A DNA stretch of 64,000 bases, from contig CM068751.1 of NCBI GenBank assembly GCA_035084275.1, positions 20,708,001 to 20,772,000 on the forward strand, written 5' to 3'. The DNA comes from Hydrolagus colliei. Lineage: Eukaryota. The position numbers and the translations under genes were made by a program. The notes beneath the pieces were generated by a model. That model saw only the letters and a list, made by a program, of their open reading frames with translations. It was not told the DNA's origin and made no database searches. This document shows positions 1-64,000 of this stretch, in pieces; position 1 is the first letter of the stretch, and each line of letters starts with the position of its first letter.

Positions 1-139
1 GACGTTTGGGGAACGGAAATCAGCAGAAATTAAACCTGATACTGTGCACCTGGAAGATTTTTTTTTCTCTGACTGATATGGGTTGGTTATCTTTACTCAT
101 CAGAAAAAAATTGGGGGTGAAAGTAGCGATTTTACAGGT

Positions 140-440
140 AATCCAATCCCACAGTCCCTCCGCCTCGCTCGCTCGCCCCCCTCCTCGCTCGCTCGCTCGC
201 CCCCCTCCTCGCTCACTCGCTCGCCCCCCTCCTCGCTCGCTCGCTCGCCCCCCTCCCTGGTGAACTTCAAGTCTCGCCTCCAGACTCCCCTCTTCGATGG
301 ACCCATCGGCAACTCCTAATCCCCACCACTTCCCTCCCTACCCACCTCCCTACCCCCGTCCTCAGGTCCGGTCTGAAGCAGTGACTTGGGACGTCCTCCC
401 GACGTGAAAGGCGCTCTATAAATGTAATTTTGTTGATGTG
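140..440 (+). mobile_element. L2-like LINE 3' remnant with internal 24-bp minisatellite (about 163-256)
   Basis: FKSRLQTPLFD-type end, tail ggacgtcctcccgacgtgaaaggcgctctataaatgt, repeat cctcgctcgctcgctcgcccccct. Confidence 0.65.
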
Positions 441-641
441 TGTTTTTGTGTGTGTGTCTGTCAGCAATGGATTTCGGGGAACACACTCGCCAGACTCGGT
501 CTAGCAAAGGCAACGGGTGCCTTTGTGAAGGGAGAGAGGAAGTCAGGGTGGGGGGGGACACAGAGGAGAGGAGGGATTTGAATACGAGTATGAGGATACC
601 TTCTGATCTGAAAGACTCTAATACCAAATATACTGATTCAT

Positions 642-697
642 TTTATTATTGGTTAATAATTTAGTAGATACAAGTATAATTTATTGATTGCTTTATT
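642..697 (-). promoter_or_regulatory. Candidate polyadenylation signals (AATAAA x3)
   Basis: tttatt at 642-647, 680-685 and 692-697, about 0.6 kb downstream of the stop. Confidence 0.45.
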
Positions 698-1267
698 TAA
701 ATGGTTGTGTTAACATATTAGAATTTCTTTTAAAATAAACTTTTTTGAAACAGAAAAATATAATTACCTCTGCCCAGAACCTGGGCTTCTTACCCCACAA
801 AATATCCCCAAATGCATGTGATTGTACCTTAAAATTCAGAGACCAATATAACAACATAGCCATGTCACTAATGTAAACATCAGGAAAAACCTATCAAATA
901 TTAAGCAGATTTCTTTAAATCTATTCTCACGGTTATTTGTAAACATTTTTGTTGACGTATCTTCTTGAATTATATAATTATATCATCTGATAACACGTGG
1001 AAGATAATAGTACACTTCATAGCAGTTCCCTGATTGGCTGTGATGGCCAGAGCAGATGTTTGGTGTTATAATTCACAAGACACCTTTAAGAAATTGGTTA
1101 ACTCGCTCTTTCTATATAAAAAAAAGTTCTATATTGATTGGATTATTCAGTTTGATTATATATTAGGCTAAAGCTTTTTAACTTCTATGAGCTCTTAGGT
1201 TTGTTCTGTTTCAGCGTATTTTGATCTGGGAGAAACAGTAAATCCTGCTGTGCTGGTACTGATGGAA

Positions 1268-1321
1268 TTATTGTTCTGAATCAACACCATCCTTGGTGAG
1301 CGATGGCCTTTTAATGGACAG
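1268..1321 (-). CDS. MUC4: Last coding exon: [17 protein letters not shown]
   Basis: Acceptor ctcttctag, phase 0, TAA at 1268-1270. Confidence 0.75.
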   Translation of the reverse strand: MSIKRPSLTKDGVDSEQ

Positions 1322-4300
1322 CTAGAAGAGAAAGGATATAGCATCAGGTGCAACAGATATACCAATGCATGAGAAATGTCTCTTATCCATCAGTAGCTGT
1401 TTGGATAGGAGGAGAATTGAGGCAGCATTAAGCCTAAACGTTTTCTATGCATTTAATGTAAACATATTTGAATTAATAAGACATCAAGCTAGATTGATTG
1501 AATGTTCCATAAAGTACTATATAATTTCATGCACAGATGGCTCTATTGTTTCTGGCTATTTGAGATCTTAGCCAGACAATATTCTAAGATGTATTTGAGT
1601 AATAAACTTGTTAACAGAAGTGCTGGGTATAGAGAGATTAAACTAATTTTAACATAGGGAGCATTTGTGCACACAGGCATTTTAAGCAGAAATGCTACAC
1701 TTGATGGAATTTCTTTCCCCAATTTAGTCTCTTATGGTGATAATCCATCCAAAAAAACCCCACTGTGTACTGTAATAAAATCAGTCACTTCAATTAATTT
1801 CACGACTGTGTGGGGGGGAACGCTGCTGTGCGCAATTGGCTGCCGCATTTCGTCCAAAAATATACAGTCACTTCACTTTACAGTACATTCTGCGAAGCGC
1901 TTTGAGACGTCGATAAGATGTGAAAAGCCGCTAAGTCAAATGCCAGGATTATATTACATTATTATATTCTGTTTGGAAACTTCTGCCTCAAACACTCCCT
2001 CAATCTCTCCCTCTTTTACTCTTAACAACTATACAGTCGCTATGCGCAGGACTGAAAAAGAAGATTTTTTTTATATACCTTCGCCGTGTTGACGCTGCCG
2101 AGTTGTGGCTTCCAACTCAGCGGAGACAAATTCTTAGAGTTGGAAGAAGGCAAAATAGATGACGATTCCATTTTGGAAGACACTTAAAAAAACAACAGAT
2201 AAACAAGTCAGTAAATCACCACCGTTTACAAGAGACGGCTAATAAATTGCATATTTTAGAAACAGGTGAAGATTAGAGCCTAGGTACACCAAATACAATC
2301 ACTTTCCACCATTTTTAAAACATTGACAAATCCACACCAAAAGTGTTCCACTGTTTATACACGAACTACGCACTTGCGTTAACAAATACATAAATGTTCA
2401 AGAAACGCGAATCTGGATGAATCCAATCTGTTACAGTAATTATTCCAAACCCATGTATAACCCCTCGAATAAATTATTTTTGCTTGTGTTCAAAACCTAC
2501 TATCTTCTCATTTCTATTGCAAAAAGAAACCTCCACAGTAATAAAATTGGCCATTTCAATCCACGACTGTTTGTGTGTGTGGGGGACGCTGCTGTGCGCA
2601 ATCGGCTGCCGCGTTTCACCCATATATATATATATACAGTCAATTCACTTTACAGTATATTCTGTGAAGCGCTTTTGAGACGTCGAGGATTATTTATATT
2701 ATTGACGTCCTCTGCAGCTATTGGCTGTACTTACTGCGCCAGGCGTTCCTTTGCCAGGAGAATGTTGTGTTTCCTGCACCCTCAGCACTGTGAGAAAATA
2801 CAATGAGAAAATAAAAATCAGAGAGTTTCCAGCAACTCTTATAACAGCATAAAAATGTTATTCAGACCCTTTATGCTTTCTTCAGAGTACTGTACTGACT
2901 TTTTGTAGTCGCCCATCACCTCTACTTACTCTGGAACTCCCTTCCTCACTCCCTTCGCCTCGCCTCCCCTCTCTTCCTAGTTTCTGGTCTCGGCTAAAAG
3001 ACCTTTGATGTATTAAGTGATTGCATCAGGAATTTTGCAGCCCAAAGACTTCATCTGGGGAAGGCTAATTTGAAGACATTTTTTTCCTACTTCTCTTCAG
3101 TGCCAAGTTTGCTGGACAGTCCAGTTGGTCTTGAAGGAAGGCAATTTATTGCAATGTCGAAATTGTAGATAATTCATATCTCTCTCCAAAATCAATGACT
3201 TTCATTCCCCTCCCCTCCCCCCCCCATCCCCACCCACATCATGAGAATTTTGGGGGCAGTTTCAGTAATAATTTAGGCGGATGGATTCACGGTTTAATAT
3301 TCTGATTTGCGCGTTATAGGCCAGTCATCACGTGTTACATTTTTTTCTATGTCATTTCGTAGGGAACCGTCAGCTCTGAGCTCTGAAAATAGGAATAATA
3401 ACAATAATAATAATATTCTCTTTGCGTTAGCCCTGTGTAAAAGATGCAGCGTTACCCGTTTGTATTCTCCAAAAGCTGCCGTCGGTGAGACGCTTTGCAT
3501 TTCCATACAATAAAGAATATTGCCAACAACAGTAGGAGCAGGAAGGCGAGGGCTCCAAAGAGGATGCCAAAGAACGCCCTGAGATTCATGGACAGATGTT
3601 CACAGCGATCCCCAAAACTGGAATATATGGTCCGTGGCCGACATCTGCAAATGAACACAAATAGCATTTAGGACTTTGTCACATCGTTGTATCTGGGTGT
3701 GATTCAATTTGCGTTTCGTGCACAAATATCGTCCACAAAAGTCGATTCACTTTACGGTATATATTCTGTGAAGAGCTTTCATATGTTGATAAGATGTGAA
3801 AGGATTATTATTATTATAATTATTGTTATTGAAGAACCGCAAAATGTTCAACAAGAGCTCAATCCACGATTTATTCCCGTTGACGATAAGACTGTTGATT
3901 CGTTCAAATATTCAAATGAATGTGTTTCGTACATGCATTGTGGTCCTGTGGATATATGTTGGCACGTTGCTTCATTCAGACAATAGTCCGTGTCGCAGGG
4001 AGATCGACAAACCACCCCATCTTGTTCATTCCACTGAAGCACATAGCCAGCAAATGCACTGTTATTGCAGCTGAAGTATCTCAACAATTCATTCCTCGAT
4101 ACTGCAAGAGAAAAGATGGAAGGTGCGTGGTAATCAACAACAACAACAACAACTTGCATTTATATACAGTGTCCTCGCTCACTCCACGCTGGGCGGCGGC
4201 GTGGAGAGCTTCGCAACAGCGGATCCCGAGGCCCGAGCCAGGGGGGAGGGGGAAGCAGATGGCCAAAGTCGAACAGAAAGGTCTTTAGCTGAGACCTGAA

Positions 4301-7300
4301 ACTGGGAAGAGAGGGGGGAGAGGAGGCGAAGGGAGTGAGGGAGGGAGTTCCAGAGCCTCGGGGCGTAGTGGCTGAAGGCACGGCCGCCGAGGGTGGAGCG
4401 GAGGATTCGGGGGACGAGGAGACCAGACCCGGTGGAGCGAAGGCAATGGGAGCTGTTTTGAACAGAGGGGGTCAGAGAGGTAGGTGGGGGCAGAGGAGTG
4501 GAGAGATTTGAAAACAAGAGGGAGGATCTTGAAATCGATCCTCTCCAGGACAGGGACCCAGTGAAGTCTGGCAAGGACTGGGGTAATGGGAGAGCAAAGT
4601 TTGGTATCACAAGGTTATAGTGTAAAGGTCATTTTCTAATATTGGGTTCAAACCTTACCCTTGGTTACATCCTGTAGATCAGCTGTGTTTACTGTGTCAA
4701 AATTAACATTCCTATTCACCAACAAGCGAAGTGACCGTGGGTTATTAAAGGCATTTAAAATCTCCCCGATCAATCCATTGTTCAGGAAGTCAATGACAGT
4801 CTTGCGTGCGTTATAATTAAACGCTGACACCACAGAGACAGTGACTTTCTCTCCCCCTGCCCTGTTGATGTGAAATAAAATAAAACATTAGTTATGTTAG
4901 CTCTTTACATGAATAATTCACAGGAGTGAATAACAAAGTTATCATCTCAGCTTTGAGGAAAGGTAGAGAAAGTTTAATACTCGAGTTTCTAAGGTATGAA
5001 ACATTTTGCACAAAGTTTGAGGTAAATGGTTTACTGTAACAAACATTTCAATGCCAGATATTTGTTACAAACCGGGAAGATAGGAGTGAAAAGGCAAATT
5101 TTATTCAGCAGATTATCAGACTCGTATAATTCAAGCGCTCTGAGACGCTATATAGCGTGGAGGGCGCTATATAAGTGCAAGTTGTTGTTGTTGCGTGTTA
5201 TCAGCAAATGTCACTCATACCGACACTGAATACAATTCTGCAAAAAATGCGCTTTGGGATCTGGCGATAAAACAGGTGAGAGTTGAGAGTCAAAAGGGAT
5301 GATCTTGTTAACCCTAATGGCCTTTGTTTTAAAGTGTTTGTAACAACAACAAGTTGCATTTATACAGCACCGAGCGCTGGCTCAGAGCGCTTAAACAATT
5401 CTTAAACATGGTTTGTGCTGGTTATTGTTTTTCCTGATCTGTTGGCTTAATTTAAACACAGGATGTTATTCTGACTAAAGCTTGTTTAGTTGATCTACAG
5501 TATGGATTAAAAATAAACCAAACTTTAACAATCAAATCCTAAAATGTACCAACCAAAATACAGGCTCCGTGTTGCTATCAAACCTCAGGATGGTGATCAT
5601 AATGTCATGGATCTAAGAGATAGAGAAAATAAAAATGATTTCAATGAAATACCTGAACCACAATGGCTGTCCTTTTGAGGTTATGGTTGATATTGTTTGG
5701 ACATTATACAGGACACAAGGGCTGTTAAATGTTAACCTTGAGGGTGAAGAATTGATTGAGTGCATCCTAACCCTCTTGTGTGCTCTAGAAGCTATAAAAC
5801 TTGAGATTTCGCAAGATTGGAAAGAGCTGTGAGTTCCCTCATTCTTGTTGTCTTCCTACAGCCAACAGTATTGTCACCTCAACCACAGCCTCCTGATTTA
5901 TGTAATTTGATTTATTGTGTCTTTCCTTTTCTTTTTGACCATGGGTTACTAATACAGTTGAATTTTACTTGTGACAGACAGCAACAAGCAGAAAATGGTC
6001 TAAATTCAACTGAATTTGGCTCACAAGATTCAGAGTTTTAATGACCTTACTGTTCTTTTCACAAATAATCTTCTATGTTAATTCAAATACATTGCCCACA
6101 ACATTTCTTCTCAATTTAAAACCTCAGTGTTTAATTTAAAGAAAAGTGGAATTTCACAATTTGTGTAGTTTATTCTTCTGGTTGGATTGTAACTGAGCCA
6201 TTAAATGTACATCCAGCACCTTGGGACATCCTCCTGAAGTGAAAGGCGCTATACAAGTGTAATTTTGTTGTTGCTGTTGTGTATATATAGTGGATGTGTG
6301 CAGTATTATCGCAGGCAGAGTATGTGCCCTGGGCTTAGTGAAATCAATCATTTTAAATACAAGCTTAATGACCAAATCTGATGGATCATCTAATAGTGGG
6401 TGTGTGAGTCGGGGATGTGAGTTAGGCAGTAATTAAATGAGTATTGCAAAAAAATCTTCAGTGATTTTGATAGAAAACTGAAATGGGGCTCAGGAAAATG
6501 TACAACTTAACAATTATGATTTATAAAGATAGGATTTGTGTGAGCTTTACTCTATTAGAGAACAGTACCATATAAAATGGTTTCAGTGCATTGCATGCGG
6601 ACGTGTGGGTCATGGAAATAATAATAATCCTTGAATGTGATATCGTGCTTTTCACGTCTTCTAGACTGTGTCTCAAAGTGCTTCACAGAGTGTACTGTAA
6701 AGTGAATTGACTGTACATATATTTGTGGGTGAAACGCAGCAGCCAATTGTGCACAGCAGCGTCCCCCCCCCACACACACACAGTCGTGGATTAAATGACC
6801 AATTTGTATTGTTGTGTTTTCTTTGAGGGATTATTTTAAGGCGTGTGTGTGTGTGTGTTGGGGGGGTTGGGGGGAGTAAGGAAACTTGCCCAAGGTTTCG
6901 CCCTGACCTGACCTGCCTGGATTCGAACACAGGTCTCACATTTGTAAGGCGAATACATGTTAAAGAAACAGCAGCAATTGGGTCTGTACCTTTCTTCTGA
7001 TGAGGTTCTGCATCAATTTATAGTCTTCGCTGCTTTGGTTATTTAAAATGGTTTTATTGAAGTCACTTCTTAATGTTAAATTCACTTTTCTCTGTGGAAT
7101 ATCTGAAAATAAAACAGTAACATAGGATCGATACAGCAGCGTTTGGGGCAATCATTTGTGGCCGATCTAAAATCCATTTTCCATCATATAATAATCCTTA
7201 CATTTAATATAGAGCTTTTCCCTCAATCTGCTTCTTCAATCTATTTCAACTCCCACCATGCTCCCTCCATTCATACTATTTAACAATATTAATATTTTGT

Positions 7301-10300
7301 CTCCATAATCACAATTTATTTTGCCAGTGTTTTGTTGACCATATTGTTTACAATTTTCTGATAATCTACAGACTTTCAAAGCCTCGGTCTGATTTAGACC
7401 AACAGCTAAATAACAAGGTTATTAGAACCTAAGAATTAAGAGCAGGAATAGGCCATTCAGCCCCGCGATCCTGCCCATTATTCTCCTGCCATCATCCTCG
7501 TTGGTGAGCAGGCTAGAATCTAGTGATTAACCTGGGTCCTTAAACTCAAAAACAAACCTGTCTTTAAAGAAATCGGAAGCTATGGAAACTTACTTGACAG
7601 TGGTTCTGCCTGGAACTGCAGGCTTGGAATTGTGCACTGATCCCCCTGGTACTGAGGTGGACAATCACAGGAAGGCAAGCAGCCATTGGTAGGCTGGGGA
7701 TTACACGTTCCTCCGTTTATGCAGAAGGAGGCCGGGCACGGAGAAGAATCACAGGCGCCAGGTATTGCTGTACACGAAGTTCCATTTCCTAAATCCATAA
7801 ATGAAAGTGTTAGGTCTTAAAAGTCCCAAAGTTCTGGTAATGTCATCAATTTCTGCTGTACCTTTCAATCTTAATTTGAGACATATTTCAATGTTGCTTC
7901 AATTTAAATTGAATTTATATTCCAAATTATTTGATGCCCAATGTATTTGAAAGCTTTCTATTTGTCTGGGGAAATATTCAAACTACACAAGTCTGGTGAC
8001 CAAATGCCAGACCAATGTGTTTGGCACAGGTCTGTTGACAAACGACAATTTCTCTGGTCTGTTGCTCTCATCCATTTGAGAGCATTTCATCAGTTAACTC
8101 AGTTATTGCATTGAACTGCAAGAACATTCTGACTCTCTTTCCCTTTCTCTAAAGAATTGGACACTATTCAACAACAACTTTCAAGTGTGTCCGTGCGCTT
8201 CACAACAGTTCACAGTAGTGAGGTAACAAGCCGAGTGAGAGAGGAGGGCGAGGTGACAATAGTTGGAAAATGGTAAGTATTCATCTTAGAATAAGTTGCC
8301 TTTCTAATGCACAATGTCAAAAAGCAACAGAAACTCAAATGACAGGATCTAATTCCTGTAGGTTCTTTGATGGAAACGTTACTTGTCGAATTCAAACACT
8401 GAGCAATGATAGATTCAGTCATCTCTCACGGGTTATTTATCAGAAGATGTGGAGGACTCGGGAACATGTGAATGATTCATTAACAAAGCCTGAACTTCTC
8501 CTTGTCTTAGGCTCAAGTTTCTTTCAGGACAATCAACCTCTCCATACCCCAGTGGCTCTGAATCTCACTGTAGTACGCTTATTGTCACCTCGGCAGAGAT
8601 GAGTTTGGCATTGAACCTTGGCCACTATGACCAAATGGAGTAACTTATTAGTTGACAAATGACACAACGGTGGGCTCCACCCAAAGATCATTTGGAGCCA
8701 TTGCCAGAGGGAGGGCGACTGATTGTGGATGAGATCAAATATTGGTGTTACCTGTGAATCCTTGTTTACAAGTGCAACTGTAGTTTCCTGCGGTGTTGGT
8801 GCAGTCGGCATTGGGTGGACATGGTGAGACAGCACATTCATCAATATCAGAGCAATTGCTCCAAAAACCTAATAAGGGAAGCAGAAATGACACTTTAGTT
8901 TAGCACAATGTGGGAGTCAAAAATAACTGTTTGAGCATAGCAAAAATGACTTTCCATAAGTGCTTAAGTGAAGCCTGACTACTGTGACCAGATGGATTAT
9001 CTTATCAGTGGATGCTTCTACAAGAGGAAAGTCAAGTGATTCGGGGTAGTTTGATAAATTAGTGTCACCTGTGAATTCTGTTTTACAAGTTACAATTAAT
9101 TCCATTGCGTAGAATTATATGGGAACCAGAGAGCATGGTTTAGTTAACACACTGTAGAAGTCAAAAATAACTGCAGTTTGGGGAAACAATATTCACACAA
9201 GTGTCTTGGAGAACCCTGACTACAAGGTCTAGTTAGAGTAACACATCAGTGGATAAGTGACACAAAGGTGTAACCCACCCCCAAATCATTTGGTGCTCTC
9301 TGGAAATAAAAGGATCTTTTAAATGTTCAAGCAATATATGTACAGCCTTATATTACTACAAATTGCAAATTGTAGTTGTTAAATTGACATTGTTATTGTC
9401 AATTGCAAATTGAAATTGTTATTGCAGATGCTCAATTTTTCATTCCTTGTCTGTGCTGAGTTAGAAAAGTTGTTACAATTTATCTGATTGTTCTTATAAG
9501 CTGTTATAATTTACATTAAGTACTAAAAAGGATTGATAATGTGACACTGAACCTAAAGGGCGCACAGAATTAATCGAGCATGTTTTATGGAAATATTACT
9601 TGTCGAATTCAAACACTGAGCAATGATAGATTCAGTCATCTCTCACGGGTTATTTATCAGAAGATGTGGAGGACTCGGGAACATGTGAATGATTCATTAA
9701 CAAAGCCTGAACTTCTCCTTGTCTTAGGCTCAAGTTTCTTTCAGGACAATCAACCTCTCCATACCCCAGTGGCTCTGAATCTCACTGTAGTACGCTTATT
9801 GTCACCTCGGCAGAGATGAGTTTGGCATTGAACCTTGGCCACTATGACCAAATGGAGTAACTTATTAGTTGACAAATGACACAACGGTGGGCTCCACCCA
9901 AAGATCATTTGTAGCCATTGCCAGAGGGAGGGCGACTGATTGTGGATGAGATCAAATATTGGTGTTACCTGTGAATCCTTGTTTACACGTGCAACTGTAG
10001 TTTCCTGCGGTGTTGGTGCAGTCGGCATTGGGTGGACATGGTGAGACAGCACATTCATCAATATCAGAGCAATTGCTCCAAAAACCTAATAAGGGAAGCA
10101 GAAATGACACTTTAGTTTAGCACAATGTGGGAGTCAAAAATAACTGTTTGAGCATAGCAAAAATGACTTTCCATAAGTGCTTAAGTGAAGCCTGACTACT
10201 GTGACCAGATGGATTATCTTATCAGTGGATGCTTCTACAAGAGGAAAGTCAAGTGATTCGGGGTAGTTTGATAAATTAGTGTCACCTGTGAATTCTGGGT

Positions 10301-13300
10301 TACAAGTTACAATTAATTCCATTGCGTAGAATTATATGGGAACCAGAGAGCATGGTTTAGTTAACACACTGTAGAAGTCAAAAATAACTGCAGTTTGGGG
10401 AAACAATATTCACACAAGTGTCTTGGAGAACCCTGACTACAAGGTCTAGTTAGAGTAACACATCAGTGGATAAGTGACACAAAGGTGTAACCCACCCCCA
10501 AATCATTTGGTGCTCTCTGGAAATAAAAGGATCTTTTAAATGTTCAAGCAATATATGTACAGCCTTATATTACTACAAATTGCAAATTGTAGTTGTTAAA
10601 TTGACATTGTTATTGTCAATTGCAAATTGAAATTGTTATTGCAGATGCTCAATTTTTCATTCCTTGTCTGTGCTGAGTTAGAAAAGTTGTTACAATTTAT
10701 CTGATTGTTCTTATAAGCTGTTATAATTTACATTAAGTACTAAAAAGGATTGATAATGTGACACTGAACCTAAAGGGCGCACAGAATTAATCGAGCATGT
10801 TTTATGGAAATATTACTTGTCGAATTCAAACACTGAGCAATGATAGATTCAGTCATCTCTCACGGGTTATTTATCAGAAGATGTGGAGGACTCGGGAACA
10901 TGTGAATGATTCATTAACAAAGCCTGAACTTCTCCTTGTCTTAGGCTCAAGTTTCTTTCAGGACAATCAACCTCTCCATACCCCAGTGGCTCTGAATCTC
11001 ACTGTAGTACGCTTATTGTCACCTCGGCAGAGATGAGTTTGGCATTGAACCTTGGCCACTATGACCAAATGGAGTAACTTATTAGTTGACAAATGACACA
11101 ACGGTGGGCTCCACCCAAAGATCATTTGTAGCCATTGCCAGAGGGAGGGCGACTGATTGTGGATGAGATCAAATATTGGTGTTACCTGTGAATCCTTGTT
11201 TACACGTGCAACTGTAGTTTCCTGCGGTGTTGGTGCAGTCGGCATTGGGTGGACATGGTGAGACAGCACATTCATCAATATCACTGCAAAGTATTCCATT
11301 GCCTGGAATTATGTAGAAACCCGAGATCAGGGTTTAGTTTAACGCAATGTGGAAATCAGAAATAACTGTTTGAACATTGGGGAAACTCATTGCACACAAA
11401 CAGCAAAATGATCCCAGTGAGCTGATACCATGCTCTATGGAAACAAAAGAATCCTCAAAATATTCAAGCAATATATGTAGAGCCTCATATTACCCCTGTG
11501 CAAACTGACATTGTTATTGCAATGGCTCCATTTTTGATTCCTGGTCTGTGCTGAGTTTTCAGAGTTGTTAGAATTGATCTGATTGTTCTTTTAAGCTTTT
11601 GTCATTCACACAATGTCTGAGAAATAGATTGATAACGAGACACTGAACCTGATTGACCCACAGAATTAGTCGAGCAGGTTTTAGGGAATGACTAATGATT
11701 ACCTGAAAATCCTGCATCACAGGAACAACTGTAGTTTCTGATCAAGTTGGTGCATGTTGCGTTCTGGGAGCATGGATTCATGACAGTGCATTCATCTATA
11801 TCTGTTGGGAAATTTCAACGAATGAAAAAAAGATAGATTAGTGTGTATTTGCAGCGATCATATCGTGTGAGTGCACAGAATGCTTTCAGTCTAGGATAGC
11901 GCAGAAGTCTATCATTGGCTCTTTACATAATCCATTGTACAATGGGTGTAGGTTTCCACTTTAGCGTTCCCCAAGACAGCTCTATTCCCAATACCAGCTG
12001 TGCTGTTATCCTGGACACAACTGCCCATTTACAAAGTCCTGGATAAGGAATACCGTCCTGAATATAAACAGTATTTATTTGTGCGATTGCAGCGAAAGGT
12101 AAAGCCTCGTATTTAAGAGTAAACATGATCACGCAGGAAGAGAAGGGTTTGGAGTGTTAGACAAGAGCGGATTGGGAGTGGTGGAGATGCCTTATGCAGT
12201 ATAAACCCTGACAGGTATTAATTGGGCCAAATGCCTGCTTCATACCGTATCATTCTCTGTCATTCTTTGTGATACTGGTTGCAATTACAGTTCTTTTCAA
12301 TGTTCCTATCATTTGTGATGTATGAAATGCCCCACGCAAGTGAAAATTGGTGTTACAAACTTTGTGGATTGCTGGAAATTAAAAGGTGAGTTACCTGTGC
12401 ATTGTTGTCCGTCCCCACTCAATCCCGCAGGACAGAGACCACAGCCAGACGAGTCACTGCAGTTTACCCCAGGGAAACAGCTGACAGTCTGACACACTTT
12501 GGTTTTAGTCTGACACTCACTGCCACTGAAGTTAGAATTACATCTACAGCTCGCTTTCTGCGGGAGACAAAGGCGTTCAAATGCAGATAAAAGAAGTCCT
12601 TTTGAGTTGTGTTCCTGATGGACAGGATGGCTCATTTGATAGCACATTTGATTTAGGATCAGATGGTTGTGAGTTCAGGACTTTGATTAGTAAGTCAACT
12701 GAGTCCCAAACGAGACGCATGACTTGATTAGTATATCTACACTAGTCAGTGCAGTGCTGGGGTATGTTAAATTGTTGAGGGGCCAAGCATCATGTCAGAT
12801 GTTAAACCGTCTGACTGTTCAGGTTAAAGATCCCATGGCATTATTTGTCAAGATGCCTTGGGATGTCCTCCCGATGTGAAAGGCACTTCACAATGTAACT
12901 TTGTTGTTGCGAAGGAAGATTCTCGTTATGACCTGGCCGACAATCCCCCAGATAATATTGGTCATTTACTTCACAGCTGTTTGCTCAATATAGTCATACG
13001 CTTTACACTGAATCACTTTAAGATGGCCTTGTGACGTGAAAGCCGCTACATCAAATGCCGGGATTATTATTTATTATTTACAGTCTCTTGAACGAGATGT
13101 GACTCATTGATGGTAGAGACTCAGGTGATGTTTAGTCTGCAGGTGGATTCCATCTCATGACAACAACTCACAACCAGGAGCTGGTGTGGGGATCCAGTTT
13201 TGTTTTCCCATTGTAAACAGGGAACGTTGTAGGGTTGACTCTGACAATAATAAACAATAATAGTAATCCTGGCACTTGATAGCACCTTACCATGTCATTG

Positions 13301-16300
13301 AGATGTCTCAAAGCACTTCACAGGATGTATTTAAAGTGCATTGACTGTACTTTGTGGTAGGAGAGAACAGCTTATCTGTGCACAGCTCATCCCAGCCAGA
13401 TAATTTTTTAACGTGATTATCTAACGTTTTACTGTGATATAAGGGGCTATGAAACTACAAGTTCCTTCTCTAGAACTCTGTGATGTTCAACTTTGGTACT
13501 ACAGGGCTAAATTGTCCTTCATCATCCATAGCCTTTGATGCTTAGCTGTCACTGATTGAATTATTTCATTGGTAATATTGGCACTTTTGAAGGACCTATA
13601 GCAATGTTTGTTAGATGGATTCATTATAACCAAGTATGCTTCAATCGCATACGAATAAAGTATTCAGTTTATACTCACGTAAAGGGAGGATCCGTTGACT
13701 CGCAGAGTTTGGTTCACATTGCACTCCCCGTTATTATTGCAGTTGCAAAGCACAAATCTGGGATTAATAACTGAAAGTGCATTATTGGATCCAATTGCTT
13801 CAATTTCAAACAAGAATCCATCTGCACTTCTTGGGATCCAGGTTAACGTTCCATTTGCTGTGGGATTCAAAACAAAGTTGTTGATGGAATGTATTTTGAA
13901 TAATTCTCTCTTTATGGATATTCTGAAGATGAATTATTCTCCAAACCTATGGCACTTTTTTCAATCTGATTTAAGGTTTTACCTTTCCGAAATTCTATTA
14001 GTTGAGGTGTGTTCTCATTGAGGTGATGCTGGTTAAGTGTAGTACTCAATGTATGGGTTACTGCCAAGTTTGCCATTCCCAGTCTTTATTGAGCAATTTA
14101 TTCTGGGTTTCAGCAAAGCCAGGTGTTCAAGCATTGATTGGTATGTTTACTTTCTCTAATGGGCCTCTAACAGTGTTGGGGGAAAGATCATCTAAATGCA
14201 AGTTCTATTTCAATTCAGCAATAATTCCAGCTACTTTGATTCCTGGTTTTGAACAATGAAAATATCACATTGGTACAGTGGAGGAGGCAATTTCCTGAGG
14301 TTAGTTCTCAAAAAAACATGTTTTTGTCAAAGAGTAGAGAGAACTTTACTCTGTATCTGGACACAATCTCACTGACCTGTAAGCATTGATGTTAATACAT
14401 GGTGGGCACAAACACACAGTGAAATTTTATTTTTGTTAATCTTCAATAAAAATATCACTGGACAGACAATTGGAGCAGATGGTTTTACATTGAAAATTGT
14501 AATTTAACTCATTACCTGTTAGATTCAAATCTTGGGAGGTTTTAGCTGTAAATGTAACATTTCCTTCTGCTGCGTAGTAGGAAATTATTTTCTGCAACAA
14601 TGTCCCTGAAATACGTTGGTTTCCTTGAATAACTGGTGGGAATGAGCCTAAAAAGAAAAGGGTATTTGGTGAATGATATAAAATAGAAAGAGAAATAGAG
14701 CTTTTGTAATTATAAAACTGTAATAGTTACTTATTTTGTGATTGATGGTTAATACTGGAGTAACTTCTGATATTTAAGTAGAGATATCAGTGATATCACT
14801 TACAAACCAAATATTAACTTGCTTGGAACTGCTGTAAGTCTAACTAAATTTACATTGGTTTATAAATACAAAGCTTATTTTAATTAGATCACCCCTGATC
14901 CCAACCCCCAGCTAGGATACTCTTCCTTGACTGTCCTGCACTTTGGGACATCCTCCCAATTTGAAAGGCACTGTACAAATGTAATTTGTGGTGGTTGCTG
15001 CTTACGTAGTACTTTATTCTCTGCTTTGAAGGCTTTGATTTGGTTTGCTGTGGCCAACCCAATTTCTTCATTCCCTGTAATTAGTGCGTCAAAAATACAT
15101 TGTGTATTATTGCTGCACGCTTCGGCAAATTTTTCATAGTTAGGATTGGATTTGAGTTCATTCATAAAGATGGGTTGAAATGTGGTGTTGCGATTCCTCG
15201 TTAATCCTTTGGCTGTAAAAAGGAATTGGTCAGCGGGCACTGTCCCTGTTGCAATAGAAAGAGAATAATCGATTAGTTCAGGTTGATGGGTGTTCACGGC
15301 TACTGCAACAATTATTTGTGTAGAGATGTAAAACAGTACTTTTCTCGTGAAAATGTTTAACAAGCTTTCATTTAGGTGTTCACGGTATCATCCCATCTAG
15401 TTGTGTAGCGTACAATCTGGTTCACCAACAAATGAATGCGTGACTTTCAATTTCCACTATAAAATACTCTGCTGTAGGGTTGACTGAACATTTGCTCTGA
15501 AACCACTTTCAGACAGGCTCCAAAGCAAACATGGTTGATGTTGAATCTTATCAATGAATTTCTCTGGGATCAGAATGATCTCCCCTCTTGGACACATTAG
15601 CATTGTACTCACATGTCTCCCCATAATTGTAAATAGCAGATTCAGGGCTGTTGATGGGTATCATGGAACCGTTTGGCATTTTCAAGTCATCATTAGGATC
15701 ATTGTTCCATAAACCTGCAAATAGACAAACAGTCAAACAATAGTTGGCAATGAGCTTGGATTTTCAATAACCATAATTAAAATCCGTATATTGTTGCTAA
15801 ATTTCCCAAATATTGAATTGAGGAATATGATACAATCATTCTTGCCAACATTTAGACCTTTTTATCACAATGGATTTATGTTATTTTATAACGTCAGAAA
15901 TTTACTATCAATCTATTTATTTATCCTCAGTGACTGGGGAAGGACCAAGGCCAACAATACAAGGCACCGATTTGGGGGAAAAAGCCTGACAAACACATCT
16001 GCTCCATGGAGGAACGGAAAACTGAGAAAGGTGAGTAAGATCCGTACATGAGGTCCTGGAAAAGAATGACTTATTAGGTCATAGGTGGAGCAATTACATT
16101 TGATTTTAATACAGCGAGCAGAAAGGTTACATTGTCTGGATAGTGTATTCTGAAATTGAAATGATTAACAGAAATCAATTGCTATAAACAATTCATAAAA
16201 TAAATACAACAAAGATCTGATGGAGAGAAAGGCTGAAGTGAAGAACCATTTACTTTTTGTGAGAAGTTACGAATTAAAGCCAACAAGTACCAGGAGTGAA

Positions 16301-19300
16301 GTGTGGTGTGACATTCCCTCAATTCAGAAATTGGGATTGTTTGCAGAACTACAGAACATGAGAAACCCTCGTATTCTGGAACTTAGTCTTGAGTTTTAAG
16401 AATATTTTATGGCTCATAATGAGTCAAGCACAGGAAGTGTCAACCTGGGGACTTAGACTTTGGCCAAGTTTCAGCCTGAACCAGTATCAGTAAATATCAG
16501 GGTCCACAGCCCAATGGTTTTATAATTATAGTGCAATAGAACTGGATTATACTGCGTCAACAATATACTCATTTTGAATCTAGTTGCAAGGGGTAGGAGC
16601 TAATCTCTGTCATTTGAAATGTAGCTTACCGAGTAGTCCTTCTGTTTTGTTCAGGTAATCCTCAGGTAAGAATAGTGTGAAGCTTAGCATGGCAAATTTT
16701 GCTTTTACTGTGAGTGAAATCCCTGCATCAAATGTAGCTGTGATCGTTGATCCATTCGCACTCTTTTCCAGGAAAAAAGCCCCTTCCTCATAAATCTCTT
16801 TACTGGTATCTGCAACAATGACATACATGCTCTTAATTTGTTATCGATTTTCACATATTCTGCTTTGATAAGCAAGTACCCAGTCACAAACTTATATCAA
16901 ACACATCAGTCTTGTTGGGAGGGAAGTGTAAAGCAGCTGGAAATCCCCATACAGCAGTCCCCAGAGCTCTGTCAAACCACACTGCTATACGTTTCCAAGT
17001 TTGCCAAAGTCTGTACGTTTCATTTAAATCTGTTTTGCTCTTCAGCTTTATCAACAGCTGCAAAATGATGGGATTCCTCTGTGTGTCACCAGGATGATTC
17101 TCGGCTCAAGACTCTCTTCTTCAACGGACCTCATCGGCAACTCCTGATCCCCCCCCTTCCATTCCCCCCCACCCAGTCCTCATTGTTGTTTGCTTACTCA
17201 ATAGTGTCAGAAATAATAAATTAGGCTCACCTTCAGTAAAAGCCACAAAGGTTACATTCTGGCCGTTCAGTAAGACATCAATGGATTCATTATATTTTAA
17301 AATGAACTGGACCTGCAAAGAAAGTACATATCTTTAACCTTCAAGCCATAAACTGTTGGCCGTGTTGAGTTTGTCTGCACAGTAAGATGAGAAGTTGAGT
17401 TTGATTTCACACCTAATCTTTCTGATGGATTTAGTGAGTTACAAGCTTCACATGTAGAATCAAAGCAACTCTTTACTTCTGGAGCTTGGGTTCACAAACC
17501 GCTTAATGACCCAGATTAATGGATGGAAATGAATAGTTTGGACAGTTTTAAACCTATTTGTGGTAGGTGTGTGTTCACATTTAAAAAAGGTGCAACAGGT
17601 GAGCATAAGATTGGAAATGCATTTGTACTTCTGGTTCAGAAGGCCAAATTTATTGCTGGTTTGAAATGGAAAAGTTCCCCGGCCGCAGGCTACACACTAG
17701 TTACTTTTACTAACTTCTTAAGATGTTATATTAAAAGGTTACTCACTGTGGTATTAATTGTGGACAAATACTGAGCTGCAAATGCCATGAAGTTTGTGGC
17801 TAGAGCCACACCGGTTCGTTCGGTGAGACCATGCAGCTTAAAAATGGTTTTGGTGCTGGAATCCTTCACATTGCACACTATGTAGTTACCAAGACCATTA
17901 AATGTGTAGTCCAGTCCATCCAGGGTAGTGAAGTGAGGATCTCCAAGCATCCTGCCTGCAATAATACACAGAAGCAAACTGAGGGTCCACTAATGATTAC
18001 ATCAAATACATATTAATCGGGCAAATGTTATCTCAAAGCCAGCACTTTGCATGCTCTTTCTCCTCTCCTCTCTCACTGAGGTAAAGATCATTTGCATTGT
18101 CTCCTAACTGATTCTTTCCTGGACTTCAAGATTGTGAAACTCAATTTTATTTTGTGTTTTTCAGTAAAAGTTTATATTGGATAAATGCTGCTTTACAGTT
18201 TTACTTGGTTAAACTCCAACAGGAGTCAACGCAAACTCTGGGTCCCCAAATCTTTTCTCTTGCCAACCAGCGCCTAATACTCTTTAGAATTTGGTAAGCA
18301 GTGTGTCTTTCCAGGGAAACAATTTGCATTTAATTTGAGATCTTGAGCAATTTGATGTATAGGTTGCGTACATCAACAACAAGCTACATTTATAGAGCGC
18401 CTTTCATGACTCTTAAGCATGGTGATGTGTTTCCCCTGTGTCAGACACCCAGCTGACCAAAGATAATTGTCCTGTACTTTCAAAGGGAAAATTTGCAGCT
18501 AAACGTAGAAACAGGAGAAGGCCATTCAGCCCCTCAAGCCTGTTTCACCATTCAAAAAGTTTGTGGCTGATCTGTAGCTCAAGTCCAATTCCTTCCCTTG
18601 CCCCGTGTCACTTAATACCCTGATCCAACAAATATCTATCCATCTCAGTCTAGATGTGAATGGAATGGCTATGGGGTAAGAACAGGGCAGTGGGACTGAA
18701 CGGACATATCTTTCAAAGAGCCACGATGGACCGAATGGCCTGCTTTTGTGTGGTAAGCTTCTATGATTATATGATGTTTACCAAACATCTTGTGCAAGTT
18801 TCACACTGATCCAGTGCTTTGGGACGTCCTCCTGACATGAAAGTCACTGTACAAGAAAGCATGTTGTTGTTGTTGGTGGTGGTGGTGGTGGTGGTGGGTA
18901 AGGACAGTGTAAATTTGCACAGGCAGCAATTCTAAAGTATTCCGATGAAGGATTATATTTCAGTGATCAACTTGATAGATACTTTGTTTTACGTCACATA
19001 TCATTCTTTGCAATGCTCTCTCTGTACAGGGGGGGGGGGGGCGGTATTTGAGGCCTTGGTTTCATGTTTGCAGTCTTAAACAAGACTCACTGATTTACGT
19101 CAGCAATAAAAATTAAACATGACATTTATTATGGTGTTTCATGTGCTGTAAAATTACCTGAAGCTGGTGGTGTGTATCCTTGACACGTATCCTTTGGTCT
19201 TTTCTGCTGATAATAGTCACAGAACGTTGGGTCTGCAATCTTTCCGCAGCACCAGTCGTGTGGATCTAGGTCGAATTCTATCCAGGAAGATTGTTAATCA

Positions 19301-22300
19301 ATAATATAAATTATATACTTTTGTCATGAGCAATAGATCAATAGAGAATTAATTGGGCACAGAGGGAGTAGAAGAATATTCCATAATTTCAAATGAATAC
19401 ATACGCTGGTTTTTGGTTGAGGATGTTGAATTTCTGAAGTATCTTTCCTGAAACCCTTCAATGAGTGCATTCTTTTTGTTGTAAATGCATCTCAGACCAG
19501 CATTAAATGTGTTTGGAAGAGTAGGACGGAGAAGTTTGGTTGACCCTACTATGGAAATTCAACAAGAGACATTTAGTGTTGGTCATATGTCACCAGAAAA
19601 CACACTGTGGTCTCCTGATTGATTAAATGTTACTCAGATTTTAGCTAAAATAAAGCATTGGTCTCAATACTGCAATTCAATCTGCTTGTTAGGAGCCATG
19701 TTGTTTTGTTGATTTCCATTGTGTTGCAGAGAGAAAAGTAAGATACAGATCATTCTCACTTCCATCATTGGTCAATATGTATTTAAGTAAAGTAACTGGG
19801 CAAAGGGATATTTGTAATTTCCATTCAGGATTCAATTCTAAACCAAACTAGATTAATGAGATGAAACCACCACAGCAACAACTTGCATTTATATCGCGCC
19901 CCTCACTCAGGGTAACGTCCTGGAACACTTGGCTGTGATGGAGAACACACAGAGCCTGGGGGAGATGACTGTAGGTCGGGGGGAAGAGGAAGCTGTTCAG
20001 TCTCGATCTGAAGATGGGGAATGAAAGGGCAAGGTGCAGGGATATAGGAAGAGTGTTCCAGAGTTTGGGAGCAAAGCGGCTGAAAGCGCAGCCACAGATG
20101 GTGCAATGTTGGACACGAGGGACATGCTGGAGACTGGAGCCAGTCAAGCGGAGGCATCGGGTAGTGGGTTGCGGACTGAGCAGGTCCCAGAGGTAGGGAG
20201 GGGCAAAGGCACGAAGGGATTTGAAAACAAGTGAGAGGATGTTGAAATCGATCCTTTTGGCGATAGGCAGCCATTGGAGCCCGGCTAGAACTGGTGAGAT
20301 GGTGGGTGTGGAGTTAGTTTGGGCGAGTGTGTGGATGCAGAGTTTTGGATGAACTGGATTTTGTGGATGGTGGAGCTGGGGAGAGTAGCGAGGAGACTAT
20401 TTGAATAGTCGAGGCGGGAGGTCACGAATGCAATGATGAGTGGATGAAAGTCATCTCTGCCTGTTGGCAGCAATGTGAGTTGAGTTTGGATCATTTCTTA
20501 TGGGTGTGGGCTCATACACAAAACTACTATTAATTTGACCATTTCAGTCCGAGTGGTGATAGAATATCACACTGTACAATGGAGACTGAAATCTCAGAAA
20601 GGTGTGTACAGAAGGACTGTTTATTGTGCATTTAACAGCAAAAAGTTGTATTTCCCAGGAGAATAATCACTTACCTTTAATGAGAGAGAAACAAAAATCA
20701 CCATAACATAAAAAAACTTACATTATAAACATTAAAAAAAAGATTTTTTTGAGAGATATAAAGCCAGCAATAGTAAATGATCTCATTTTTAAGCCATGTT
20801 GGAGATTTATTTTTCCATCCTTCTAACACTGTCAAGCCTGTCCTTTCAGACTGAGGGAAAATCACTCTGTAGTTTAACTGTTTCTACATTTGCTTCACAT
20901 ATGTTAATTAGTTCAAATTCAAGATTGAGTTACCTAAAGCAGTTAAGAAAGAAAAAGGAACTCGTTCTTTATCTTCAATAAACGGTTGTCGGAAACATTA
21001 CCTGATTTGAAATTCCGGAATTGTTTGTCTGGCACTCCTTGGCTAAAAGTACATGGACAGGAAAGTAAAGCCTGATTCCATTCCAATGGATCTGGTTCTG
21101 ATGTAAACCAGTTCAGACACTCTGCTTTGTAATTCCTCTGCGGACTGCCTCTAGTTAGGTTATATGCCCAGAGCCCTGTCCGACCTGAAGAGTGAAATTA
21201 AAACAGGAAAATAGTATTCAAAAGTTTGGGATTAATATTTGCAATATAAATATTCGAGTTACTGTATATAGATTTGCAATTAGAATCTGTACTACTGTCA
21301 TTTAAAAAGTATGCTATAATCGAAACTTAACTCAAGATTTTAAAAAAAAACTGTTTATGTTCTCTGTGAAACAGATAGTGAGGAAATTGTCTTTGCAAGT
21401 TCTTTGTACGGATGAACAAACCTGTATTTGTTCCCAGCTCCGTGTTTGGACGAAACCTCTTCATCTCAGGAAGATTTGATTGTTGGTCATTCACAAAGTA
21501 TCCGTCTCCACTGTAACAGAGAATAAACATTCAGGAACTATAACCTTACAGTAATTATGATGGGATGACTTGGATCGAATTAGATTTTTGAAATTATCTT
21601 TGAGCTCAGTTCAGTAGTAACCAAGCTTTTTGGTCGGCCAACCAAAGACATGTTTGTTTATTGAACATGGGTCGGGACCCGAGGCTGGGAACCACTGGGA
21701 TAATACAATATCATACTTGGGGGGTTAAAAGTACCTGTTAAAACCTATGAGAACATTTGTGGAAAGTAGCTTTGTTACGTCCCAGTTCATTCCGTCACAC
21801 TTGTATAATATGAGAACAAAGGACTGAGTGCCGTCTGTACTTAACACTGCTTGGAAGGTGTTTGTCTGAAAAACAAGATGGCAGCGTTTGTACCTGGATT
21901 GTATGGACGCTGCTCTAATACAATAGATTGTTAAACAAATGATAAAACAACATAAATAGGATATGCAAATCATAACATAATGCATCATCCCCACAGCCCT
22001 CTGCAACCTTGTCCAAGTGGTCAATGATCATGTATTAGTTCATGTTGGTGAATGTGTGCACAGGGGAGATTCAGAACAGAATCTGATCTTGGCTTCACTT
22101 TTAAAAGAGAGGTAGACGTTTATTTGGGGAGGACGGAATTGCGCGGTAACGGGGAGAGAGAGATGGGCAGTGAGATTGAGTTGCTCTTTTCAAAGAGCCG
22201 GCACAGACTCGATGGGCCAAATGACCTCCTTTTGTGCCGTAAGATTCTATGATTCTATGATTTACCCGATGCTCTAAAATGTAGAGTTTTGAGTGTCAGT

Positions 22301-25300
22301 GAATAGAGATCAGAAGTAACAGCGACAACAACAACAAAACTACATTTTTAGAGTGACTTTCACATCGGAAGGATGTCCCAAGGTGCTGTTCTTATCCTCC
22401 AAAACATAATCTGGATTTATGACTCCTTTCACTTTGGGAGAATGTCTCAGACCCCTTTATAAAGATGGAATGGGGGGAGCCTGAGCTAGGATGGAGATCA
22501 GGGGAGGGAACAGGTGATTAAATGAGCAGTCAAGAGATGGGTTTTTAGATAAGTTTTGAACACAGAAAGAGGTCAGGTAAAGGGATGTCAAAGAGTTCCA
22601 GTGAGGGCGAGAAATACACTTAACGATGGGGCAGAATGCGTGGGGCTTAATGTAGAGCAGAGTTGGTGAAACAGAGGTAGCAGGGTCACAGGAGATCAGA
22701 GGCTCAAAAACCTTTAAAAGTAAGAAGGGTGTTAATCCCGATCATCAGATCAAGCTTAAGATCTTTACTGGGTGGGGAGCCAGGGGAGCTGCCTCGGGGA
22801 AGGCTTTTCTGTTCTTTACGGCTCAAATTTGACAGAGTGTGAGGCAGGAGGACATTCAGGAGAACACATTTAGGAGAATATTACTTGTCCAATAAGTTCT
22901 TCAAAAATTGTTGGATCAGATGAAAATCCTTGAGTTGTGTATTGTTTTGGTCATTATAATTGGTGACCACTATTGATCTAACTTGATTAAAAATTAATGA
23001 ATAAGCAAAATAGTACCTCAGATGTGGACTGAGAAGCATGTACTTGATCCCAGGTTATCTTCAGGGTCCATTTTGCCTTGTATTCAATTCCAAAATACTG
23101 TTTTATCATTCTTTCTACGCTCTGTATCAAACTCTGAGATGCAGAACTGCTGGTAATGTATTCCTGTAAAATGCAAGTATATTTGTAATTAGAACAAAAA
23201 GCAAATCATCCTGACTCTCTGAATCTCCATTACTGTCCAGTGTTATCTACCTTCACAATGCTACAAGTCGAGTTACTTTCGGAATGAAATAATTTTAAAT
23301 ATTAACTACAGACAACTCACCATAGTATCGGATAATATCGATCATAGAATTACACAACACAATAACTCCACTTGTCCTGGCTGGTGTTTACATTCCACAA
23401 GTGCCTCCACCTTCCCTCTCCTATAATCCCTCTATTAATTTATCGTATATACATCAAGTTTCCTCCTCTAACATACATTCATACTCTTTGCTTCAACCAC
23501 AGGTTCCAGCAAAGATTTCCATATTCTCACTGTCGTCTGTATAGAGAGGTTCATCCTAAACTCCTGATTATTCATGCCACCTCATTTTGACTCATCAACA
23601 AATGGAACCACCTTACCAAATTGTGTCCTAATTTTGATCAAGTCGTCTCATCTTCAATCTTTCTTAGTGGCTACGTCAACTCATTCCTGGTGACATTCAA
23701 CGTAAAACTTTATACTGTAGTAGTTTTTTGTCCTTGTATCTGCTCCACTGATCTATGTATGGACTCATGCATCATATATGGTGGCTACAGGACTGTGAGT
23801 GCAACAAGGCAATCTGTTTGAGTGCACCTTCAAATTGAGCCTAATTTGGTTCTGGTTTGGAATAAAATGTTAGTTTCCCTCAATAAACATTCTGCTAGTC
23901 TAGTTTAGTTCAGTCTGTTCACAATGCAATTGATACAACTGCCCAAATGTAACACAACCTGATAGAAAATCTTTCCTCCATTTGAAAGGTGAGCGTCTAT
24001 CCAGAATGGGGCTATCATGGGGATTGTGGAAGATGCAGTAAATCCATCTGTAGGTGGATGGGTGTGATGGTAGACCTCGGATTCCGATGGTGGGAAAACT
24101 ATCAGTCCATTGTCTGTAAACTGGTAAAAACAACAGGAAACGTCACCACAAGCAGGTTAAATAATATAATTCAATACAATTGATCCAGATCTTTTGCACA
24201 CTCATTTCCTCCCCGCATTAATAATCCTATAATAATAATCCTTGCATTTGATACAGCGCTTTTCACACCTTCTAGACGTCTCAAAGCACTTCACAGAATA
24301 TACTATCAATTGACCTGTCTGTATATATGTGGCAAAACGCAGCAGCCAGTTGCACACAGCAGTGATCCATACACAGTCATTGATTGAAATAACCAATTTA
24401 TATATTTTTTGAGGGATTATTATTATTTAGGCGTGCAGAGTAAAGAAACTTACCCAGGTTTTGCCCTGCCTGGAATTGAACCCAGGCCTCTTGCTTGTAA
24501 GTGAGTACTCTAACCACTGAGCTACAGGACTCCACCATCTGATTGTATGACTTGACATCATCAGCAATAATATTGCAGTAAATATTCTGCCGGATTCTTT
24601 GTGTGTAATGTGAACAGGAGTGGAACCAATGCTGACTCAAATACAACTCTCCTGGTCACTCCTTTCCAAAAAGCTATTTTCACTGAGATTTCCCATCAGT
24701 GAACCAGATTGCAGAAGGCTACTTTGCCATGAATTATTCTAATTATAACATCTAGTATTATTATTATTAATTGCAAGAGCTGTGACCTTCCTCTGTATTC
24801 CCCACAACTTTCTCAAATTCTTTCCGGTTGAAATCGTTACATCACTCACATAAAGTAAAGACTGGAAGCTTTTTCCAAAAGGAAAGCCGATCTCTGGCTT
24901 GAAAACACCAGATGTGATATCAGGATTCATTGTAGTTATTGCTGTGTCTCCAAAAGTCATTCCATAATCCAAAAGTATAGGACCTGCAACAACCAAGTAT
25001 AAGTAAGACATGATATGATTGAGGACCAATATATTCCCAAGGTAAAATCAAACTTGAAAGTAAAACTATTTGACATTTGCGTTAAAGAAGCTGGGAAACC
25101 ACAAATAAAGTTGGCTGATTTGGGATGGTTTGATTGATTCAATGCTTAGTTGACATGGTTTGTTTTTCAAATGCCCAACCAAATGAGGCTTTTTTTTAAA
25201 AAAACACAGGTGAATTGAACCAGAGATGATTACATTCTAAACTGGGCTGGGAACAAGATAGCTGTAATGGCATTAGCAGTCTGAGAACATAGTATATCTT

Positions 25301-28300
25301 TCATATCTGTGATTTGTTTAAACTTTTTTAAAAAAAGTATTTTTAAAAAAGTATTTTTCTCGCTTATCTGACCACTGAATAATTAAAGCTTCTTATCCTG
25401 TGAGAAGAAGGGAAGGAGAAGAGCTTGAAGAGGTTTGGGGATACTTGCTCTTTGAATTGGTGGATGAATGGCCTCTTGCTGTACTTTAGATTCCAATGTG
25501 TGCTTGTTTTTTATGTTGTATTAAATGGATTTGTGAATATTCCCGCCATTGGTTGCAATCAAAGATTTATGCAAACATTTCAGTCTGAATTTCTGGGGTG
25601 TTAGTGGTGGTGCTGTTAAGTCACATGTGATTATCTGGCGTGCAGAGATTCAGTGTTGTTCTATATTAATACAGTATTTAAAGCCCAAATTTGTAGGGAG
25701 AGGAATATTGAGGAGAGTGAGGAATTCCTCAGTTTTGAGTTTCTGGGGAAAAATTGACTTGAGCATAGTCAGGACAACAGGCCTGGGTTTCAACAGTGAA
25801 AATGCAGGAAAGAGGAGATAGTGTAGGATATCGGGTTAGGAAAGTACAGAGGAAGAATAATCACAGCCTTTATACTTGGGACAGAATAACCAGGACTAGC
25901 TGGTGTGGATTGATAGGTGAGCACAGACTGAACACAATGTATGGAAAGATTCATTTCAATTTGCCAACAAAACTGAAAATTCTTACATCCAACAACGAGG
26001 GTACTTGGCAGGGTAGTGGTCGGAGTTGTTGTTGTTGTTGCTGTGGTGGTGGTGGTGGGTGTTGTTGTGGTGGTGGGTGTTGTTGTGGTGGTGGGTGTTG
26101 TTGTGGTGGTGGGTGTTGTGGTGGTGACTGTCGTGCTTTGGGAGGTGGGTGCTCCTGAAGAGGTGGTGGCTGATGTTGAAGAACTGATGGCTGCTGTACT
26201 TGCGGGTGAAGAACTGATGATTGGTGCTGCTGTTGTGGTTGAAGAACTGATGATTGGTGCTGTTGTGGTTGAAGAACTGATGATTGGTGCTGTTGTGGTT
26301 GAAGAACTGATGATTGGTGCTGCTGTTGTGGTTGAAGAGCTGATGATTGGTGCTGCTGTTGTGTGTGAAGAACTGATGGCTGGTGCTGCTGTTGTTGCTG
26401 TTGTGGTTGAAGAACTGATAGCTGGTGCTGCTGTTGTTGCTGTTGTGGTTGAAGAACCGATGATTGGTGCTGCTGTTGTGGTTGAAGAACTGATGATTGG
26501 TGCTGTTGTGGTTGAAGAACTGATGATTGGTGCTGCTGTTGTATGTGAAGAGCTGATGACTGGTGCTGCTGTTGTGTGTGAAGAGCTGATGACTGGTGCT
26601 GCTGTTGTGTGTGAAGAGCTGATGATTGGTGCCGTTGTGGTTGAAGAACCGATGATTGGTGCTGTTGTGGTTGAAGAACTGATGATTGGTGCTGTTGTGG
26701 TTGAAGAACTGATGATTGGTGCTGTTGTGGTTGAAGAACTGATGATTGGTGCTGTTGTGGTTGAAGAACTGATGATTGGTGCTGTTGTGGTTGAAGAGCT
26801 GATGGCTGGTGCTGCTGTTGTGTGTGAAGAGCTGATGATTGGTGCTGCTGTTGTGTGTGAAGAACTGATGATTGGTGCTGCTGTTGTGTGTGAAGAGCTG
26901 ATGATTGGTGCTGCTGTTGTGTGTGAAGAACTGATGATTGGTGCTGCTGTTGTGTGTGAAGAACTGATGATTGGTGCTGCTGTTGTGTGTGAAGAGCTGA
27001 TGATTGGTGCCGTTATGGTTGAAGAACTGATGGCTGCTGTACTTGTGAGTGAAGAGCTGATGGCTGCTGTTGTGAGTAAAGAGCTGATGGCTGGTGCTGC
27101 TGTTGTGTGTGAAGAGCTGATGATTGGTGCTGTTGTGGTTGAAGAACTGATGGCTGCTTTACTTGTGAGTGAAGAACTGATGGCTGCTGTACTTGTGAGT
27201 GAAGAACTGATGGCTGCTGTACTTGTGAGTGAAGAGCTGATGGCTGCTGTTGTGTGTGAAGAGCTGATGGCTGGTGCTGCTGTTGTGTGTGAAGAGCTGA
27301 TGATTGGTGCTGTTGTGGTTGAAGAACTGATGGCTGCTGTACTTGTGAGTGAAGAGCTGATGGCTGCTGTTGTGAGTAAAGAGCTGATGGCTGCCGAGGT
27401 GGTGCTTGTGTTTGTGGAGACTGTTGTGTGGTTTATGTTTGCTCCAGGAGTGGTTGGTACATTTGTGGTCACATTTCCTACAGGAGTGGTGGTGTCTAAA
27501 CAAGAAAGGAGGAAGCAATATACAAGGTGTGACAATCACTTCTACTGCGGTTTATGGCCCATGTTGTTGCTGTTGTTAACTGTGGATAGCATAACAGGTA
27601 GGACTGTGTTTGACCTGAAATTAACAAACATCAAGTTCCCTTCATTCCGCAGCTTTAGGAACAAGGCACCATCAAGAGGTTTTGGGTGAAGGACATATGC
27701 AGAAGAGGTTTGGATTGAAACCAACCTGCAACCCAACTTTCCTCTAACTGTCACTGCAATGACATAATAATAATAATAATCCTTGCATTTAATATAGCGC
27801 TTTCCACATCTTATCAACGTCCCAAAACGCTTCACAGAATATACTGTAAAGTGAATTGACTGTATATATTTGTGGGCGAATCGCGGCAGCCAATTGCGCA
27901 CAGCAGCGTTCCCCCCACACACACACAGCCGTGGATTGAAACGACCAATTTTACTATTGTGGTTTTTTTTTTGGAGGTATTATTATTATTAGGCGTGTGT
28001 GTGGGGTAAGGAAACTTGCCCAAGGTTTCGCCCTGACCTGCCTGGATTCGAACACAGGTCTCCCCAGCTTGGTCTCCCCAGCTTGCAAGACAAATGCTCT
28101 AACCACTGAGCCATAGGAGCTCCACAACTTTCCTCTAACTGTCACTGTAATGATCATTGGAGATAAGAACTTGTGAAAAAAAACCAACATGATATACTTT
28201 CATCCCCAAATATAATTCATTCAAACTCTGGGAAGGGGAGAGATTATACCTAGGCTGAAGGCAGAGCTGGTTTAAAGCATAGGTGTGGCGGAGAAAATAC

Positions 28301-31300
28301 AGTTGAGGATCGAAATACAGTTGAGGATTGAGAATCGAAGTAGTTATGACCCTACTAGGCTCATGACTGGCTCGTTGAGGTGGATGTGAAATGAAATACA
28401 AATGTAAAACAATTGGTACTTGCGCATGTGTTGATCGAGAACAATCAAGAAACCGCTGATCAAGAAACAAATTCGGTGGCGAGTTAGAAAGGTCATTGAA
28501 ACAAAAGTCAACCTGCTTTATGATTGTAGTGAAAAGATCAAACGCAAGGCTGGGCTGTGCTAGTAAAGGTAAAAACTGCAATATCAAAAATATCCCATAA
28601 TAATGGATTGGTTAGATTTCACCCAGAGTACTGTGTGCGATGTTTGCCATCAGAGATTAGTTGCTAATATTGACCTTGACAATGTCAGTGAGGAGATTGA
28701 AGGCTTTGTTTGCAGACTGGTGTTATTTGAGAAACGCAAAGTTTATGAATTAAGATGACTCAGACTCACCGATGCACACAATCCCATCTCCAGAATATCC
28801 AGCTAAGCATTGGCAAGTGTACGAACCGTCTAGGTTAGAGCAGAGGCCGAGAGTTTTGGAACAGTTGTTTGTTCCCGCCGGCGAACATTCATTGATATCT
28901 GTAGGTCGAATTTTCAGATATAATTAAACTAATATCAATGAAATCTCTCATAGCGCTTGTTAAAAAAAAATAGAAGAATAAAAGAGATGTAAAATCAAAA
29001 CAACAACATGCATTTATATACAGCCCGACACACAGGATAATGTCCAGGATAGTGGCCAGTGTCAGGGTGGGATGCTAAGCATGGAGAATTGTGTGTGTAT
29101 GGTGGGGGGTAGGGGCGGGGTGCGGGGTGCTAAGCTACAGTGACCAGTCATATAGAGGAATATAAATACCAATGTGTCATGAGGCACATTTTTGATGGGC
29201 AATGATATTGAATGAAAACAGTTTGTAATCCATGTGTACCTTTGCATATCCCACTGACATTCTCAAATCCACTTCTGCATTCACATTTGTAAGAAGCTTC
29301 GGTATTAACACATAATTGCCCCGTCTCAGTGCAATTTTGGATGTTTTGACATTCATCAATATCTAGAAAAAAGAGCAAAACAAAATAATTGCATTTAATC
29401 AGAAAAACGTTCCCGAGTCCCTACATATATTGTTCTTTCAACAGAATGTGACATTTATCTGAGTACAGTACAGTATTAAGGATGTATTTTCACAGTTGCA
29501 CTCAACTGCTGATACCTTCTTTGACTTCTAGGTTGTAAAGATTTTGTGTACTTCAAAATGTTTAATGATATTTTCATCATCTATAGTATTGAAGATATTA
29601 GAGTAGAATTTTTCTTTGTCAGATTTTGTGAGTGACAAATATGTGGCACTGTCTTAGATTGATGAGTTTCCCTTATCCTGCTGATAATTTACAGTTTAAT
29701 GTTTACCAGCTTCAAAGTGTGTGAGCTAGAAAGTAATGATGTATTAGATTAGTGCGAAAATATTTTTAATTGATGTGTTAACAGAATGTGTTACTCAGAA
29801 GCAGTGCACAAAAATAATGAAACTTATAGCTTGAACTACGTTTAGTGTTTTCCTTGATGACATTGAGTCTTTAGTTGTGCAAACATCAGCTCCGACAATT
29901 GAAGAGAGTTCAAAGTAACCTAGTTGAGATTTCCCAAATAATAAAGGGATTTATCAAGGTGCCTCCAACAATTGTTTTCGCTGTGGTAAGGAATTAGCAA
30001 GTTGGGAACAGAGAGAGAAGTTTGGCACTAAACTGTTTTTCAAATATTTGTAGGTTTGTGCAATTAATTAGCACTTAAGCAACAACAGCAATTTACACTT
30101 GTATAGAACCTTTCATTGCTGAGAATAAAGTCTATAAGTGCTTCACAGGGCACCCAACATGGGGTGAGGGGGGGAGTAAGGAGCATCAGGGAAAGAGAAT
30201 GATCAAAGGTGAGGAGGGGGGAAACGGCGTTGGGAAAGGATGTGGTGGAGAGACTCCAGGATGGAATTCCAGAGACCAGGAGTTACAAAGTGTTTGAAGA
30301 CTTTGACGATGATAAAACAGTGCATCAAATGTAAGGATCATTAGTGAATAAATACACAAAAATTGTCAATTTTTTAGTGGAAATGCAACAAATATAACCT
30401 AACGCTTATCAATATTCTAAAATATTAGCTAAACACAGTTGATGCACAAATTTGACTTTGAGTAGATTTAGTGAACATGAACATGATAGAATTAGTAAAA
30501 TAAGTAAATTCCAGTCAGCAAACTGTTGCAGTGTGATATGTATCCCGATTTTCGATGTATTGCATGAGACACCCACAATGAAACAATCATCTCTTCAGTT
30601 ACCTTGGCAAGTACCATTCACCCTTTCATATCCAGCAACACATATGCAGGTATAATTTCCAAAGCTGTTTTCACACTTCTGTTTGGAAGGACATGTTCCA
30701 GAGGACTCTGCACACTCATCGATATCTGCGACATCACAAGACATGTTTCTTATTAAAATTCATAACCTTTTTCAAAATACTCGCTGGACTCACCGATTAG
30801 GTCAAGTCAATATGTTTTGTTTAAGTTTCATTGTAAATTAGTATCTAGGTATTACCTTTCAACCATTATCTCCGATTTGAGGGGATTTGCGCATCATTAA
30901 TATAGGAAAAGATTTTCTGGCTAATTGATTAGAAGCTGCTCTTCTGATTCTCTACCTTAAACCCTTTCCCTACTTTCTCCCTCATTAAATACCTCCTCAT
31001 TCTTTCTCCACCCCCCCACCCACCTCCCACACACACAAACACATACACCTCTCCCATTACTCTCCTCACAATATGTTTCTATTAGACTATAAACCATACC
31101 TTCACAGAATGTTCCATTTCCCCGGAATCCAGACATGCATGCACATGTAAACGAGCCATCTGTGTTGTTACAGGCTGCCATGTTGTGACAGTTGTCCTGA
31201 AGTTTGGCACATTCGTCAATATCAGTGCAGTTGGTATCCTCGTATCCGGTTTTACACGTACACATGTACGAGCCCACGGTATTCACACAATCCGAATTCA

Positions 31301-34300
31301 AGACACAGTTGCCCCGATTTGACTTGCATTCATCGATATCTGTTTCCAATTAAAACGAGGCAACAGAAATAATATGACTTCAAAATTATTGGTTCGATTT
31401 AATCAACCTCCTCCTTACTGCTCTAGCATTCCCCTCTGTCATTACTGGGCTTTGACCACTCTGGTTTCACTTCCAGGTATTTGAAGCGTTATGGAAAGTG
31501 GATTTTGGTATTGAAAGGCACAACACCACAAAGTTACAGTAATACACTGCAGAATGTTAGAACCACACCAATGCCTGCCGCAAGATCATTGCTGGATCCA
31601 CCCACACCTTCAAGGAGGTTGATAATTTTTTGGCATTAAGGGATGGGGGTGGGGGAGAAAGTGGGAAATTGGAATTAAAAGGATTAATAAAGATACAGAT
31701 TAGCCATGGTGTCGGAAGAGACTCAACAGGCTGAATGCTCTACTCGTGTTCCTATGTTCCTATTTCTCCCAGGTATCAAGTCTTATATAAAAACATATTT
31801 CTCACCTGCACATTGAAGTCCTTCGTATCCCTGTAGACAGGTACAGTGAAAAGATCCATTGGTATTGTTACAAATTGAATTGTTGATGGCTGAACAGTTA
31901 TTGGTTCCAAGGCACTCATTAACATCTGAAAGAAGAACAAGAGAAAACAGCGGAGGTGATTTTCATTCCAGGCATGGATTAGAACAATCGTCAGTGGTTC
32001 GTGTGATTTGGAGAGAGCGTCAGCAAACTGAAGGAACATGTGCTGTGGCCACAAATTTCCCAATAAAAGTGATGGGTTGACAGTGAAACGAATGCCAATT
32101 AATATTCTTCATACCATCTATGCTGGAAACCTAGAAATAACAATAACTTTGTGATGGATGTTACACTATTGTATAGATATGGGATGTGAACTTTCCACTC
32201 AGGCTAGGTTTGCACACCGCTCAGGGTGATGAGATGGACCTTTGTTTTGTCCCCAATAGCATAACAGCCCCCAGTTGGCAGCTTAAACCCAGTTTCCAGG
32301 AGCCTGAATGTTAGGAATAGGGAAACCCTATTTGAAGCCAGAGCTTCTCTTACGTTTATATAGAGGAGATAGGTCTCAAGGTATGTTTTAATCACCGTGA
32401 TTGGACTCTCAGTGGTATTACTTGCATCCCATAAGTTACACGATTCCATAAAAAGTTTTTGCACGTGTGGCAAGGCTATGGGAAATTTATTTGCTATCTC
32501 TGAATCCCAAATATACCCAAATGGTCATGAAGTCGCCTGATGATCAAATTCATCTTCGAGCCTCAATCACTTTTTGCATCAAGGAGATTGCGAATAGCTT
32601 TCCAACGCCTTAAAATTGATGATATGTATTATAGTTGTTTCACCAAATGTTAGTTTATCCTTCTAACAGGAAGTAAATAGCCAATGTAAAAGCCATTAAA
32701 AATCAAAACATGACATTCAGCACTTTCAGCTTGTCACCACATTTCATGCCTCAGGTATCCAAATATAAATATCACTTCATTGTAAACTAATATTTAAAGA
32801 ATCAAATAACCTATTTTGTTTACATATTAAATGGTAAAATTCAAAATATAGTCAGGATATTGTACCAATGCAGAATTGATGCGGCTCGCCATCGTATCCA
32901 GTCTTGCAAGAACAAGAATAGTTTCCTATTATGTTGTTACAGTCTGCGTTCAGGGGACATGTGGAAGCATTGTTGCATTCATTAATGTCTGAAAAACAAA
33001 TAAAATGGGTCATTACCAAACTGTGTTTTCCTCAAGAAGCTATTAGGATTCATGGCAACTGTAATGATTAAAGGTTAATTCTGTTCATGTCATATCATTA
33101 TAGATTTATATTTATAGTTGACCTGTTTCTATTTCAGTTGCAAAGAAATGTTTTGAAGAAGAACTATAGACAGAGAAGCTTGAAGGTGTTCAGATAGTCA
33201 AAAAATATTGCATTCATACCAATACACAGAGAGCTGTTGCTCTGGTCGACCTCATAACCCTCATTACAGCTGCAGTTGTATCCTCCGAACACATTGGTGC
33301 AGATTTGTTGACAAGAGGAGATGTTCTCCAGACATTCATCGCGATCTGGAACCAACAAAACAAAAGTAAAAGATGTTGCAGCCAGCAGTCCTCTTGTTGT
33401 CAGGTGTAAAGGCAACAGGTTACCTGAATGCTATCCCAGGAACATCAAAAACAAGTCACGACTTGAAGAAAATAACTAAAGTAAACATTAATTTGGGTGT
33501 AAAAGATACAAGTGCACTGTAAGTGGTGAGGTTGTAAATTATATCTGATGATGTTAACAATATGGTGGAAGCAAAGGCAACAAAACAAGAAGAGATTATA
33601 TTTGTATCGCTCATTTCATGTCAGGAGGTTGTCCCAAGGTATTGGGAGATCAGGGATATGGATCGGGGGGTGGGTGGAGGGCATGGAGGATAGGGCCCTA
33701 TAGGAGGATGGCTGAAGCTATGGTCAAAAAGGAGTTGTCTTCAGACGTGCTTTGAAGGAGGAAAGGGAGAGAAAGCAAGGAGAAGGGACTGGGATTGAGT
33801 TCTATAAGGAAGGGGCCAGAGAGGATGAAGACCTGACTGCCAATGGAGGGTTGGGCTGGGTGGTGGATGTGGGGGGGGGGCACTGGCCAAATCCTTATTT
33901 CACCCTGAATTACAAATGTCATTTTGTTGTAGATGTTCTTAATTTCATAGGAAAACTTGAAAAGAAGCAGAGAACGCTAAAATAATTGCCCAATGGTGAA
34001 ATCTACAGTCAATACTGTGCGACGCATTGACGTGAAAGTTACCACACAAAATACAAGGATTATTATTACTTCATCAGAACAGAGATTTCTGAAACCCAGA
34101 ACCATCTTGGTACAGCTGTTTTGTGTAGATCATTATCACCTGAGGTTAAGTATCACACTTCTGTCTGTGCAATAATTTAAAAAAAACATTGTGAGGTTTA
34201 GTCAGTATTGTATTTATTTTGATGAGAGTGAAAGTTCGTGGTCCTTACCAAAACACTTCAAACCATTTCCTTGCAAATTATCTGGACATGGATCACAGGT

Positions 34301-37300
34301 ATAACCCTCGAGTGGGGCAGGGTTATCTTTGCAAGTGTCGTTCAGGAAACACTGATTATCTTCACAGCCATCAAAATCCTCTGTGCAGTAATCCCCAGTA
34401 TACGCGGCACTGCAGTTACACATCGAGACCTGGATTAAAAATAGGTGTTTATATATTAGGATTCCATTGGAAGAATTATTTTTTCTCTAGTCATTTCATA
34501 GGAATTCGCCTGTATCTTAATCCCAACAGTAGAACATTGTCCTCCCACAAAACCTGGGGAATAATGTGGAATTAGCATAACGGCCAAGAATTACAACTCA
34601 AAACGCAAAGATATATACCTGGGCTGCTCACTGTAAATTAAAATCAACGTAGACAAATGCTTGGTGGCACACGGATGGGAAAGAACTTTGTAAAGCTACA
34701 TTTCAGAATTTATATAAAGCCTCGATAAACCACATTTGAAGCTCTGTGTCCAATTCTGGTCGTCAGACTACAAGAAGAATATAACAGTGATGGAAAATAT
34801 GCAGTGTAGGTTTACTAGGGTGATACCAAGGTTCTTCCTATCAGGACATACAGGTTAATTTAGAGACACAGGATAAATAGATTGGACGTTTTTTCACTGG
34901 AGTGAAAATGTTTGAGGGTTTATGTTTACCTGTTAGAGGTATTTAAAATGATAAAAGGCTTCCATAATGTTAGCATAACTAGTCTATTCCTACTTATTGG
35001 TGAGTCTGTAACCAGGGCACACAGGGGTAAGCTAGTGGCTCGGGTTTGTAAAAAAGAATAAACGAGAATTTCTCGCAGAGAGTAGCGAGAATTCTCAGAA
35101 GCAGTGGTTGAGCAATGCATAGCATATCAGAAGAAGCCAGATATGTACACCAGAGATACGTGAATAGAGGGAGGGAGTAGGGAGTGGGTGGAGAGTCATG
35201 TGGACTATAACCAGCAGAGTGGACTAGTTGGAGAAGCGTCTGTTTGCGTGCCACACAGTCAATTCAGTCTATATAAGTGGAAGTTGGAAATGTAAATGCA
35301 AAAGTCGACAAGTTGCTTTCCATTCTCAAACAGTGTGAGGCACCAATTTACAAAGTGAACACAATATTGGACTACATTCCTCAACAAAATGAGATATAAA
35401 TCTCCAAATATCTTTGCTCACAATCAGCAAAGGAGGAGAGAGGAACCTGGGTTAATAGCTCAGGTATTTTCCATCAGCAACATCCCACAAAGAGCCATGA
35501 AATTAATTTATTTTATTTTTAGGGGATTATCGGCCATGAGCAGGGGTGGGGAAAAGGTGACCGAAGACGCGGTCGAAAAGAAAGGTCTTTAGCCGAGACC
35601 TGAAACTAAGAAGAGAGAGGTGGGTGAGGAGAAGGGAGTGAGGAAGATATCCAAAGCTCTGCTCAGGCCAAGGCAAGTAACCAATGAAGAAAGAGGCAAG
35701 AATTCAGTTGAGTTTCACCTTTGGGTCACCTGGAATCTTAGGTCAAATTAATTACTGCTGCAGCTGTTGTTAACTGGTGACATTAACAGTGGCCAGCTTG
35801 TTAAGGTGCTGTCACGAGTTGCTTTGTCAGCCAGTGAACCAGCAGGAAAACGGAGGCCGAGTCACATTTTGTGTTTGGATTCACAACGGAATCTTCACCC
35901 ATTCTCAACCACAATCTCTTCAAATGACAGTTTTTTTTAAAATTTCAAACTGTTTCTTACATTCTACCTTACCTGAAACAAACTGTTATTGTTGTTAACA
36001 GTCAGGATTGAATTGGAATAATCACAGGTTGAGTTGATGCTGCAGTTACACAACTTCAGGGTCAATCCCAACTCAGCCACAGCTTTTGAATCATTGGCTT
36101 GCACAATAGCAAACACAGGGTCACCACTCGTTGGATGCCAAGTGAAGTTTCCATTTTCTATAAGATTAAGAGCGGAGATGTTTTGCCTGATTTACAGAAA
36201 CTCTATATGTTCAAATACAATAAGAAAGCAATTCTATCGCGGTGTCAAAGGAACTAAACATATTTTAAAACATTTTTCCCCCCCCCCAAAAAAAACTTCT
36301 TGCCCAAGGACGCTGGTAGACACACACCCCCCCGAGTAGATTAAACTGTCATTCTTTAAATGCCAGTGAATTCTGTCAAAATACTGTTAGAGTGAAAACT
36401 ATCACAGCAAAGACTCATGTCTACCTCAGTTAGCAATGTCCTTAACAACACTTTCCAGCTGGAGTCACTGATGAAACACCGAGATGAGGAGCTCTGCCTG
36501 AATATCTTCCTCTACATCGAGCAACTGACTCCAAACACAATGGAAATACACCCAGGACCTTACTGTAAGTATGTGTTGGAAGGCACACTTTGCCATCTAA
36601 ACTGTTAAGCTTCAGAGGCCAAACTTGCTTGAAACATGTCCAGCGTTTCTCGCGCCTCTCGTACTCAGGTTTATCTAAAGCCTAGCTTCACAGTAGACAC
36701 ATAGAGTGTAATTAGCTCTGATAGTTAACAGGGTAATGTTTGAAAAGAGTATCCTGATTGGGATCACATGTTTATTCCAGAGCTATAATTTTATGAGGCA
36801 AGTGATTAAAGGACCAATTCTAAAAACAAAGAAATAAATGTCTACAGTTCTGATAATACTTCAACGCTAGGCTGAAAATGGCATTATATTGATGCAGGTC
36901 TAATATCCTAATTGCTGTAATAATGCAATGATGTATTCATAAGTTTAAACAGAATTAATTTGAGGTATTTTTTCAATCCAATGGCAACTGATTGAATTAA
37001 TTAAAAATTAGAGCTCTGAACATTATTCACAAATTGTTGGTTCCCATAGATATTCACTACAGAATGGTAATAGACCAGGGCATTGGAGAGAGGGAAATGG
37101 GGCAGCGTAAATAAAGATCTTCTGCGAATGGACTTGAAGTTCACTGTTGGTGCAAAGTGGAAGGTCTTTAAGATAGCATCTGATCCTATTGGTTTTGGAG
37201 TGCCTTGATTTATTTGTCATGGTTGGTTACATTGGAAAAGGATTCCCTTTCCCCCCAAAACATCTTTCACCTGCGCGATCGCAAAGTTGACCAACAACAG

Positions 37301-40300
37301 CTTGGATTTACATAGCGCCCTCACTCCACTCCAGACAGCGTCTCAGAGCGCTTCACAATAACAGATCCCGGGCCACGGTGGAGGGGAAAAAATGTGACCG
37401 AAGGCGCGGTCGAACAGATCAAACCCATCGCAGAATGCGGAATGCAAACACATATGATAAAATCATTGGTACCTGTGATAGTGATATCTGTAGAATTAGT
37501 CAGCACTGAAAATGTCACCTTATCGTCATTGGCATCAGTGGCAGTAAACAGAAAGTTTACCTGCTCGTCAAGACGGGTTTGAAAAGTGGTCATTCCAGTG
37601 ATGTTGGGTGGGAAATTATCTGTGGAGTGTTCACAGTTACTATTCACATTGCCANNNNNNNNNNNNNNNNNNNNNNNNNNNNNNNNNNNNNNNNNNNNNN
37701 NNNNNNNNNNNNNNNNNNNNNNNNNNNNNNNNNNNNNNNNNNNNNNNNNNNNNNNNNNNNNNNNNNNNNNNNNNNNNNNNNNNNNNNNNNNNNNNNNNNN
37801 NNNNNNNNNNNNNNNNNNNNNNNNNNNNNNNNNNNNNNNNNNNNNNNNNNNNNNNNNNNNNNNNNNNNNNNNNNNNNNNNNNNNNNNNNNNNNNNTGTTC
37901 TGAAATTAAAACAAATGAAAATGCGGAATTTTGTCAATGTGTAAATGCTAATACTGTAGCGCGGTGAAATATTTAAGGCCAAAACTTACATTTATACCGT
38001 TCAAAGTGCTAATGCGATACTTTGCAGGGCAGTGACAAGCCACTAACTCTCAGCGTACGGCACTGAGATCTGTTTTTTGGTGATTTATTTTGGATATACC
38101 TGTCGAGTATCATTTGATACACTTACTCATTGTACTATTCTGTGCTGCAAAAGTTGTGACACTTTGCAAGGTCGCTGCTCCAAAAGAAAAGTCGTCTGTA
38201 CTTAAAATATCAAAAATGCAATCATCATTCGCTTTGCAGGTTTCATTCGCTTTGTCAATTTTCTGTTTATCTGTCGTTTGCAACAGTTCATCGTAAAACT
38301 TGGGTACGAAGCTATTGTTGTTGTAGGTGTACCAGTCATCTCCGTTGTATGTAAACAGGCTGTTGTTCTCGGTCGTTTTCCCTAAAAGATGTTTGTGACA
38401 AATTTATAAGAACATAAAGTAAGAAATGAGTACACGTAGAGATGATTCCCATCTCCAGCCTTTACCCACTGGGCCGTTGGAGAGCCTCAAAAATAGCTTC
38501 TAAAGTATACCGTTTATTGCCTTACATGTCAAGCCAAAATCAAAGAATATCTCATTGTCGCTGGGCAACTGTTTCCCGTCGTAGTTGAGATACGTTCCAT
38601 TCGCAGCTTTGAAGTCGTCTGTTACGTCATCGTTCCAGACACCTGGACACAGATGGAGGAATGGCAGCACATCAGAAGCAAATATTAATTTCTGAATGTG
38701 ATTCTATTGATGCGTACTTGTAATTATCTATAATTATCCCTGTGTTTGAAGCGCTCTGAGACCCCGTCCGGCGTGGAGGACGCTATATAAATGGAAGTAG
38801 TTGTTGTTGTTGTTCTATATCTCCGATATTCTTAGACATCTCAAGGCACTAAAAGTGAATTTGAAATTCAAAAATATGGATGTAAATTGTCGTTGTGGCT
38901 CCTTTTCACTGAGTCTTTAAAGCAGGAACCAGACATTCCAAAGTTATACTCCTGCGACAATAGCTTCAGCGGAAGTTTCCAAATGATTGGCGATTACGTA
39001 ACTAGCTCTACCGCTAAAGATATACCGCACTGTAAGTTGGAAAGTACATCTTACCTAAGAGTCCTTCAGTGTTGTTTTTTAAATCGTTATCTAAGGAGGT
39101 GGTGAAAGTTAGAGCCCCCTTTCTTCCTGAAACTGTCACCGATGTTCCGCCTTCAAACGTCGCCACTGTCTCATTGTTGCTGACCTGCAGGGTTACTTGA
39201 TTGATGTAAGTTGAATTCTCTGTAAAGGACAAAGATCACAGACAGAGTTCAATGTTGACGCATTCAAATAATGGAATAAAGTATTTTCGCTTGTGCTATG
39301 AATGGAATAGCACAGTCTTCTTCAGATAAAATCAAAGCACTCTTAAGGTCATAACATAATTCTGTGGAAAATGCAAACTTAGTTTGGTTGGCAATCAACT
39401 GTAAAATCTAATAATGTTTCAGATCCACATTTTAAGGAGTAAATACTTTGCTATATTTGCTTGTTGTACGTATGCAGACTGCGAGTTGACTGTGTGTGAA
39501 GGAGGGCAACCGTGAACTGACATTTCACTTACCTGTGACATTCACAGCCGATCCATCCACAAACACGTTAATCTCCTCATCACCAACAAGATTCCACTGA
39601 ATCTGAAGGAAGACATTCACATATGCACTTGCAGTCGATCAAACACAAAATATGACATATTTGTCGAGGCAAAAATAAACATTTCCTTCCTTGCCTCTCT
39701 TCTCTTAGCAACAACATGGTTTAAAGAGTAAATTTCCCGCTGCTTTAGTGTCAATCATTAAGAAAGAAGAAAATGGAAAGACTAGTAATTTTGGTATAAT
39801 CTGATAGACACAAGCACTATCTAACCTTCACCACAAAGTTCACAGATAGTCATAGTAATGCTGGAAAAATTGTTCATTTCCTTCCATGCCTTTCCCTATC
39901 CGAGCAATCTTGTTCCCGATTAAATACTTATCTCCTTAAGATAGCGCTGCTGTTAGATTTCAGCGCGTTTCAGTTATCTCGCACAACAGTAGTTAAGCCA
40001 ATCAAAGAGCAATGTGCGTCATCTACTGTCATAGCCACCCATCGTTACCTTAGATCCACCTGGTCCTTGAGCTGCCAGGGCTACAAAGTTGGTTGCCTCA
40101 GACGTCATGTTTTCCCCGGCTCGCAAGGTTCTTCCCTGGAGAGCAAATACCACTGTATCGTTTTCATCTTTCACATTTAACAGGATAAACTCGCCCAGAC
40201 CATTGAACGTGTACTTTACATTGTCCAGCGACACCACGTGAGGGTCTCCAAAGAAGAAGCCTGTGAACAAGGTTAGGAATCATTTACTGGGTATAGTTGT

Positions 40301-43300
40301 GTCACGCGAGAGCCTCAGAACTTAATGTAATCCTCCTCCACCCATTGCCTTTTCTTAGCCCGTCCATTAAACAATGGGTGTAGGAAAAGGGACTCAAAGG
40401 ATTGCTCTCAAAACAACTAGCACAGACTTTTTCTGTCCTGACTATGGTTCTAAATTTAATAATCTGAGCGCTAAATAAAGAGGTGATTAAATACAACAGC
40501 AGCGACTGTGAGAGGAATTTTTCCCTTTCTCTTCATTACATCCCTGCCTATTGGTTTGTTGATGCTGATGCTGATGTTAAATGCATTAAGATGCCCAGTG
40601 TCTATGGTCTCATCAGATCAGCAGGTTCTGGATTCAATTCAATATCATCCCCTTCTGGTCCATGATGAGTGAGTTAACTGTTGTATATTAACTTTAATAA
40701 CATAAGTGGTAATTAAATATGGGACAAGTACATAAGGATTCTGGGAAGAACTGCTTGAGAGAGTTTGAGCGAGAGAGAGAGAAAGAGAGAGAAAGAGGGG
40801 ATTGGAAAGAAGCTGGGTTGTAAAGTTGCGTTTTAATGGATTGGATCGAATCGATATTATGTTTTGTGGATTAAAACGACATTAACCGCAGACAGGAAGT
40901 CAAGTGAAAGGCCCATAACTGAGGTCCTGTGTTATAACTACTATTATTTGCAATGATTTGGGTCTATGGCATAATAAATAACGCTTTCTTTCTAATAGCA
41001 TAGTACTTTTAGCAAAATATTATGTTGTACCGATACGAGGAGGAATGTATCCAAAGCAGTAGTCCAGTGGCCTCTTGATGCGGAATAGTGAACAGTAAGC
41101 ATAGCTGCCCGAGTCTCTGCAGCAGTCATTGTACGGATCAACTTCATTCTCTAAAGACCAACAAAGGAAAGTAACAAGTTAAATGAAGAGAGTCTGTTAT
41201 ACGCACATAGGTTAAGATTAGATCAGGACGCAGACAGACACTTGGTAAGAATAGACATTGTGAGAAACTGACTGACACAGAGAGATTGGCATTTACTTTT
41301 CTCAGGTTAGAAATATGGATGCAAACATACAGCTCAGGTAAATTTGTTTCCTTTATACGTTGGAAAGATGATTTGAAAGAAACACAGGAATTCGATCGGT
41401 AATTTGGCTCACCCTTGTATTGCAATCGCAAACGTGGCACGACAACGTTCCAAAAATTGCTCCAGTACGTGTTATAATATTGTAATCCTCTCCACCACCA
41501 AATCCACCAGTTGTAATGTGTCCATGGTGTGGGGAGAAATCGCTCTGTTTCCCCGTAAACCAAGCCTCCAAACCCTGAATAGTAACATCTGACTCCAGAA
41601 CCAAAGAAGTTGGGGAATCTGTTCTGCATCGTGAAATACAACCCTGGGAGTGGGGGGGAGAAACACAAACATTTATTATTCTCTCCCCATACCTAATTTA
41701 AGACGAGGATTCCTTGCCAAGCAATCACCTGCTAATAGATCCGCGAGCAAGCCTTACGTTTCGGTATAATTGCCTCTACTAGAAGTTAGAGAAGGTAGAA
41801 ACGAGATGAAATGTGTTCCCTGGTGAATCCACGCCTACAATCCAAATGAGGAGTTACAACCAGTTGAGCTGATATAACAAAAGGCATGTTTGGAAATTAT
41901 AATATATTGTATTTTAAATGTAGTTGATACCTACAAGCAGCTAGTGATTTTAACCTTAATTATCTCAGTTTAATCCTTCAATGAAAAGGGCATATTTTGC
42001 AGAATTGAATCCACTCTCCAATGGTGCAAAGAGCTCTACAAATGAAGGGATCATCTTTTCATGATAATAATAATCCTTACATTTGTTCTCGTGTCTTTGA
42101 CGTGCGGAAGAACAATCTCCATTTGAATCAAGTTGCTTAAACTTAGACGATTGTCACCATTAACCCTTTAGTTGTGTTTAAATTGTTGCCTTTCTTGAAA
42201 AGTCACCGCACCCAACAAAAACAAAGTTTATTTTCACACCACTGTTTTGTTGATAATAAGATTCCAAAATAGGTTAAATCATTACCCTGTGCGTCTTTAA
42301 CTTCAAATCCGTAATATTGTATAATGCCTCCCCAGGTAAAGCGATTGTCAAATATCGCCTGCCAGAAAGAGCAGGGACAGGGATTGACATTCCTGAATAG
42401 ATAGGGCTCATTTCTATACCAGTCCAAGCATTTCTGTCTTGGGTTTCTCGTGTTCTGGGTATTTTGCTCCAGTCTGTAAGCCCATCTTCCTTTCTTTCCT
42501 GTAAAAACAAAACGCCAGCAATGAAAACAAAACAAACAAAATGAGCAACTTCCTTCCACCTTACACGCACTGCAAGTGAGATGTCGAAACAAATTCCTGT
42601 CTGTGTGAGCGTTAAAGATTCCATAGCATTATTTGCAAAGAAGAAAGGAGATTATTCCAGTGCCTTTAGCGACAATTCTCCCACATACAATTGGTCATTC
42701 ACTCCATGGGAGTTAATTGGCTGCCGCAGTCATCCATAAAGCACACATTGACATAACACTACAGTCCAGGGGAAAGGTTAAGGCCACAGATATTTTCTAA
42801 AGGAAACGTATCTCGGAAGTTTGAAATAGAAAGACAGCTTTAAATATCCTTGAGGGGAAAAAATATCTGTAGCACTCTACTGAAAGCGTTCACCTGCATC
42901 CTTTTAAAACAATACTATTGATTAATAGATTGGAGAAATATTAATATGACATACCTGTGTGATAGCCGATGGATTGATCTGGCCGATATATTTTTGCAGG
43001 TGATACAGAAAACCTGGTTTGAGGGTCGTTAAAGGCTGGAAAGTTGATACCGGTGTTTGAAAATTTGGACCCACTACAAATGAAAAAAGGAAATGTCTGA
43101 CACATGTAGAGACATGAGAACACAAGAAATAGGAGCAGGAGTAGGCCATTCAGCCCATCGAGCCTGCCCCGCTATTCAATCATGCCTGATATTCTATAAT
43201 ATACTGCAGATCCCTCTAGTATTGACTGCATTCCAACATTCTGTTGCCAAACAGATATCTTAGAGCTAGCCCAGCACCAAGGACATCCGTCTTACATATC

Positions 43301-46300
43301 TCCCCAAAGAGGTGACTGAAGACAAATAGATTTGTGGAATAGGTGACCGGGAAATGACCTGAGCAGAGAAAGCACCAAATGGCTCATAAATACCTATAGT
43401 ACCCCATTAGGGCATAGTTTCTATAGTAAAGTCTTGAATTGTAATTCCAGTTCATTCCACCATCTTTAAATTGAATGAGACAAAAGGAATAGACCCCATC
43501 TGTGGTCAGAATTGCCTGGAAGGTGTTTGTCTGCAAAACAAAATGTGTTCAACACATAATTATCATTCTAACATTACCTAATTAAAAAAAGTCAAAGTCC
43601 ACTTGAGGAATAGCCTATTGAGACACAATGATTACAATCTTTATATCAGGGAATCTAGATACTTTAAATCAGATTTCACTCTATGAACAATTTACCTTTT
43701 ATATTTTTGGGAGGATGAACTTGAAAATACTGTACATACGATGTACAAGTGAATTCATCTAGCATTGATGAATGTGAAACAAATATAATAGGAGTAGAAT
43801 AAAGAGAGAAGGGGAAAGATAAGACAAACCAAAAGTCAGAATTAAAACTACTGTACTGACCATTTGATTATTTTTAATCAGAATAATATTTTTATGTATT
43901 CAAATAAAAAATACATTGAAGTCTATTCCTTCTGCAGTATTACTGCAATATTAATGATTGTCTCAGTTCAAAGGAAATTGTTACAAAAGCAGTCAGTGAG
44001 GCAGGAAGTCGAGAGGAAGTCAAAATGGAACGTTTTTCTCTGACTATTTGTACCATCAAATAAGATCGACAAGATCTAAAACCTCAGACACTATTAGAAG
44101 GTAAATACATACACTCAGAGGATCTCTGTTTGCATATCCAATGTAAGGGGGCACATCCTCCCAGGTAATCTTGAGGGCCCATTTAGGTGTGAAGGTTTCA
44201 ATGTCAAGTGTGTAGTAACTATTTACTTGTGCCTCGATGTCATTCTGGAGTTTCTGACTGTGAGAATCACTTCTGGCTGAGAAATCGTAAACCTGAAATG
44301 GGGCAGAAAGTTAGTGTTTCCATCGGCTCTTTTGACAGATACACAGCGGGTTCCGTGAAATGAGACATTAACTTGTCAGAATCAAAATAATCCCATTATA
44401 AACAACATAAGAGTTTTTTCTTATTGTTGTCGTTGTTGTTACACGAGGGTGTAGGAGAGGGTGGTGGGTGTGGGGGTTGGGGTGGGGTGGTGGGGACCGC
44501 TCAGTTGGAGGAGTACTCGAGTATTGCCATCAAAGCAAGTCAAGGTGGATGGATTCTGTCTTGTCCACGTTCAGCTGCAGATAGTTTGGTTCTATCCAGG
44601 ACTTGATGTCAGACAAGCAGGCAGACAGGATGTTGGTAAAAACTGGGCTCACAACTAACGATATGGGTGTCATCCACATACATGAGTCCTGTAGATCAGT
44701 GGTTAGAGCACTTGCCTTGCAAGCTTGAGAGGCGAGGCGAAGGGACTGTGGGATAGAATTTGGGGGTAGAAACCATTTCAGGACAAATGGTGCTGGTGGG
44801 TTATTTCAGCTTTAACAGACAGTTATATATAAACAAAAAAAATTCCAGGCAGGGTGAAACCTTAGGCAAGTTTCCTTACTCTACACGCCTAATAATAATC
44901 CCTCTAAAAATATTTAAAAAATAATAAATAGGTCATTTCAATCCACGACTGTTTGTTTGTGGGTGGGGGGGGGGGGGGAGATGCTGCTGTGCGCAATTGG
45001 CTGCCGTGTTTCGCCCACCTATATACAGTCAGTTCATTTTACAATATATTCTGTGAAGTGCTTTGAGGCATCTGGGAGACGTGAAAAGCACTATATCAAA
45101 TGCTAGGATTATTATTATTATTATTACAGCAAACAACAAAATGACATTTATAGAGCAGCCTTTCACATTGGGAGGACATCCCAAGGCACTGAACAATCAG
45201 GTTGGCACCCGAGAAGGGGCAAGGGCAGGGTAGGGGAGAAGGGAGGGAGAGAGATAGGAGGGGAGGGAGAGAGTTGGGAGGGCAGCAGAAGGCACGGTCG
45301 AAGAGGAGGGTCTTGAGACCGGCCTTGAAGGAGGCGAGGGAGGAAGCGAGGCGAAGGGACTGTGGGATAGAATTTGGGGGTAGAAACCATTTCAGGACAA
45401 ATGGTGCTGGTGGGTTATTTCAGCTTTAACAGACAGTTATATATAAACAAAAAAAATTCTACACAACCAATATGAAATCTGATTCTACATACCTGGTAAT
45501 ATATGGCTCCAATTCCTCTGGTTAAATCTGCATCATCCCAAAAAGCAGCTATCATTGGAGGTGTCCTCAGCGAGAAGTATTGACTGAATCCATAGAAAGT
45601 ATAGGGGTAGCGATATTGCACGTAGGAGTTATGTCTTTGAAATAGGATCAATCCATTGTCTGAAAACTATGCAAAGAAATTTCAATTTTAACCAGCTGTC
45701 TGTTCTGTCTTTTTTTTAATAATGAACGTAGTACTTTTCAAAAGCAAAATGTATGTTCGGAGAAGATTGATTTTCGGTTAAGGAGGCATTTGTCCTAATG
45801 TTATCGCAATTCTTATCAGGTGTATATGCTGCCTCGGGATCCATATAAGATCTTGTATTTCTATTATAATTTGCAGCTGTTTAGTGCAATAACAATGTAA
45901 GTATGGAATGAGAGGAATGAGAAAGTATCTTTCAATCTATCAAGTTTATTATTTCCATAAACTTTGTACAATTTACATTTTAATCCATTAGTAGGACAAG
46001 GAGCCCTTTTACATAGTTGTGTAAAAACTATCCAATTCACCCTTGGATACATATCCACTCTTCAATGCCTTCCCACTGAGTCTATAGATTTAGATAATCC
46101 TTTTAAATTCTGCCCCACATTCTGTGTCGTGGATTATCTCAGGTATAGATCCCTATAATCTGTATTCCTATCTCAGTATTTCTGGCACTAGGTACCAATG
46201 TGTTAAATGGATGGGCTTATCGTTATTTGGATAAAGATAGTGTTTATTGTTTCAGAGCCTTTAGAAATAGCAACATTGGTCACATTTAAAACAACAAGCT

Positions 46301-49300
46301 CCAATATATATATATATGTATATGTATATATGTATGTGTTTCAAGAAAACAAGAAGTAAATATCTATGACAGAGGTTTGCCAGGAATCTTGCAAATGAAG
46401 AAACAAAAAAAACAGGTTTGAATGAATGTGGCTGATAATTGTGATCTTTTTATCTTCGGGGATTTGCAGTCATTCAGAACTTAACCTCAGAGAATACAGT
46501 GGGTGGTGTGAGAAAAGGGTGTGGATGGAAATAATGAGCCTGAAGGGACAAATCTTTCTTCCCTTTTCTTACCCGTAAAATTAGCAGTTGACAAAGAAAT
46601 TCTTAAACTTACATATACTCTGTAGTAGAACGAATCATCAAAGGGAAAGCCATTTGGGATGTAGATGATGGGAGACACAAAGTCACGACTTCTAACTTGG
46701 AGTTTAATATCTCCATATTCTGCTCCATAGCCAAACAGCCGAATCTCTACAGAAAAAAAAATCAGTGAAATAATTGGGTCCTTTACAAACAAATGATTGT
46801 TACAATGTTCATGGTGTTCTACGGATTCCAGCGTAAAAGGACAGAACCATCGCATATCAGATCAGATTAATCAGCAATGACATCATACTTATAATAAAAA
46901 TTCAACATATCATTCGAATTAAAGTGCTTTAATTTGACACAATGCTTCACGCCCATAAATGCAATTGATGTTGTCATTGCACCTTTTTAAAGATGTGTAA
47001 AACTCTCCCATTTGTGAATGTGGACACAATTTGTTGACAGTGATGTCACCGACAAACCCATGTAATTTCCCGATTTAGAAGAAAAAATTGCCTGGATCAA
47101 ACGAATATCCCAGAACCTTCCCACAGAGTGGACAACAACAACTTGGATTTATATAGCGCCCTCCACGCCGGACGGAGTCTCAGAGCGCTTTTTTGGACGC
47201 AAGCGATGGAACCGAGTGCCAATATCTCACAAGAATTCTCCATGCAAAGGTAATACATTTATTCTCCTTAATTATGACAGACATCTTACATTACATCATC
47301 AATATTTCTCTCTTGCAAGTTACTAAAGGATCAGTGTTTGGTAATATTTCACTAAATCAATTGTTTTTTAAAAAAATATCTCTTATGAAACTATACCTCT
47401 GCAAATGATGCCATCACCTTCGTACCCTTCCTTGCAGGAACATGTGAAAGACCCCAAAGTATTGTTACATATCCCGTTATCCCGATCACAGTTGTCAGTC
47501 CGCTGGGAACATTCATTGACATCTGAATAGGAGAAGAAAATCCCCAAATAGCTAAAGTTAAAAATTAAATACCGGTAGTTAAACAAAATTGTCTTCATGA
47601 ACGTTAATTATCAAATTGGAATCAAATTGAAAGAACGTGTACCATAGTCTCATAAGCATAGTTACATTAAAGACAGTTAGTTAAATAATTTATAAAAGGT
47701 AACTCACCGAGTGACATCTCAATCTATAGAATAACAACAACAACAACAACAAATTACACTTATAAAGCGCCTTTCACGTGGGGAGGACGTCCCAAGGCGC
47801 TGGACAGGAGGCGTGTGACCCGAGCTGGGAGGGGAGTGTACGGGAAGGGGTGAGACACAAAGGGGAGGTCGAAGAATTCGGGGGGGAACAAAAGGCACGG
47901 TCGAAGAGGAAAGTCTTCAAACCGGCCTTGAAAGAGGAAAGGGAAGAAACGAGATGGAGGGATTGCGGGATGGAATTCCATAGGGTCGGAGCAGAAAAAC
48001 TGAAAATGATGAACTCATTCCTCAACAACAAAAAAAAAAGTTCTGATTTGCATGGATTTAATTGTGTTCAATTCCATAGAGTAGTTTCAGGCTAAGAAAA
48101 AGTAGCATTACATACAGTACAGTATTAATGATATTTAATAATTCCGTATGAGCGATTTTATAAACAGAATTGCTCTTCACTTTGCTCCAGTGTGGAAATA
48201 TCAGGTCTCTGTGACCCGATCATGGCAGCTTGAATTAGATTGATCTTCCCACTCTGTGTCACTACATTCTGTACGCTATTACAATACAGTACTGTATATC
48301 GTGCTTCAGCTTAAACCAATGCTGCGTTTATATTGAACCTCAGGTTACATCTACATTGCTAAAAGATGGCGATTTTTGACCTGCTGCACACAGTAATTCA
48401 TCTAGAAGCAAAACAGCTTCACTCCCATCCTATAAACACAATTATAATAATAATAACACTTGCATTTGATATAGCACCTATTACATGTCAAAGCGCTTCA
48501 TAGAAGTTACTGTAAAGTGAATTGACTGTATTTCTGGGACTGTACCTGTCTGGCAGCTCTTGCCTTTCCAGTTGTTCTGGCAAAAGCACCAATAGTCATT
48601 AATCTGGTTCACACAGAACCCATTATGTTGGCATGGAGAGCTGTGACAGTTGTCAATCACTGTAATTGCATTTAAAAAAAAAAGTTAATTAAGAAATTGT
48701 ATCTCGAGTGAATCCCCAGAAGCAAATCACACACACACACACATACATACATACACACACACATATATACATCCACACACACACATCCACACACACATGC
48801 ACAAACACACTTTCCAGCAAGTGGAGGTGGGGTGGGGCTAAGTCAATACATAGAACTTGCGCAGCAAAGCTGCCCTTAACAGTAATTCTCTGATTGCAAT
48901 GTGTTAACATAGACTCACCTTGTGTACAGAGTCTACCAGTATATCCAGGAGCACAAGTACAATTAAAAGCATTCATTAAATCTGTGCAGGTGGCTCCATT
49001 GTAACAAGGGTGGCTCTGACAATCGTCGATATCTGATGAACAAACAAATTCAATGAACTATTTCAGCATTGTCTGTTTCTGTAATGGAAGGCAACTCGGT
49101 GGAATATAAAGGCATGAAAAGATTATCAATGTATATTATTACTAAAGCACCAAATGTACAGCTACGTTTATATTGCTTAGCTCAGGTCCACCTCATTTTT
49201 GAAGCATAGCTATTCTCGAACACCGAGTAGGAGTTACAGTTTTGTTTATTGAATCAGAGAGTTTATATCATTGTCTGTAAATACTTTTGAAAAACCGCAG

Positions 49301-52300
49301 GATAGAAGATGAGATGCAGGTAAACAGCTCACCGGTTTCGCAGAGGCTTCCAGTGAAGCCTGCGTAGCACGTACAGCTGTAACTTCCTGGATTGTTTTTA
49401 CATATTCCATTAGTGCAGGGATTAGACACGCATTCATTTACATCTGTAAACAAGAACCACAAATAAAGAGTTCATTTGGTGAGAACATTTCATCTGAATA
49501 CTGCATACAGATATTGAAGGAAATAATTAATTTGGATAATTAACTCACTAATGTATGGCTGAAGAAGAATGTTACATGATTATACAGTACTTTCATGATT
49601 CTCCTGATTATTTGGGCCCCGTTGTGGATAAGGGAACATTGGGGATAACACAAGGTACAAATGGATTATATTTTCTCTCTCCAAGTATTTATCTGTCTGT
49701 GAATGACTGACTCTGTTTCTCACCCTGTCTGATATTGTCTTCATCAGCTCAGTCGTTTCTGAAATACTGAATAGATATCATGACCAGAACCACAACGCTG
49801 ACTGTAACATACTATGAAATGTACCTTCAGAGCAAAATTGTCCAGTCCAGCCATTAGCGCAGTTACAGTAGAATGAGCCATCTGTGTTCATGCAAGTTCC
49901 TCTCCTGTTGCAAGGGTTTGATGTGCACTCATTGATATCTGGCAGAAATACACCCAAATGTTTAAATACAAGGAAAATATCCTGATTATATTATAATAAT
50001 TGTAACATTAATATTGATAACATTAATATAATAGTACTGAACAGGAATATAAGATGTGAAAAGCGCTATATCAAATGCAAGGATTATTATATTATTATTA
50101 TTGCATATTTGCCCCATCATTATTAACACTATTTTGTATTTTAAAATAATTTTTCATAAATGAGAGAAATATGCTGTAGATCCTCTTTGTCCTGTTAAGA
50201 TGATTGTCCTGTTTAGACCCACCTGTTTGACCATAGAATTGGCCACTCACCTCCCTTCTCTGCCCTCCACCCATCCTGATTCCTCCCGCTCACCAACCCC
50301 CAGGTTCAGGTCCTAATCCCTGACTATTCAGCGCCTGAGGACATCCTCCCGATGTAAAGATGCTTAACAAATGTCATTTTGTATTGGGTGTAAATATCAT
50401 GTAAGTAGTTAGGCTTCAGAAGATTGTAACATTAAATCAGAGTCTTTCATTTTGACTTTATACTGAAGGGGGTTTAGGAGAGACCACAGAGAATTTATGA
50501 ACAGGCTCTCTCGGGAGAAGCAGGAAATGAAACACTGATTCCTTCAAACGCAGATTAGATCATTTTCTTTTAGGAAATAACATGATGGAGTAACATAGGG
50601 ACATACGTGAACGTGACCTCCAGGAGGTGGAAGGCAAACTAGATGGACTTTGGTCCTTTATTCATCTAACGTTTCTTAGGTTTTTATGGTGGTGCTTTAA
50701 TAAGATATTTGATTCTCAGACTCAGAGACATCTTAGCTGAACGCTGTTAGTCAGTTGAAGGCAAGGGTTTAATTGGTCAAATAAATTGTTCATTCCATTA
50801 TATTTCTTATGTTCCTATTCACTTAATTCGGGAAATTAAATATGTGAGATCTAGGCAATGATGTAGGAGGAGATACTTGTGTGAGAAACAACAGACTTGG
50901 TGAAATACCTAATCTTATCTCATTTGACATTTTTTATTGTAATGTATCTGAACTAACCTTCGTTACACAAACGTCCTCTCCAGCCAGAATAGCAATCACA
51001 CTCATAGTTAGTTTTTTCATTAACGCAGGATCCATTGACGCAGGGAGAGCTTTCACACTGATCAATTTCTAGAACAAACAGAAAACAAATGTTACAGGAG
51101 ATTTCTCTATAGATTTTCTTGTGACCATCCGAGTTAACATATGCCACACCACATCAGTATTGTTGTTACATTTATCCTAGAAATCTTTGCTGAAATATTT
51201 CACATGTATTACAAATATTATACAATTTGTATATGCCTTTCATATTAGGAGGCTGCTTCAAAGTCCTTAACACAATTGATGTGAATCCACACATAATATA
51301 ATAATAATATTGCATTTTATATAGCGCATTTCACATCTTCTAGAAGTCTCAAAGCGCTTCACAGAATTCACTGTAAAGTGAATTACAAATGTATATTTGT
51401 GGGCGAAACGCGGCAGCCAATCGCTCACGGCAGCGTCCCCCCCCACAAACAGCCGTGGATTGCAATGACCAATTTCTTACAGTTTATTTTTTGAAGGATT
51501 ATTATTGCGAGAATCGCTTCCTTTGCAAAATGCCATCAGCGGAACTTCTTGTGCAGCGTCCATACGTGTAGGAAGAGTGGCGTTGACGGCAACACAATAC
51601 TCAGGAGTTGGGCGTGAGGTTAGCCTGGGAAACCAGTCATTCCACACAGGAAATGGTATTGTATCACTGCTCAGGTAACCAGAGGTCCAAAGAGCAATAA
51701 AACCATTCTGTGCTCTAGTGAACAAGCATTTGACAATAGGCTGCCTTGTAGGTTGAAGAGGGGCGTGCGGAGGAATAGTTAATAAGCCAGTCAGGGAGTG
51801 AGTGAATTACCGTGGTGACAGAGGTGGGGGCAGGAGAAGAAATGACTTCAATTAGTGTGTTATTCTCTAGGAGAGACATTCTGCTTAGTTCACTACAGTA
51901 TTCCGATGGGTCCAATACAACTAACATTCTTGGATATTCTTATTGGAGAAGATCGAGCTTTTAGTTTTGCTGTCAAAGTGATTGATTCTGACTTAACAAA
52001 AGCAGAAACGGCAATCCAATCAATCACCACGTGCAGAAAAAAGACCTAATCCACGTTTCTGAAATGCCACAATCTTTTGCAAATAGCTTGTGGCTTTGTG
52101 GTTGAATTTTGACTTACCGTTACACGTTCTTCTGTCCCCTTCATCCAACACATAACCTGGTTGACATGAACATTTATAGCTCCCCAGAGTATTCACACAG
52201 CGCTGGGTACACATATTCAGTGCTATGGAATTGCATTCGTTGACATCTGTATGAAGAAAGAATTTACAATTACTTTTGGAGATATACTGATGACATGAGG

Positions 52301-55300
52301 AAGATATTTCTATTCAGGTAAACTGAAATCTGATAGACAATAAACCAGCAAATCTTTCAGTCTTTTAATGTTTCCTGCTTTCTGTGCAGGATAAGCTTTA
52401 ATGGGAATAAAATGAAATTGAGTCTCTTACGTTTACCTCACAAAGAAAAAATCAAACATACAAATAACATCCATGCAGTAATATCTCACCTTCACAGACT
52501 GTTTGCATGGTATTTTGAACAAATCCGTTCATACACTTGCACTGTTCTGTGTTATCAACAAAACATTCTCCATTGGTGCACTGGAGTTCACAAGCGTCGA
52601 TCGCTGTATTGACAACAATAGAATATATCATTTAAAAGCTTCTTATTATTCCAAACCCTGACAGCAACAATATTTTTGACAATTAAAATCATAAACGAGA
52701 ACAATGTAACTTGTTGGCCCTTTCCTCTCACCTTGGCAAGTCTTTCCATCTGATTTTAATTCAAATCCTGTCTTACAATTGCATTCATAGCCTCGGATGT
52801 CTTCAAATTTATTTTGTTCTATACAGATGTGGTCACAATCGTTATCTCCATTGCTGCATTCATCTGAATCTGTAAGTTAAACAGTATATAATGCAATTGT
52901 TTACATATTTCATCTTAACTATCTTTGTGGAGTTTTGTAGCTCATTGGTTAGAGCGCTTGCCTTGCAAGTGGGAGACCTGGGTTCAATTCCAGGCATTGT
53001 AAAACCTTGGGCAAGTTTCCTTACTACACAAGCACGATAAACAATGTGGGAAAATAAACAATGATGAATTGGTCTTTTCAATCCACAATTGTTTGTGGGG
53101 ACGCTGCTGTGCGCAATTGGCTGCCTCATTTCACCCACAAATATACAGCCAGTTTATTTTACAGCATATTCTGTGACTAGAAGATGTGAAAAGCGCGATA
53201 TCAAATCCAAGGATTATTATTAGTATTATTATTGTTTGCCGTATCAAATGTACTTAAATAATAATTTAGGAAAGGCCCTGTAAGCAAAGTACCTTCACCC
53301 CAATGTTAGTCGAAGTGAATATTCAGTGTTGGCTGCAAAGATAAATCACAGAAACTTTGCTGCCCAACTACAAGCTTTGCCCTGCATTGCTGGACATTTC
53401 ATGACAACGTGCGCTCCAACCTGAACTCCTTGCTCGCTACAAGACGACACAGATCAGTTGAGAGTAAAGTAAAATGAAGTTCAGCAAGTCAGAAAGTGCG
53501 TGGGTAAAGTTTAGCCAATAGTTTCAATTAAATATGAAAACAATTTGTCTTTGAAGTTACCTGTGTGCTGCAGCACTGACACCCCTGTGTTGGTCTTGTT
53601 CCCCGTTGTCACAGTTCTGATTGTGATTCTGTATTCACGGCCAGGTTTTAAACCGGAAAAGTTTGCAGTTAAATATTCGGTCGACTGTACAACAATGTTT
53701 TGTTGGGCCTCCGACGGCGATGTCAATCTGACATTATATGATAGCGCGGTTCCTTGTGCTGCTTCCCAGATAACTGCCAGAGATGTGTTCTGAATTCCAG
53801 TCGCTGGAAAGGTGATATTCCTGACAAATGCTGGGACTGGAACAAGCAAAAACATTCTTACATTAAATTCTAACTCGCGACAACACTTAGATTTTTGAAC
53901 TGCGAGTGTCATTAATTCACGTTTCAAATCCCCTCATCAGGATGCTACAGTAGTGTTGCAAATCTTTAAACCTACCATGAACCACTCATGACTTAAATAC
54001 TGCCCTTCTCCTCCTCTCAGGTAGAAGAACAAATCAAAGCGCATTAAAGAGGCAGAGCAGATCAAGGTAGATGAGTGGGTAAGGTAAGCAGGAGATGGCA
54101 CTCTAAAAAGTGTTTGTTTTTCTCTCCAGCATTTGAAAGCAAAAAAGGGAGTGAGGTATTTAGAGAATGTGTCCCAGAGAGTATGATCAAGGTGTCTGAA
54201 AGCTCATCTGTTGTTAGTGGGATGAAGAGATAATTAACCATTTTATTCCTTAGTTCCTTTGAGGTTTCTACTCCTGTTCCTCTGGAATTCCAACCTGCTC
54301 TATATATGTACCTTTTATCTTCCCTACGTCCCCAAGTGCTGAAACAAAGATCCACTTTTTTTTTGTTCCACAAACTCAATCTTTCCAAGGACCCTTGTAG
54401 AATTATTTAACTCTCTTTATCTTCTGTAACTCCTAAAATCTACAACAAACTATGAAACCCAAGTTTGGCATCATCATTCTCTCCTACATTTTACAATGTT
54501 TCTGAAGTTCACAATTTCTCAATATTTCTCAATTGAGATATACAATAGATATACAGAAAAAGATGATGTCTATTCGATCAAAATAAAATGAAGGACAATA
54601 GATCCAATTCCAGATTTCTAAATACTCAATACATTCAGTATAATTTTAAAAGTAAAGCTCCCTCTACTGGAAATACTATCTGATGGGTAGGGTTCATTTA
54701 TTAATTTAAAGGTTAGACCCAATGTAAACGGTTCAGAACTTTACCTGTAGTCACTTCCAAGGATCGATTTAGAAATTTATTGAATGTTTCAGTGAACAGA
54801 ACATCGACAGTGTAGGTTTGACCTGGATTAAGGTCAGAAAATGTGCAGGTATTTTCAGCGAAGTTAAATGTGCAGTTGTTGTGAATTTCTCCATCAATTT
54901 TGACTATGTATCCACACGTATCATGGATGTCATCAGACCACCTCAAGGTGAAAGTTTTGTTTTGGATGTACTTTGCTGAAATGTCTCCAAGATCTAAAGT
55001 AACATTTAACAGAGTCAATAACAATGACAGACTGGAGAAGTTTAAGAAAATTACTTCAAATGGTTTCATGTAAATAAATCCTGCCATACAACAATAACTC
55101 AACAAGATATCCTGCAATAGTTCAACAGTAATTCAGTAATAGACATACGTAACCCATATTAAAGGAGAAAAATATGAAACAAATCAACCCTATAGCCTAT
55201 CATAAACGAACAATATAGTCTTCAATAACAGGAATACAATCCTACAATTGAGAAGTTATATATTCCACAATACCTTGTTGAGTAAGTTGGCGACACAAGG

Positions 55301-58300
55301 CTTGGGATGTTGGTGAGCTGCGTGTTGACAAATCTGTAATAATGTACGGAGTGGATGTTCCAATGGTGGAGTATGTGGTACTGAATGGTGTTGGAAGTTT
55401 TGTCATCGTGAAAATCGTTGTCCTTTGTATACCTGCAAAGGAGAAATAACACACAGTGTATCTATTGCTTTTGGGAAGATATTACGAAGCAGATATTTAA
55501 ATGGTGCATCTAATTGCCTTATTTTATCTAATTGGTGACACTGCAGTAAAGATCATGCCCAGGAATAGACCATCCACCCTGTCAAGCCCGCTCTACCATC
55601 TTGTTACATTATTGTTGAAATGCAATTTAACACTATTTTCACTTCTAATGCTTGCTACTTTTCCACCACATTTGTCAAAACAAAAGAAATGTTAATTTCT
55701 TAATTCAAACATGAATAACCTGAATCTGCATTTAAAGGATTCACTTCACAATTGCGGGGAAATTCAATGTGAATGTACTTTTAATAAATTTATTTGCAAT
55801 TTTGGTTGAATTGTGATACATGATAACTGTCTTGGAATCTTTCCTACCTGTTGTTTCAGCTCTTGACGTTGTGGAAGGGCTCAGAGTTGCAGATGATTTT
55901 GTTGACGAGCTTGATTTGGATGTCCTGGTTGGTGTAATTTTTGCTATGGATTTCATGAAACATTCAGAAATATTGTTGAAAAAACAGCCTTGCACATTCC
56001 TCAATATCAAACACGAGGACTATTATAAATAAAGCCAAATGGGGAAAAGTCCCAGCACCTTGGGGACGTCCTCCCATGGTGAAAGGCACTCTAGAAATGT
56101 CAATTTGTTGGCAACATTTACGTGGACAATACAACTAAATTGTGGATTTATTGTTCATGGTGCAGATAAAAGTTTCAGAACAAAAGCATCTGGGACAGCA
56201 AAGCCCAACTCTCCCGAATGGAAACCATCAAGTGAATAGTGTTGGTACCTGTTGTTTTCCTGGTGGAAGATGGAATTGTTGTGGAAGGGATTGCAATTGT
56301 AGATGGTTCTACTGTGGTGGCTTCAGTTGTAGCAATTGATGTTGTGACAATTTCTGCTGCAAAGATGGTTCAAAATGTGAACAAGAAAAACTTGTGTTCT
56401 TAGTGATCAATTGAGAGATGCTCTCAGACATGGCTTCATATATAGAGGAAAACCAAGATGCAGACACTGATGTAAAACAAGCAAACATGTGGGACACCAA
56501 AGGCGAACTCTCCCAAATGGAAACAAAGTAAATAGTGTTGTTACCTATTGTTTCCAACGTGGAAGGTGGAATTGTTGTCGAAAGGATTGCAGGTGTGGAT
56601 GGTTCTACTGTGCTGGCATCAGTTGTGGCAATTGATGTGGAGCCTATTTCTCCTGCAACGTTGATTCAAAAAGAGATTGATGAAGCGTGTCTTTTTATTG
56701 AATTTAATATGGTATTGTGGACATTTACTGTTCAGTATCCAGTAAGATATTTTGTTTGGCAAATAGGTAGGCATTCATCACATGTGATGTTTGAGCTGTT
56801 GCTGCAGATGAAGTGATCACATTTGTAGATGTGTGTACTAATACCCCTGATTCCATAATAATATTTGCTACTGATATGGCAGCAAATATAAGGAAATAGT
56901 GTAGTTGGTAAAATCAGTGAATTGAAAAATTCAGATGCATTGACCCACATGTGGAGCCAAATGTCCGTGAAGCCAATAATGTAAAATAGGCCAATATTTG
57001 TAACTGGAAAGGCCAACTGTCCCAAATGGAAATCAGCAAGTGAATAGTGTTGGTACCTGTTGTTTCCCTGGTAGAAGATGGAATTGTTGTGGAAGAGATT
57101 GCAGTTGTAGATGGTTCTACTGTGGTTGTTTCAGATGTTACAGTTAATGTTGAGTCTGTTTCTGCTGCAAAGATGATGCAAAATGTGAAAAAGAAAAACA
57201 GCTGCTCTTATTCATGGCGTGGGAGATGCTCTCAGTCATGGCTTCATATGTAGCGCCAAACCAAGATAAAGGCACTAACGTAAAAGAAGCAAACATAAGC
57301 GACACCAAAGCGCAACTCTTCCATTAAGTGAATAGTATTCCTACCTGTTGTTTCCAAGGTGGAAGGTGGAATTGTTGTCGAAAGGATTGCAGCTGTGGAT
57401 GGTTCTACTGTGCTAGCTTCAGTTGTGGCAATTGATGTTGTGACAATTTCTGCTGCAAATATGATTGGAAATGTGAATCAGATCTGCTCTTATTGATTCT
57501 TATGCTGTATTGGGCAACATCACAGATCAAGTAAATTATGATGTTTGCCCAATACATAGGCATTCACAATACGTGATTTTAGAGCTTGTGCTGCAGATGA
57601 TGAGATTACATGTGTAGATGTGAGTGCGCTAATTACTATTGATAGTGTTTGTACCTGTTGTTTCCCTGGTGGAAGATGGAATTGTTGTGGAAGGGATTAA
57701 AGTTGTAGATGGTTCTTCTGTGGTTGCTTCAGTTGTGGCAATTGATGTTGTGACAATTTCTGCTGCAAAGATGGTTCAAAATGTGAATAAGATAAACTCA
57801 TGTTCTTAGTGATCAAATGAGAGATGCTCACAGACATGGCATCATATATAGAGGAAAACCAAGAGGAAGCCACTAACATAAAACAAGCAAACATATGGGA
57901 CACCAAAGGTCTACTCTCCCATTAAGTGAACAGTGTTGGTACCTGTTGTTTCCCTGGTGGAAGATGGAATTGTTGTGGAAAGGGTTGCAGTTGTAGATGG
58001 TTCTACTGTGGTGGCTTCAGCTGTGGCAATTGATGTTGTGACAATTTCTGCTGCAAAGATGGTTGAAAATGTGAATAAGAAAAACAAGTGTTCTTGTTGA
58101 TCAAGTGGGAGATTCTCTCAGACATGGTTTCATATGTAGAGCAAAACCAAGATGATGCAACATATGTAAGGCAAGCAAACATGTGGGACATCATAGCTCA
58201 AATCTCCCAAATGGAAACCATCAAGTGAATAGTGTTGGTACCTGTTGTTTGCAAGGTGGAAGGTGGAATTGTTGTGGAAGGGATTGCAGTTGTGGATGGT

Positions 58301-61300
58301 TCTACTGTGCTGGCTTCAGTTGTGGCAATTGATGTTGTGACAATTTCTGCTGCAAAGATGGTTTAAATGGGAATAAGATAAACAGATGCACGTATTGATC
58401 AAGTGTGAGATGCTCTCAGACATGGCTTCATATATCGAACAAAACCAAGATGAAGCCACTGATGTAAAACAAGCAAACACATGGGACACCAAAGTTCAAC
58501 TCTCCCATCAAGTGAATTGTGTTGGTACCTGTTGTTTCCAAGGTGGAAGGTGGAATTGTTGTGGAAGGGATTGCAGTTGTAGATGGTTCTACTGTGCTGG
58601 CTTCAGTTGTGGCAATTGATATTGTGACAATTTCTGCTGCAAATATGATTAAAAATGTGAAAAATGATTAAAAAAATGATACGCTTTTATTGATCAAATG
58701 AGAGATGCTCTCAGACATGGCTTTATATATAGAGCAAAACCAAGATGAAGCCACTGAAGTAAAACAAGCCAGCATGTGAGAAACCAAAGCCCAAGTGTCC
58801 CAAACAGAATCCATCAAGTGAATAGTGTTGCTACTTGTTGTTTCCCTGGTGGAAGATAGAATTGTTGTGGAAGGGATTGAAATTGTAGATGGTTCTACTG
58901 TGGTGGCTTCAGTTGTGGCAATCGATGATGTGACATTTTCTGTTGCAAAGATGGTTCAAAACGTGAACAAGAAAAACAAGTGTTCTTGTTGATCAAGTGG
59001 GAGATGCTCTCAGACATGGTTTCATATGTAGAGCAAAACAAGATGATGCAACATATGTAAGGCAAGCAAACATGCTTGCCTTACATATGCCCCTGATTCC
59101 ATAATAACATTTGAAACTGATATGGCAGCAAATATCAGGAAATAGTGTAGTTGGTAAAATCAGTGAATTAAAACGATCAGATACCCACGTGTGGAGCCAA
59201 ATGTCCATGAAGCCAATAATGTAAAATAGGCCAATATTTGGGACATCATAGCTCAAATCTCCCAAATGGAAACCATCAAGTGAATAGTGTTGGTACCTGT
59301 TGTTTCCAAGGTGGAAGGTGGAATTGTTGTGGAAGGGATTGCAGTTGTGGATGGTTCTACTGTGCTGGCTTCAGTTATGGCACTTGATGTTGTGACAATT
59401 TCTGCTGCAAAGATGATTCAAAATGTGAATCAGACAAACAGTTGCTCTTATTGATTCTTATGCTGTATTGGGCAACATCACAGATCAAGTAAATTCGGAT
59501 GTTTGGCAAATACATAGGCATTCACAAAATGTGATGTTAAAGCTTGTGATGCAGATGAAGAGATTACATGTGTAGATGTGAGTGCGCTAATTACTGTTGG
59601 TAGTGTTAGTACCTGTTGTTTCCAAGTTGGAAGGTGGAATTGTTGTAGAAGGGATTGTAGTTGTGGATGGTTCTACTGTGCTGGCTTCAGTTGTGGCAAT
59701 TGATGTTGTGACAATTGCTGCTGTAAAGATGATTCAAAATGTGAATAATTTTAATAAAAACATATGCTCTCATTGATCAAATGAGTGATGCTCTCAGCCA
59801 AGGCTTCATGTATAGAGGAAAACCAAGATATAGCCACTAGTGTAAAACAAGCAAACATGTGGGACACCAAAGGCCAACTATCCCAAATGGAAACCAAGTA
59901 AATAGTGTTGTTACCTGTTGTTTCCAAGCTGGAAGGTGGAATTGTTGTCGAAAGGATTGCAGTTGTGGATGGTTCTACTGTGCTGGCATCAGTTGTGGCA
60001 ATTGATGTGGAGCCTATTTCTCCTGCAACGTTGATTCAAAAAGAGATTGAAGAAGCGGGACTTTTTATTGAATTTAATATGGTATTGTGGACATTTACTG
60101 TTCAGTATCCAGTAAGATATTTTGTTTGGCAAATAAGTAGGCATTCATCACATGTGATGTTTGAGCTGTTGCTGCAGATGAAGTGATCACATTTGTAGAT
60201 GTGTGTACTAATACACCTGATTCCATAATAATATTTGCTACTGATATGGCAGCAAATATCAGGAAATAGTGTAGTTGGTAAAATCACTGAATTGAAAAAT
60301 TCAGATGCATTGACCCACATGTGGAGCCAAATGTCTGTGAAGCCAACAATGTCAAATAGGCCAATATTTGTAACTGGAAAGGCCAACTCTCCCAAATGGA
60401 AATCAGCAAGTAAATAGTATTGGTACCTATTGTTTCCCTGGTAGAATATGGAATTGTTGTGGAAGAGATTGCAGTTGTAGATGGTTCTACTGTGGTTGTT
60501 TCAGATGTTACAATTAAGGTTGAGTCTGTTTCTGCTGCAAACATGATGCAAAATGTGAAAAAGAAAAACAGCTGCTCTTATTCATGAAGTGGGAGATGCT
60601 CTCAGTCATGGCTTCATATGTAGCGCAAAACCAAGATAAAGGCACTAACGTAAAACAAGCAAACATAAGGGAAACCAAAGACCAACTCTCCCATTAATTG
60701 AATAGTATTCCTTCCTGTTGTTTCCAAGGTGGAAGGTGGAATTGTTGTGGAAGGGATTGCAGTTGTGGATGGTTCTACTGTGCTGGCTTCAGTTGTGGCA
60801 ATTGATGTTGTGACAATTTCTGCTGTAAATATGATTGGAAATGTGAAACAGACACACAGCTGCTCTTATTGATTCTTATGCTGTATTGGGCAACATCACA
60901 GATCAAGTAAATTATGATGTTTGGCCAATACATAGGCATTCACAATGCGTGATCTTAGAGCTTGTGCTGCAGATGATGAGATTACATGTGTAGATGTGAG
61001 TGCGCTAATTACTATTGATAGTGTTAGTACGTGTTGTTTCTCTGGTGGCAGATGGAATTGTTGTGGAAGGGATTAAAGTTGTAGATGGTTCTACTGTGGT
61101 TGCTTCAGTTGTGGCAATTGATGTTGTGACAATTTCTGCTGCAAAGATGGTTCAAAATGTGAATAAGATAAACTCGTGTTCTTAGCGATCAAATGAGAGA
61201 TGCTCACAGACATGGCTTCATATATAGAGGAAAACCAAGATGAAGCCACTAACATAAAAGAAGCAAACATATGGGACACCAAAGGCCTACTCTCCCATGA

Positions 61301-63748
61301 AGTGAACAGTGTTGGTACCTGTTGTTTCCCTGGTGGAAGATGGAATTGTTGTGGAAAGGATTGCAGTTGTAGACGGTTCTACTGTGGTGGCTTCAGCTGT
61401 GGCAATTGATGTTGTGACAATTTCTGCTGCAAATATGATTGGAAATGTGAATCAGACACACAGCTGCTCTTATTGATTATTATGCTGTATTGGGCAACAT
61501 CACAGATCAAGTAAATTATGATGTTTGGCGAATACATAGGCATTCACAATGCGTGATCTTAGAGCTAGTGCTGCAGATGATGAGTTTACATGTGTAGATG
61601 TGAGTGCGCTAATTACTATTGATAGTGTTAGTACCTGTTGTTTCCCTGGTGGAAGATGGAATTGTTGTGGAAGGGATTGCAGTTGTAGATGGTTCTACTG
61701 TGCTGGCTTCAGTTGTGGCAATTGATGATGTGACAGTTTCTGTTACAAAGATGGTTCAAAATTTGAATAAGAAAAACAAGTGTTCTTGTTGATCAAGTGG
61801 GAGATGCTCTCAGACATGGTTTCATATGTAGAGCAAAACCAAGATGATGCAACCTATGTAAGGCAAGCAAACATGCGGGACATCATAGATCAAATCTCCC
61901 AAATGGAAACCATCAAGTGAATAGTGTTGGTACCTGTTGTTTCCAAGGTGGAAGCTGGAATTGTTGTGGAAGGGATTGCAGTTGTGGATGGTTCTACTGT
62001 GCTGGCTTCAGTTGTGGCAATTGATGTTGTGACAATTTCTGCTGCAAATATGATTGGAAATGTGAATCAGACAAACAGCTGCTCTTATTGATTATTATGC
62101 TGTATTGGGCAACATCACAGATCAAGTAAATTATGATGTTTGGCCAATACATAGGCATTCACAATATGTGATCTTAGAGGTTGTGCTGCAGATGATGAGA
62201 TTACATGTGTAGATGTGAGTGCGCTAATTACTATTGATAGTGTTAGTACCTGTTGTTTCCCTGGTGGAAGATGGAATTGTTGCGGAACGGATTAAAGTTG
62301 TAGATGGTTCTACTGTGGTTGCTTCAGTTGTGGCAATTGATGTTGTGACAATTTCTGCTGCAAGGATTGGTTCAAAATGTGAATAAGATAAACTCGTGTT
62401 CTTAGTGATCAAATGAGAGAAGCTCACTGACATGTCTTCATATATAGAGGAAAACCAAGATGAAGCCACTAACATAACACAAGCAAACATATGGGACACC
62501 AAATGCCAACTCTCCCATCAAGTGAATAGTGTTGGTACCTGTTGTTTCCAAGGTGGAAGGTGGAATTGTTGTGGAAGGGATTGCAGTTGTAGATGGTTCT
62601 ACTGTGGTTGCTTCAGTTGTGGCAAATGATGTTGTGACAATTTCTGCTGCAAAGATGGTTTCAATGGGAATAAGATAAATAGATGCACGTATTGATGAAG
62701 TGTGAGATGCTCTCAGACATGGCTTCATATATCGAACAAAACCAAGATGAAGCCACAAATGTAAATCAAGCAAACACATAGGACACCAAAGGCCGACTCT
62801 CCCACCAACTGAATAGTGTTGGTACCTGTTGTTTCGAAGGTGGAATGTGGAATTGTTGTGGAAGTGATTGCCGTTGTAGATGATTCTACTGTGCTGGCTT
62901 CAGTTGTGGCAATTGATGTTGAGCCTATTTCTCCTGCAACGTTGATTAAAACAGAGATTGATAAAACATGTGGATTTATTTAAAGTAAAACTGTATTGTG
63001 GACAATTACTGTTCAGTGTCCACTAAATTATTATGTGTGGCAAATAAGTAGGCATCTGTCATGTGCGATGTTTGAGATGTTGCTGCAGATGACGTGATCA
63101 CTTTTGTAGATGTGTGTACTAATGCCCCTGATTCCATAATAACATTTGAAACTGATATGGCAGCAAATATCAGGAAATAGTGTAGTTGGTAAAATCAGTG
63201 AATTGAAATGATCAGATACATTGACCCAAATGTGGAGCCAAATCTCCATGAAGCCAATAATGTAAAATAGGCCAATATTTGGGACAGCAAAGGCCAACTC
63301 TCACAAATGGAATCCATCAAGTGAATAGTGTTGGTACCTGTTGTTTCCAAGGTGAAAGGTGGAATTGTTGTGGAAGGGATTGCAGTTGTAGATGGTTCTA
63401 CTGTGCTGGCTTCAGTTGTGGCAATTGATATTGTGACAATTTCTGCTGCAGAGATGATTAAAAACGTGAAAAATGATTAAAAAAATGATACGCTCTTATT
63501 GATCAAATTAGAGATGCTCTCAGACATGGCTTTATATATAGAGCAAAACCAAAATGAAGCCACTGAAGTAAAACAAGCCACCATGTGAGAAACCAAAGCC
63601 CAAGTGTCCCAAACAGAATCCATCAAGTGAATAGTGTTGCTACTTGTTGTTTCCCTGGTGGAAGATAGAATTGTTGTGGAAGGGATTACAATTGTAGATG
63701 GTTCTACTGTGGTGGCTTCAGTTGTGGCAATCGATGATGTGACATTTT
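1268..63748 (-). CDS. MUC4: MUC4-like giant transmembrane mucin, about 88 exons, 5'-partial, with duplicated NIDO-AMOP-VWD cassette
   Basis: Exons traced with GT/AG ends and matching phases. C-terminal [28 protein letters not shown] and [21 protein letters not shown] closely match human MUC4 as I recall it (CEHLSMKLDAFFGIFFGAL, VIDFLNNQL, MFGDPHITTLDGVSYTFNGLG). Confidence 0.88.
1775..1960 (+). mobile_element. Deu-type SINE, 5'-truncated
   Basis: gctgctgtgcgcaattggctgccgc core and ggattatatt tail. Confidence 0.75.
2079..2182 (-). CDS. MUC4: Cytoplasmic tail exon ([11 protein letters not shown]...[12 protein letters not shown])
   Basis: 104 nt, phase 1 to 0, AG/GT flanks, open frame. Confidence 0.75.
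2535..2700 (+). mobile_element. Deu-type SINE, truncated
   Basis: Same core, gctgctgtgcgcaatcggctgccgcgtttc. Confidence 0.75.
2735..2787 (-). CDS. MUC4: Cytoplasmic tail exon ([17 protein letters not shown])
   Basis: 53 nt, phase 2 to 1, ttctcacag acceptor, gtaagt donor. Confidence 0.75.
3456..3644 (-). CDS. MUC4: EGF end plus transmembrane helix exon
   Basis: [50 protein letters not shown], 189 nt, phase 2-2. Confidence 0.92.
3933..4101 (-). CDS. MUC4: Juxtamembrane EGF exon
   Basis: [15 protein letters not shown]...[25 protein letters not shown], 169 nt, phase 1-2. Confidence 0.9.
4135..4600 (-). mobile_element. L2 LINE 3' fragment
   Basis: [20 protein letters not shown]2 C-terminal motif and (GTT)n tail. 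Confidence 0.85.
4659..4861 (-). CDS. MUC4: SEA-like domain, C-terminal exon
   Basis: [29 protein letters not shown], 203 nt, phase 2-1. Confidence 0.88.
5554..5612 (-). CDS. MUC4: SEA-like domain, middle micro-exon ([19 protein letters not shown])
   Basis: Strong pyrimidine acceptor ttctctatctcttag, gttggt donor, supplies the needed phase 0 to 2 bridge. Confidence 0.7.
6615..6955 (-). mobile_element. tRNA-derived Deu-type SINE
   Basis: B-box gttcgaatcc, Deu core, ATT tail. Confidence 0.8.
6990..7102 (-). CDS. MUC4: SEA-like domain, N-terminal exon
   Basis: [37 protein letters not shown], 113 nt, phase 1-0. Confidence 0.85.
7594..7788 (-). CDS. MUC4: EGF exon
   Basis: [28 protein letters not shown]...[12 protein letters not shown], 195 nt, phase 1-1. 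Confidence 0.9.
8752..8868 (-). CDS. MUC4: Calcium-binding EGF exon, duplicated copy
   Basis: [38 protein letters not shown], 117 nt, phase 1-1. Confidence 0.85.
9069..9108 (-). pseudogene. Internally deleted fossil EGF exon (second copy at 10286-10325)
   Basis: Retains exon start GCAATGGAAT and end TGTAAAACAGAATTCACAG followed by gt, but acceptor is AC and the middle is missing. Confidence 0.65.
9969..10085 (-). CDS. MUC4: Calcium-binding EGF exon, duplicated copy
   Basis: Near-identical to 8752-8868, offset 1217. Confidence 0.85.
11186..11302 (-). CDS. MUC4: Calcium-binding EGF exon
   Basis: [22 protein letters not shown]..., 117 nt, phase 1-1. Confidence 0.88.
11703..11801 (-). CDS. MUC4: Calcium-binding EGF exon
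   Basis: [32 protein letters not shown], 99 nt. Confidence 0.88.
12395..12557 (-). CDS. MUC4: Cassette 2: EGF exon
   Basis: [15 protein letters not shown]...CFPGVNC...[13 protein letters not shown], phase 0-1. Confidence 0.9.
12770..13080 (+). mobile_element. Degenerate SINE remnants
   Basis: aaagatcccatggcattattt and two family tails (gtgaaaggcac, gtgaaagccgct...ggattatt). Confidence 0.5.
13679..13857 (-). CDS. MUC4: Cassette 2: post-VWD beta-sandwich and EGF start exon
   Basis: [10 protein letters not shown]...[24 protein letters not shown], phase 1-0. Confidence 0.9.
14516..14647 (-). CDS. MUC4: Cassette 2: post-VWD exon
   Basis: [19 protein letters not shown]...DLNLT, 132 nt, phase 1-1. 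Confidence 0.85.
15006..15245 (-). CDS. MUC4: Cassette 2: VWD C-terminal Cys-rich exon
   Basis: [11 protein letters not shown]...FQPIF...[24 protein letters not shown], 240 nt. Confidence 0.87.
15613..15714 (-). CDS. MUC4: Cassette 2: VWD exon
   Basis: [17 protein letters not shown]...YNYGET, 102 nt. Confidence 0.92.
16630..16809 (-). CDS. MUC4: Cassette 2: VWD exon
   Basis: ...[12 protein letters not shown]...[14 protein letters not shown], 180 nt. Confidence 0.92.
17231..17312 (-). CDS. MUC4: Cassette 2: VWD exon
   Basis: [27 protein letters not shown], 82 nt, phase 0-1. Confidence 0.88.
17747..17955 (-). CDS. MUC4: Cassette 2: VWD first exon with GDPH site (17933-17944)
   Basis: [23 protein letters not shown]...[11 protein letters not shown]. 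Confidence 0.95.
19158..19277 (-). CDS. MUC4: Cassette 2: AMOP last exon
   Basis: [39 protein letters not shown], 120 nt. Confidence 0.92.
19405..19545 (-). CDS. MUC4: Cassette 2: AMOP middle exon
   Basis: [36 protein letters not shown], 141 nt. Confidence 0.85.
19870..20480 (-). mobile_element. L2 LINE 3' fragment
   Basis: [20 protein letters not shown]...IQFIQNSA and [14 protein letters not shown]. Confidence 0.88.
21002..21184 (-). CDS. MUC4: Cassette 2: NIDO end and AMOP start exon
   Basis: [10 protein letters not shown]...[14 protein letters not shown]...SCPCTFSQG, 183 nt. Confidence 0.92.
21422..21510 (-). CDS. MUC4: Cassette 2: NIDO exon
   Basis: SGDGYFVND...[13 protein letters not shown], 89 nt, phase 2-1. 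Confidence 0.88.
21735..21865 (-). CDS. MUC4: Cassette 2: NIDO exon
   Basis: [21 protein letters not shown]...GMNWDV...VLIGFN. Confidence 0.93.
23017..23163 (-). CDS. MUC4: Cassette 2: NIDO exon
   Basis: EYITS...[14 protein letters not shown], 147 nt, phase 0-0. Confidence 0.9.
23959..24120 (-). CDS. MUC4: Cassette 2: NIDO exon
   Basis: [10 protein letters not shown]...[20 protein letters not shown], 162 nt. Confidence 0.92.
24225..24535 (-). mobile_element. Full-length tRNA-derived Deu-type SINE
   Basis: A-box tagctcagtgg, B-box ggttcaattcc, Deu core, ATT tail. Confidence 0.85.
24850..24983 (-). CDS. MUC4: Cassette 2: first NIDO exon
   Basis: [12 protein letters not shown]...[18 protein letters not shown], 134 nt, phase 1-0. 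Confidence 0.92.
25987..27495 (-). CDS. MUC4: Large single-exon internal PTS (mucin) domain
   Basis: 1509 nt open frame, phase 1-1, repeats [11 protein letters not shown] / [10 protein letters not shown] and PTTTTT, gtaaga donor. Confidence 0.9.
26030..27395. repeat. Coding VNTR: 30/33-bp units plus an 18-bp unit block near 26030-26125
   Basis: Recurrent gaagaactgatgattggtgctgttgtggtt and gtggtggtgggtgttgtt. Confidence 0.95.
27764..28124 (-). mobile_element. Full-length tRNA-derived SINE with 29-bp flanking direct repeats
   Basis: A and B boxes, Deu core, (TTA)n tail, repeats at 27734-27762 and 28125-28153. Confidence 0.9.
28350..28700 (+). mobile_element. Degenerate CR1-like LINE RT fragment
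   Basis: [10 protein letters not shown] resembles the CR1 motif LVRPHLEYCV; multiple stops. Confidence 0.6.
28770..28898 (-). CDS. MUC4: cbEGF exon, middle array
   Basis: [43 protein letters not shown]. Confidence 0.92.
29240..29362 (-). CDS. MUC4: cbEGF exon, middle array
   Basis: [41 protein letters not shown]. Confidence 0.92.
30603..30725 (-). CDS. MUC4: cbEGF exon, middle array
   Basis: [41 protein letters not shown]. Confidence 0.92.
31100..31339 (-). CDS. MUC4: Double cbEGF exon, middle array
   Basis: [12 protein letters not shown]...[12 protein letters not shown]...GNGTFCE, 240 nt. Confidence 0.93.
31806..31925 (-). CDS. MUC4: cbEGF exon, middle array
   Basis: [40 protein letters not shown]. 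Confidence 0.92.
32200..32600 (-). mobile_element. Degenerate CR1-like LINE 3' end
   Basis: [11 protein letters not shown]...IKTYLE resembles the CR1 ORF2 terminus. Confidence 0.5.
32866..32988 (-). CDS. MUC4: cbEGF exon, middle array
   Basis: [41 protein letters not shown]. Confidence 0.92.
33220..33345 (-). CDS. MUC4: cbEGF exon, middle array
   Basis: [42 protein letters not shown]. Confidence 0.92.
33590..33880 (-). mobile_element. L2-like 3' remnant
   Basis: Family tail and similarity to 45130-45375. Confidence 0.55.
34249..34429 (-). CDS. MUC4: Cassette 1: EGF exon
   Basis: [28 protein letters not shown]...[13 protein letters not shown], phase 0-1. Confidence 0.92.
34640..35250 (+). 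mobile_element. CR1 LINE 3' fragment
   Basis: LYKA...PHL...CVQFWS..YKK.I..ME..Q.RFTR.IP motif with frameshifts. Confidence 0.85.
35973..36157 (-). CDS. MUC4: Cassette 1: post-VWD beta-sandwich and EGF start exon
   Basis: [24 protein letters not shown]...[15 protein letters not shown], 185 nt. Confidence 0.9.
37473..37619 (-). CDS. MUC4: Cassette 1: post-VWD cadherin/Ig-like exon
   Basis: NFPPNITG...[15 protein letters not shown], 147 nt. Confidence 0.88.
37655..37895. other. Assembly gap (N run) inside an intron
   Basis: Run of N. Flanking exons join in phase, so no exon needs to be hidden in it. Confidence 0.98.
38127..38381 (-). CDS. MUC4: Cassette 1: VWD C-terminal Cys-rich exon
   Basis: [12 protein letters not shown]...[10 protein letters not shown]...[12 protein letters not shown], 255 nt. 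Confidence 0.9.
38526..38642 (-). CDS. MUC4: Cassette 1: VWD exon
   Basis: [17 protein letters not shown]...IFFDFGLT, 117 nt. Confidence 0.92.
39055..39219 (-). CDS. MUC4: Cassette 1: VWD exon
   Basis: ...[12 protein letters not shown]...[10 protein letters not shown], 165 nt. Confidence 0.92.
39533..39602 (-). CDS. MUC4: Cassette 1: VWD exon
   Basis: [23 protein letters not shown], 70 nt, phase 0-1. Confidence 0.88.
40049..40260 (-). CDS. MUC4: Cassette 1: VWD first exon with GDPH site (40238-40249)
   Basis: [28 protein letters not shown]...[10 protein letters not shown]. Confidence 0.95.
41031..41150 (-). CDS. MUC4: Cassette 1: AMOP last exon
   Basis: [39 protein letters not shown], 120 nt. 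Confidence 0.92.
41413..41643 (-). CDS. MUC4: Cassette 1: AMOP middle exon with Trp/Tyr-rich insert
   Basis: [21 protein letters not shown]...[26 protein letters not shown]..., 231 nt, phase 1-1. Confidence 0.85.
42286..42498 (-). CDS. MUC4: Cassette 1: NIDO end and AMOP start exon
   Basis: [11 protein letters not shown]...[10 protein letters not shown]...[15 protein letters not shown], 213 nt. Confidence 0.92.
42955..43073 (-). CDS. MUC4: Cassette 1: NIDO exon
   Basis: SGSKFSNTG...[13 protein letters not shown], 119 nt, phase 2-1. Confidence 0.87.
43394..43530 (-). CDS. MUC4: Cassette 1: NIDO exon
   Basis: [30 protein letters not shown]...ALMGYY. Confidence 0.93.
44113..44292 (-). CDS. 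MUC4: Cassette 1: NIDO exon
   Basis: VYDF...[17 protein letters not shown], 180 nt, phase 0-0. Confidence 0.9.
44684..45125 (+). mobile_element. tRNA-derived SINE interrupted by a 114-bp locally templated insert
   Basis: Head gagtcctgtagatcagtggttagagc, Deu core, (ATT)n tail. Confidence 0.85.
45130..45375 (-). mobile_element. L2-like 3' remnant
   Basis: cttcaaggccggtctcaagaccctcctcttcgaccg and family tail. Confidence 0.75.
45493..45666 (-). CDS. MUC4: Cassette 1: NIDO exon
   Basis: FSDNGLILF...[23 protein letters not shown], 174 nt. Confidence 0.92.
46613..46746 (-). CDS. MUC4: Cassette 1: first NIDO exon
   Basis: [12 protein letters not shown]...[24 protein letters not shown], 134 nt, phase 1-0. 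Confidence 0.92.
47397..47522 (-). CDS. MUC4: cbEGF exon, N-terminal array
   Basis: [42 protein letters not shown]. Confidence 0.92.
47730..48000 (-). mobile_element. L2 LINE 3' fragment
   Basis: [10 protein letters not shown]...[14 protein letters not shown] and (GTT)n tail. Confidence 0.85.
48546..48659 (-). CDS. MUC4: Notch-type EGF exon
   Basis: [37 protein letters not shown], 114 nt. Confidence 0.9.
48727..48810. repeat. Imperfect (CA)n microsatellite
   Basis: Direct reading. Confidence 0.85.
48919..49032 (-). CDS. MUC4: Notch-type EGF exon
   Basis: [38 protein letters not shown], 114 nt. Confidence 0.92.
49333..49443 (-). CDS. MUC4: Notch-type EGF exon
   Basis: [37 protein letters not shown], 111 nt. 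Confidence 0.92.
49825..49938 (-). CDS. MUC4: Notch-type EGF exon
   Basis: [38 protein letters not shown], 114 nt. Confidence 0.92.
50958..51068 (-). CDS. MUC4: Notch-type EGF exon
   Basis: [37 protein letters not shown], 111 nt. Confidence 0.92.
51290..51505 (-). mobile_element. Deu-type SINE, 5'-truncated
   Basis: Deu core and ATT tail on the minus strand. Confidence 0.8.
52118..52246 (-). CDS. MUC4: cbEGF exon
   Basis: [43 protein letters not shown]. Confidence 0.92.
52490..52603 (-). CDS. MUC4: EGF exon
   Basis: [37 protein letters not shown], 114 nt, phase 1-1. Confidence 0.88.
52732..52869 (-). CDS. MUC4: cbEGF exon
   Basis: [46 protein letters not shown]. Confidence 0.9.
52925..53235 (+). 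mobile_element. Full-length tRNA-derived Deu-type SINE
   Basis: tagctcattggttagagcg, ggttcaattcc, Deu core, ATT tail. Confidence 0.85.
53561..53836 (-). CDS. MUC4: Fibronectin type III exon
   Basis: PAFVRNIT...TSLAVIW...SYNVRL...[17 protein letters not shown], 276 nt, phase 1-1. Confidence 0.9.
54060..54500 (-). mobile_element. Degenerate CR1/L2 reverse transcriptase fragment
   Basis: DDAKLG...[11 protein letters not shown] resembles FADDTKL...LQ.DLD.L..W. Confidence 0.5.
54745..54993 (-). CDS. MUC4: Fibronectin type III exon (Cys-containing)
   Basis: TFTLRW...GYIVKI...[16 protein letters not shown], 249 nt, phase 1-1. Confidence 0.88.
55274..55432 (-). CDS. MUC4: Thr/Ser-rich linker exon
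   Basis: [22 protein letters not shown]...[11 protein letters not shown], 159 nt, phase 1-1. Confidence 0.75.
55848..55943 (-). CDS. MUC4: Ser/Thr-rich exon
   Basis: [31 protein letters not shown], 96 nt, phase 1-1. Confidence 0.78.
56249..63748 (-). CDS. MUC4: Array of 23 PTS mini-exons (108 or 105 nt, consensus [36 protein letters not shown])
   Basis: Low-coordinate ends at 56249, 56545, 57057, 57345, 57655, 57943, 58242, 58529, 58835, 59297, 59613, 59915, 60427, 60715 (donor lost), 61031, 61319, 61635, 61934, 62250, 62539, 62826, 63338, 63644. All phase 1-1; no stops seen in the copies I translated. Confidence 0.82.
60715..60822 (-). pseudogene. Probable pseudo-exon copy of the PTS mini-exon
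   Basis: Donor GT changed to GA (t at 60713 versus a at 57343 in its paralogue). Confidence 0.65.
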
Positions 63749-64000
63749 CTGTTGCAAAGATGGTTCAAAACATGAACAAGAAAAACAAGTGTTCTTGTTG
63801 ATCAAGTGGGAGATGCTCTCAGACATGGTTTCATATGTAGAGCAAAACCACGATGATGGAACATATGTAAGGTAAGCAAACATGTGGGACATCATAGCTC
63901 AAATCTCCCAAATGGAAACCATCAAGTGAATAGTGTTGGTACCTGTTGTTAAACTTGTGATGCAGATGAAGAGATTACATGTGTAGATGTGAGTGCGCTA

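Follow-up and report, generated by a model that had tools for sequence, protein, structure and literature searches.

Here, we found that the minus strand of a 64,000-nt window of Hydrolagus colliei, a cartilaginous fish (the window being the whole stretch of DNA analysed), is nearly filled by what is probably one very large mucin gene and holds no other gene. It is probable that this gene encodes a very large type-I transmembrane mucin with two cassettes in one gene, orthologous to database models named 'mucin-4', 'mucin-4-like' or 'uncharacterized protein'. The predicted domain order is PTS mini-exons, two FN3 domains, EGFs, cassette c1, eight cbEGF domains, a PTS exon, cassette c2, EGFs, a SEA-like region, an EGF, a transmembrane segment (TM) and a tail, each cassette being composed of NIDO-AMOP-VWD-C8-3 (Table 1). 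The 5' end of the gene lies outside the window, with the upstream PTS region running off its edge. The exons checked here (cassettes and linker) sum to ~2,509 aa by their lengths, and a whole gene of more than 4,400 aa is plausible.

Table 1. Features of the mucin gene in the H. colliei window.
Feature	Position	Strand	Basis or remarks
Upstream PTS region, many short repeated exons	56249..64000	-	repeated T/S/P-rich open frames, positive GC skew
Two FN3 domains, upstream of cassette A	53514..55132	-	Pfam fn3, E 2.3e-6 and 6.1e-10
Series of EGF-like exons preceding cassette A	47386..52876	-	EGF-like open frames
Cassette A (type c1), 16 exons	34249..46746	-	2,640 nt, ~880 aa; AG/GT, open frames, Pfam
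Cassette A, exons 1-6	46746-46613, 45666-45493, 44292-44113, 43530-43394, 43073-42955, 42498-42286	-	
Cassette A, exons 7-12	41643-41413, 41150-41031, 40260-40049, 39602-39533, 39219-39055, 38642-38526	-	
Cassette A, exons 13-16	38381-38127, 37619-37473, 36157-35973, 34429-34249	-	
GDPH, start of VWD-1 (exon A9)	40238..40249	-	six-frame motif scan
Assembly gap, 241 N	37655..37895		only N run of the window; intron 13 of cassette A
Linker, 7 exons, all phase 1/1, 8 EGF_CA domains	28770..33345	-	borders, phases, Pfam
Linker exons	33345-33220, 32988-32866, 31925-31806, 31339-31100 (two EGFs), 30725-30603, 29362-29240, 28898-28770	-	
Inner PTS exon, phase 1/1	25987..27495	-	1,509 nt, 503 codons, Thr/Ser/Ala/Pro-rich
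Cassette B (type c2, predicted orthologue of the amniote MUC4 cassette), 16 exons	12395..24983	-	2,394 nt, ~798 aa
Cassette B, exons 1-6	24983-24850, 24120-23959, 23163-23017, 21865-21735, 21510-21422, 21184-21002	-	
Cassette B, exons 7-12	19545-19405, 19277-19158, 17955-17747, 17312-17231, 16809-16630, 15714-15613	-	
Cassette B, exons 13-16	15245-15006, 14647-14516, 13857-13679, 12557-12395	-	
GDPH, start of VWD-2 (exon B9)	17933..17944	-	six-frame motif scan
EGF exons, downstream of cassette B	7583..11814	-	open frames and Pfam
Membrane-proximal part	3455..7151	-	open frames, TM motif, matches to database models
SEA-like frames	7151-6963, 4887-4651	-	C-terminal likeness to database models
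Membrane-proximal EGF	4159-3851	-	open frame
Only transmembrane exon	3667-3455	-	motif FFGILFG at 3574

The first-pass annotation of this DNA had proposed two diverged 16-exon cassettes, both beginning and ending in phase 1. All 32 exons were found as open frames of the expected length bordered by AG/GT (16/16 in each cassette), with identical exon start offsets in A and B (2,0,0,0,1,2,2,2,2,0,2,2,2,2,2,0); given these offsets and the open frames, each cassette is internally in frame and begins and ends in phase 1, as had been claimed. Exon-by-exon global alignment gave 38% protein identity between the cassettes (293/769), and the number of cysteines was equal in 15 of the 16 exon pairs. When the minus-strand open frames of the two regions were compared by blastp, 17 matches were obtained at E<=0.01, 13 of which were colinear and fell on 13/16 exon pairs with 28-52% identity. 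A control search of A against the plus-strand frames of region B returned six short matches, none colinear; the A frames involved lay at 38831-38727 for one match and in the repeat-rich segment 45419-44941 for the other five. The proposal of two diverged yet intact MUC4-type NIDO-AMOP-VWD cassettes that stem from an old duplication is supported.

With regard to domains, in both cassettes exons 2, 3 and 4 each matched NIDO (PF06119) above cut-off (E 1.7e-5 to 1.2e-10), together spanning positions 6-147 of the 186 of the profile. VWD (PF00094) was detected in exon 9 of each, above cut-off in B (28.0 bits, E 3.1e-6) and just below the 22.9-bit cut-off in A (21.4 bits, E 3.4e-4), while C8-3_MUC4 (PF23263) matched exon 13 at 44.8 bits in A and 52.8 bits in B (E 7.8e-12 and 2.3e-14, cut-off 25). 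AMOP (PF03782) was weak and confined to exon 6 (E 0.012 in A and 9e-4 in B, positions 2-39 of 143), both matches being below the 25-bit cut-off. Thus, the NIDO and VWD parts of the proposed NIDO-AMOP-VWD unit were borne out by Pfam, with C8-3 in addition, and AMOP was seen only below cut-off. The AMOP profile is a weak test, because at E<=0.01 it also misses vole and bird MUC4. AMOP domains have eight cysteines, and exons 6-8 hold eight in each cassette. The GDPH motif, which is the autocatalytic cleavage site of mammalian MUC4 and lies in its VWD, has just two copies across all six reading frames of the window, in exons A9 and B9. The gene has the MUC4-type features NIDO, GDPH-starting VWD, C8-3, PTS, EGF modules and one C-terminal TM.

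Other families sharing some of these domains were also considered. A gel-forming mucin (MUC2/5/6/19) was rejected, as Pfam found no TIL or cystine-knot family in the tested exons or in the orthologues P0003, P0004 and P0151. SUSD2 and isthmins share the AMOP domain, and SUSD2 also has VWD, its layout being AMOP-VWD followed by a sushi domain, without NIDO. The H. colliei gene does not fit this SUSD2 layout, as NIDO is present in both cassettes and sushi (PF00084) is missing from the Pfam lists of P0003, P0004 and P0151; unlike in SUSD2 and isthmins, neither sushi nor TSR was among the Pfam matches of these three proteins. In a passage on ISM1 (PMC12000326), AMOP is named as a key feature of that protein.

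The Carcharodon two-cassette model P0003 runs colinear with the window all the way from its FN3 domains (residues 84-260) to its TM (3279-3343). The last upstream EGF exon (47607-47386), the one of that run tested with Pfam, is EGF_CA (E 1.5e-12). Downstream of cassette B, exons 11814-11695 and 11333-11172 match EGF_CA/EGF_3 and 7816-7583 weakly matches EGF_2. The exons past cassette B include three near-identical, recent-looking tandem copies, 1,217 nt apart, at 11333-8738. The membrane-proximal frames align with C-terminal regions of P0002, P0151, P0207 and P0003, and no Pfam family was matched by the SEA-like frames. The TM motif FFGILFG is shared with vole MUC4 and with every orthologue checked.

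The first-pass annotation regarded this two-storey mucin as unrecognised, a claim of novelty that fails because the double architecture is already widely annotated. Models with c1 followed by c2 are present in at least 18 species (7 cartilaginous fishes and 11 amphibians), including 'mucin-4' of Callorhinchus milii; they make up 14/46 further database proteins, in addition to P0002-P0007 and their cluster members. P0003, P0004 and P0151 each contain two NIDO, two VWD and two C8-3_MUC4 stretches. Our literature search found no paper describing the double-cassette architecture. The H. colliei gene is a genuine orthologue belonging to a gene type that has been annotated but not described. In each model that contains cassette 1, this is the cassette on which the A exons score best, and every matching B exon scores best on cassette 2 in the fish and salamander models P0002, P0003 and P0004, with one or two exceptions per model in three frogs.

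The closest relative found is Callorhinchus 'mucin-4' (XP_042195169.1 = P0151, 2,666 aa; older XP_007898813.1 = P0002), which shares c1, eight cbEGF, PTS, c2, EGFs, SEA-like region, EGF, TM and tail. Identity of P0002 to the window is 71-91% in A7-A16 and 55-88% in B1-B16, and that of the TM exon is 83%; tail frames match too. These models begin inside cassette 1, so that the FN3 and EGF regions and the outer PTS of the window are missing from them, and the inner PTS exon of the Callorhinchus model starts in a Q/P/H-rich frame that is one of the alternative open frames here. LOC121292663 of Carcharodon carcharias ('uncharacterized protein'; P0003, 3,410 aa; P0154, 3,452 aa) likewise has c1 before c2, as do models of Stegostoma, Scyliorhinus torazame, Pristis, Hemitrygon and Mobula; its identity to the window is lower than that of Callorhinchus (A exons 52-86%, B exons 41-71%). 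In amphibians, 'mucin-4-like' proteins (Pleurodeles P0004, Lissotriton, Xenopus tropicalis, Bufo, Rana, Ranitomeya and others) comprise c1, ~8 EGFs and c2, with a conserved TM motif AFFGILFG. Additional c1 cassettes are found in both groups: elasmobranchs carry another locus that is c1-only and encodes a TM of its own (P0010, P0213, P0214), and amphibians have extra recent c1 copies (Pleurodeles P0168, Gastrophryne P0018).

The two cassettes had been proposed to be joined by eight cbEGF repeats and a PTS exon, and these were found to be phase-compatible. EGF_CA was above cut-off in 7/7 linker exons (E 1.2e-7 to 5.3e-22), GC skew reached +0.46 in 26001-28000, and the end of the PTS exon together with exon B1 aligned with the 'TTTLPST...LLDYG' junction of the Callorhinchus model. 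As to the further claims that neither a TM nor a signal-peptide exon lies between the cassettes, FFGILFG occurs once in the window, downstream of cassette B, and signal-peptide-like start exons appear there only at chance rate (2 in 1.27 kb here vs 5 start sites in 5.5 kb of other linker introns).

These observations bear on whether the locus consists of two tandem genes, namely a secreted PTS-FN3-EGF-c1-EGF protein ending after the last linker EGF, followed by a true MUC4 with signal exon, PTS exon, c2, EGFs and TM. The continuous frame would then merely follow from the modular phase-1 design of the exons, and the fused models in databases would be predictor merges; models do differ between species, and gene predictors can merge tandem paralogues. 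Taken alone, the second half matches the layout of amniote MUC4, in which a PTS exon is followed by NIDO-AMOP-VWD, EGFs and TM. At 28496-28400, immediately upstream of the inner PTS exon, there is one signal-peptide-like ATG exon with a phase-1 donor, in the position of the signal exon of amniote MUC4. Moreover, the frame continued past the donor at 28770 runs for 6 codons before a stop, which would allow a transcript to end at this point. One-cassette models also exist in several species, either c1-only with their own TM (Chiloscyllium P0010, Stegostoma P0214 and others) or c2-only (Rhincodon, Rhinatrema, Ranitomeya). However, signal-peptide-like exons occur only at the background rate just described, and the second candidate, as well as the only AATAAA (27793), overlaps or borders a repeat of very high copy number (27761-28183). 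One-cassette models often look cut short within the linker rather than complete. In Mustelus, the c2-only model (P0048) lacks a signal peptide and begins at the last linker EGFs, and in Cetorhinus the c1-only model (P0153) lacks a TM and stops among the linker EGFs. In addition, the fused models of the 18 species come from NCBI XP_, UniProt-only and submitters' own records, and the frame-compatible linker is kept in cartilaginous fishes and amphibians. We therefore consider two tandem genes unlikely. Counting against the single-gene reading, a search for transcript-derived fragments spanning the linker-to-c2 junction of a frog orthologue returned none, its one match being an unrelated coral EGF protein.

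For a single gene, a reading which rests on the orthologous gene models of other species, both cassettes would be translated in one chain. Since each VWD starts with GDPH, this chain may be cut twice at the putative sites, giving three pieces in non-covalent association. Of these, the innermost would be membrane-anchored, and the two outer ones would bear the O-glycosylated PTS domains of a glycocalyx barrier. Block skipping or an internal promoter could also yield one-cassette forms, because every block-border exon is phase 1.

It might even be that such isoforms are the main products of one locus, made by skipping of whole phase-1 blocks or from a promoter within the gene that precedes the inner PTS exon, with the full chain being rare. 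This would agree with the phase-1 borders of all blocks (cassettes, EGF exons and PTS exon), with the many isoforms on record and with the caecilian Geotrypetes 'mucin-4' (P0016), which is c1 only but has a TM and tail like those of the c2-only caecilian model P0092. The linker PTS of amphibian models also varies, from none (Ranitomeya P0218) or short (Pyxicephalus P0223) up to long. On the other hand, all isoforms on record for Pleurodeles (X1-X5) and Anomaloglossus (T1-T6) contain both cassettes, and some one-cassette models represent separate paralogous loci rather than isoforms, such as Pleurodeles 'fibrillin-2-like' with a different tail and Chiloscyllium P0010 with a different TM and tail. 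A locus expressed mainly as one-cassette isoforms thus appears quite unlikely.

The single assembly gap of the window and the recent-looking 1,217-nt tandem copies at 11333-8738 could suggest that a mis-join or duplicated haplotype created the second cassette. This is extremely improbable: the cassettes share only 38% of their protein residues, each has its own orthologous cassette in other species, the order being the same, and contigs of a DNA run, which may be the assembly's own source, cover 30/30 bins of 24800-29000. The gap itself is intronic, between exon A13 (ending at 38127) and A14 (acceptor at 37619, 35 nt below the gap), and the flanking exons are in frame. No exon is expected inside it, because the A13 and A14 counterparts are contiguous in the proteins of Callorhinchus (P0002, 300-386 and 388-435) and Carcharodon (P0003, 1215-1301 and 1303-1350).

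Finally, the ancestry of the cassettes was examined with a phylogenetic tree of 33 database cassettes, the window cassettes not being among its rows. One clade united c2 with vole, bat and bird MUC4 (support 100/99), and another united c1 with three lamprey proteins (99/99). The AU test rejected jawed-vertebrate c1 and c2 as one clade without lampreys (p = 0.0017, for a group named after the tree had been seen). A long-branch effect could underlie the placement of the duplication before lampreys diverged, because the c2 stem is long (0.52) and the group was chosen post hoc. From these sequence comparisons, c1 and c2 are evidently ancient paralogues, c2 being kept in amniote MUC4 and c1 in lamprey relatives. 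Cassette B, judged from its matches to cassette 2 and the tree of database cassettes, is evidently the orthologue of the amniote MUC4 cassette. No c1-type cassette of amniotes was present among the best 150 matches of a c1 exon (30 of them named) or among 60 matches of a c1 search. Amniote MUC4 proteins (vole P0053, bat P0072, birds P0066 and P0082, lizards P0250-P0252) have one cassette, which groups with B/c2, and share the PTS ahead of the cassette, the EGF modules and the TM, with FFGILFG seen in vole.

The window consists of 64 kb of animal DNA with approximately 40% G+C and a single N run, and six-frame translation, followed by searches with single exons or single open frames of the gene, indicated that almost the whole minus strand is taken up by one modular extracellular gene whose 5' end lies outside the window (see the table). 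Since the two SEA-like frames matched 0 Pfam families, their label denotes a resemblance. Both are kept in the C-terminal part of cartilaginous-fish models, with 33-60% identity.

Modules of the gene in order from high to low coordinates (window positions)
Feature	Position	Strand	Evidence or property
Many short repeated T/S/P-rich frames	64000-56200	minus	six-frame translation
Two FN3 domains	55132-53514	minus	Pfam fn3, E 2.3e-6 and 6.1e-10
Run of EGF frames	52876-47386	minus	six-frame translation
Cassette A (exons A1-A16, type c1)	46746-34249	minus	16 exons
N run	37655-37895		assembly gap
Linker EGFs (seven exons)	33345-28770	minus	all phase 1/1; eight EGF_CA domains
Inner PTS exon	27495-25987	minus	1,509 nt, phase 1/1; 503 T/S/A/P-rich codons
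Cassette B (exons B1-B16, type c2)	24983-12395	minus	16 exons
EGFs downstream of cassette B	11814-7583	minus
Two SEA-like frames	7151-6963 and 4887-4651	minus	no Pfam match
One EGF, after the SEA-like frames		minus
Single transmembrane (TM) exon	3667-3455	minus

The first-pass annotation had proposed that this gene is a MUC4-type mucin in which a cassette of 16 exons (NIDO, AMOP, VWD and EGF) occurs twice. When each exon was sought as an AG/GT-bordered unit of exactly the proposed length with an open frame, 16 of 16 were found in cassette A and 16 of 16 in cassette B. The offset of the first full codon was identical across the two series, and the intron phases are therefore identical, with phase 1 at the start and end of both cassettes and each cassette in frame internally. 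Comparison of the minus-strand open frames of the two regions by blastp gave 17 matches (E<=0.01), 13 of which were colinear and fell on 13 of the 16 exon pairs. The control, in which region A was compared with the plus-strand frames of region B, yielded only six short matches, none of them colinear; A frames of the repeat-rich stretch 45419-44941 account for five and a frame at 38831-38727 for the sixth. By exon-wise global alignment the two cassettes share 293 of 769 residues (38%), and cysteine counts agree in 15 of the 16 exon pairs.

Exon-by-exon Pfam searches placed NIDO in exons 2-4 and VWD in exon 9 of both cassettes, and the Mucin-4-like C8-3 domain in exon 13 (E 7.8e-12 in A and 2.3e-14 in B). 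AMOP was matched weakly in exon 6 (E 0.012 in A and 9e-4 in B), which is no evidence against this domain because the model also misses vole and bird MUC4 at E<=0.01; exons 6-8 contain eight cysteines in each cassette. The GDPH motif occurs exactly twice in six frames, at the start of each VWD exon. We regard the feature as a real and intact gene. Exon A7 is longer than its counterpart in cassette B (231 vs 141 nt), the additional part being rich in Trp and Tyr. Its identity to other models is 75% in Callorhinchus (P0002, 1-70), 67% in Carcharodon and 44-49% in frogs (whole exon), and the insert is therefore no local peculiarity but a conserved trait of the AMOP region in c1-type cassettes.

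The N run lies inside the intron between A13 (ending at 38127) and A14 (starting at 37619), with 35 nt of intron from the gap to the acceptor. In the proteins of Callorhinchus and Carcharodon, the segments corresponding to A13 and A14 follow one another without a break. Thus, the frame is independent of the gap, where no further exon is to be expected, which settles that the gap is harmless.

The eight cbEGF repeats and the PTS exon previously assigned to the linker between the two cassettes were both recovered and, as all linker exons are of phase 1/1, the frame continues from A16 through the EGFs and the PTS exon to B1. As to the proposed lack of a TM segment between the cassettes, FFGILFG, the TM motif of the family, occurs once in six frames, downstream of cassette B at 3574, and generic hydrophobic stretches show no excess (3 in the 9.3 kb between the cassettes vs 37 in 54.7 kb elsewhere). 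As to a signal-peptide exon, exons that start with ATG, encode a hydrophobic core and have a phase-1 donor are present at background rate. Two lie in the intron of 1.27 kb that precedes the PTS exon and one in the intron after it, against a background of five start sites in the remaining 5.5 kb of linker introns. One of them (28496-28400) was retained and may be an internal start; the second, like the only AATAAA (27793), falls within a repeat (27761-28183) or at its margin. Reading past the donor at 28770 leads to a stop after six codons. The signal-peptide, TM and polyA candidates between the cassettes are at chance level only and were rejected as evidence for two tandem genes, with an upstream unit ending in the linker and a downstream unit starting there; this arrangement appears unlikely.

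The repeat at 27761-28183, within the intron that precedes the inner PTS exon, is interspersed. Its summed depth in contigs of the DNA run X1 is in the millions, with hundreds of joints and loose ends, and related SINE-like frames are present at approximately 48067-47777, 45419-45099, 35703-35530 and 4628-4163. The same contigs, which as DNA carry no splicing information, cover 30 of 30 bins of 24800-29000. All three minus frames are open over the inner PTS exon (25954-27551), for about 0.4 to 1.7 kb, and the PTS start of the newer Callorhinchus model (P0151) is read in a Q/P/H-rich frame that is one of the alternative frames of the window, which implies either a frame-shifted model or a different acceptor.

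To identify relatives, exon A9 (70 aa) was searched by phmmer against 1.84 billion representatives, and 635 matches were obtained at E<=0.001. Six of the seven best matches (P0002-P0007) have two matched stretches each, and the best one, P0001 (7,101 aa), has ten. The six are models of Callorhinchus milii ('mucin-4'), Carcharodon carcharias ('uncharacterized protein LOC121292663'), Pleurodeles waltl ('mucin-4-like'), Anomaloglossus, Nanorana ('mucin-4') and Gastrophryne. The Carcharodon (P0003), Pleurodeles (P0004) and newer Callorhinchus models contain two NIDO, two VWD and two C8-3_MUC4 stretches each. Exon by exon, the A series matched cassette 1 best wherever a model contains it, and for the fish and salamander models cassette 2 gave the best score with every B exon that had a match; in the three frog models, cassette 1 scored slightly higher with one or two B exons (B11; B13 in P0005). 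The Callorhinchus model is the closest (A7-A16 71-91% and B1-B16 55-88% identical), and the window thus most likely derives from a relative of the chimaeras or some other cartilaginous fish. These models are also matched, in unchanged order, by the FN3, SEA-like, EGF, TM and tail frames of the window, so that colinearity with the Carcharodon model extends from its residue 84 to its TM segment.

With cassette 1 of P0003 as query, 60 proteins were returned, 46 of them new, and c1 followed by c2 was observed in 14 of these 46. Altogether, two-cassette models are present in 18 species: seven cartilaginous fishes (Callorhinchus, Carcharodon, Stegostoma, Scyliorhinus torazame, Pristis, Hemitrygon and Mobula) and 11 amphibians (Pleurodeles, Lissotriton, Ranitomeya variabilis, Anomaloglossus, Engystomops, Bufo, Pyxicephalus, Xenopus tropicalis, Rana temporaria, Nanorana and Gastrophryne). 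The records comprise NCBI XP_ models, UniProt-only entries and submitters' own annotations, which presumably represent independent pipelines.

Models with a single cassette were also found, with c1 only in lampreys, lungfish, caecilians, Xenopus laevis, Chiloscyllium and Cetorhinus, and with c2 only in Rhincodon, Mustelus, Rhinatrema, Ranitomeya imitator, Polyodon and all amniote MUC4 rows. Several of them are visibly truncated within the linker: Mustelus P0048 has no signal peptide and starts within the last EGFs of the linker, and Cetorhinus P0153 has no TM segment and stops within the linker EGFs. Others, such as Chiloscyllium P0010 and a 'fibrillin-2-like' protein of Pleurodeles, are separate paralogous loci with their own TM segment and tail. 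One locus with mainly one-cassette isoforms seems about as unlikely as two tandem genes. Considering the frame-compatible linker, the single TM segment, the absence of start or end signals above chance and the concordant models in 18 species, both cassettes probably belong to a single gene. Among 102 transcript-derived candidates, a 240-aa piece of the frog protein P0218 (last linker EGFs and first c2 exons) gave one match; this was an unrelated coral EGF protein and supports neither reading.

The first-pass annotation did not recognise the double architecture as described. This novelty is lost, because the architecture is already widely present in public annotation, that of the nearest relative included. 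On the other hand, no paper on two NIDO-AMOP-VWD units in a MUC4 was found among full texts, although supplements may show frog domains. According to PMC4948705, which refers to Lang 2007, no animal that branches more deeply than Xenopus tropicalis has a Muc4-like protein. Two further candidates were set aside: the 'two NIDO domains' of bioRxiv 10.1101/2020.07.27.223107 are those of C. elegans DEX-1, and the mention of MUC4 in PMC9578598 has no bearing on the double architecture. This type of gene is thus known from annotation and undescribed in the literature found.

We reconstructed a maximum-likelihood tree of 33 cassette segments, all from database proteins and excluding the window cassettes (890 columns, LG+C20+F+G4, all 33 rows kept, rooted with a sea-star protein). 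The c2 sequences of cartilaginous fishes and amphibians formed a clade with vole, bat and bird MUC4 (support 100/99). In the c1 clade (99/99), three lamprey proteins were sister to jawed-vertebrate c1 (100/100). The long-branch warning of the program concerned only two outgroup rows. A grouping of all jawed-vertebrate cassettes without lampreys, chosen after inspection of the tree, was rejected (AU test, delta lnL 22.8, p = 0.0017), but as the stem of c2 is long, the pre-lamprey dating may be a long-branch effect. Judged from sequence, the position of amniote MUC4 within the c2 clade indicates that cassette B is the counterpart of the mammalian MUC4 cassette and cassette A an older paralogue type. 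No c1 of amniotes was present among the named 30 of the best 150 A9 matches or among the 60 cassette-1 matches. Cassette c1 is more conserved than c2 (for example, 84% vs 74% between Carcharodon and Stegostoma, 77% vs 58% between Carcharodon and Pristis).

A scenario that we put forward tentatively, at somewhat less than even confidence, and that we did not find described in the literature searched, is that in the jawed-vertebrate ancestor a single MUC4 chain carried both paralogous NIDO-AMOP-VWD cassettes and had two sites of self-cleavage at GDPH. Amniote MUC4 would then be a shortened form that lost the upstream, slower-evolving c1 together with the FN3, EGF and PTS parts and gained a signal peptide ahead of the former inner PTS exon, and the split of c1 and c2 would be older than the lamprey-gnathostome divergence. 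The layout of PTS, cassette and EGFs common to both halves of the gene suggests that a whole MUC4-like unit was duplicated in tandem and that the upstream copy subsequently lost its membrane end. Mammalian MUC4 undergoes autocleavage at GDPH, which yields an alpha subunit that is O-glycosylated and a beta subunit that is bound to the membrane and contains EGF modules. By analogy, the two-cassette chain would be cut at both GDPH sites into a three-part complex, in which two long PTS regions would stand above the membrane.

Although MUC4 has been studied extensively as a mucin of cancers and of barriers, to our knowledge its NIDO, AMOP and VWD parts have no clear functions yet; a natural two-cassette form with two GDPH sites would provide a useful comparison. 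The c1/c2 scheme also brings order to a confusing set of names ('mucin-4', 'mucin-4-like', 'fibrillin-2-like' and 'uncharacterized protein'): c1 and c2 are two ancient cassette types, which cartilaginous fishes and amphibians have side by side in a single model, and c2 alone survives in amniote MUC4. The result is an insight at the level of annotation and not a new type of system, the part deserving a short report being the proposed ancestral two-cassette MUC4 with amniote loss of c1.

Several further repetitions were observed. Within the window, three near-identical units spaced by 1,217 nt (8738-11333, minus) each contain the same cbEGF exon (frames 11333-11172, 10116-9955 and 8899-8738), with two of the flanking frames identical or one residue apart. 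Either an EGF exon was duplicated in tandem very recently, or the assembly is collapsed or expanded at this place. A second elasmobranch locus comprises FN3, a c1-type cassette and its own TM segment and tail (P0010 and P0213 of Chiloscyllium, P0214 of Stegostoma). Petromyzon P0216 (4,647 aa), noted together with Lampetra P0230 (2,323 aa), contains two c1-type cassettes (326-1178 and 3067-3915), FN3 preceding the second; lampreys either have multi-cassette MUC4-like proteins too, or these are merged tandem genes. In P0001, approximately ten cassette-like units occur in tandem (25-31% identity), and P0024 (2,597 aa) has two. As judged from these two proteins, repeated NIDO-AMOP-VWD units in one chain are probably not confined to the MUC4 of vertebrates.

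What the first reader, a model, noticed from the sequence alone, without database searches (positions are those of the whole stretch)
17933..40249. Two intact GDPH autoproteolysis sites predict a three-chain mucin with a releasable middle subunit
Seen: [11 protein letters not shown] (40238-40249) and [11 protein letters not shown] (17933-17944). Known: MUC4 is cut at GD/PH into alpha and beta subunits. Inference: cleavage would give chain A (PTS array, FN3, EGF, NIDO1, AMOP1), chain B (VWD1, EGF array, PTS, NIDO2, AMOP2) and membrane chain C, allowing staged shedding. Keeping both motifs despite strong divergence of the cassettes suggests selection.
Basis: partly seen in the sequence, partly recalled or inferred. 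Interest (0 to 1): 0.7.

Follow-up and report, generated by a model that had tools for sequence, protein, structure and literature searches.

The report
Double-cassette ancestral MUC4 mucin
This cartilaginous-fish gene is a doubled MUC4 mucin with two intact cut sites, a layout shared with shark, ray and amphibian gene models; it is likely cut into three chains predicted to stay clasped together, and bird and mammal MUC4 likely kept only the inner half.

Summary
Both GDPH motifs are real (minus strand), each just inside a VWD exon. A hand-built 63-exon model gives one 3,554-aa open frame with two 16-exon NIDO-AMOP-VWD cassettes, 33% identical, with the same intron phases. No RNA was available to confirm the splicing. 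The layout is not peculiar to this genome: 18 of 18 two-cassette vertebrate database proteins (sharks, rays, chimaera, amphibians, lamprey) keep both GDPH. In trees, each cassette forms its own jawed-vertebrate clade and the single cassette of bird and mammal MUC4 nests in cassette 2. Two cuts and three chains are therefore likely. A freely released middle chain is not shown. In a cassette-1 homologue model the strand before the cut is VWD strand beta-1, and cleavage stabilises such a domain in FCGBP, so motif conservation need not mean shedding. No cysteine staples either junction, so release stays possible. Verdict: observation confirmed, interpretation partly supported. It is a new architectural variant of MUC4, and the evolutionary point is the stronger result.

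The parts
2079..54993 (-). Modelled coding region, 63 exons, 3,554 aa, from the first FN3-like exon to the cytoplasmic tail (first and last exons not placed)
   Evidence: All AG/GT, no stop; collinear with two-cassette proteins P0024, P0025, P0027, P0030
55200..64000 (-). Inner end of an array of S/T/P-rich phase-1 mini-exons (about 288-bp period) that runs on about 55 kb beyond the window; N-terminal mucin region of chain A
   Evidence: Tandem repeats; crude count of 20 candidate exons in the window and about 150 (about 5,300 aa) in the whole array
47397..54993 (-). Two FN3-like exons and nine EGF exons (chain A)
   Evidence: tblastn of shark proteins; weak Pfam fn3 and strong EGF hits in those proteins
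34249..46746 (-). Cassette 1: NIDO1, AMOP1, VWD1, C8-3 and following exons (16 exons, 880 aa)
   Evidence: jawed-vertebrate cassette-1 clade
40238..40249 (-). GDPH site 1; predicted A/B cut, new N-terminus [10 protein letters not shown]
   Evidence: aligned position of FCGBP D10 Pro4081 and RGMB residue 169 in a homologue model
28770..33345 (-). EGF array of chain B (7 phase-1 exons)
   Evidence: matched between VWD1 and NIDO2 in 18 of 18 two-cassette proteins
25987..27495 (-). Single large PTS exon, 503 aa, 62% S/T/P (chain B); same position as the mucin region of bird and mammal MUC4
12395..24983 (-). Cassette 2: NIDO2, AMOP2, VWD2, C8-3 and following exons (16 exons, 799 aa); the cassette that groups with bird and mammal MUC4
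17933..17944 (-). GDPH site 2; predicted B/C cut, equivalent to the MUC4 alpha/beta cut
8752..11801 (-). Four EGF exons of chain C, three of them recent 1.2-kb tandem copies
   Evidence: Self-BLAST 94-98%; model
3456..7788 (-). Juxtamembrane region, last EGF and transmembrane helix (helix in exon 3644-3456)

Best explanation
The gene is a MUC4 orthologue with two NIDO-AMOP-VWD cassettes and two intact GDPH motifs, likely spliced into one precursor that is likely cut at both Asp-Pro bonds into three chains predicted to stay clasped without disulfide bonds. Shown: the motifs, the open frame under canonical splicing, the same layout in other vertebrates, and no cysteine in the strand before either cut. 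Inferred: each VWD is cut as it folds in the secretory pathway, as in FCGBP. The last strand of the upstream chain (beta-1) stays in the sheet of the downstream VWD. The mature molecule is then a non-covalent A-B-C stack: A (giant PTS array, FN3, EGF, NIDO1, AMOP1), B (1,645 aa: VWD1, EGF array, PTS, NIDO2, AMOP2) and membrane chain C (at least 935 aa). The motifs are kept mainly because each domain needs the cut to mature. Loss of A, or of A plus B, under force or unfolding is possible but secondary. The duplication likely predates the split of cartilaginous and bony vertebrates, and bird and mammal MUC4 likely kept only PTS plus cassette 2.
For: One open frame, 63 of 63 exons canonical. No likely signal-peptide exon in the 1.27-kb intron between the EGF array and the PTS exon. 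VWD1, EGF array and NIDO2 in this order in 18 of 18 two-cassette proteins; partial shark models P0017 and P0018 also run from the EGF array into PTS and cassette 2. Both GDPH in 18 of 18. Asn at D+14, the place of FCGBP Gln4094 that assists cleavage, in 18 of 18 cassette-1, 18 of 18 cassette-2 and 8 of 8 amniote rows (PMC10880436 results). Homologue model: strand 303-308, GDPH turn, strand 312-314, block pLDDT 82-90; Pro311 aligns with FCGBP D10 4081 (Z 17.6, rmsd 3.0, 177 aligned) and RGMB 169. No Cys at -9..-1 in 0 of 36 cassettes. Cassette clades at SH-aLRT 99 and 100; AU tests reject amniote + cassette 1 (p 1e-4) and window c1 + c2 (p 4e-4). ACK1/TNK2 lies next door; that it neighbours human MUC4 is recalled.
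Against: Cleavage was not observed here; everything is by homology. Recombinant MUC2 with an intact GDPH stayed uncut (PMC10880436 discussion). The supporting database proteins are automatic gene models, and many relatives are annotated as separate halves. The cassette-2 model is unreliable at the site (block pLDDT 33-37), and the cassette-1 model is of a ray protein that lacks part of AMOP. Without a disulfide, the same paper says cleavage could in principle fragment the protein, and PMC6696261 states that the MUC4 N-terminal fragment is secreted after the cut. The AU groups were named after the tree was seen. The search that found two-cassette proteins would under-sample copies with a decayed cassette.
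Confidence: 0.62

Rival explanations
1. Staged shedding: both cuts are release points, so chain A leaves first, then chain B as a soluble mucin, and C stays in the membrane.
For: No cysteine in beta-1 at either site, and VWD1 is cysteine-free in 18 of 18, unlike FCGBP, whose fragments are disulfide-held (PMC8267560 abstract). Chain B has no transmembrane segment. PMC6696261 states that the MUC4 N-terminal fragment is secreted after the cut. The beta-1 strands differ by cassette: aromatic and conserved in cassette 1, variable in cassette 2, so the two clasps could differ in strength.
Against: Beta-1 is part of the VWD sheet, and cleavage stabilises the FCGBP domain (PMC10880436). MUC4 is described as a heterodimer (PMC6780288 passage). 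SUSD2 fragments stay at the cell surface (PMC6696261). Single-cassette relatives keep GDPH just as strictly, so conservation does not point to ordered release.
Confidence: 0.2
2. The two cassettes are rarely in one protein: alternative splicing or a second promoter makes single-cassette forms, each a normal two-chain MUC4.
For: The EGF and PTS exons are all phase 1, so a skip from 28770 to 11801 keeps the frame. Shark proteins P0001 and P0008 join cassette 1 straight to a membrane end. Many relatives are annotated as halves.
Against: P0001 and P0008 look like a separate paralogue: their C-terminal half is 45% identical to the same species' cassette-2 protein (P0008 vs P0020). The joined form is in 18 models from 17 species. 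Cassette 1 has no membrane exon of its own here, and no signal exon was found before the PTS exon.
Confidence: 0.1
3. Only one site is cut, or cutting is partial, and the other GDPH is kept as a structural turn.
For: Recombinant MUC2 D4 kept an uncut GDPH (PMC10880436). MUC4 cleavage may need a protease (PMC6696261) that could prefer one site.
Against: All GDPH-bearing VWD domains of FCGBP are cut (PMC8267560 abstract). Both sites share D+7 Asp, D+13 Phe, D+14 Asn and D+15 Gly with amniote MUC4.
Confidence: 0.08

Closest known systems
MUC4 / rat sialomucin complex (ASGP-1, ASGP-2)
   Same: PTS, NIDO, AMOP, VWD with GDPH, C8-3, EGF domains, transmembrane helix; cassette 2 groups with bird and mammal MUC4 at about 40% identity.
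   Different: A second, upstream cassette with its own GDPH; FN3 and long EGF arrays; two mucin regions, the outer one in mini-exons; longer cytoplasmic tail; three predicted chains instead of two. 26 of 26 bird and mammal proteins with a VWD had one cassette.
FCGBP (multi-GDPH VWD protein)
   Same: Several GDPH cuts in one precursor, at the same structural position.
   Different: FCGBP fragments are held by a disulfide in each VWD (PMC8267560). Here beta-1 has no cysteine and the protein is membrane-anchored, with NIDO and AMOP.
SUSD2
   Same: AMOP-VWD with a cut GDPH in a type I membrane protein (PMC6696261).
   Different: One site, fragments disulfide-linked, no NIDO or PTS. Not compared by sequence here.
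Unnamed two-cassette 'mucin-4-like' or 'uncharacterized' gene models of sharks, rays, Callorhinchus milii, amphibians and lamprey (P0024-P0041)
   Same: Same domain order and both GDPH; C. milii is the nearest row for both cassettes.
   Different: Automatic annotations only; no description of the doubled layout was found in the papers searched. The two lamprey cassettes are sisters, not one of each type.

Membership tests
MUC4 | NIDO domain followed by AMOP and VWD | tested here: met
   Pfam NIDO and VWD twice in close homologues; NIDO exons of both cassettes hit in G000; exons collinear
MUC4 | AMOP domain by profile | tested here: inconclusive
   Pfam AMOP returned for 0 of 9 proteins scanned, cat MUC4 included; 8 cysteines align with amniote MUC4
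MUC4 | GDPH at the start of a cysteine-poor VWD | tested here: met
   the window's VWD2 carries one extra cysteine at +23
MUC4 | PTS mucin region directly before NIDO | tested here: met
   503-aa exon, 62% S/T/P, before NIDO2
MUC4 | C8-3, EGF domains and one transmembrane helix after the VWD | tested here: met
MUC4 | Orthology by tree and neighbourhood | tested here: met
   Cassette 2 clade with bird and mammal MUC4; ACK1/TNK2 neighbour (the human neighbourhood is recalled)
MUC4 | Single cassette, two-subunit product | tested here: not met
   Two cassettes; this is the variant feature
MUC4 | Signal peptide at the N-terminus | tested here: inconclusive
   Not found by tblastn with homologue N-termini in 200 kb upstream
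MUC4 | Actual cleavage at GD/PH and O-glycosylation | not testable with these tools
   Needs protein work
FCGBP-type disulfide-held VWD repeats | Cysteine in strand beta-1 that staples the cut fragments | tested here: not met
   0 of 36 cassettes have Cys at -9..-1

The most novel reading that the evidence does not exclude
The ancestral jawed-vertebrate MUC4 was a three-tier detachable coat. Two non-covalent beta-strand clasps of unequal strength let a giant outer mucin, and then a middle EGF-rich mucin, be shed in order. Birds and mammals kept only the inner clasp. This fish has amplified the whole gene into several near-identical copies.
Probability: 0.2. Interest if true: 0.72.

Novelty: new variant of a known kind. 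Interest (0 to 1): 0.5.

Why it matters
It recasts human MUC4 as likely the inner half of an older two-cassette mucin that aquatic and amphibious vertebrates still carry. It also pushes vertebrate MUC4 back beyond Xenopus, the deepest case named in PMC4948705 for the 2007 survey. The purpose of GDPH cleavage is called unknown in PMC10880436. A protein with two disulfide-free sites in series is a natural test of whether the cut is a maturation step or a release point.

Tried and rejected
RNA: no RNA holder listed. Run X1 covers introns continuously and so behaves as DNA; it says nothing on splicing. The complex prediction of the two sides of cut 1 was not available, so binding of the chains was not modelled. 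The deep HMMER search of representatives was also not available, so bony-fish and reptile coverage is thin. No ray-finned fish appeared among the 15, 8 and 63 hits, which is weak evidence of absence. The cassette-2 structure model is inconclusive at the site. A sequence search of PDB with P0016 found only mouse FCGBP, so no solved MUC4-type cassette was seen. A species-specific duplication of the cassette was rejected. A hidden signal exon between the cassettes was not found. Rows dropped before the count of two-cassette vertebrates: P0006 and P0051 (one VWD split into two profile hits) and P0085 (three weak hits, no GDPH). Three invertebrate two-cassette proteins were counted apart. Earlier scan notes: nothing. 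PMC1222983, PMC2835492 and PMC2042186 are not held; they may already mention non-mammalian Muc4 layouts or the composition of the shed form. No supplements were opened.
Full report
OBSERVATION. The window holds exactly two GDPH in six frames, both on the minus strand, at 40238-40249 and 17933-17944. Two such motifs arise in 10 of 200 Markov simulations, so the motif alone proves little. I built a gene model by hand from tblastn matches and splice-site scores. The final model has 63 exons from 54993 to 2079, all with AG/GT ends, and gives one 3,554-aa frame without a stop. The window's N stretch lies inside an intron of this model. Cassette 1 (46746-34249) and cassette 2 (24983-12395) each have 16 exons, the same phase at 16 of 16 positions, and 33% identity. 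Cuts at both Asp-Pro bonds would give A (974 aa from the first FN3-like exon, plus an upstream PTS array crudely put at 5,300 aa), B (1,645 aa, 173 kDa before glycans) and C (935 aa in the model, last exon not placed).

ONE GENE OR TWO. This was the main risk, because relatives are often annotated as halves. The cassette-1 exon found 15 proteins with one cassette each, and the cassette-2 exon found 8 proteins, 5 of them cartilaginous-fish. A search of proteins of 2,371-5,000 aa returned 63 hits. Of these, 18 vertebrate proteins from 17 species (7 cartilaginous fishes, 10 amphibian proteins, 1 lamprey) have two cassettes, and 18 of 18 have GDPH in both. In 18 of 18 the order is VWD1, EGF array, NIDO2. 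The intron between the last EGF exon and the PTS exon is 1.27 kb, phase 1 on both sides, with no convincing signal-peptide exon. These are automatic models and no RNA run was listed, so one precursor is likely, not shown. Shark proteins P0001 and P0008 have cassette 1 and a membrane end but no cassette 2. They appear to be a separate paralogue (P0008 vs P0020, 45%).

EVOLUTION. A tree of 64 cassettes puts all jawed-vertebrate first cassettes in one clade (SH-aLRT 99) and all second cassettes in another (100). The 8 bird and mammal MUC4 rows fall inside the second, and both window rows are sister to Callorhinchus milii, so the animal is probably a chimaera (quick search, no bootstrap; long invertebrate branches flagged). 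On 24 of the 64 rows, rooted on two hemichordates, AU tests reject amniotes with cassette 1 (p 1e-4) and the two window cassettes together (p 4e-4); both groups were named after the tree was seen. All 26 bird and mammal proteins with a VWD have one cassette. The neighbouring gene is ACK1/TNK2; its place beside human MUC4 is recalled, and the orientation here is tail to tail. Inference: the duplication predates the split of cartilaginous and bony vertebrates, and amniote MUC4 is the PTS exon plus cassette 2. The two lamprey cassettes are sisters, so lamprey duplicated or homogenised on its own. Two sea-urchin proteins and one brachiopod protein also have two cassettes with both GDPH.

THE SITES. 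Among 36 jawed-vertebrate cassettes from two-cassette proteins (window included), 48 of 581 well-filled columns are invariant and GDPH is the only run of four. The residue at D+14, Gln4094 in FCGBP, whose mutation partly blocks cleavage (PMC10880436, results), is Asn in 36 of 36 and in 8 of 8 amniote rows. No cassette has a cysteine in the nine residues before the motif (0 of 36). The first 180 residues after the cut are cysteine-free in 18 of 18 first cassettes and 16 of 18 second cassettes; the window's VWD2 has a lone cysteine at +23. An AlphaFold2 model of a ray cassette-1 protein (P0005, 32-row alignment, part of AMOP missing) has a strand at 303-308, the GDPH turn and a strand at 312-314 with block pLDDT 82-90. 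It matches VWD-C8 assemblies (best Z 26.2, rmsd 2.6, 236 aligned), and its Pro311 aligns with the post-cut first residues of FCGBP D10 (4081) and RGMB (169). The cassette-2 model (P0016) is unreliable at the site.

HOW IT LIKELY WORKS. By homology, each VWD is cut at Asp-Pro during folding. In FCGBP the Asp and His are needed, all sites are cut in the ER, and the cut stabilises the domain (PMC10880436, results and discussion read; PMC8267560, abstract). The strand before the cut belongs to the sheet of the downstream domain, so A would hang on B and B on C by one strand each, plus any AMOP-VWD contact (not modelled). With no disulfide the clasps can in principle open (PMC10880436 discussion), and PMC6696261 (passages) states that the MUC4 N-terminal fragment is secreted and that uncut precursor is degraded. 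It also reports a serine-protease step for MUC4, against pure autocatalysis. MUC4 is called a heterodimer in PMC6780288 (passages) and 'putatively' cleaved in PMC8660890 (passages). I put a clasped three-chain complex, with the cut as a maturation step, at 0.62, ordered shedding at 0.2, mostly single-cassette isoforms at 0.1 and one uncut site at 0.08.

LITERATURE. Nine full-text searches turned up no description of a two-cassette or three-chain MUC4 in their listings or in the papers opened. PMC4948705 (passages) names X. tropicalis as the deepest Muc4-like case in the 2007 survey. PMC9080433 (passages) describes single NIDO-AMOP-VWD mucin4-like proteins in cnidarians. PMC10707392 (passages) lists no MUC4 in shark skin mucus. 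PMC9578598 (passages) added nothing. Three older key papers could not be read, and subscription journals are not covered. The layout is visible in public gene models.

VERDICT. Observation confirmed. Three chains are likely; release of the middle chain is open. It is a new variant of a known kind. Interest 0.5, mostly for the likely two-cassette ancestry of MUC4.

Noticed in passing
G000:C18, about 137 kb beyond the window (L008-L013); C298:1957-2094: The whole gene has a tandem copy about 99% identical, with both GDPH, 11 silent and 24 amino-acid-changing codon differences, fewer EGF repeats and a different, shorter PTS array. A further NIDO1 exon lies on contig C298. In run X1, long contigs have depth 153-199 over the mucin and 26-31 over TNK2, a hint of about 5-6 copies; contig depth is not a copy number.
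   Followed up: partly
window:55200-64000 and L001-L006: About 62 kb of S/T/P-rich mini-exons with a 288-bp period, crudely about 150 exons and 5,300 aa. The signal-peptide exon was not found.
   Followed up: partly
P0068, P0070, P0072-P0076, P0078-P0080: 9 of 9 snake and lizard 'mucin-4' models, and one cormorant model, end just after AMOP with no VWD or GDPH. This is either a split annotation or a gene that encodes the alpha-like chain alone.
   Followed up: no
P0001, P0007, P0008: Sharks have an apparent paralogue with cassette 1 only, the mirror image of amniote MUC4. No such separate gene was found in G000 (4 matches only).
   Followed up: partly
window:43394-43530: NIDO1 has a single cysteine kept in 16 of 18 first cassettes and absent from second cassettes and amniotes; a possible free thiol or cross-link.
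   Followed up: no
window:4659-7102: A juxtamembrane domain that may be a divergent SEA fold (recalled, not tested; no Pfam SEA hit). It shows no GSVVV-like cut motif, so a third cut is not expected.
   Followed up: partly
L020 and L019 (about 185-200 kb beyond the window end): Another gene with a long tandem array of EGF exons on the same strand.
   Followed up: no

Follow-up and report, generated by a model that had tools for sequence, protein, structure and literature searches.

In the window, by which we mean the whole 64,000-nucleotide stretch of Hydrolagus colliei DNA analysed here, the minus strand carries a gene that likely encodes a MUC4-like membrane mucin with two modules and a long N-terminal stalk (Table 1). 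The full protein is predicted to contain ~9,650–9,800 residues. The candidate signal peptide is encoded by a hydrophobic exon of 21 codons, which is followed by a strong phase-1 donor and does not differ between the two gene copies; it was chosen among several candidates of a simple scan, and would place a signal peptide ahead of the Pro/Thr/Ser-rich (PTS) domain. Two GC donors in the exon chain (48564 and 32890) are probably wrong picks.

Table 1 Features of the mucin gene and its repeat array, in window positions unless a contig is named.
Feature	Position	Strand	Remark
Likely signal-peptide exon	C18:20836696-20836759		9.2 kb upstream of array
23 repeat units (105-108-nt Thr/Ser-rich segment + 179-404-bp spacer)	56249..63751	-	3' end of 190-unit array
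Unit without first acceptor AG, donor weakened	63644..63751	-	105-nt exon or decaying copy
Unit without first acceptor AG	61635..61742	-	105 nt the only usable length (35 aa)
Unit, donor GT to GA	60715..60822	-	
Unit without first acceptor AG, donor weakened	58835..58942	-	105-nt exon or decaying copy
Diverged 24th unit, 96 nt, phase 1-1	55848..55943	-	Hand reading
Non-repeat Thr/Ser-rich linker exon, 159 nt, phase 1-1	55274..55432	-	Hand reading
Two FN3 exons	53561..54993	-	Pfam PF00041
Nine EGF-type exons	47418..52869	-	Domain search and homologue alignment
First NIDO-AMOP-VWD-C8 module and subsequent exons	34249..46746	-	GDPH in exon starting 40260
Calcium-binding EGF domains, seven exons	28770..33345	-	
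Single 1509-nt PTS exon, 10/11-aa repeats, phase 1-1	25987..27495	-	
Second NIDO-AMOP-VWD-C8 module and subsequent exons	13679..24983	-	GDPH in exon starting 17955
EGF exons and membrane-proximal region	3933..12557	-	
Hydrophobic membrane-spanning segment and cytoplasmic tail exons	2040..3644	-	Stop near 2040

The domains occur in the order NIDO, AMOP and VWD, and NIDO and VWD match Pfam in both modules. AMOP matches Pfam in module 2 only (E 7e-4, below the curated cut-off), and that of module 1 was located by homologue alignment. The GDPH cleavage motif found at the start of VWD in MUC4-like mucins (PMC8660890) is present in both modules, and cleavage is predicted. The four VWD1 exons encode no cysteine and VWD2 contains one; a VWD domain without cysteines is given as a feature of MUC4-like mucins in PMC1552070. 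EGF domains, a membrane anchor and a cytoplasmic tail are also present, the anchor being called from a hydrophobic stretch and 77–83% identity to shark proteins. A SEA domain near the membrane was suspected by eye, and neither the two membrane-proximal exons nor four homologues give a Pfam match to it. The gene does not fall in the Muc13 family, which has SEA without NIDO, AMOP or VWD, as NIDO and VWD are present.

Human MUC4 (PMC2360313, PMC8660890) shares the signal peptide, repeat, NIDO, AMOP, VWD with GDPH, EGF domains and membrane anchor. However, human MUC4 has a single module and a 48-bp repeat in one exon (PMC2360313), as the initial annotation states for mammals, whereas the chimaera gene combines two modules with FN3 and numerous EGF domains, and has an N-terminal repeat that is split as well as another repeat confined to a single exon. 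It thus departs from mammalian MUC4 proper, which has its repeat in one large exon 2 and one NIDO-AMOP-VWD module. Other counterparts are elephant shark mucin-4 (XP_042195169.1, XP_007898813.1), which is exon-by-exon collinear with the chimaera gene and mostly 60–90% identical, and the collinear white shark LOC121292663 (XP_041070867.1). Two NIDO/VWD/C8 modules flanking a central PTS region are common to the models of both sharks. A search for homologues with an open reading frame that had intron sequence inside returned nothing among 601 candidates.

The initial annotation placed a second, conventional VNTR in the same gene, with a repeat unrelated to that of the array. In accordance, the 1509-nt phase 1-1 exon (63% PTS; tandem periods of 30/33 nt) is not matched by any of the 23 units in blastn at E<=0.01, and very likely belongs to the same gene, since XP_041070867.1 aligns in the order FN3 exons, VNTR and tail. 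Two separate genes split at the VNTR are ruled out, because the EGF exon ending at 28770 joins the VNTR exon in phase and because single homologous proteins span both sides.

At the other end of the window, an ungapped scan with one unit identifies 23 copies with no in-frame stop, a PTS content of 58% and pairwise identities of 78–99% (mean 89%), separated by spacers of 179–404 bp (median 196). The tandem of 23 symmetric units with one Thr/Ser/Pro repeat each is thus recovered as first described. GT directly follows base 108 in 22 of the 23 units, and AG occupies one of two tandem acceptor positions in all 23; across the remaining window, 0.57% of positions show the same AG/GT spacing. On these signals, we infer that the window units are spliced as exons. 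The uniform 108-nt length claimed for them stands for 19 of the 23, as three could be used at 105 nt only and one has a GA donor. The latter unit (60715-60822) is likely skipped, because read-through of the next spacer meets stops.

As anticipated, the array runs past the window edge. It continues to window-equivalent base 119528 (G000:C18:20827528) and comprises 190 units in 63 kb. Units are 105 or 108 nt long, as set by the tandem acceptors. AG, GT and an open frame are retained in 173/190 units, each of which lies between its own splice sites and in frame. The GT donor is absent in the other 17, two of which have GC; these 17 include one truncated unit, present five times, whose inclusion would introduce a stop. 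Non-GT donors are found in 13/39 units without the first CAG versus 4/151 with it, a contrast between non-independent duplicated copies that has a handful of events behind it. In copy 1 the array opens with a poor acceptor, AAG, before its first unit. Retention of the introns to give one long exon is ruled out, as 183/189 spacers have a read-through stop and the other six shift the frame. PTS repeats are expected to be disordered. A profile of the unit finds no protein match below E 0.17 with composition correction.

Comparison of long duplicated blocks shows constraint on the reading frame. Units account for 34% of the aligned bases, yet none of the 24 gap openings lies in one (P=1e-4), and the exon-versus-intron divergence check proposed at the outset gives 13.6 mismatches per kb in units versus 17.5 in spacers (P=0.018). 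Single-base stop alleles are absent where 3.4+1.8 (~5) are expected; a looser tree-based count expects ~12, but tree-based counts are inflated by recombination and the duplicated-block counts are preferred. Exon-breaking events number three (the truncated unit and two partial units) among units defined by an ungapped scan. Because gap openings avoid the units and point stops are absent, the units look like working exons. Their dN/dS is ~1 (0.9–1.15), and conservation of the amino-acid sequence is therefore not visible.

Array length visibly changes by DNA recombination. Blocks of 2.8–11.4 kb are duplicated at 96–99% identity, and contig C298, which matches copy 1 over 21.6 kb at 99.7%, carries 12 additional units inserted after the second unit counted from the 3' end. 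A neighbouring gene copy, ~99% identical outside the array, has 80 units, mostly in a 4-unit higher-order repeat of other subtypes. The suggestion that length is set by copy number fits the block duplications and the differing unit counts between assembled versions, and the DNA shows fixed splice-site loss as well as copy-number change.

The most probable explanation is that a 190-copy array of exon-plus-intron-like units, most of them likely spliced, lies at the front of the gene. Most units would be spliced as one exon of 35–36 residues each and joined into a predicted stalk of ~6,000 residues, which would bear sugars through O-glycosylation; the protein would be cleaved at both GDPH motifs. 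The coding length of the intact array would be 18.2–18.6 kb, near the top of the 7.5–19 kb range of the human MUC4 VNTR. Unequal crossing-over and the loss of splice sites from individual units would likely be the main sources of change in stalk length. With 17 of the 190 units lacking a GT donor, some units must presumably be skipped; since all units are frame-neutral, this would carry no cost.

The donors of the array are weak. G at position +5 is found in 7/173 array units (copy 1) and in 1/22 window units, versus 36/62 donors elsewhere in the gene; the array counts are independent of the generic vertebrate frequencies used to score non-array exons, which bias those exons towards strong donors. 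Some leaky skipping is therefore likely, although its regulation is conjectural. Weak donors also fit heavy or regulated skipping, a point against constitutive splicing. In-frame skipping of any subset of units, as first claimed, is possible with symmetric phase 1-1 units.

Such a layout is not new. According to Lang, Hansson and Samuelsson (2006; PMC1552070), chicken and zebrafish Muc13 have one PTS repeat per exon, like the chimaera array, and control of length by splicing within one individual was proposed for chicken Muc13; no test of this 2006 proposal appears in the papers found. Chicken Muc13 is a mucin of the SEA type that has 12 or more repeats of 20 aa each and is backed by ESTs, whereas the chimaera gene would encode a mucin of the NIDO-AMOP-VWD type whose 190 units, of 35–36 aa, include dead ones and have tandem acceptors. 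The PTS region of chicken MUC2 extends over exons 32–45, which as described in PMC3549977 are not one-to-one with repeats, and splicing produces one in-frame 165-aa deletion. Xenopus FIM-C.1, as cited in PMC7177656, is highly polymorphic via alternative splicing; both it and MUC2 are secreted gel-forming mucins. In titin PEVK (PMC6469411 and PMC3575840), many short repetitive exons are missed by annotation tools and skipping sets length, but titin is an intracellular spring with a known regulator and offers a functional analogy only.

It is possible, but rather unlikely, that stalk length is adjusted to the tissue or condition through regulated skipping of units, in the manner of titin PEVK. 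Frame-neutral units, short introns and the near absence of +5 G would all suit such control, and homologue gene models include in-frame isoforms without EGF blocks or without 162 aa of PTS; the in-frame PTS shortening of chicken MUC2 also counts in its favour. A neighbouring array of 114 EGF exons keeps all its acceptors and donors, in contrast to the mucin array, which would favour regulated skipping too, but it is about half as diverged (0.038 versus 0.087) and thus a weak control. However, phase 1-1 is the default of the gene (39/63 other exons) and is shared by the EGF array, so symmetry is no evidence for regulated splicing, and one ordinary exon (37473) has the commonest array donor. Units and introns are nearly identical, which leaves little basis for copy-specific control, and chicken MUC2 splicing is reported as unchanged on infection (PMC3549977). 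A full splicing dial, suggested by the weak donors, is similarly doubtful: transcripts would keep different subsets, the mean would vary with tissue or challenge, gene conversion could reactivate silent units, and the design might be general in cartilaginous-fish mucins. If so, one allele would give a range of glycocalyx stalk lengths under titin-like control on a cell-surface mucin; if inclusion is constitutive, the array is an ordinary copy-number repeat made of exon-intron units. As 102/190 unit sequences are distinct and 162/188 skip-one junctions match no consecutive junction across 50+50 nt, skipping could be scored even with short RNA reads.

Still less probable is a satellite-like intron repeat derived from one exon, with few units used and a short stalk. 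The weak donors, the dN/dS near 1 and the co-amplification of dead units with blocks would fit it, as would the white and elephant shark public models, whose starts lie downstream of the array and whose N-terminal repeat is short or missing. These models also have no signal peptide, however, and therefore look truncated. Gaps that avoid units and the absence of stops argue against such a satellite, as does the basking shark homologue, whose model has an N-terminal repeat of period 72 (2×36) with a total score of 156.6 versus at most 116.5 in 200 shuffles, although the best single shark repeat does not exceed shuffles (29.3 against 29.6). Newt homologue models contain single-residue differences ~25 aa apart, a pattern expected of tandem acceptors. 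We propose, on the basking shark and newt models, that the N-terminal split-repeat design is conserved, and suggest that most of this protein is missing from the public shark and chimaera models.

An assembly artefact, in which array length or the second gene copy arose from tandem-placed haplotypes or repeat expansion, is very improbable: the gene copies are 99% identical and no contig listed for the single public run X1 bridges their junction, but the unique region exists in three distinct assembled versions (22, 87 and 7 private differences in 14.3 kb), more than one diploid locus allows if the assembly is of one animal, and the distinct unit sequences and the long match of C298 to copy 1 also count against it. 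Run X1 covers introns and so behaves as DNA, its depth not being usable as copy number; 17/20 alleles listed for it are those of copy 2, and X1 may be the source sample. The two near-identical gene copies have amplified different unit subtypes.

An ungapped scan finds 23 tandem Thr/Ser/Pro units in the window, as the initial annotation had claimed, and the spacers between them (179–404 bp) agree with its introns of about 180–400 bp. Pro, Thr, and Ser make up 58% of the residues encoded by the 23 units, and no stop is present. GT directly follows base 108 in 22 of the 23 units, AG lies immediately 5' of base 1 in 20, and a second AG occupies bases 2–3 in all 23; the same AG/GT spacing occurs at 0.57% as background. 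With one AG before base 1 and another at bases 2–3, each unit is predicted to carry a tandem acceptor yielding an exon of 108 or 105 nt, in phase 1-1 either way. The proposed unit size of 108 nt therefore stands for most units, qualified by the 105-nt option throughout; three window units are usable as 105 nt only, and one lacks a donor. The array crosses the window edge, as had been supposed.

Coordinates of the repeat arrays and related features. Numbers above 64000 are window-equivalent; adding 20,708,000 gives the position on G000:C18, the window's own contig.
Feature	Position	Strand	Remark
23 repeat units in the window	56249-63751	minus	ungapped scan
Array 1 (copy 1)	56249-119528	minus	190 units
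Array 2 (copy 2)	193530-227265	minus	80 units
Candidate signal-peptide exon, copy 1	128759-128696	minus	identical candidate in both copies
Candidate signal-peptide exon, copy 2	233196-233133	minus	identical candidate in both copies
114 calcium-binding EGF exons of 126 nt, tandem	G000:C18:20956505-20997835	minus	
15 Thr/Ser-rich mini-exon-like units (~90-93 nt) and a signal-peptide-like exon	G000:C18:21002560-21018120	minus	
Another mucin-like gene	G000:C18:21031700-21058700	plus	

None of the 24 gap openings between long duplicated blocks falls inside units, whose share of the bases is 34% (P = 1e-4); units also carry fewer mismatches than spacers (13.6 vs 17.5 per kb, P = 0.018). Single-base stop alleles are absent from 265 units (the five truncated units excluded), against expectations of 3.4 and 1.8 in the two subfamilies (P ~0.03 and ~0.16). 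Counting against exon constraint, dN/dS among units is ~1 and three exon-breaking events are present. In our reading, what is constrained is the frame and length of the units rather than the identity of their residues. The basking shark homologue has an N-terminal repeat of period 72, whose total score is above 200 shuffles and whose best single match fails to beat 200 shuffles. Newt isoform models show one-residue differences at two places ~25 aa apart within a 50-aa repeat, a pattern expected if small exons carried tandem acceptors.

A Pfam scan of 150 of the 174 minus-strand ORFs gives the domain order FN3 x2, EGF, NIDO, VWD, C8, EGF, a single PTS exon (the VNTR exon), NIDO, AMOP, VWD, C8, and EGF, with GDPH at the start of both VWD domains. 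A homology search with two exons returned 76 representatives and a sevengill shark mucin-like protein at 71%; the 10 representatives identified individually include elephant shark mucin-4 and proteins of white shark, coelacanth, newt, smooth-hound, and frog. The elephant shark protein aligns collinearly from 41629 to 2076. The white shark protein does so from 54988 to 3458, spanning the VNTR, which makes it very likely that the VNTR exon lies in the same gene. A script joined 63 exons into an in-phase, stop-free chain that extends from FN3 to the tail; since its boundaries were flexible, collinearity with homologues is the stronger argument for what appears to be one gene. With all 173 intact units kept, the array is predicted to encode 6,055–6,203 aa and the full protein ~9,650–9,800 aa.

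The ungapped scan, extended from the window to 40 kb downstream and 200 kb upstream of it on both strands, finds 270 units, all of them on the minus strand; a short-word blastn search queried with 12 of these adds two partial ones. The segment 82–56200 is ~99% identical to 139530–193481, and the two arrays appear to be parts of two tandem gene copies. On copy 2, 56 of the 63 exons of copy 1 align over their whole length, and none of the 56 has a stop or has lost a splice site; the other seven, partial or gapped, were left unscored. The copy-2 array is predicted at ~2,640 aa from 75 units. A third version on a separate contig, C298, is nearest to copy 1 (private differences: C298, 7; copy 1, 22; copy 2, 87), and we infer that it is the other haplotype. 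At 42000–45999, where 17 of the 22 copy-1-private differences cluster, C298 matches copy 2, which hints that the copies have exchanged sequence by gene conversion or recombination. Three near-identical EGF exon units with a period of 1,217 bp lie at 8366–11377, and copy 2 apparently has fewer of them.

Array length varies by unit number: C298 has 12 additional units close to the array 3' end, blocks of 2.8–11.4 kb are duplicated within the array at 96–99% identity, and the subtypes amplified differ between copies 1 and 2. A GT donor is missing from 17 of the 190 units (6 GG, 5 truncated, 3 TT, 2 GC, 1 GA), mostly, over few independent events, from units without the first CAG (13/39 vs 4/151). 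Read-through of the window's GA unit, or inclusion of truncated units, would bring stops, so their fixed skipping is likely tolerated. The five truncated copies start at 100008, 94176, 89680, 78714, and 70974 and have a weak acceptor; inclusion could yield a secreted PTS-only product or message decay. Regulated skipping of units is unlikely. Array donors are weak: +5 G is present in 7 of 173, vs 36 of the 62 donors that the script picked in the rest of the gene, and the commonest array donor is also used by one ordinary exon. The neighbouring 114-exon EGF array keeps AG and GT throughout, yet shows only half the divergence. Phase symmetry is no evidence for regulated splicing, because 39 of the 63 other exons, the VNTR exon among them, are phase 1-1.

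According to PMC1552070, chicken Muc13 has one repeat per exon, a design suggested to be ancestral, the PTS of zebrafish Muc13 is divided, and length control by splicing has already been proposed. PMC3549977 describes the PTS of chicken MUC2 as spread over several exons, with one case in which splicing removes 165 aa in frame, and saw splicing unchanged upon infection. FIM-C.1 is cited as polymorphic via splicing in PMC7177656. The human MUC4 layout is described in PMC2360313 and PMC8660890, and titin is covered by PMC6469411 and PMC3575840; excerpts of PMC4948705 hold no information on exons. A search of the literature outside subscription journals listed no paper on a MUC4-like gene of cartilaginous fish with its PTS domain split into a mini-exon array. 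We regard the feature as real and, by analogy, its design as working like that of chicken Muc13, but in a MUC4-like gene and with ~15 times the reported unit number. Mammalian MUC4 differs in having its tandem repeat in one large exon and a single NIDO-AMOP-VWD module, where this gene has a split array and two modules.

Each of the 114 EGF exons is phase 1-1 and free of stops, has its splice sites intact, and encodes six cysteines; the introns between them are mostly 110–410 bp. The 15-unit Thr/Ser array sits upstream of them; it is likely a further split PTS domain at the same locus, and the two arrays likely form one gene with two exon–intron arrays. The plus-strand mucin-like gene combines one Thr-rich open frame (~1,150 aa) with EGF-rich exons after it. 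Among seven candidates scored, the sole other genome match of the VWD exon is a distant one (38%) at G000:C3:92997244-92997438.
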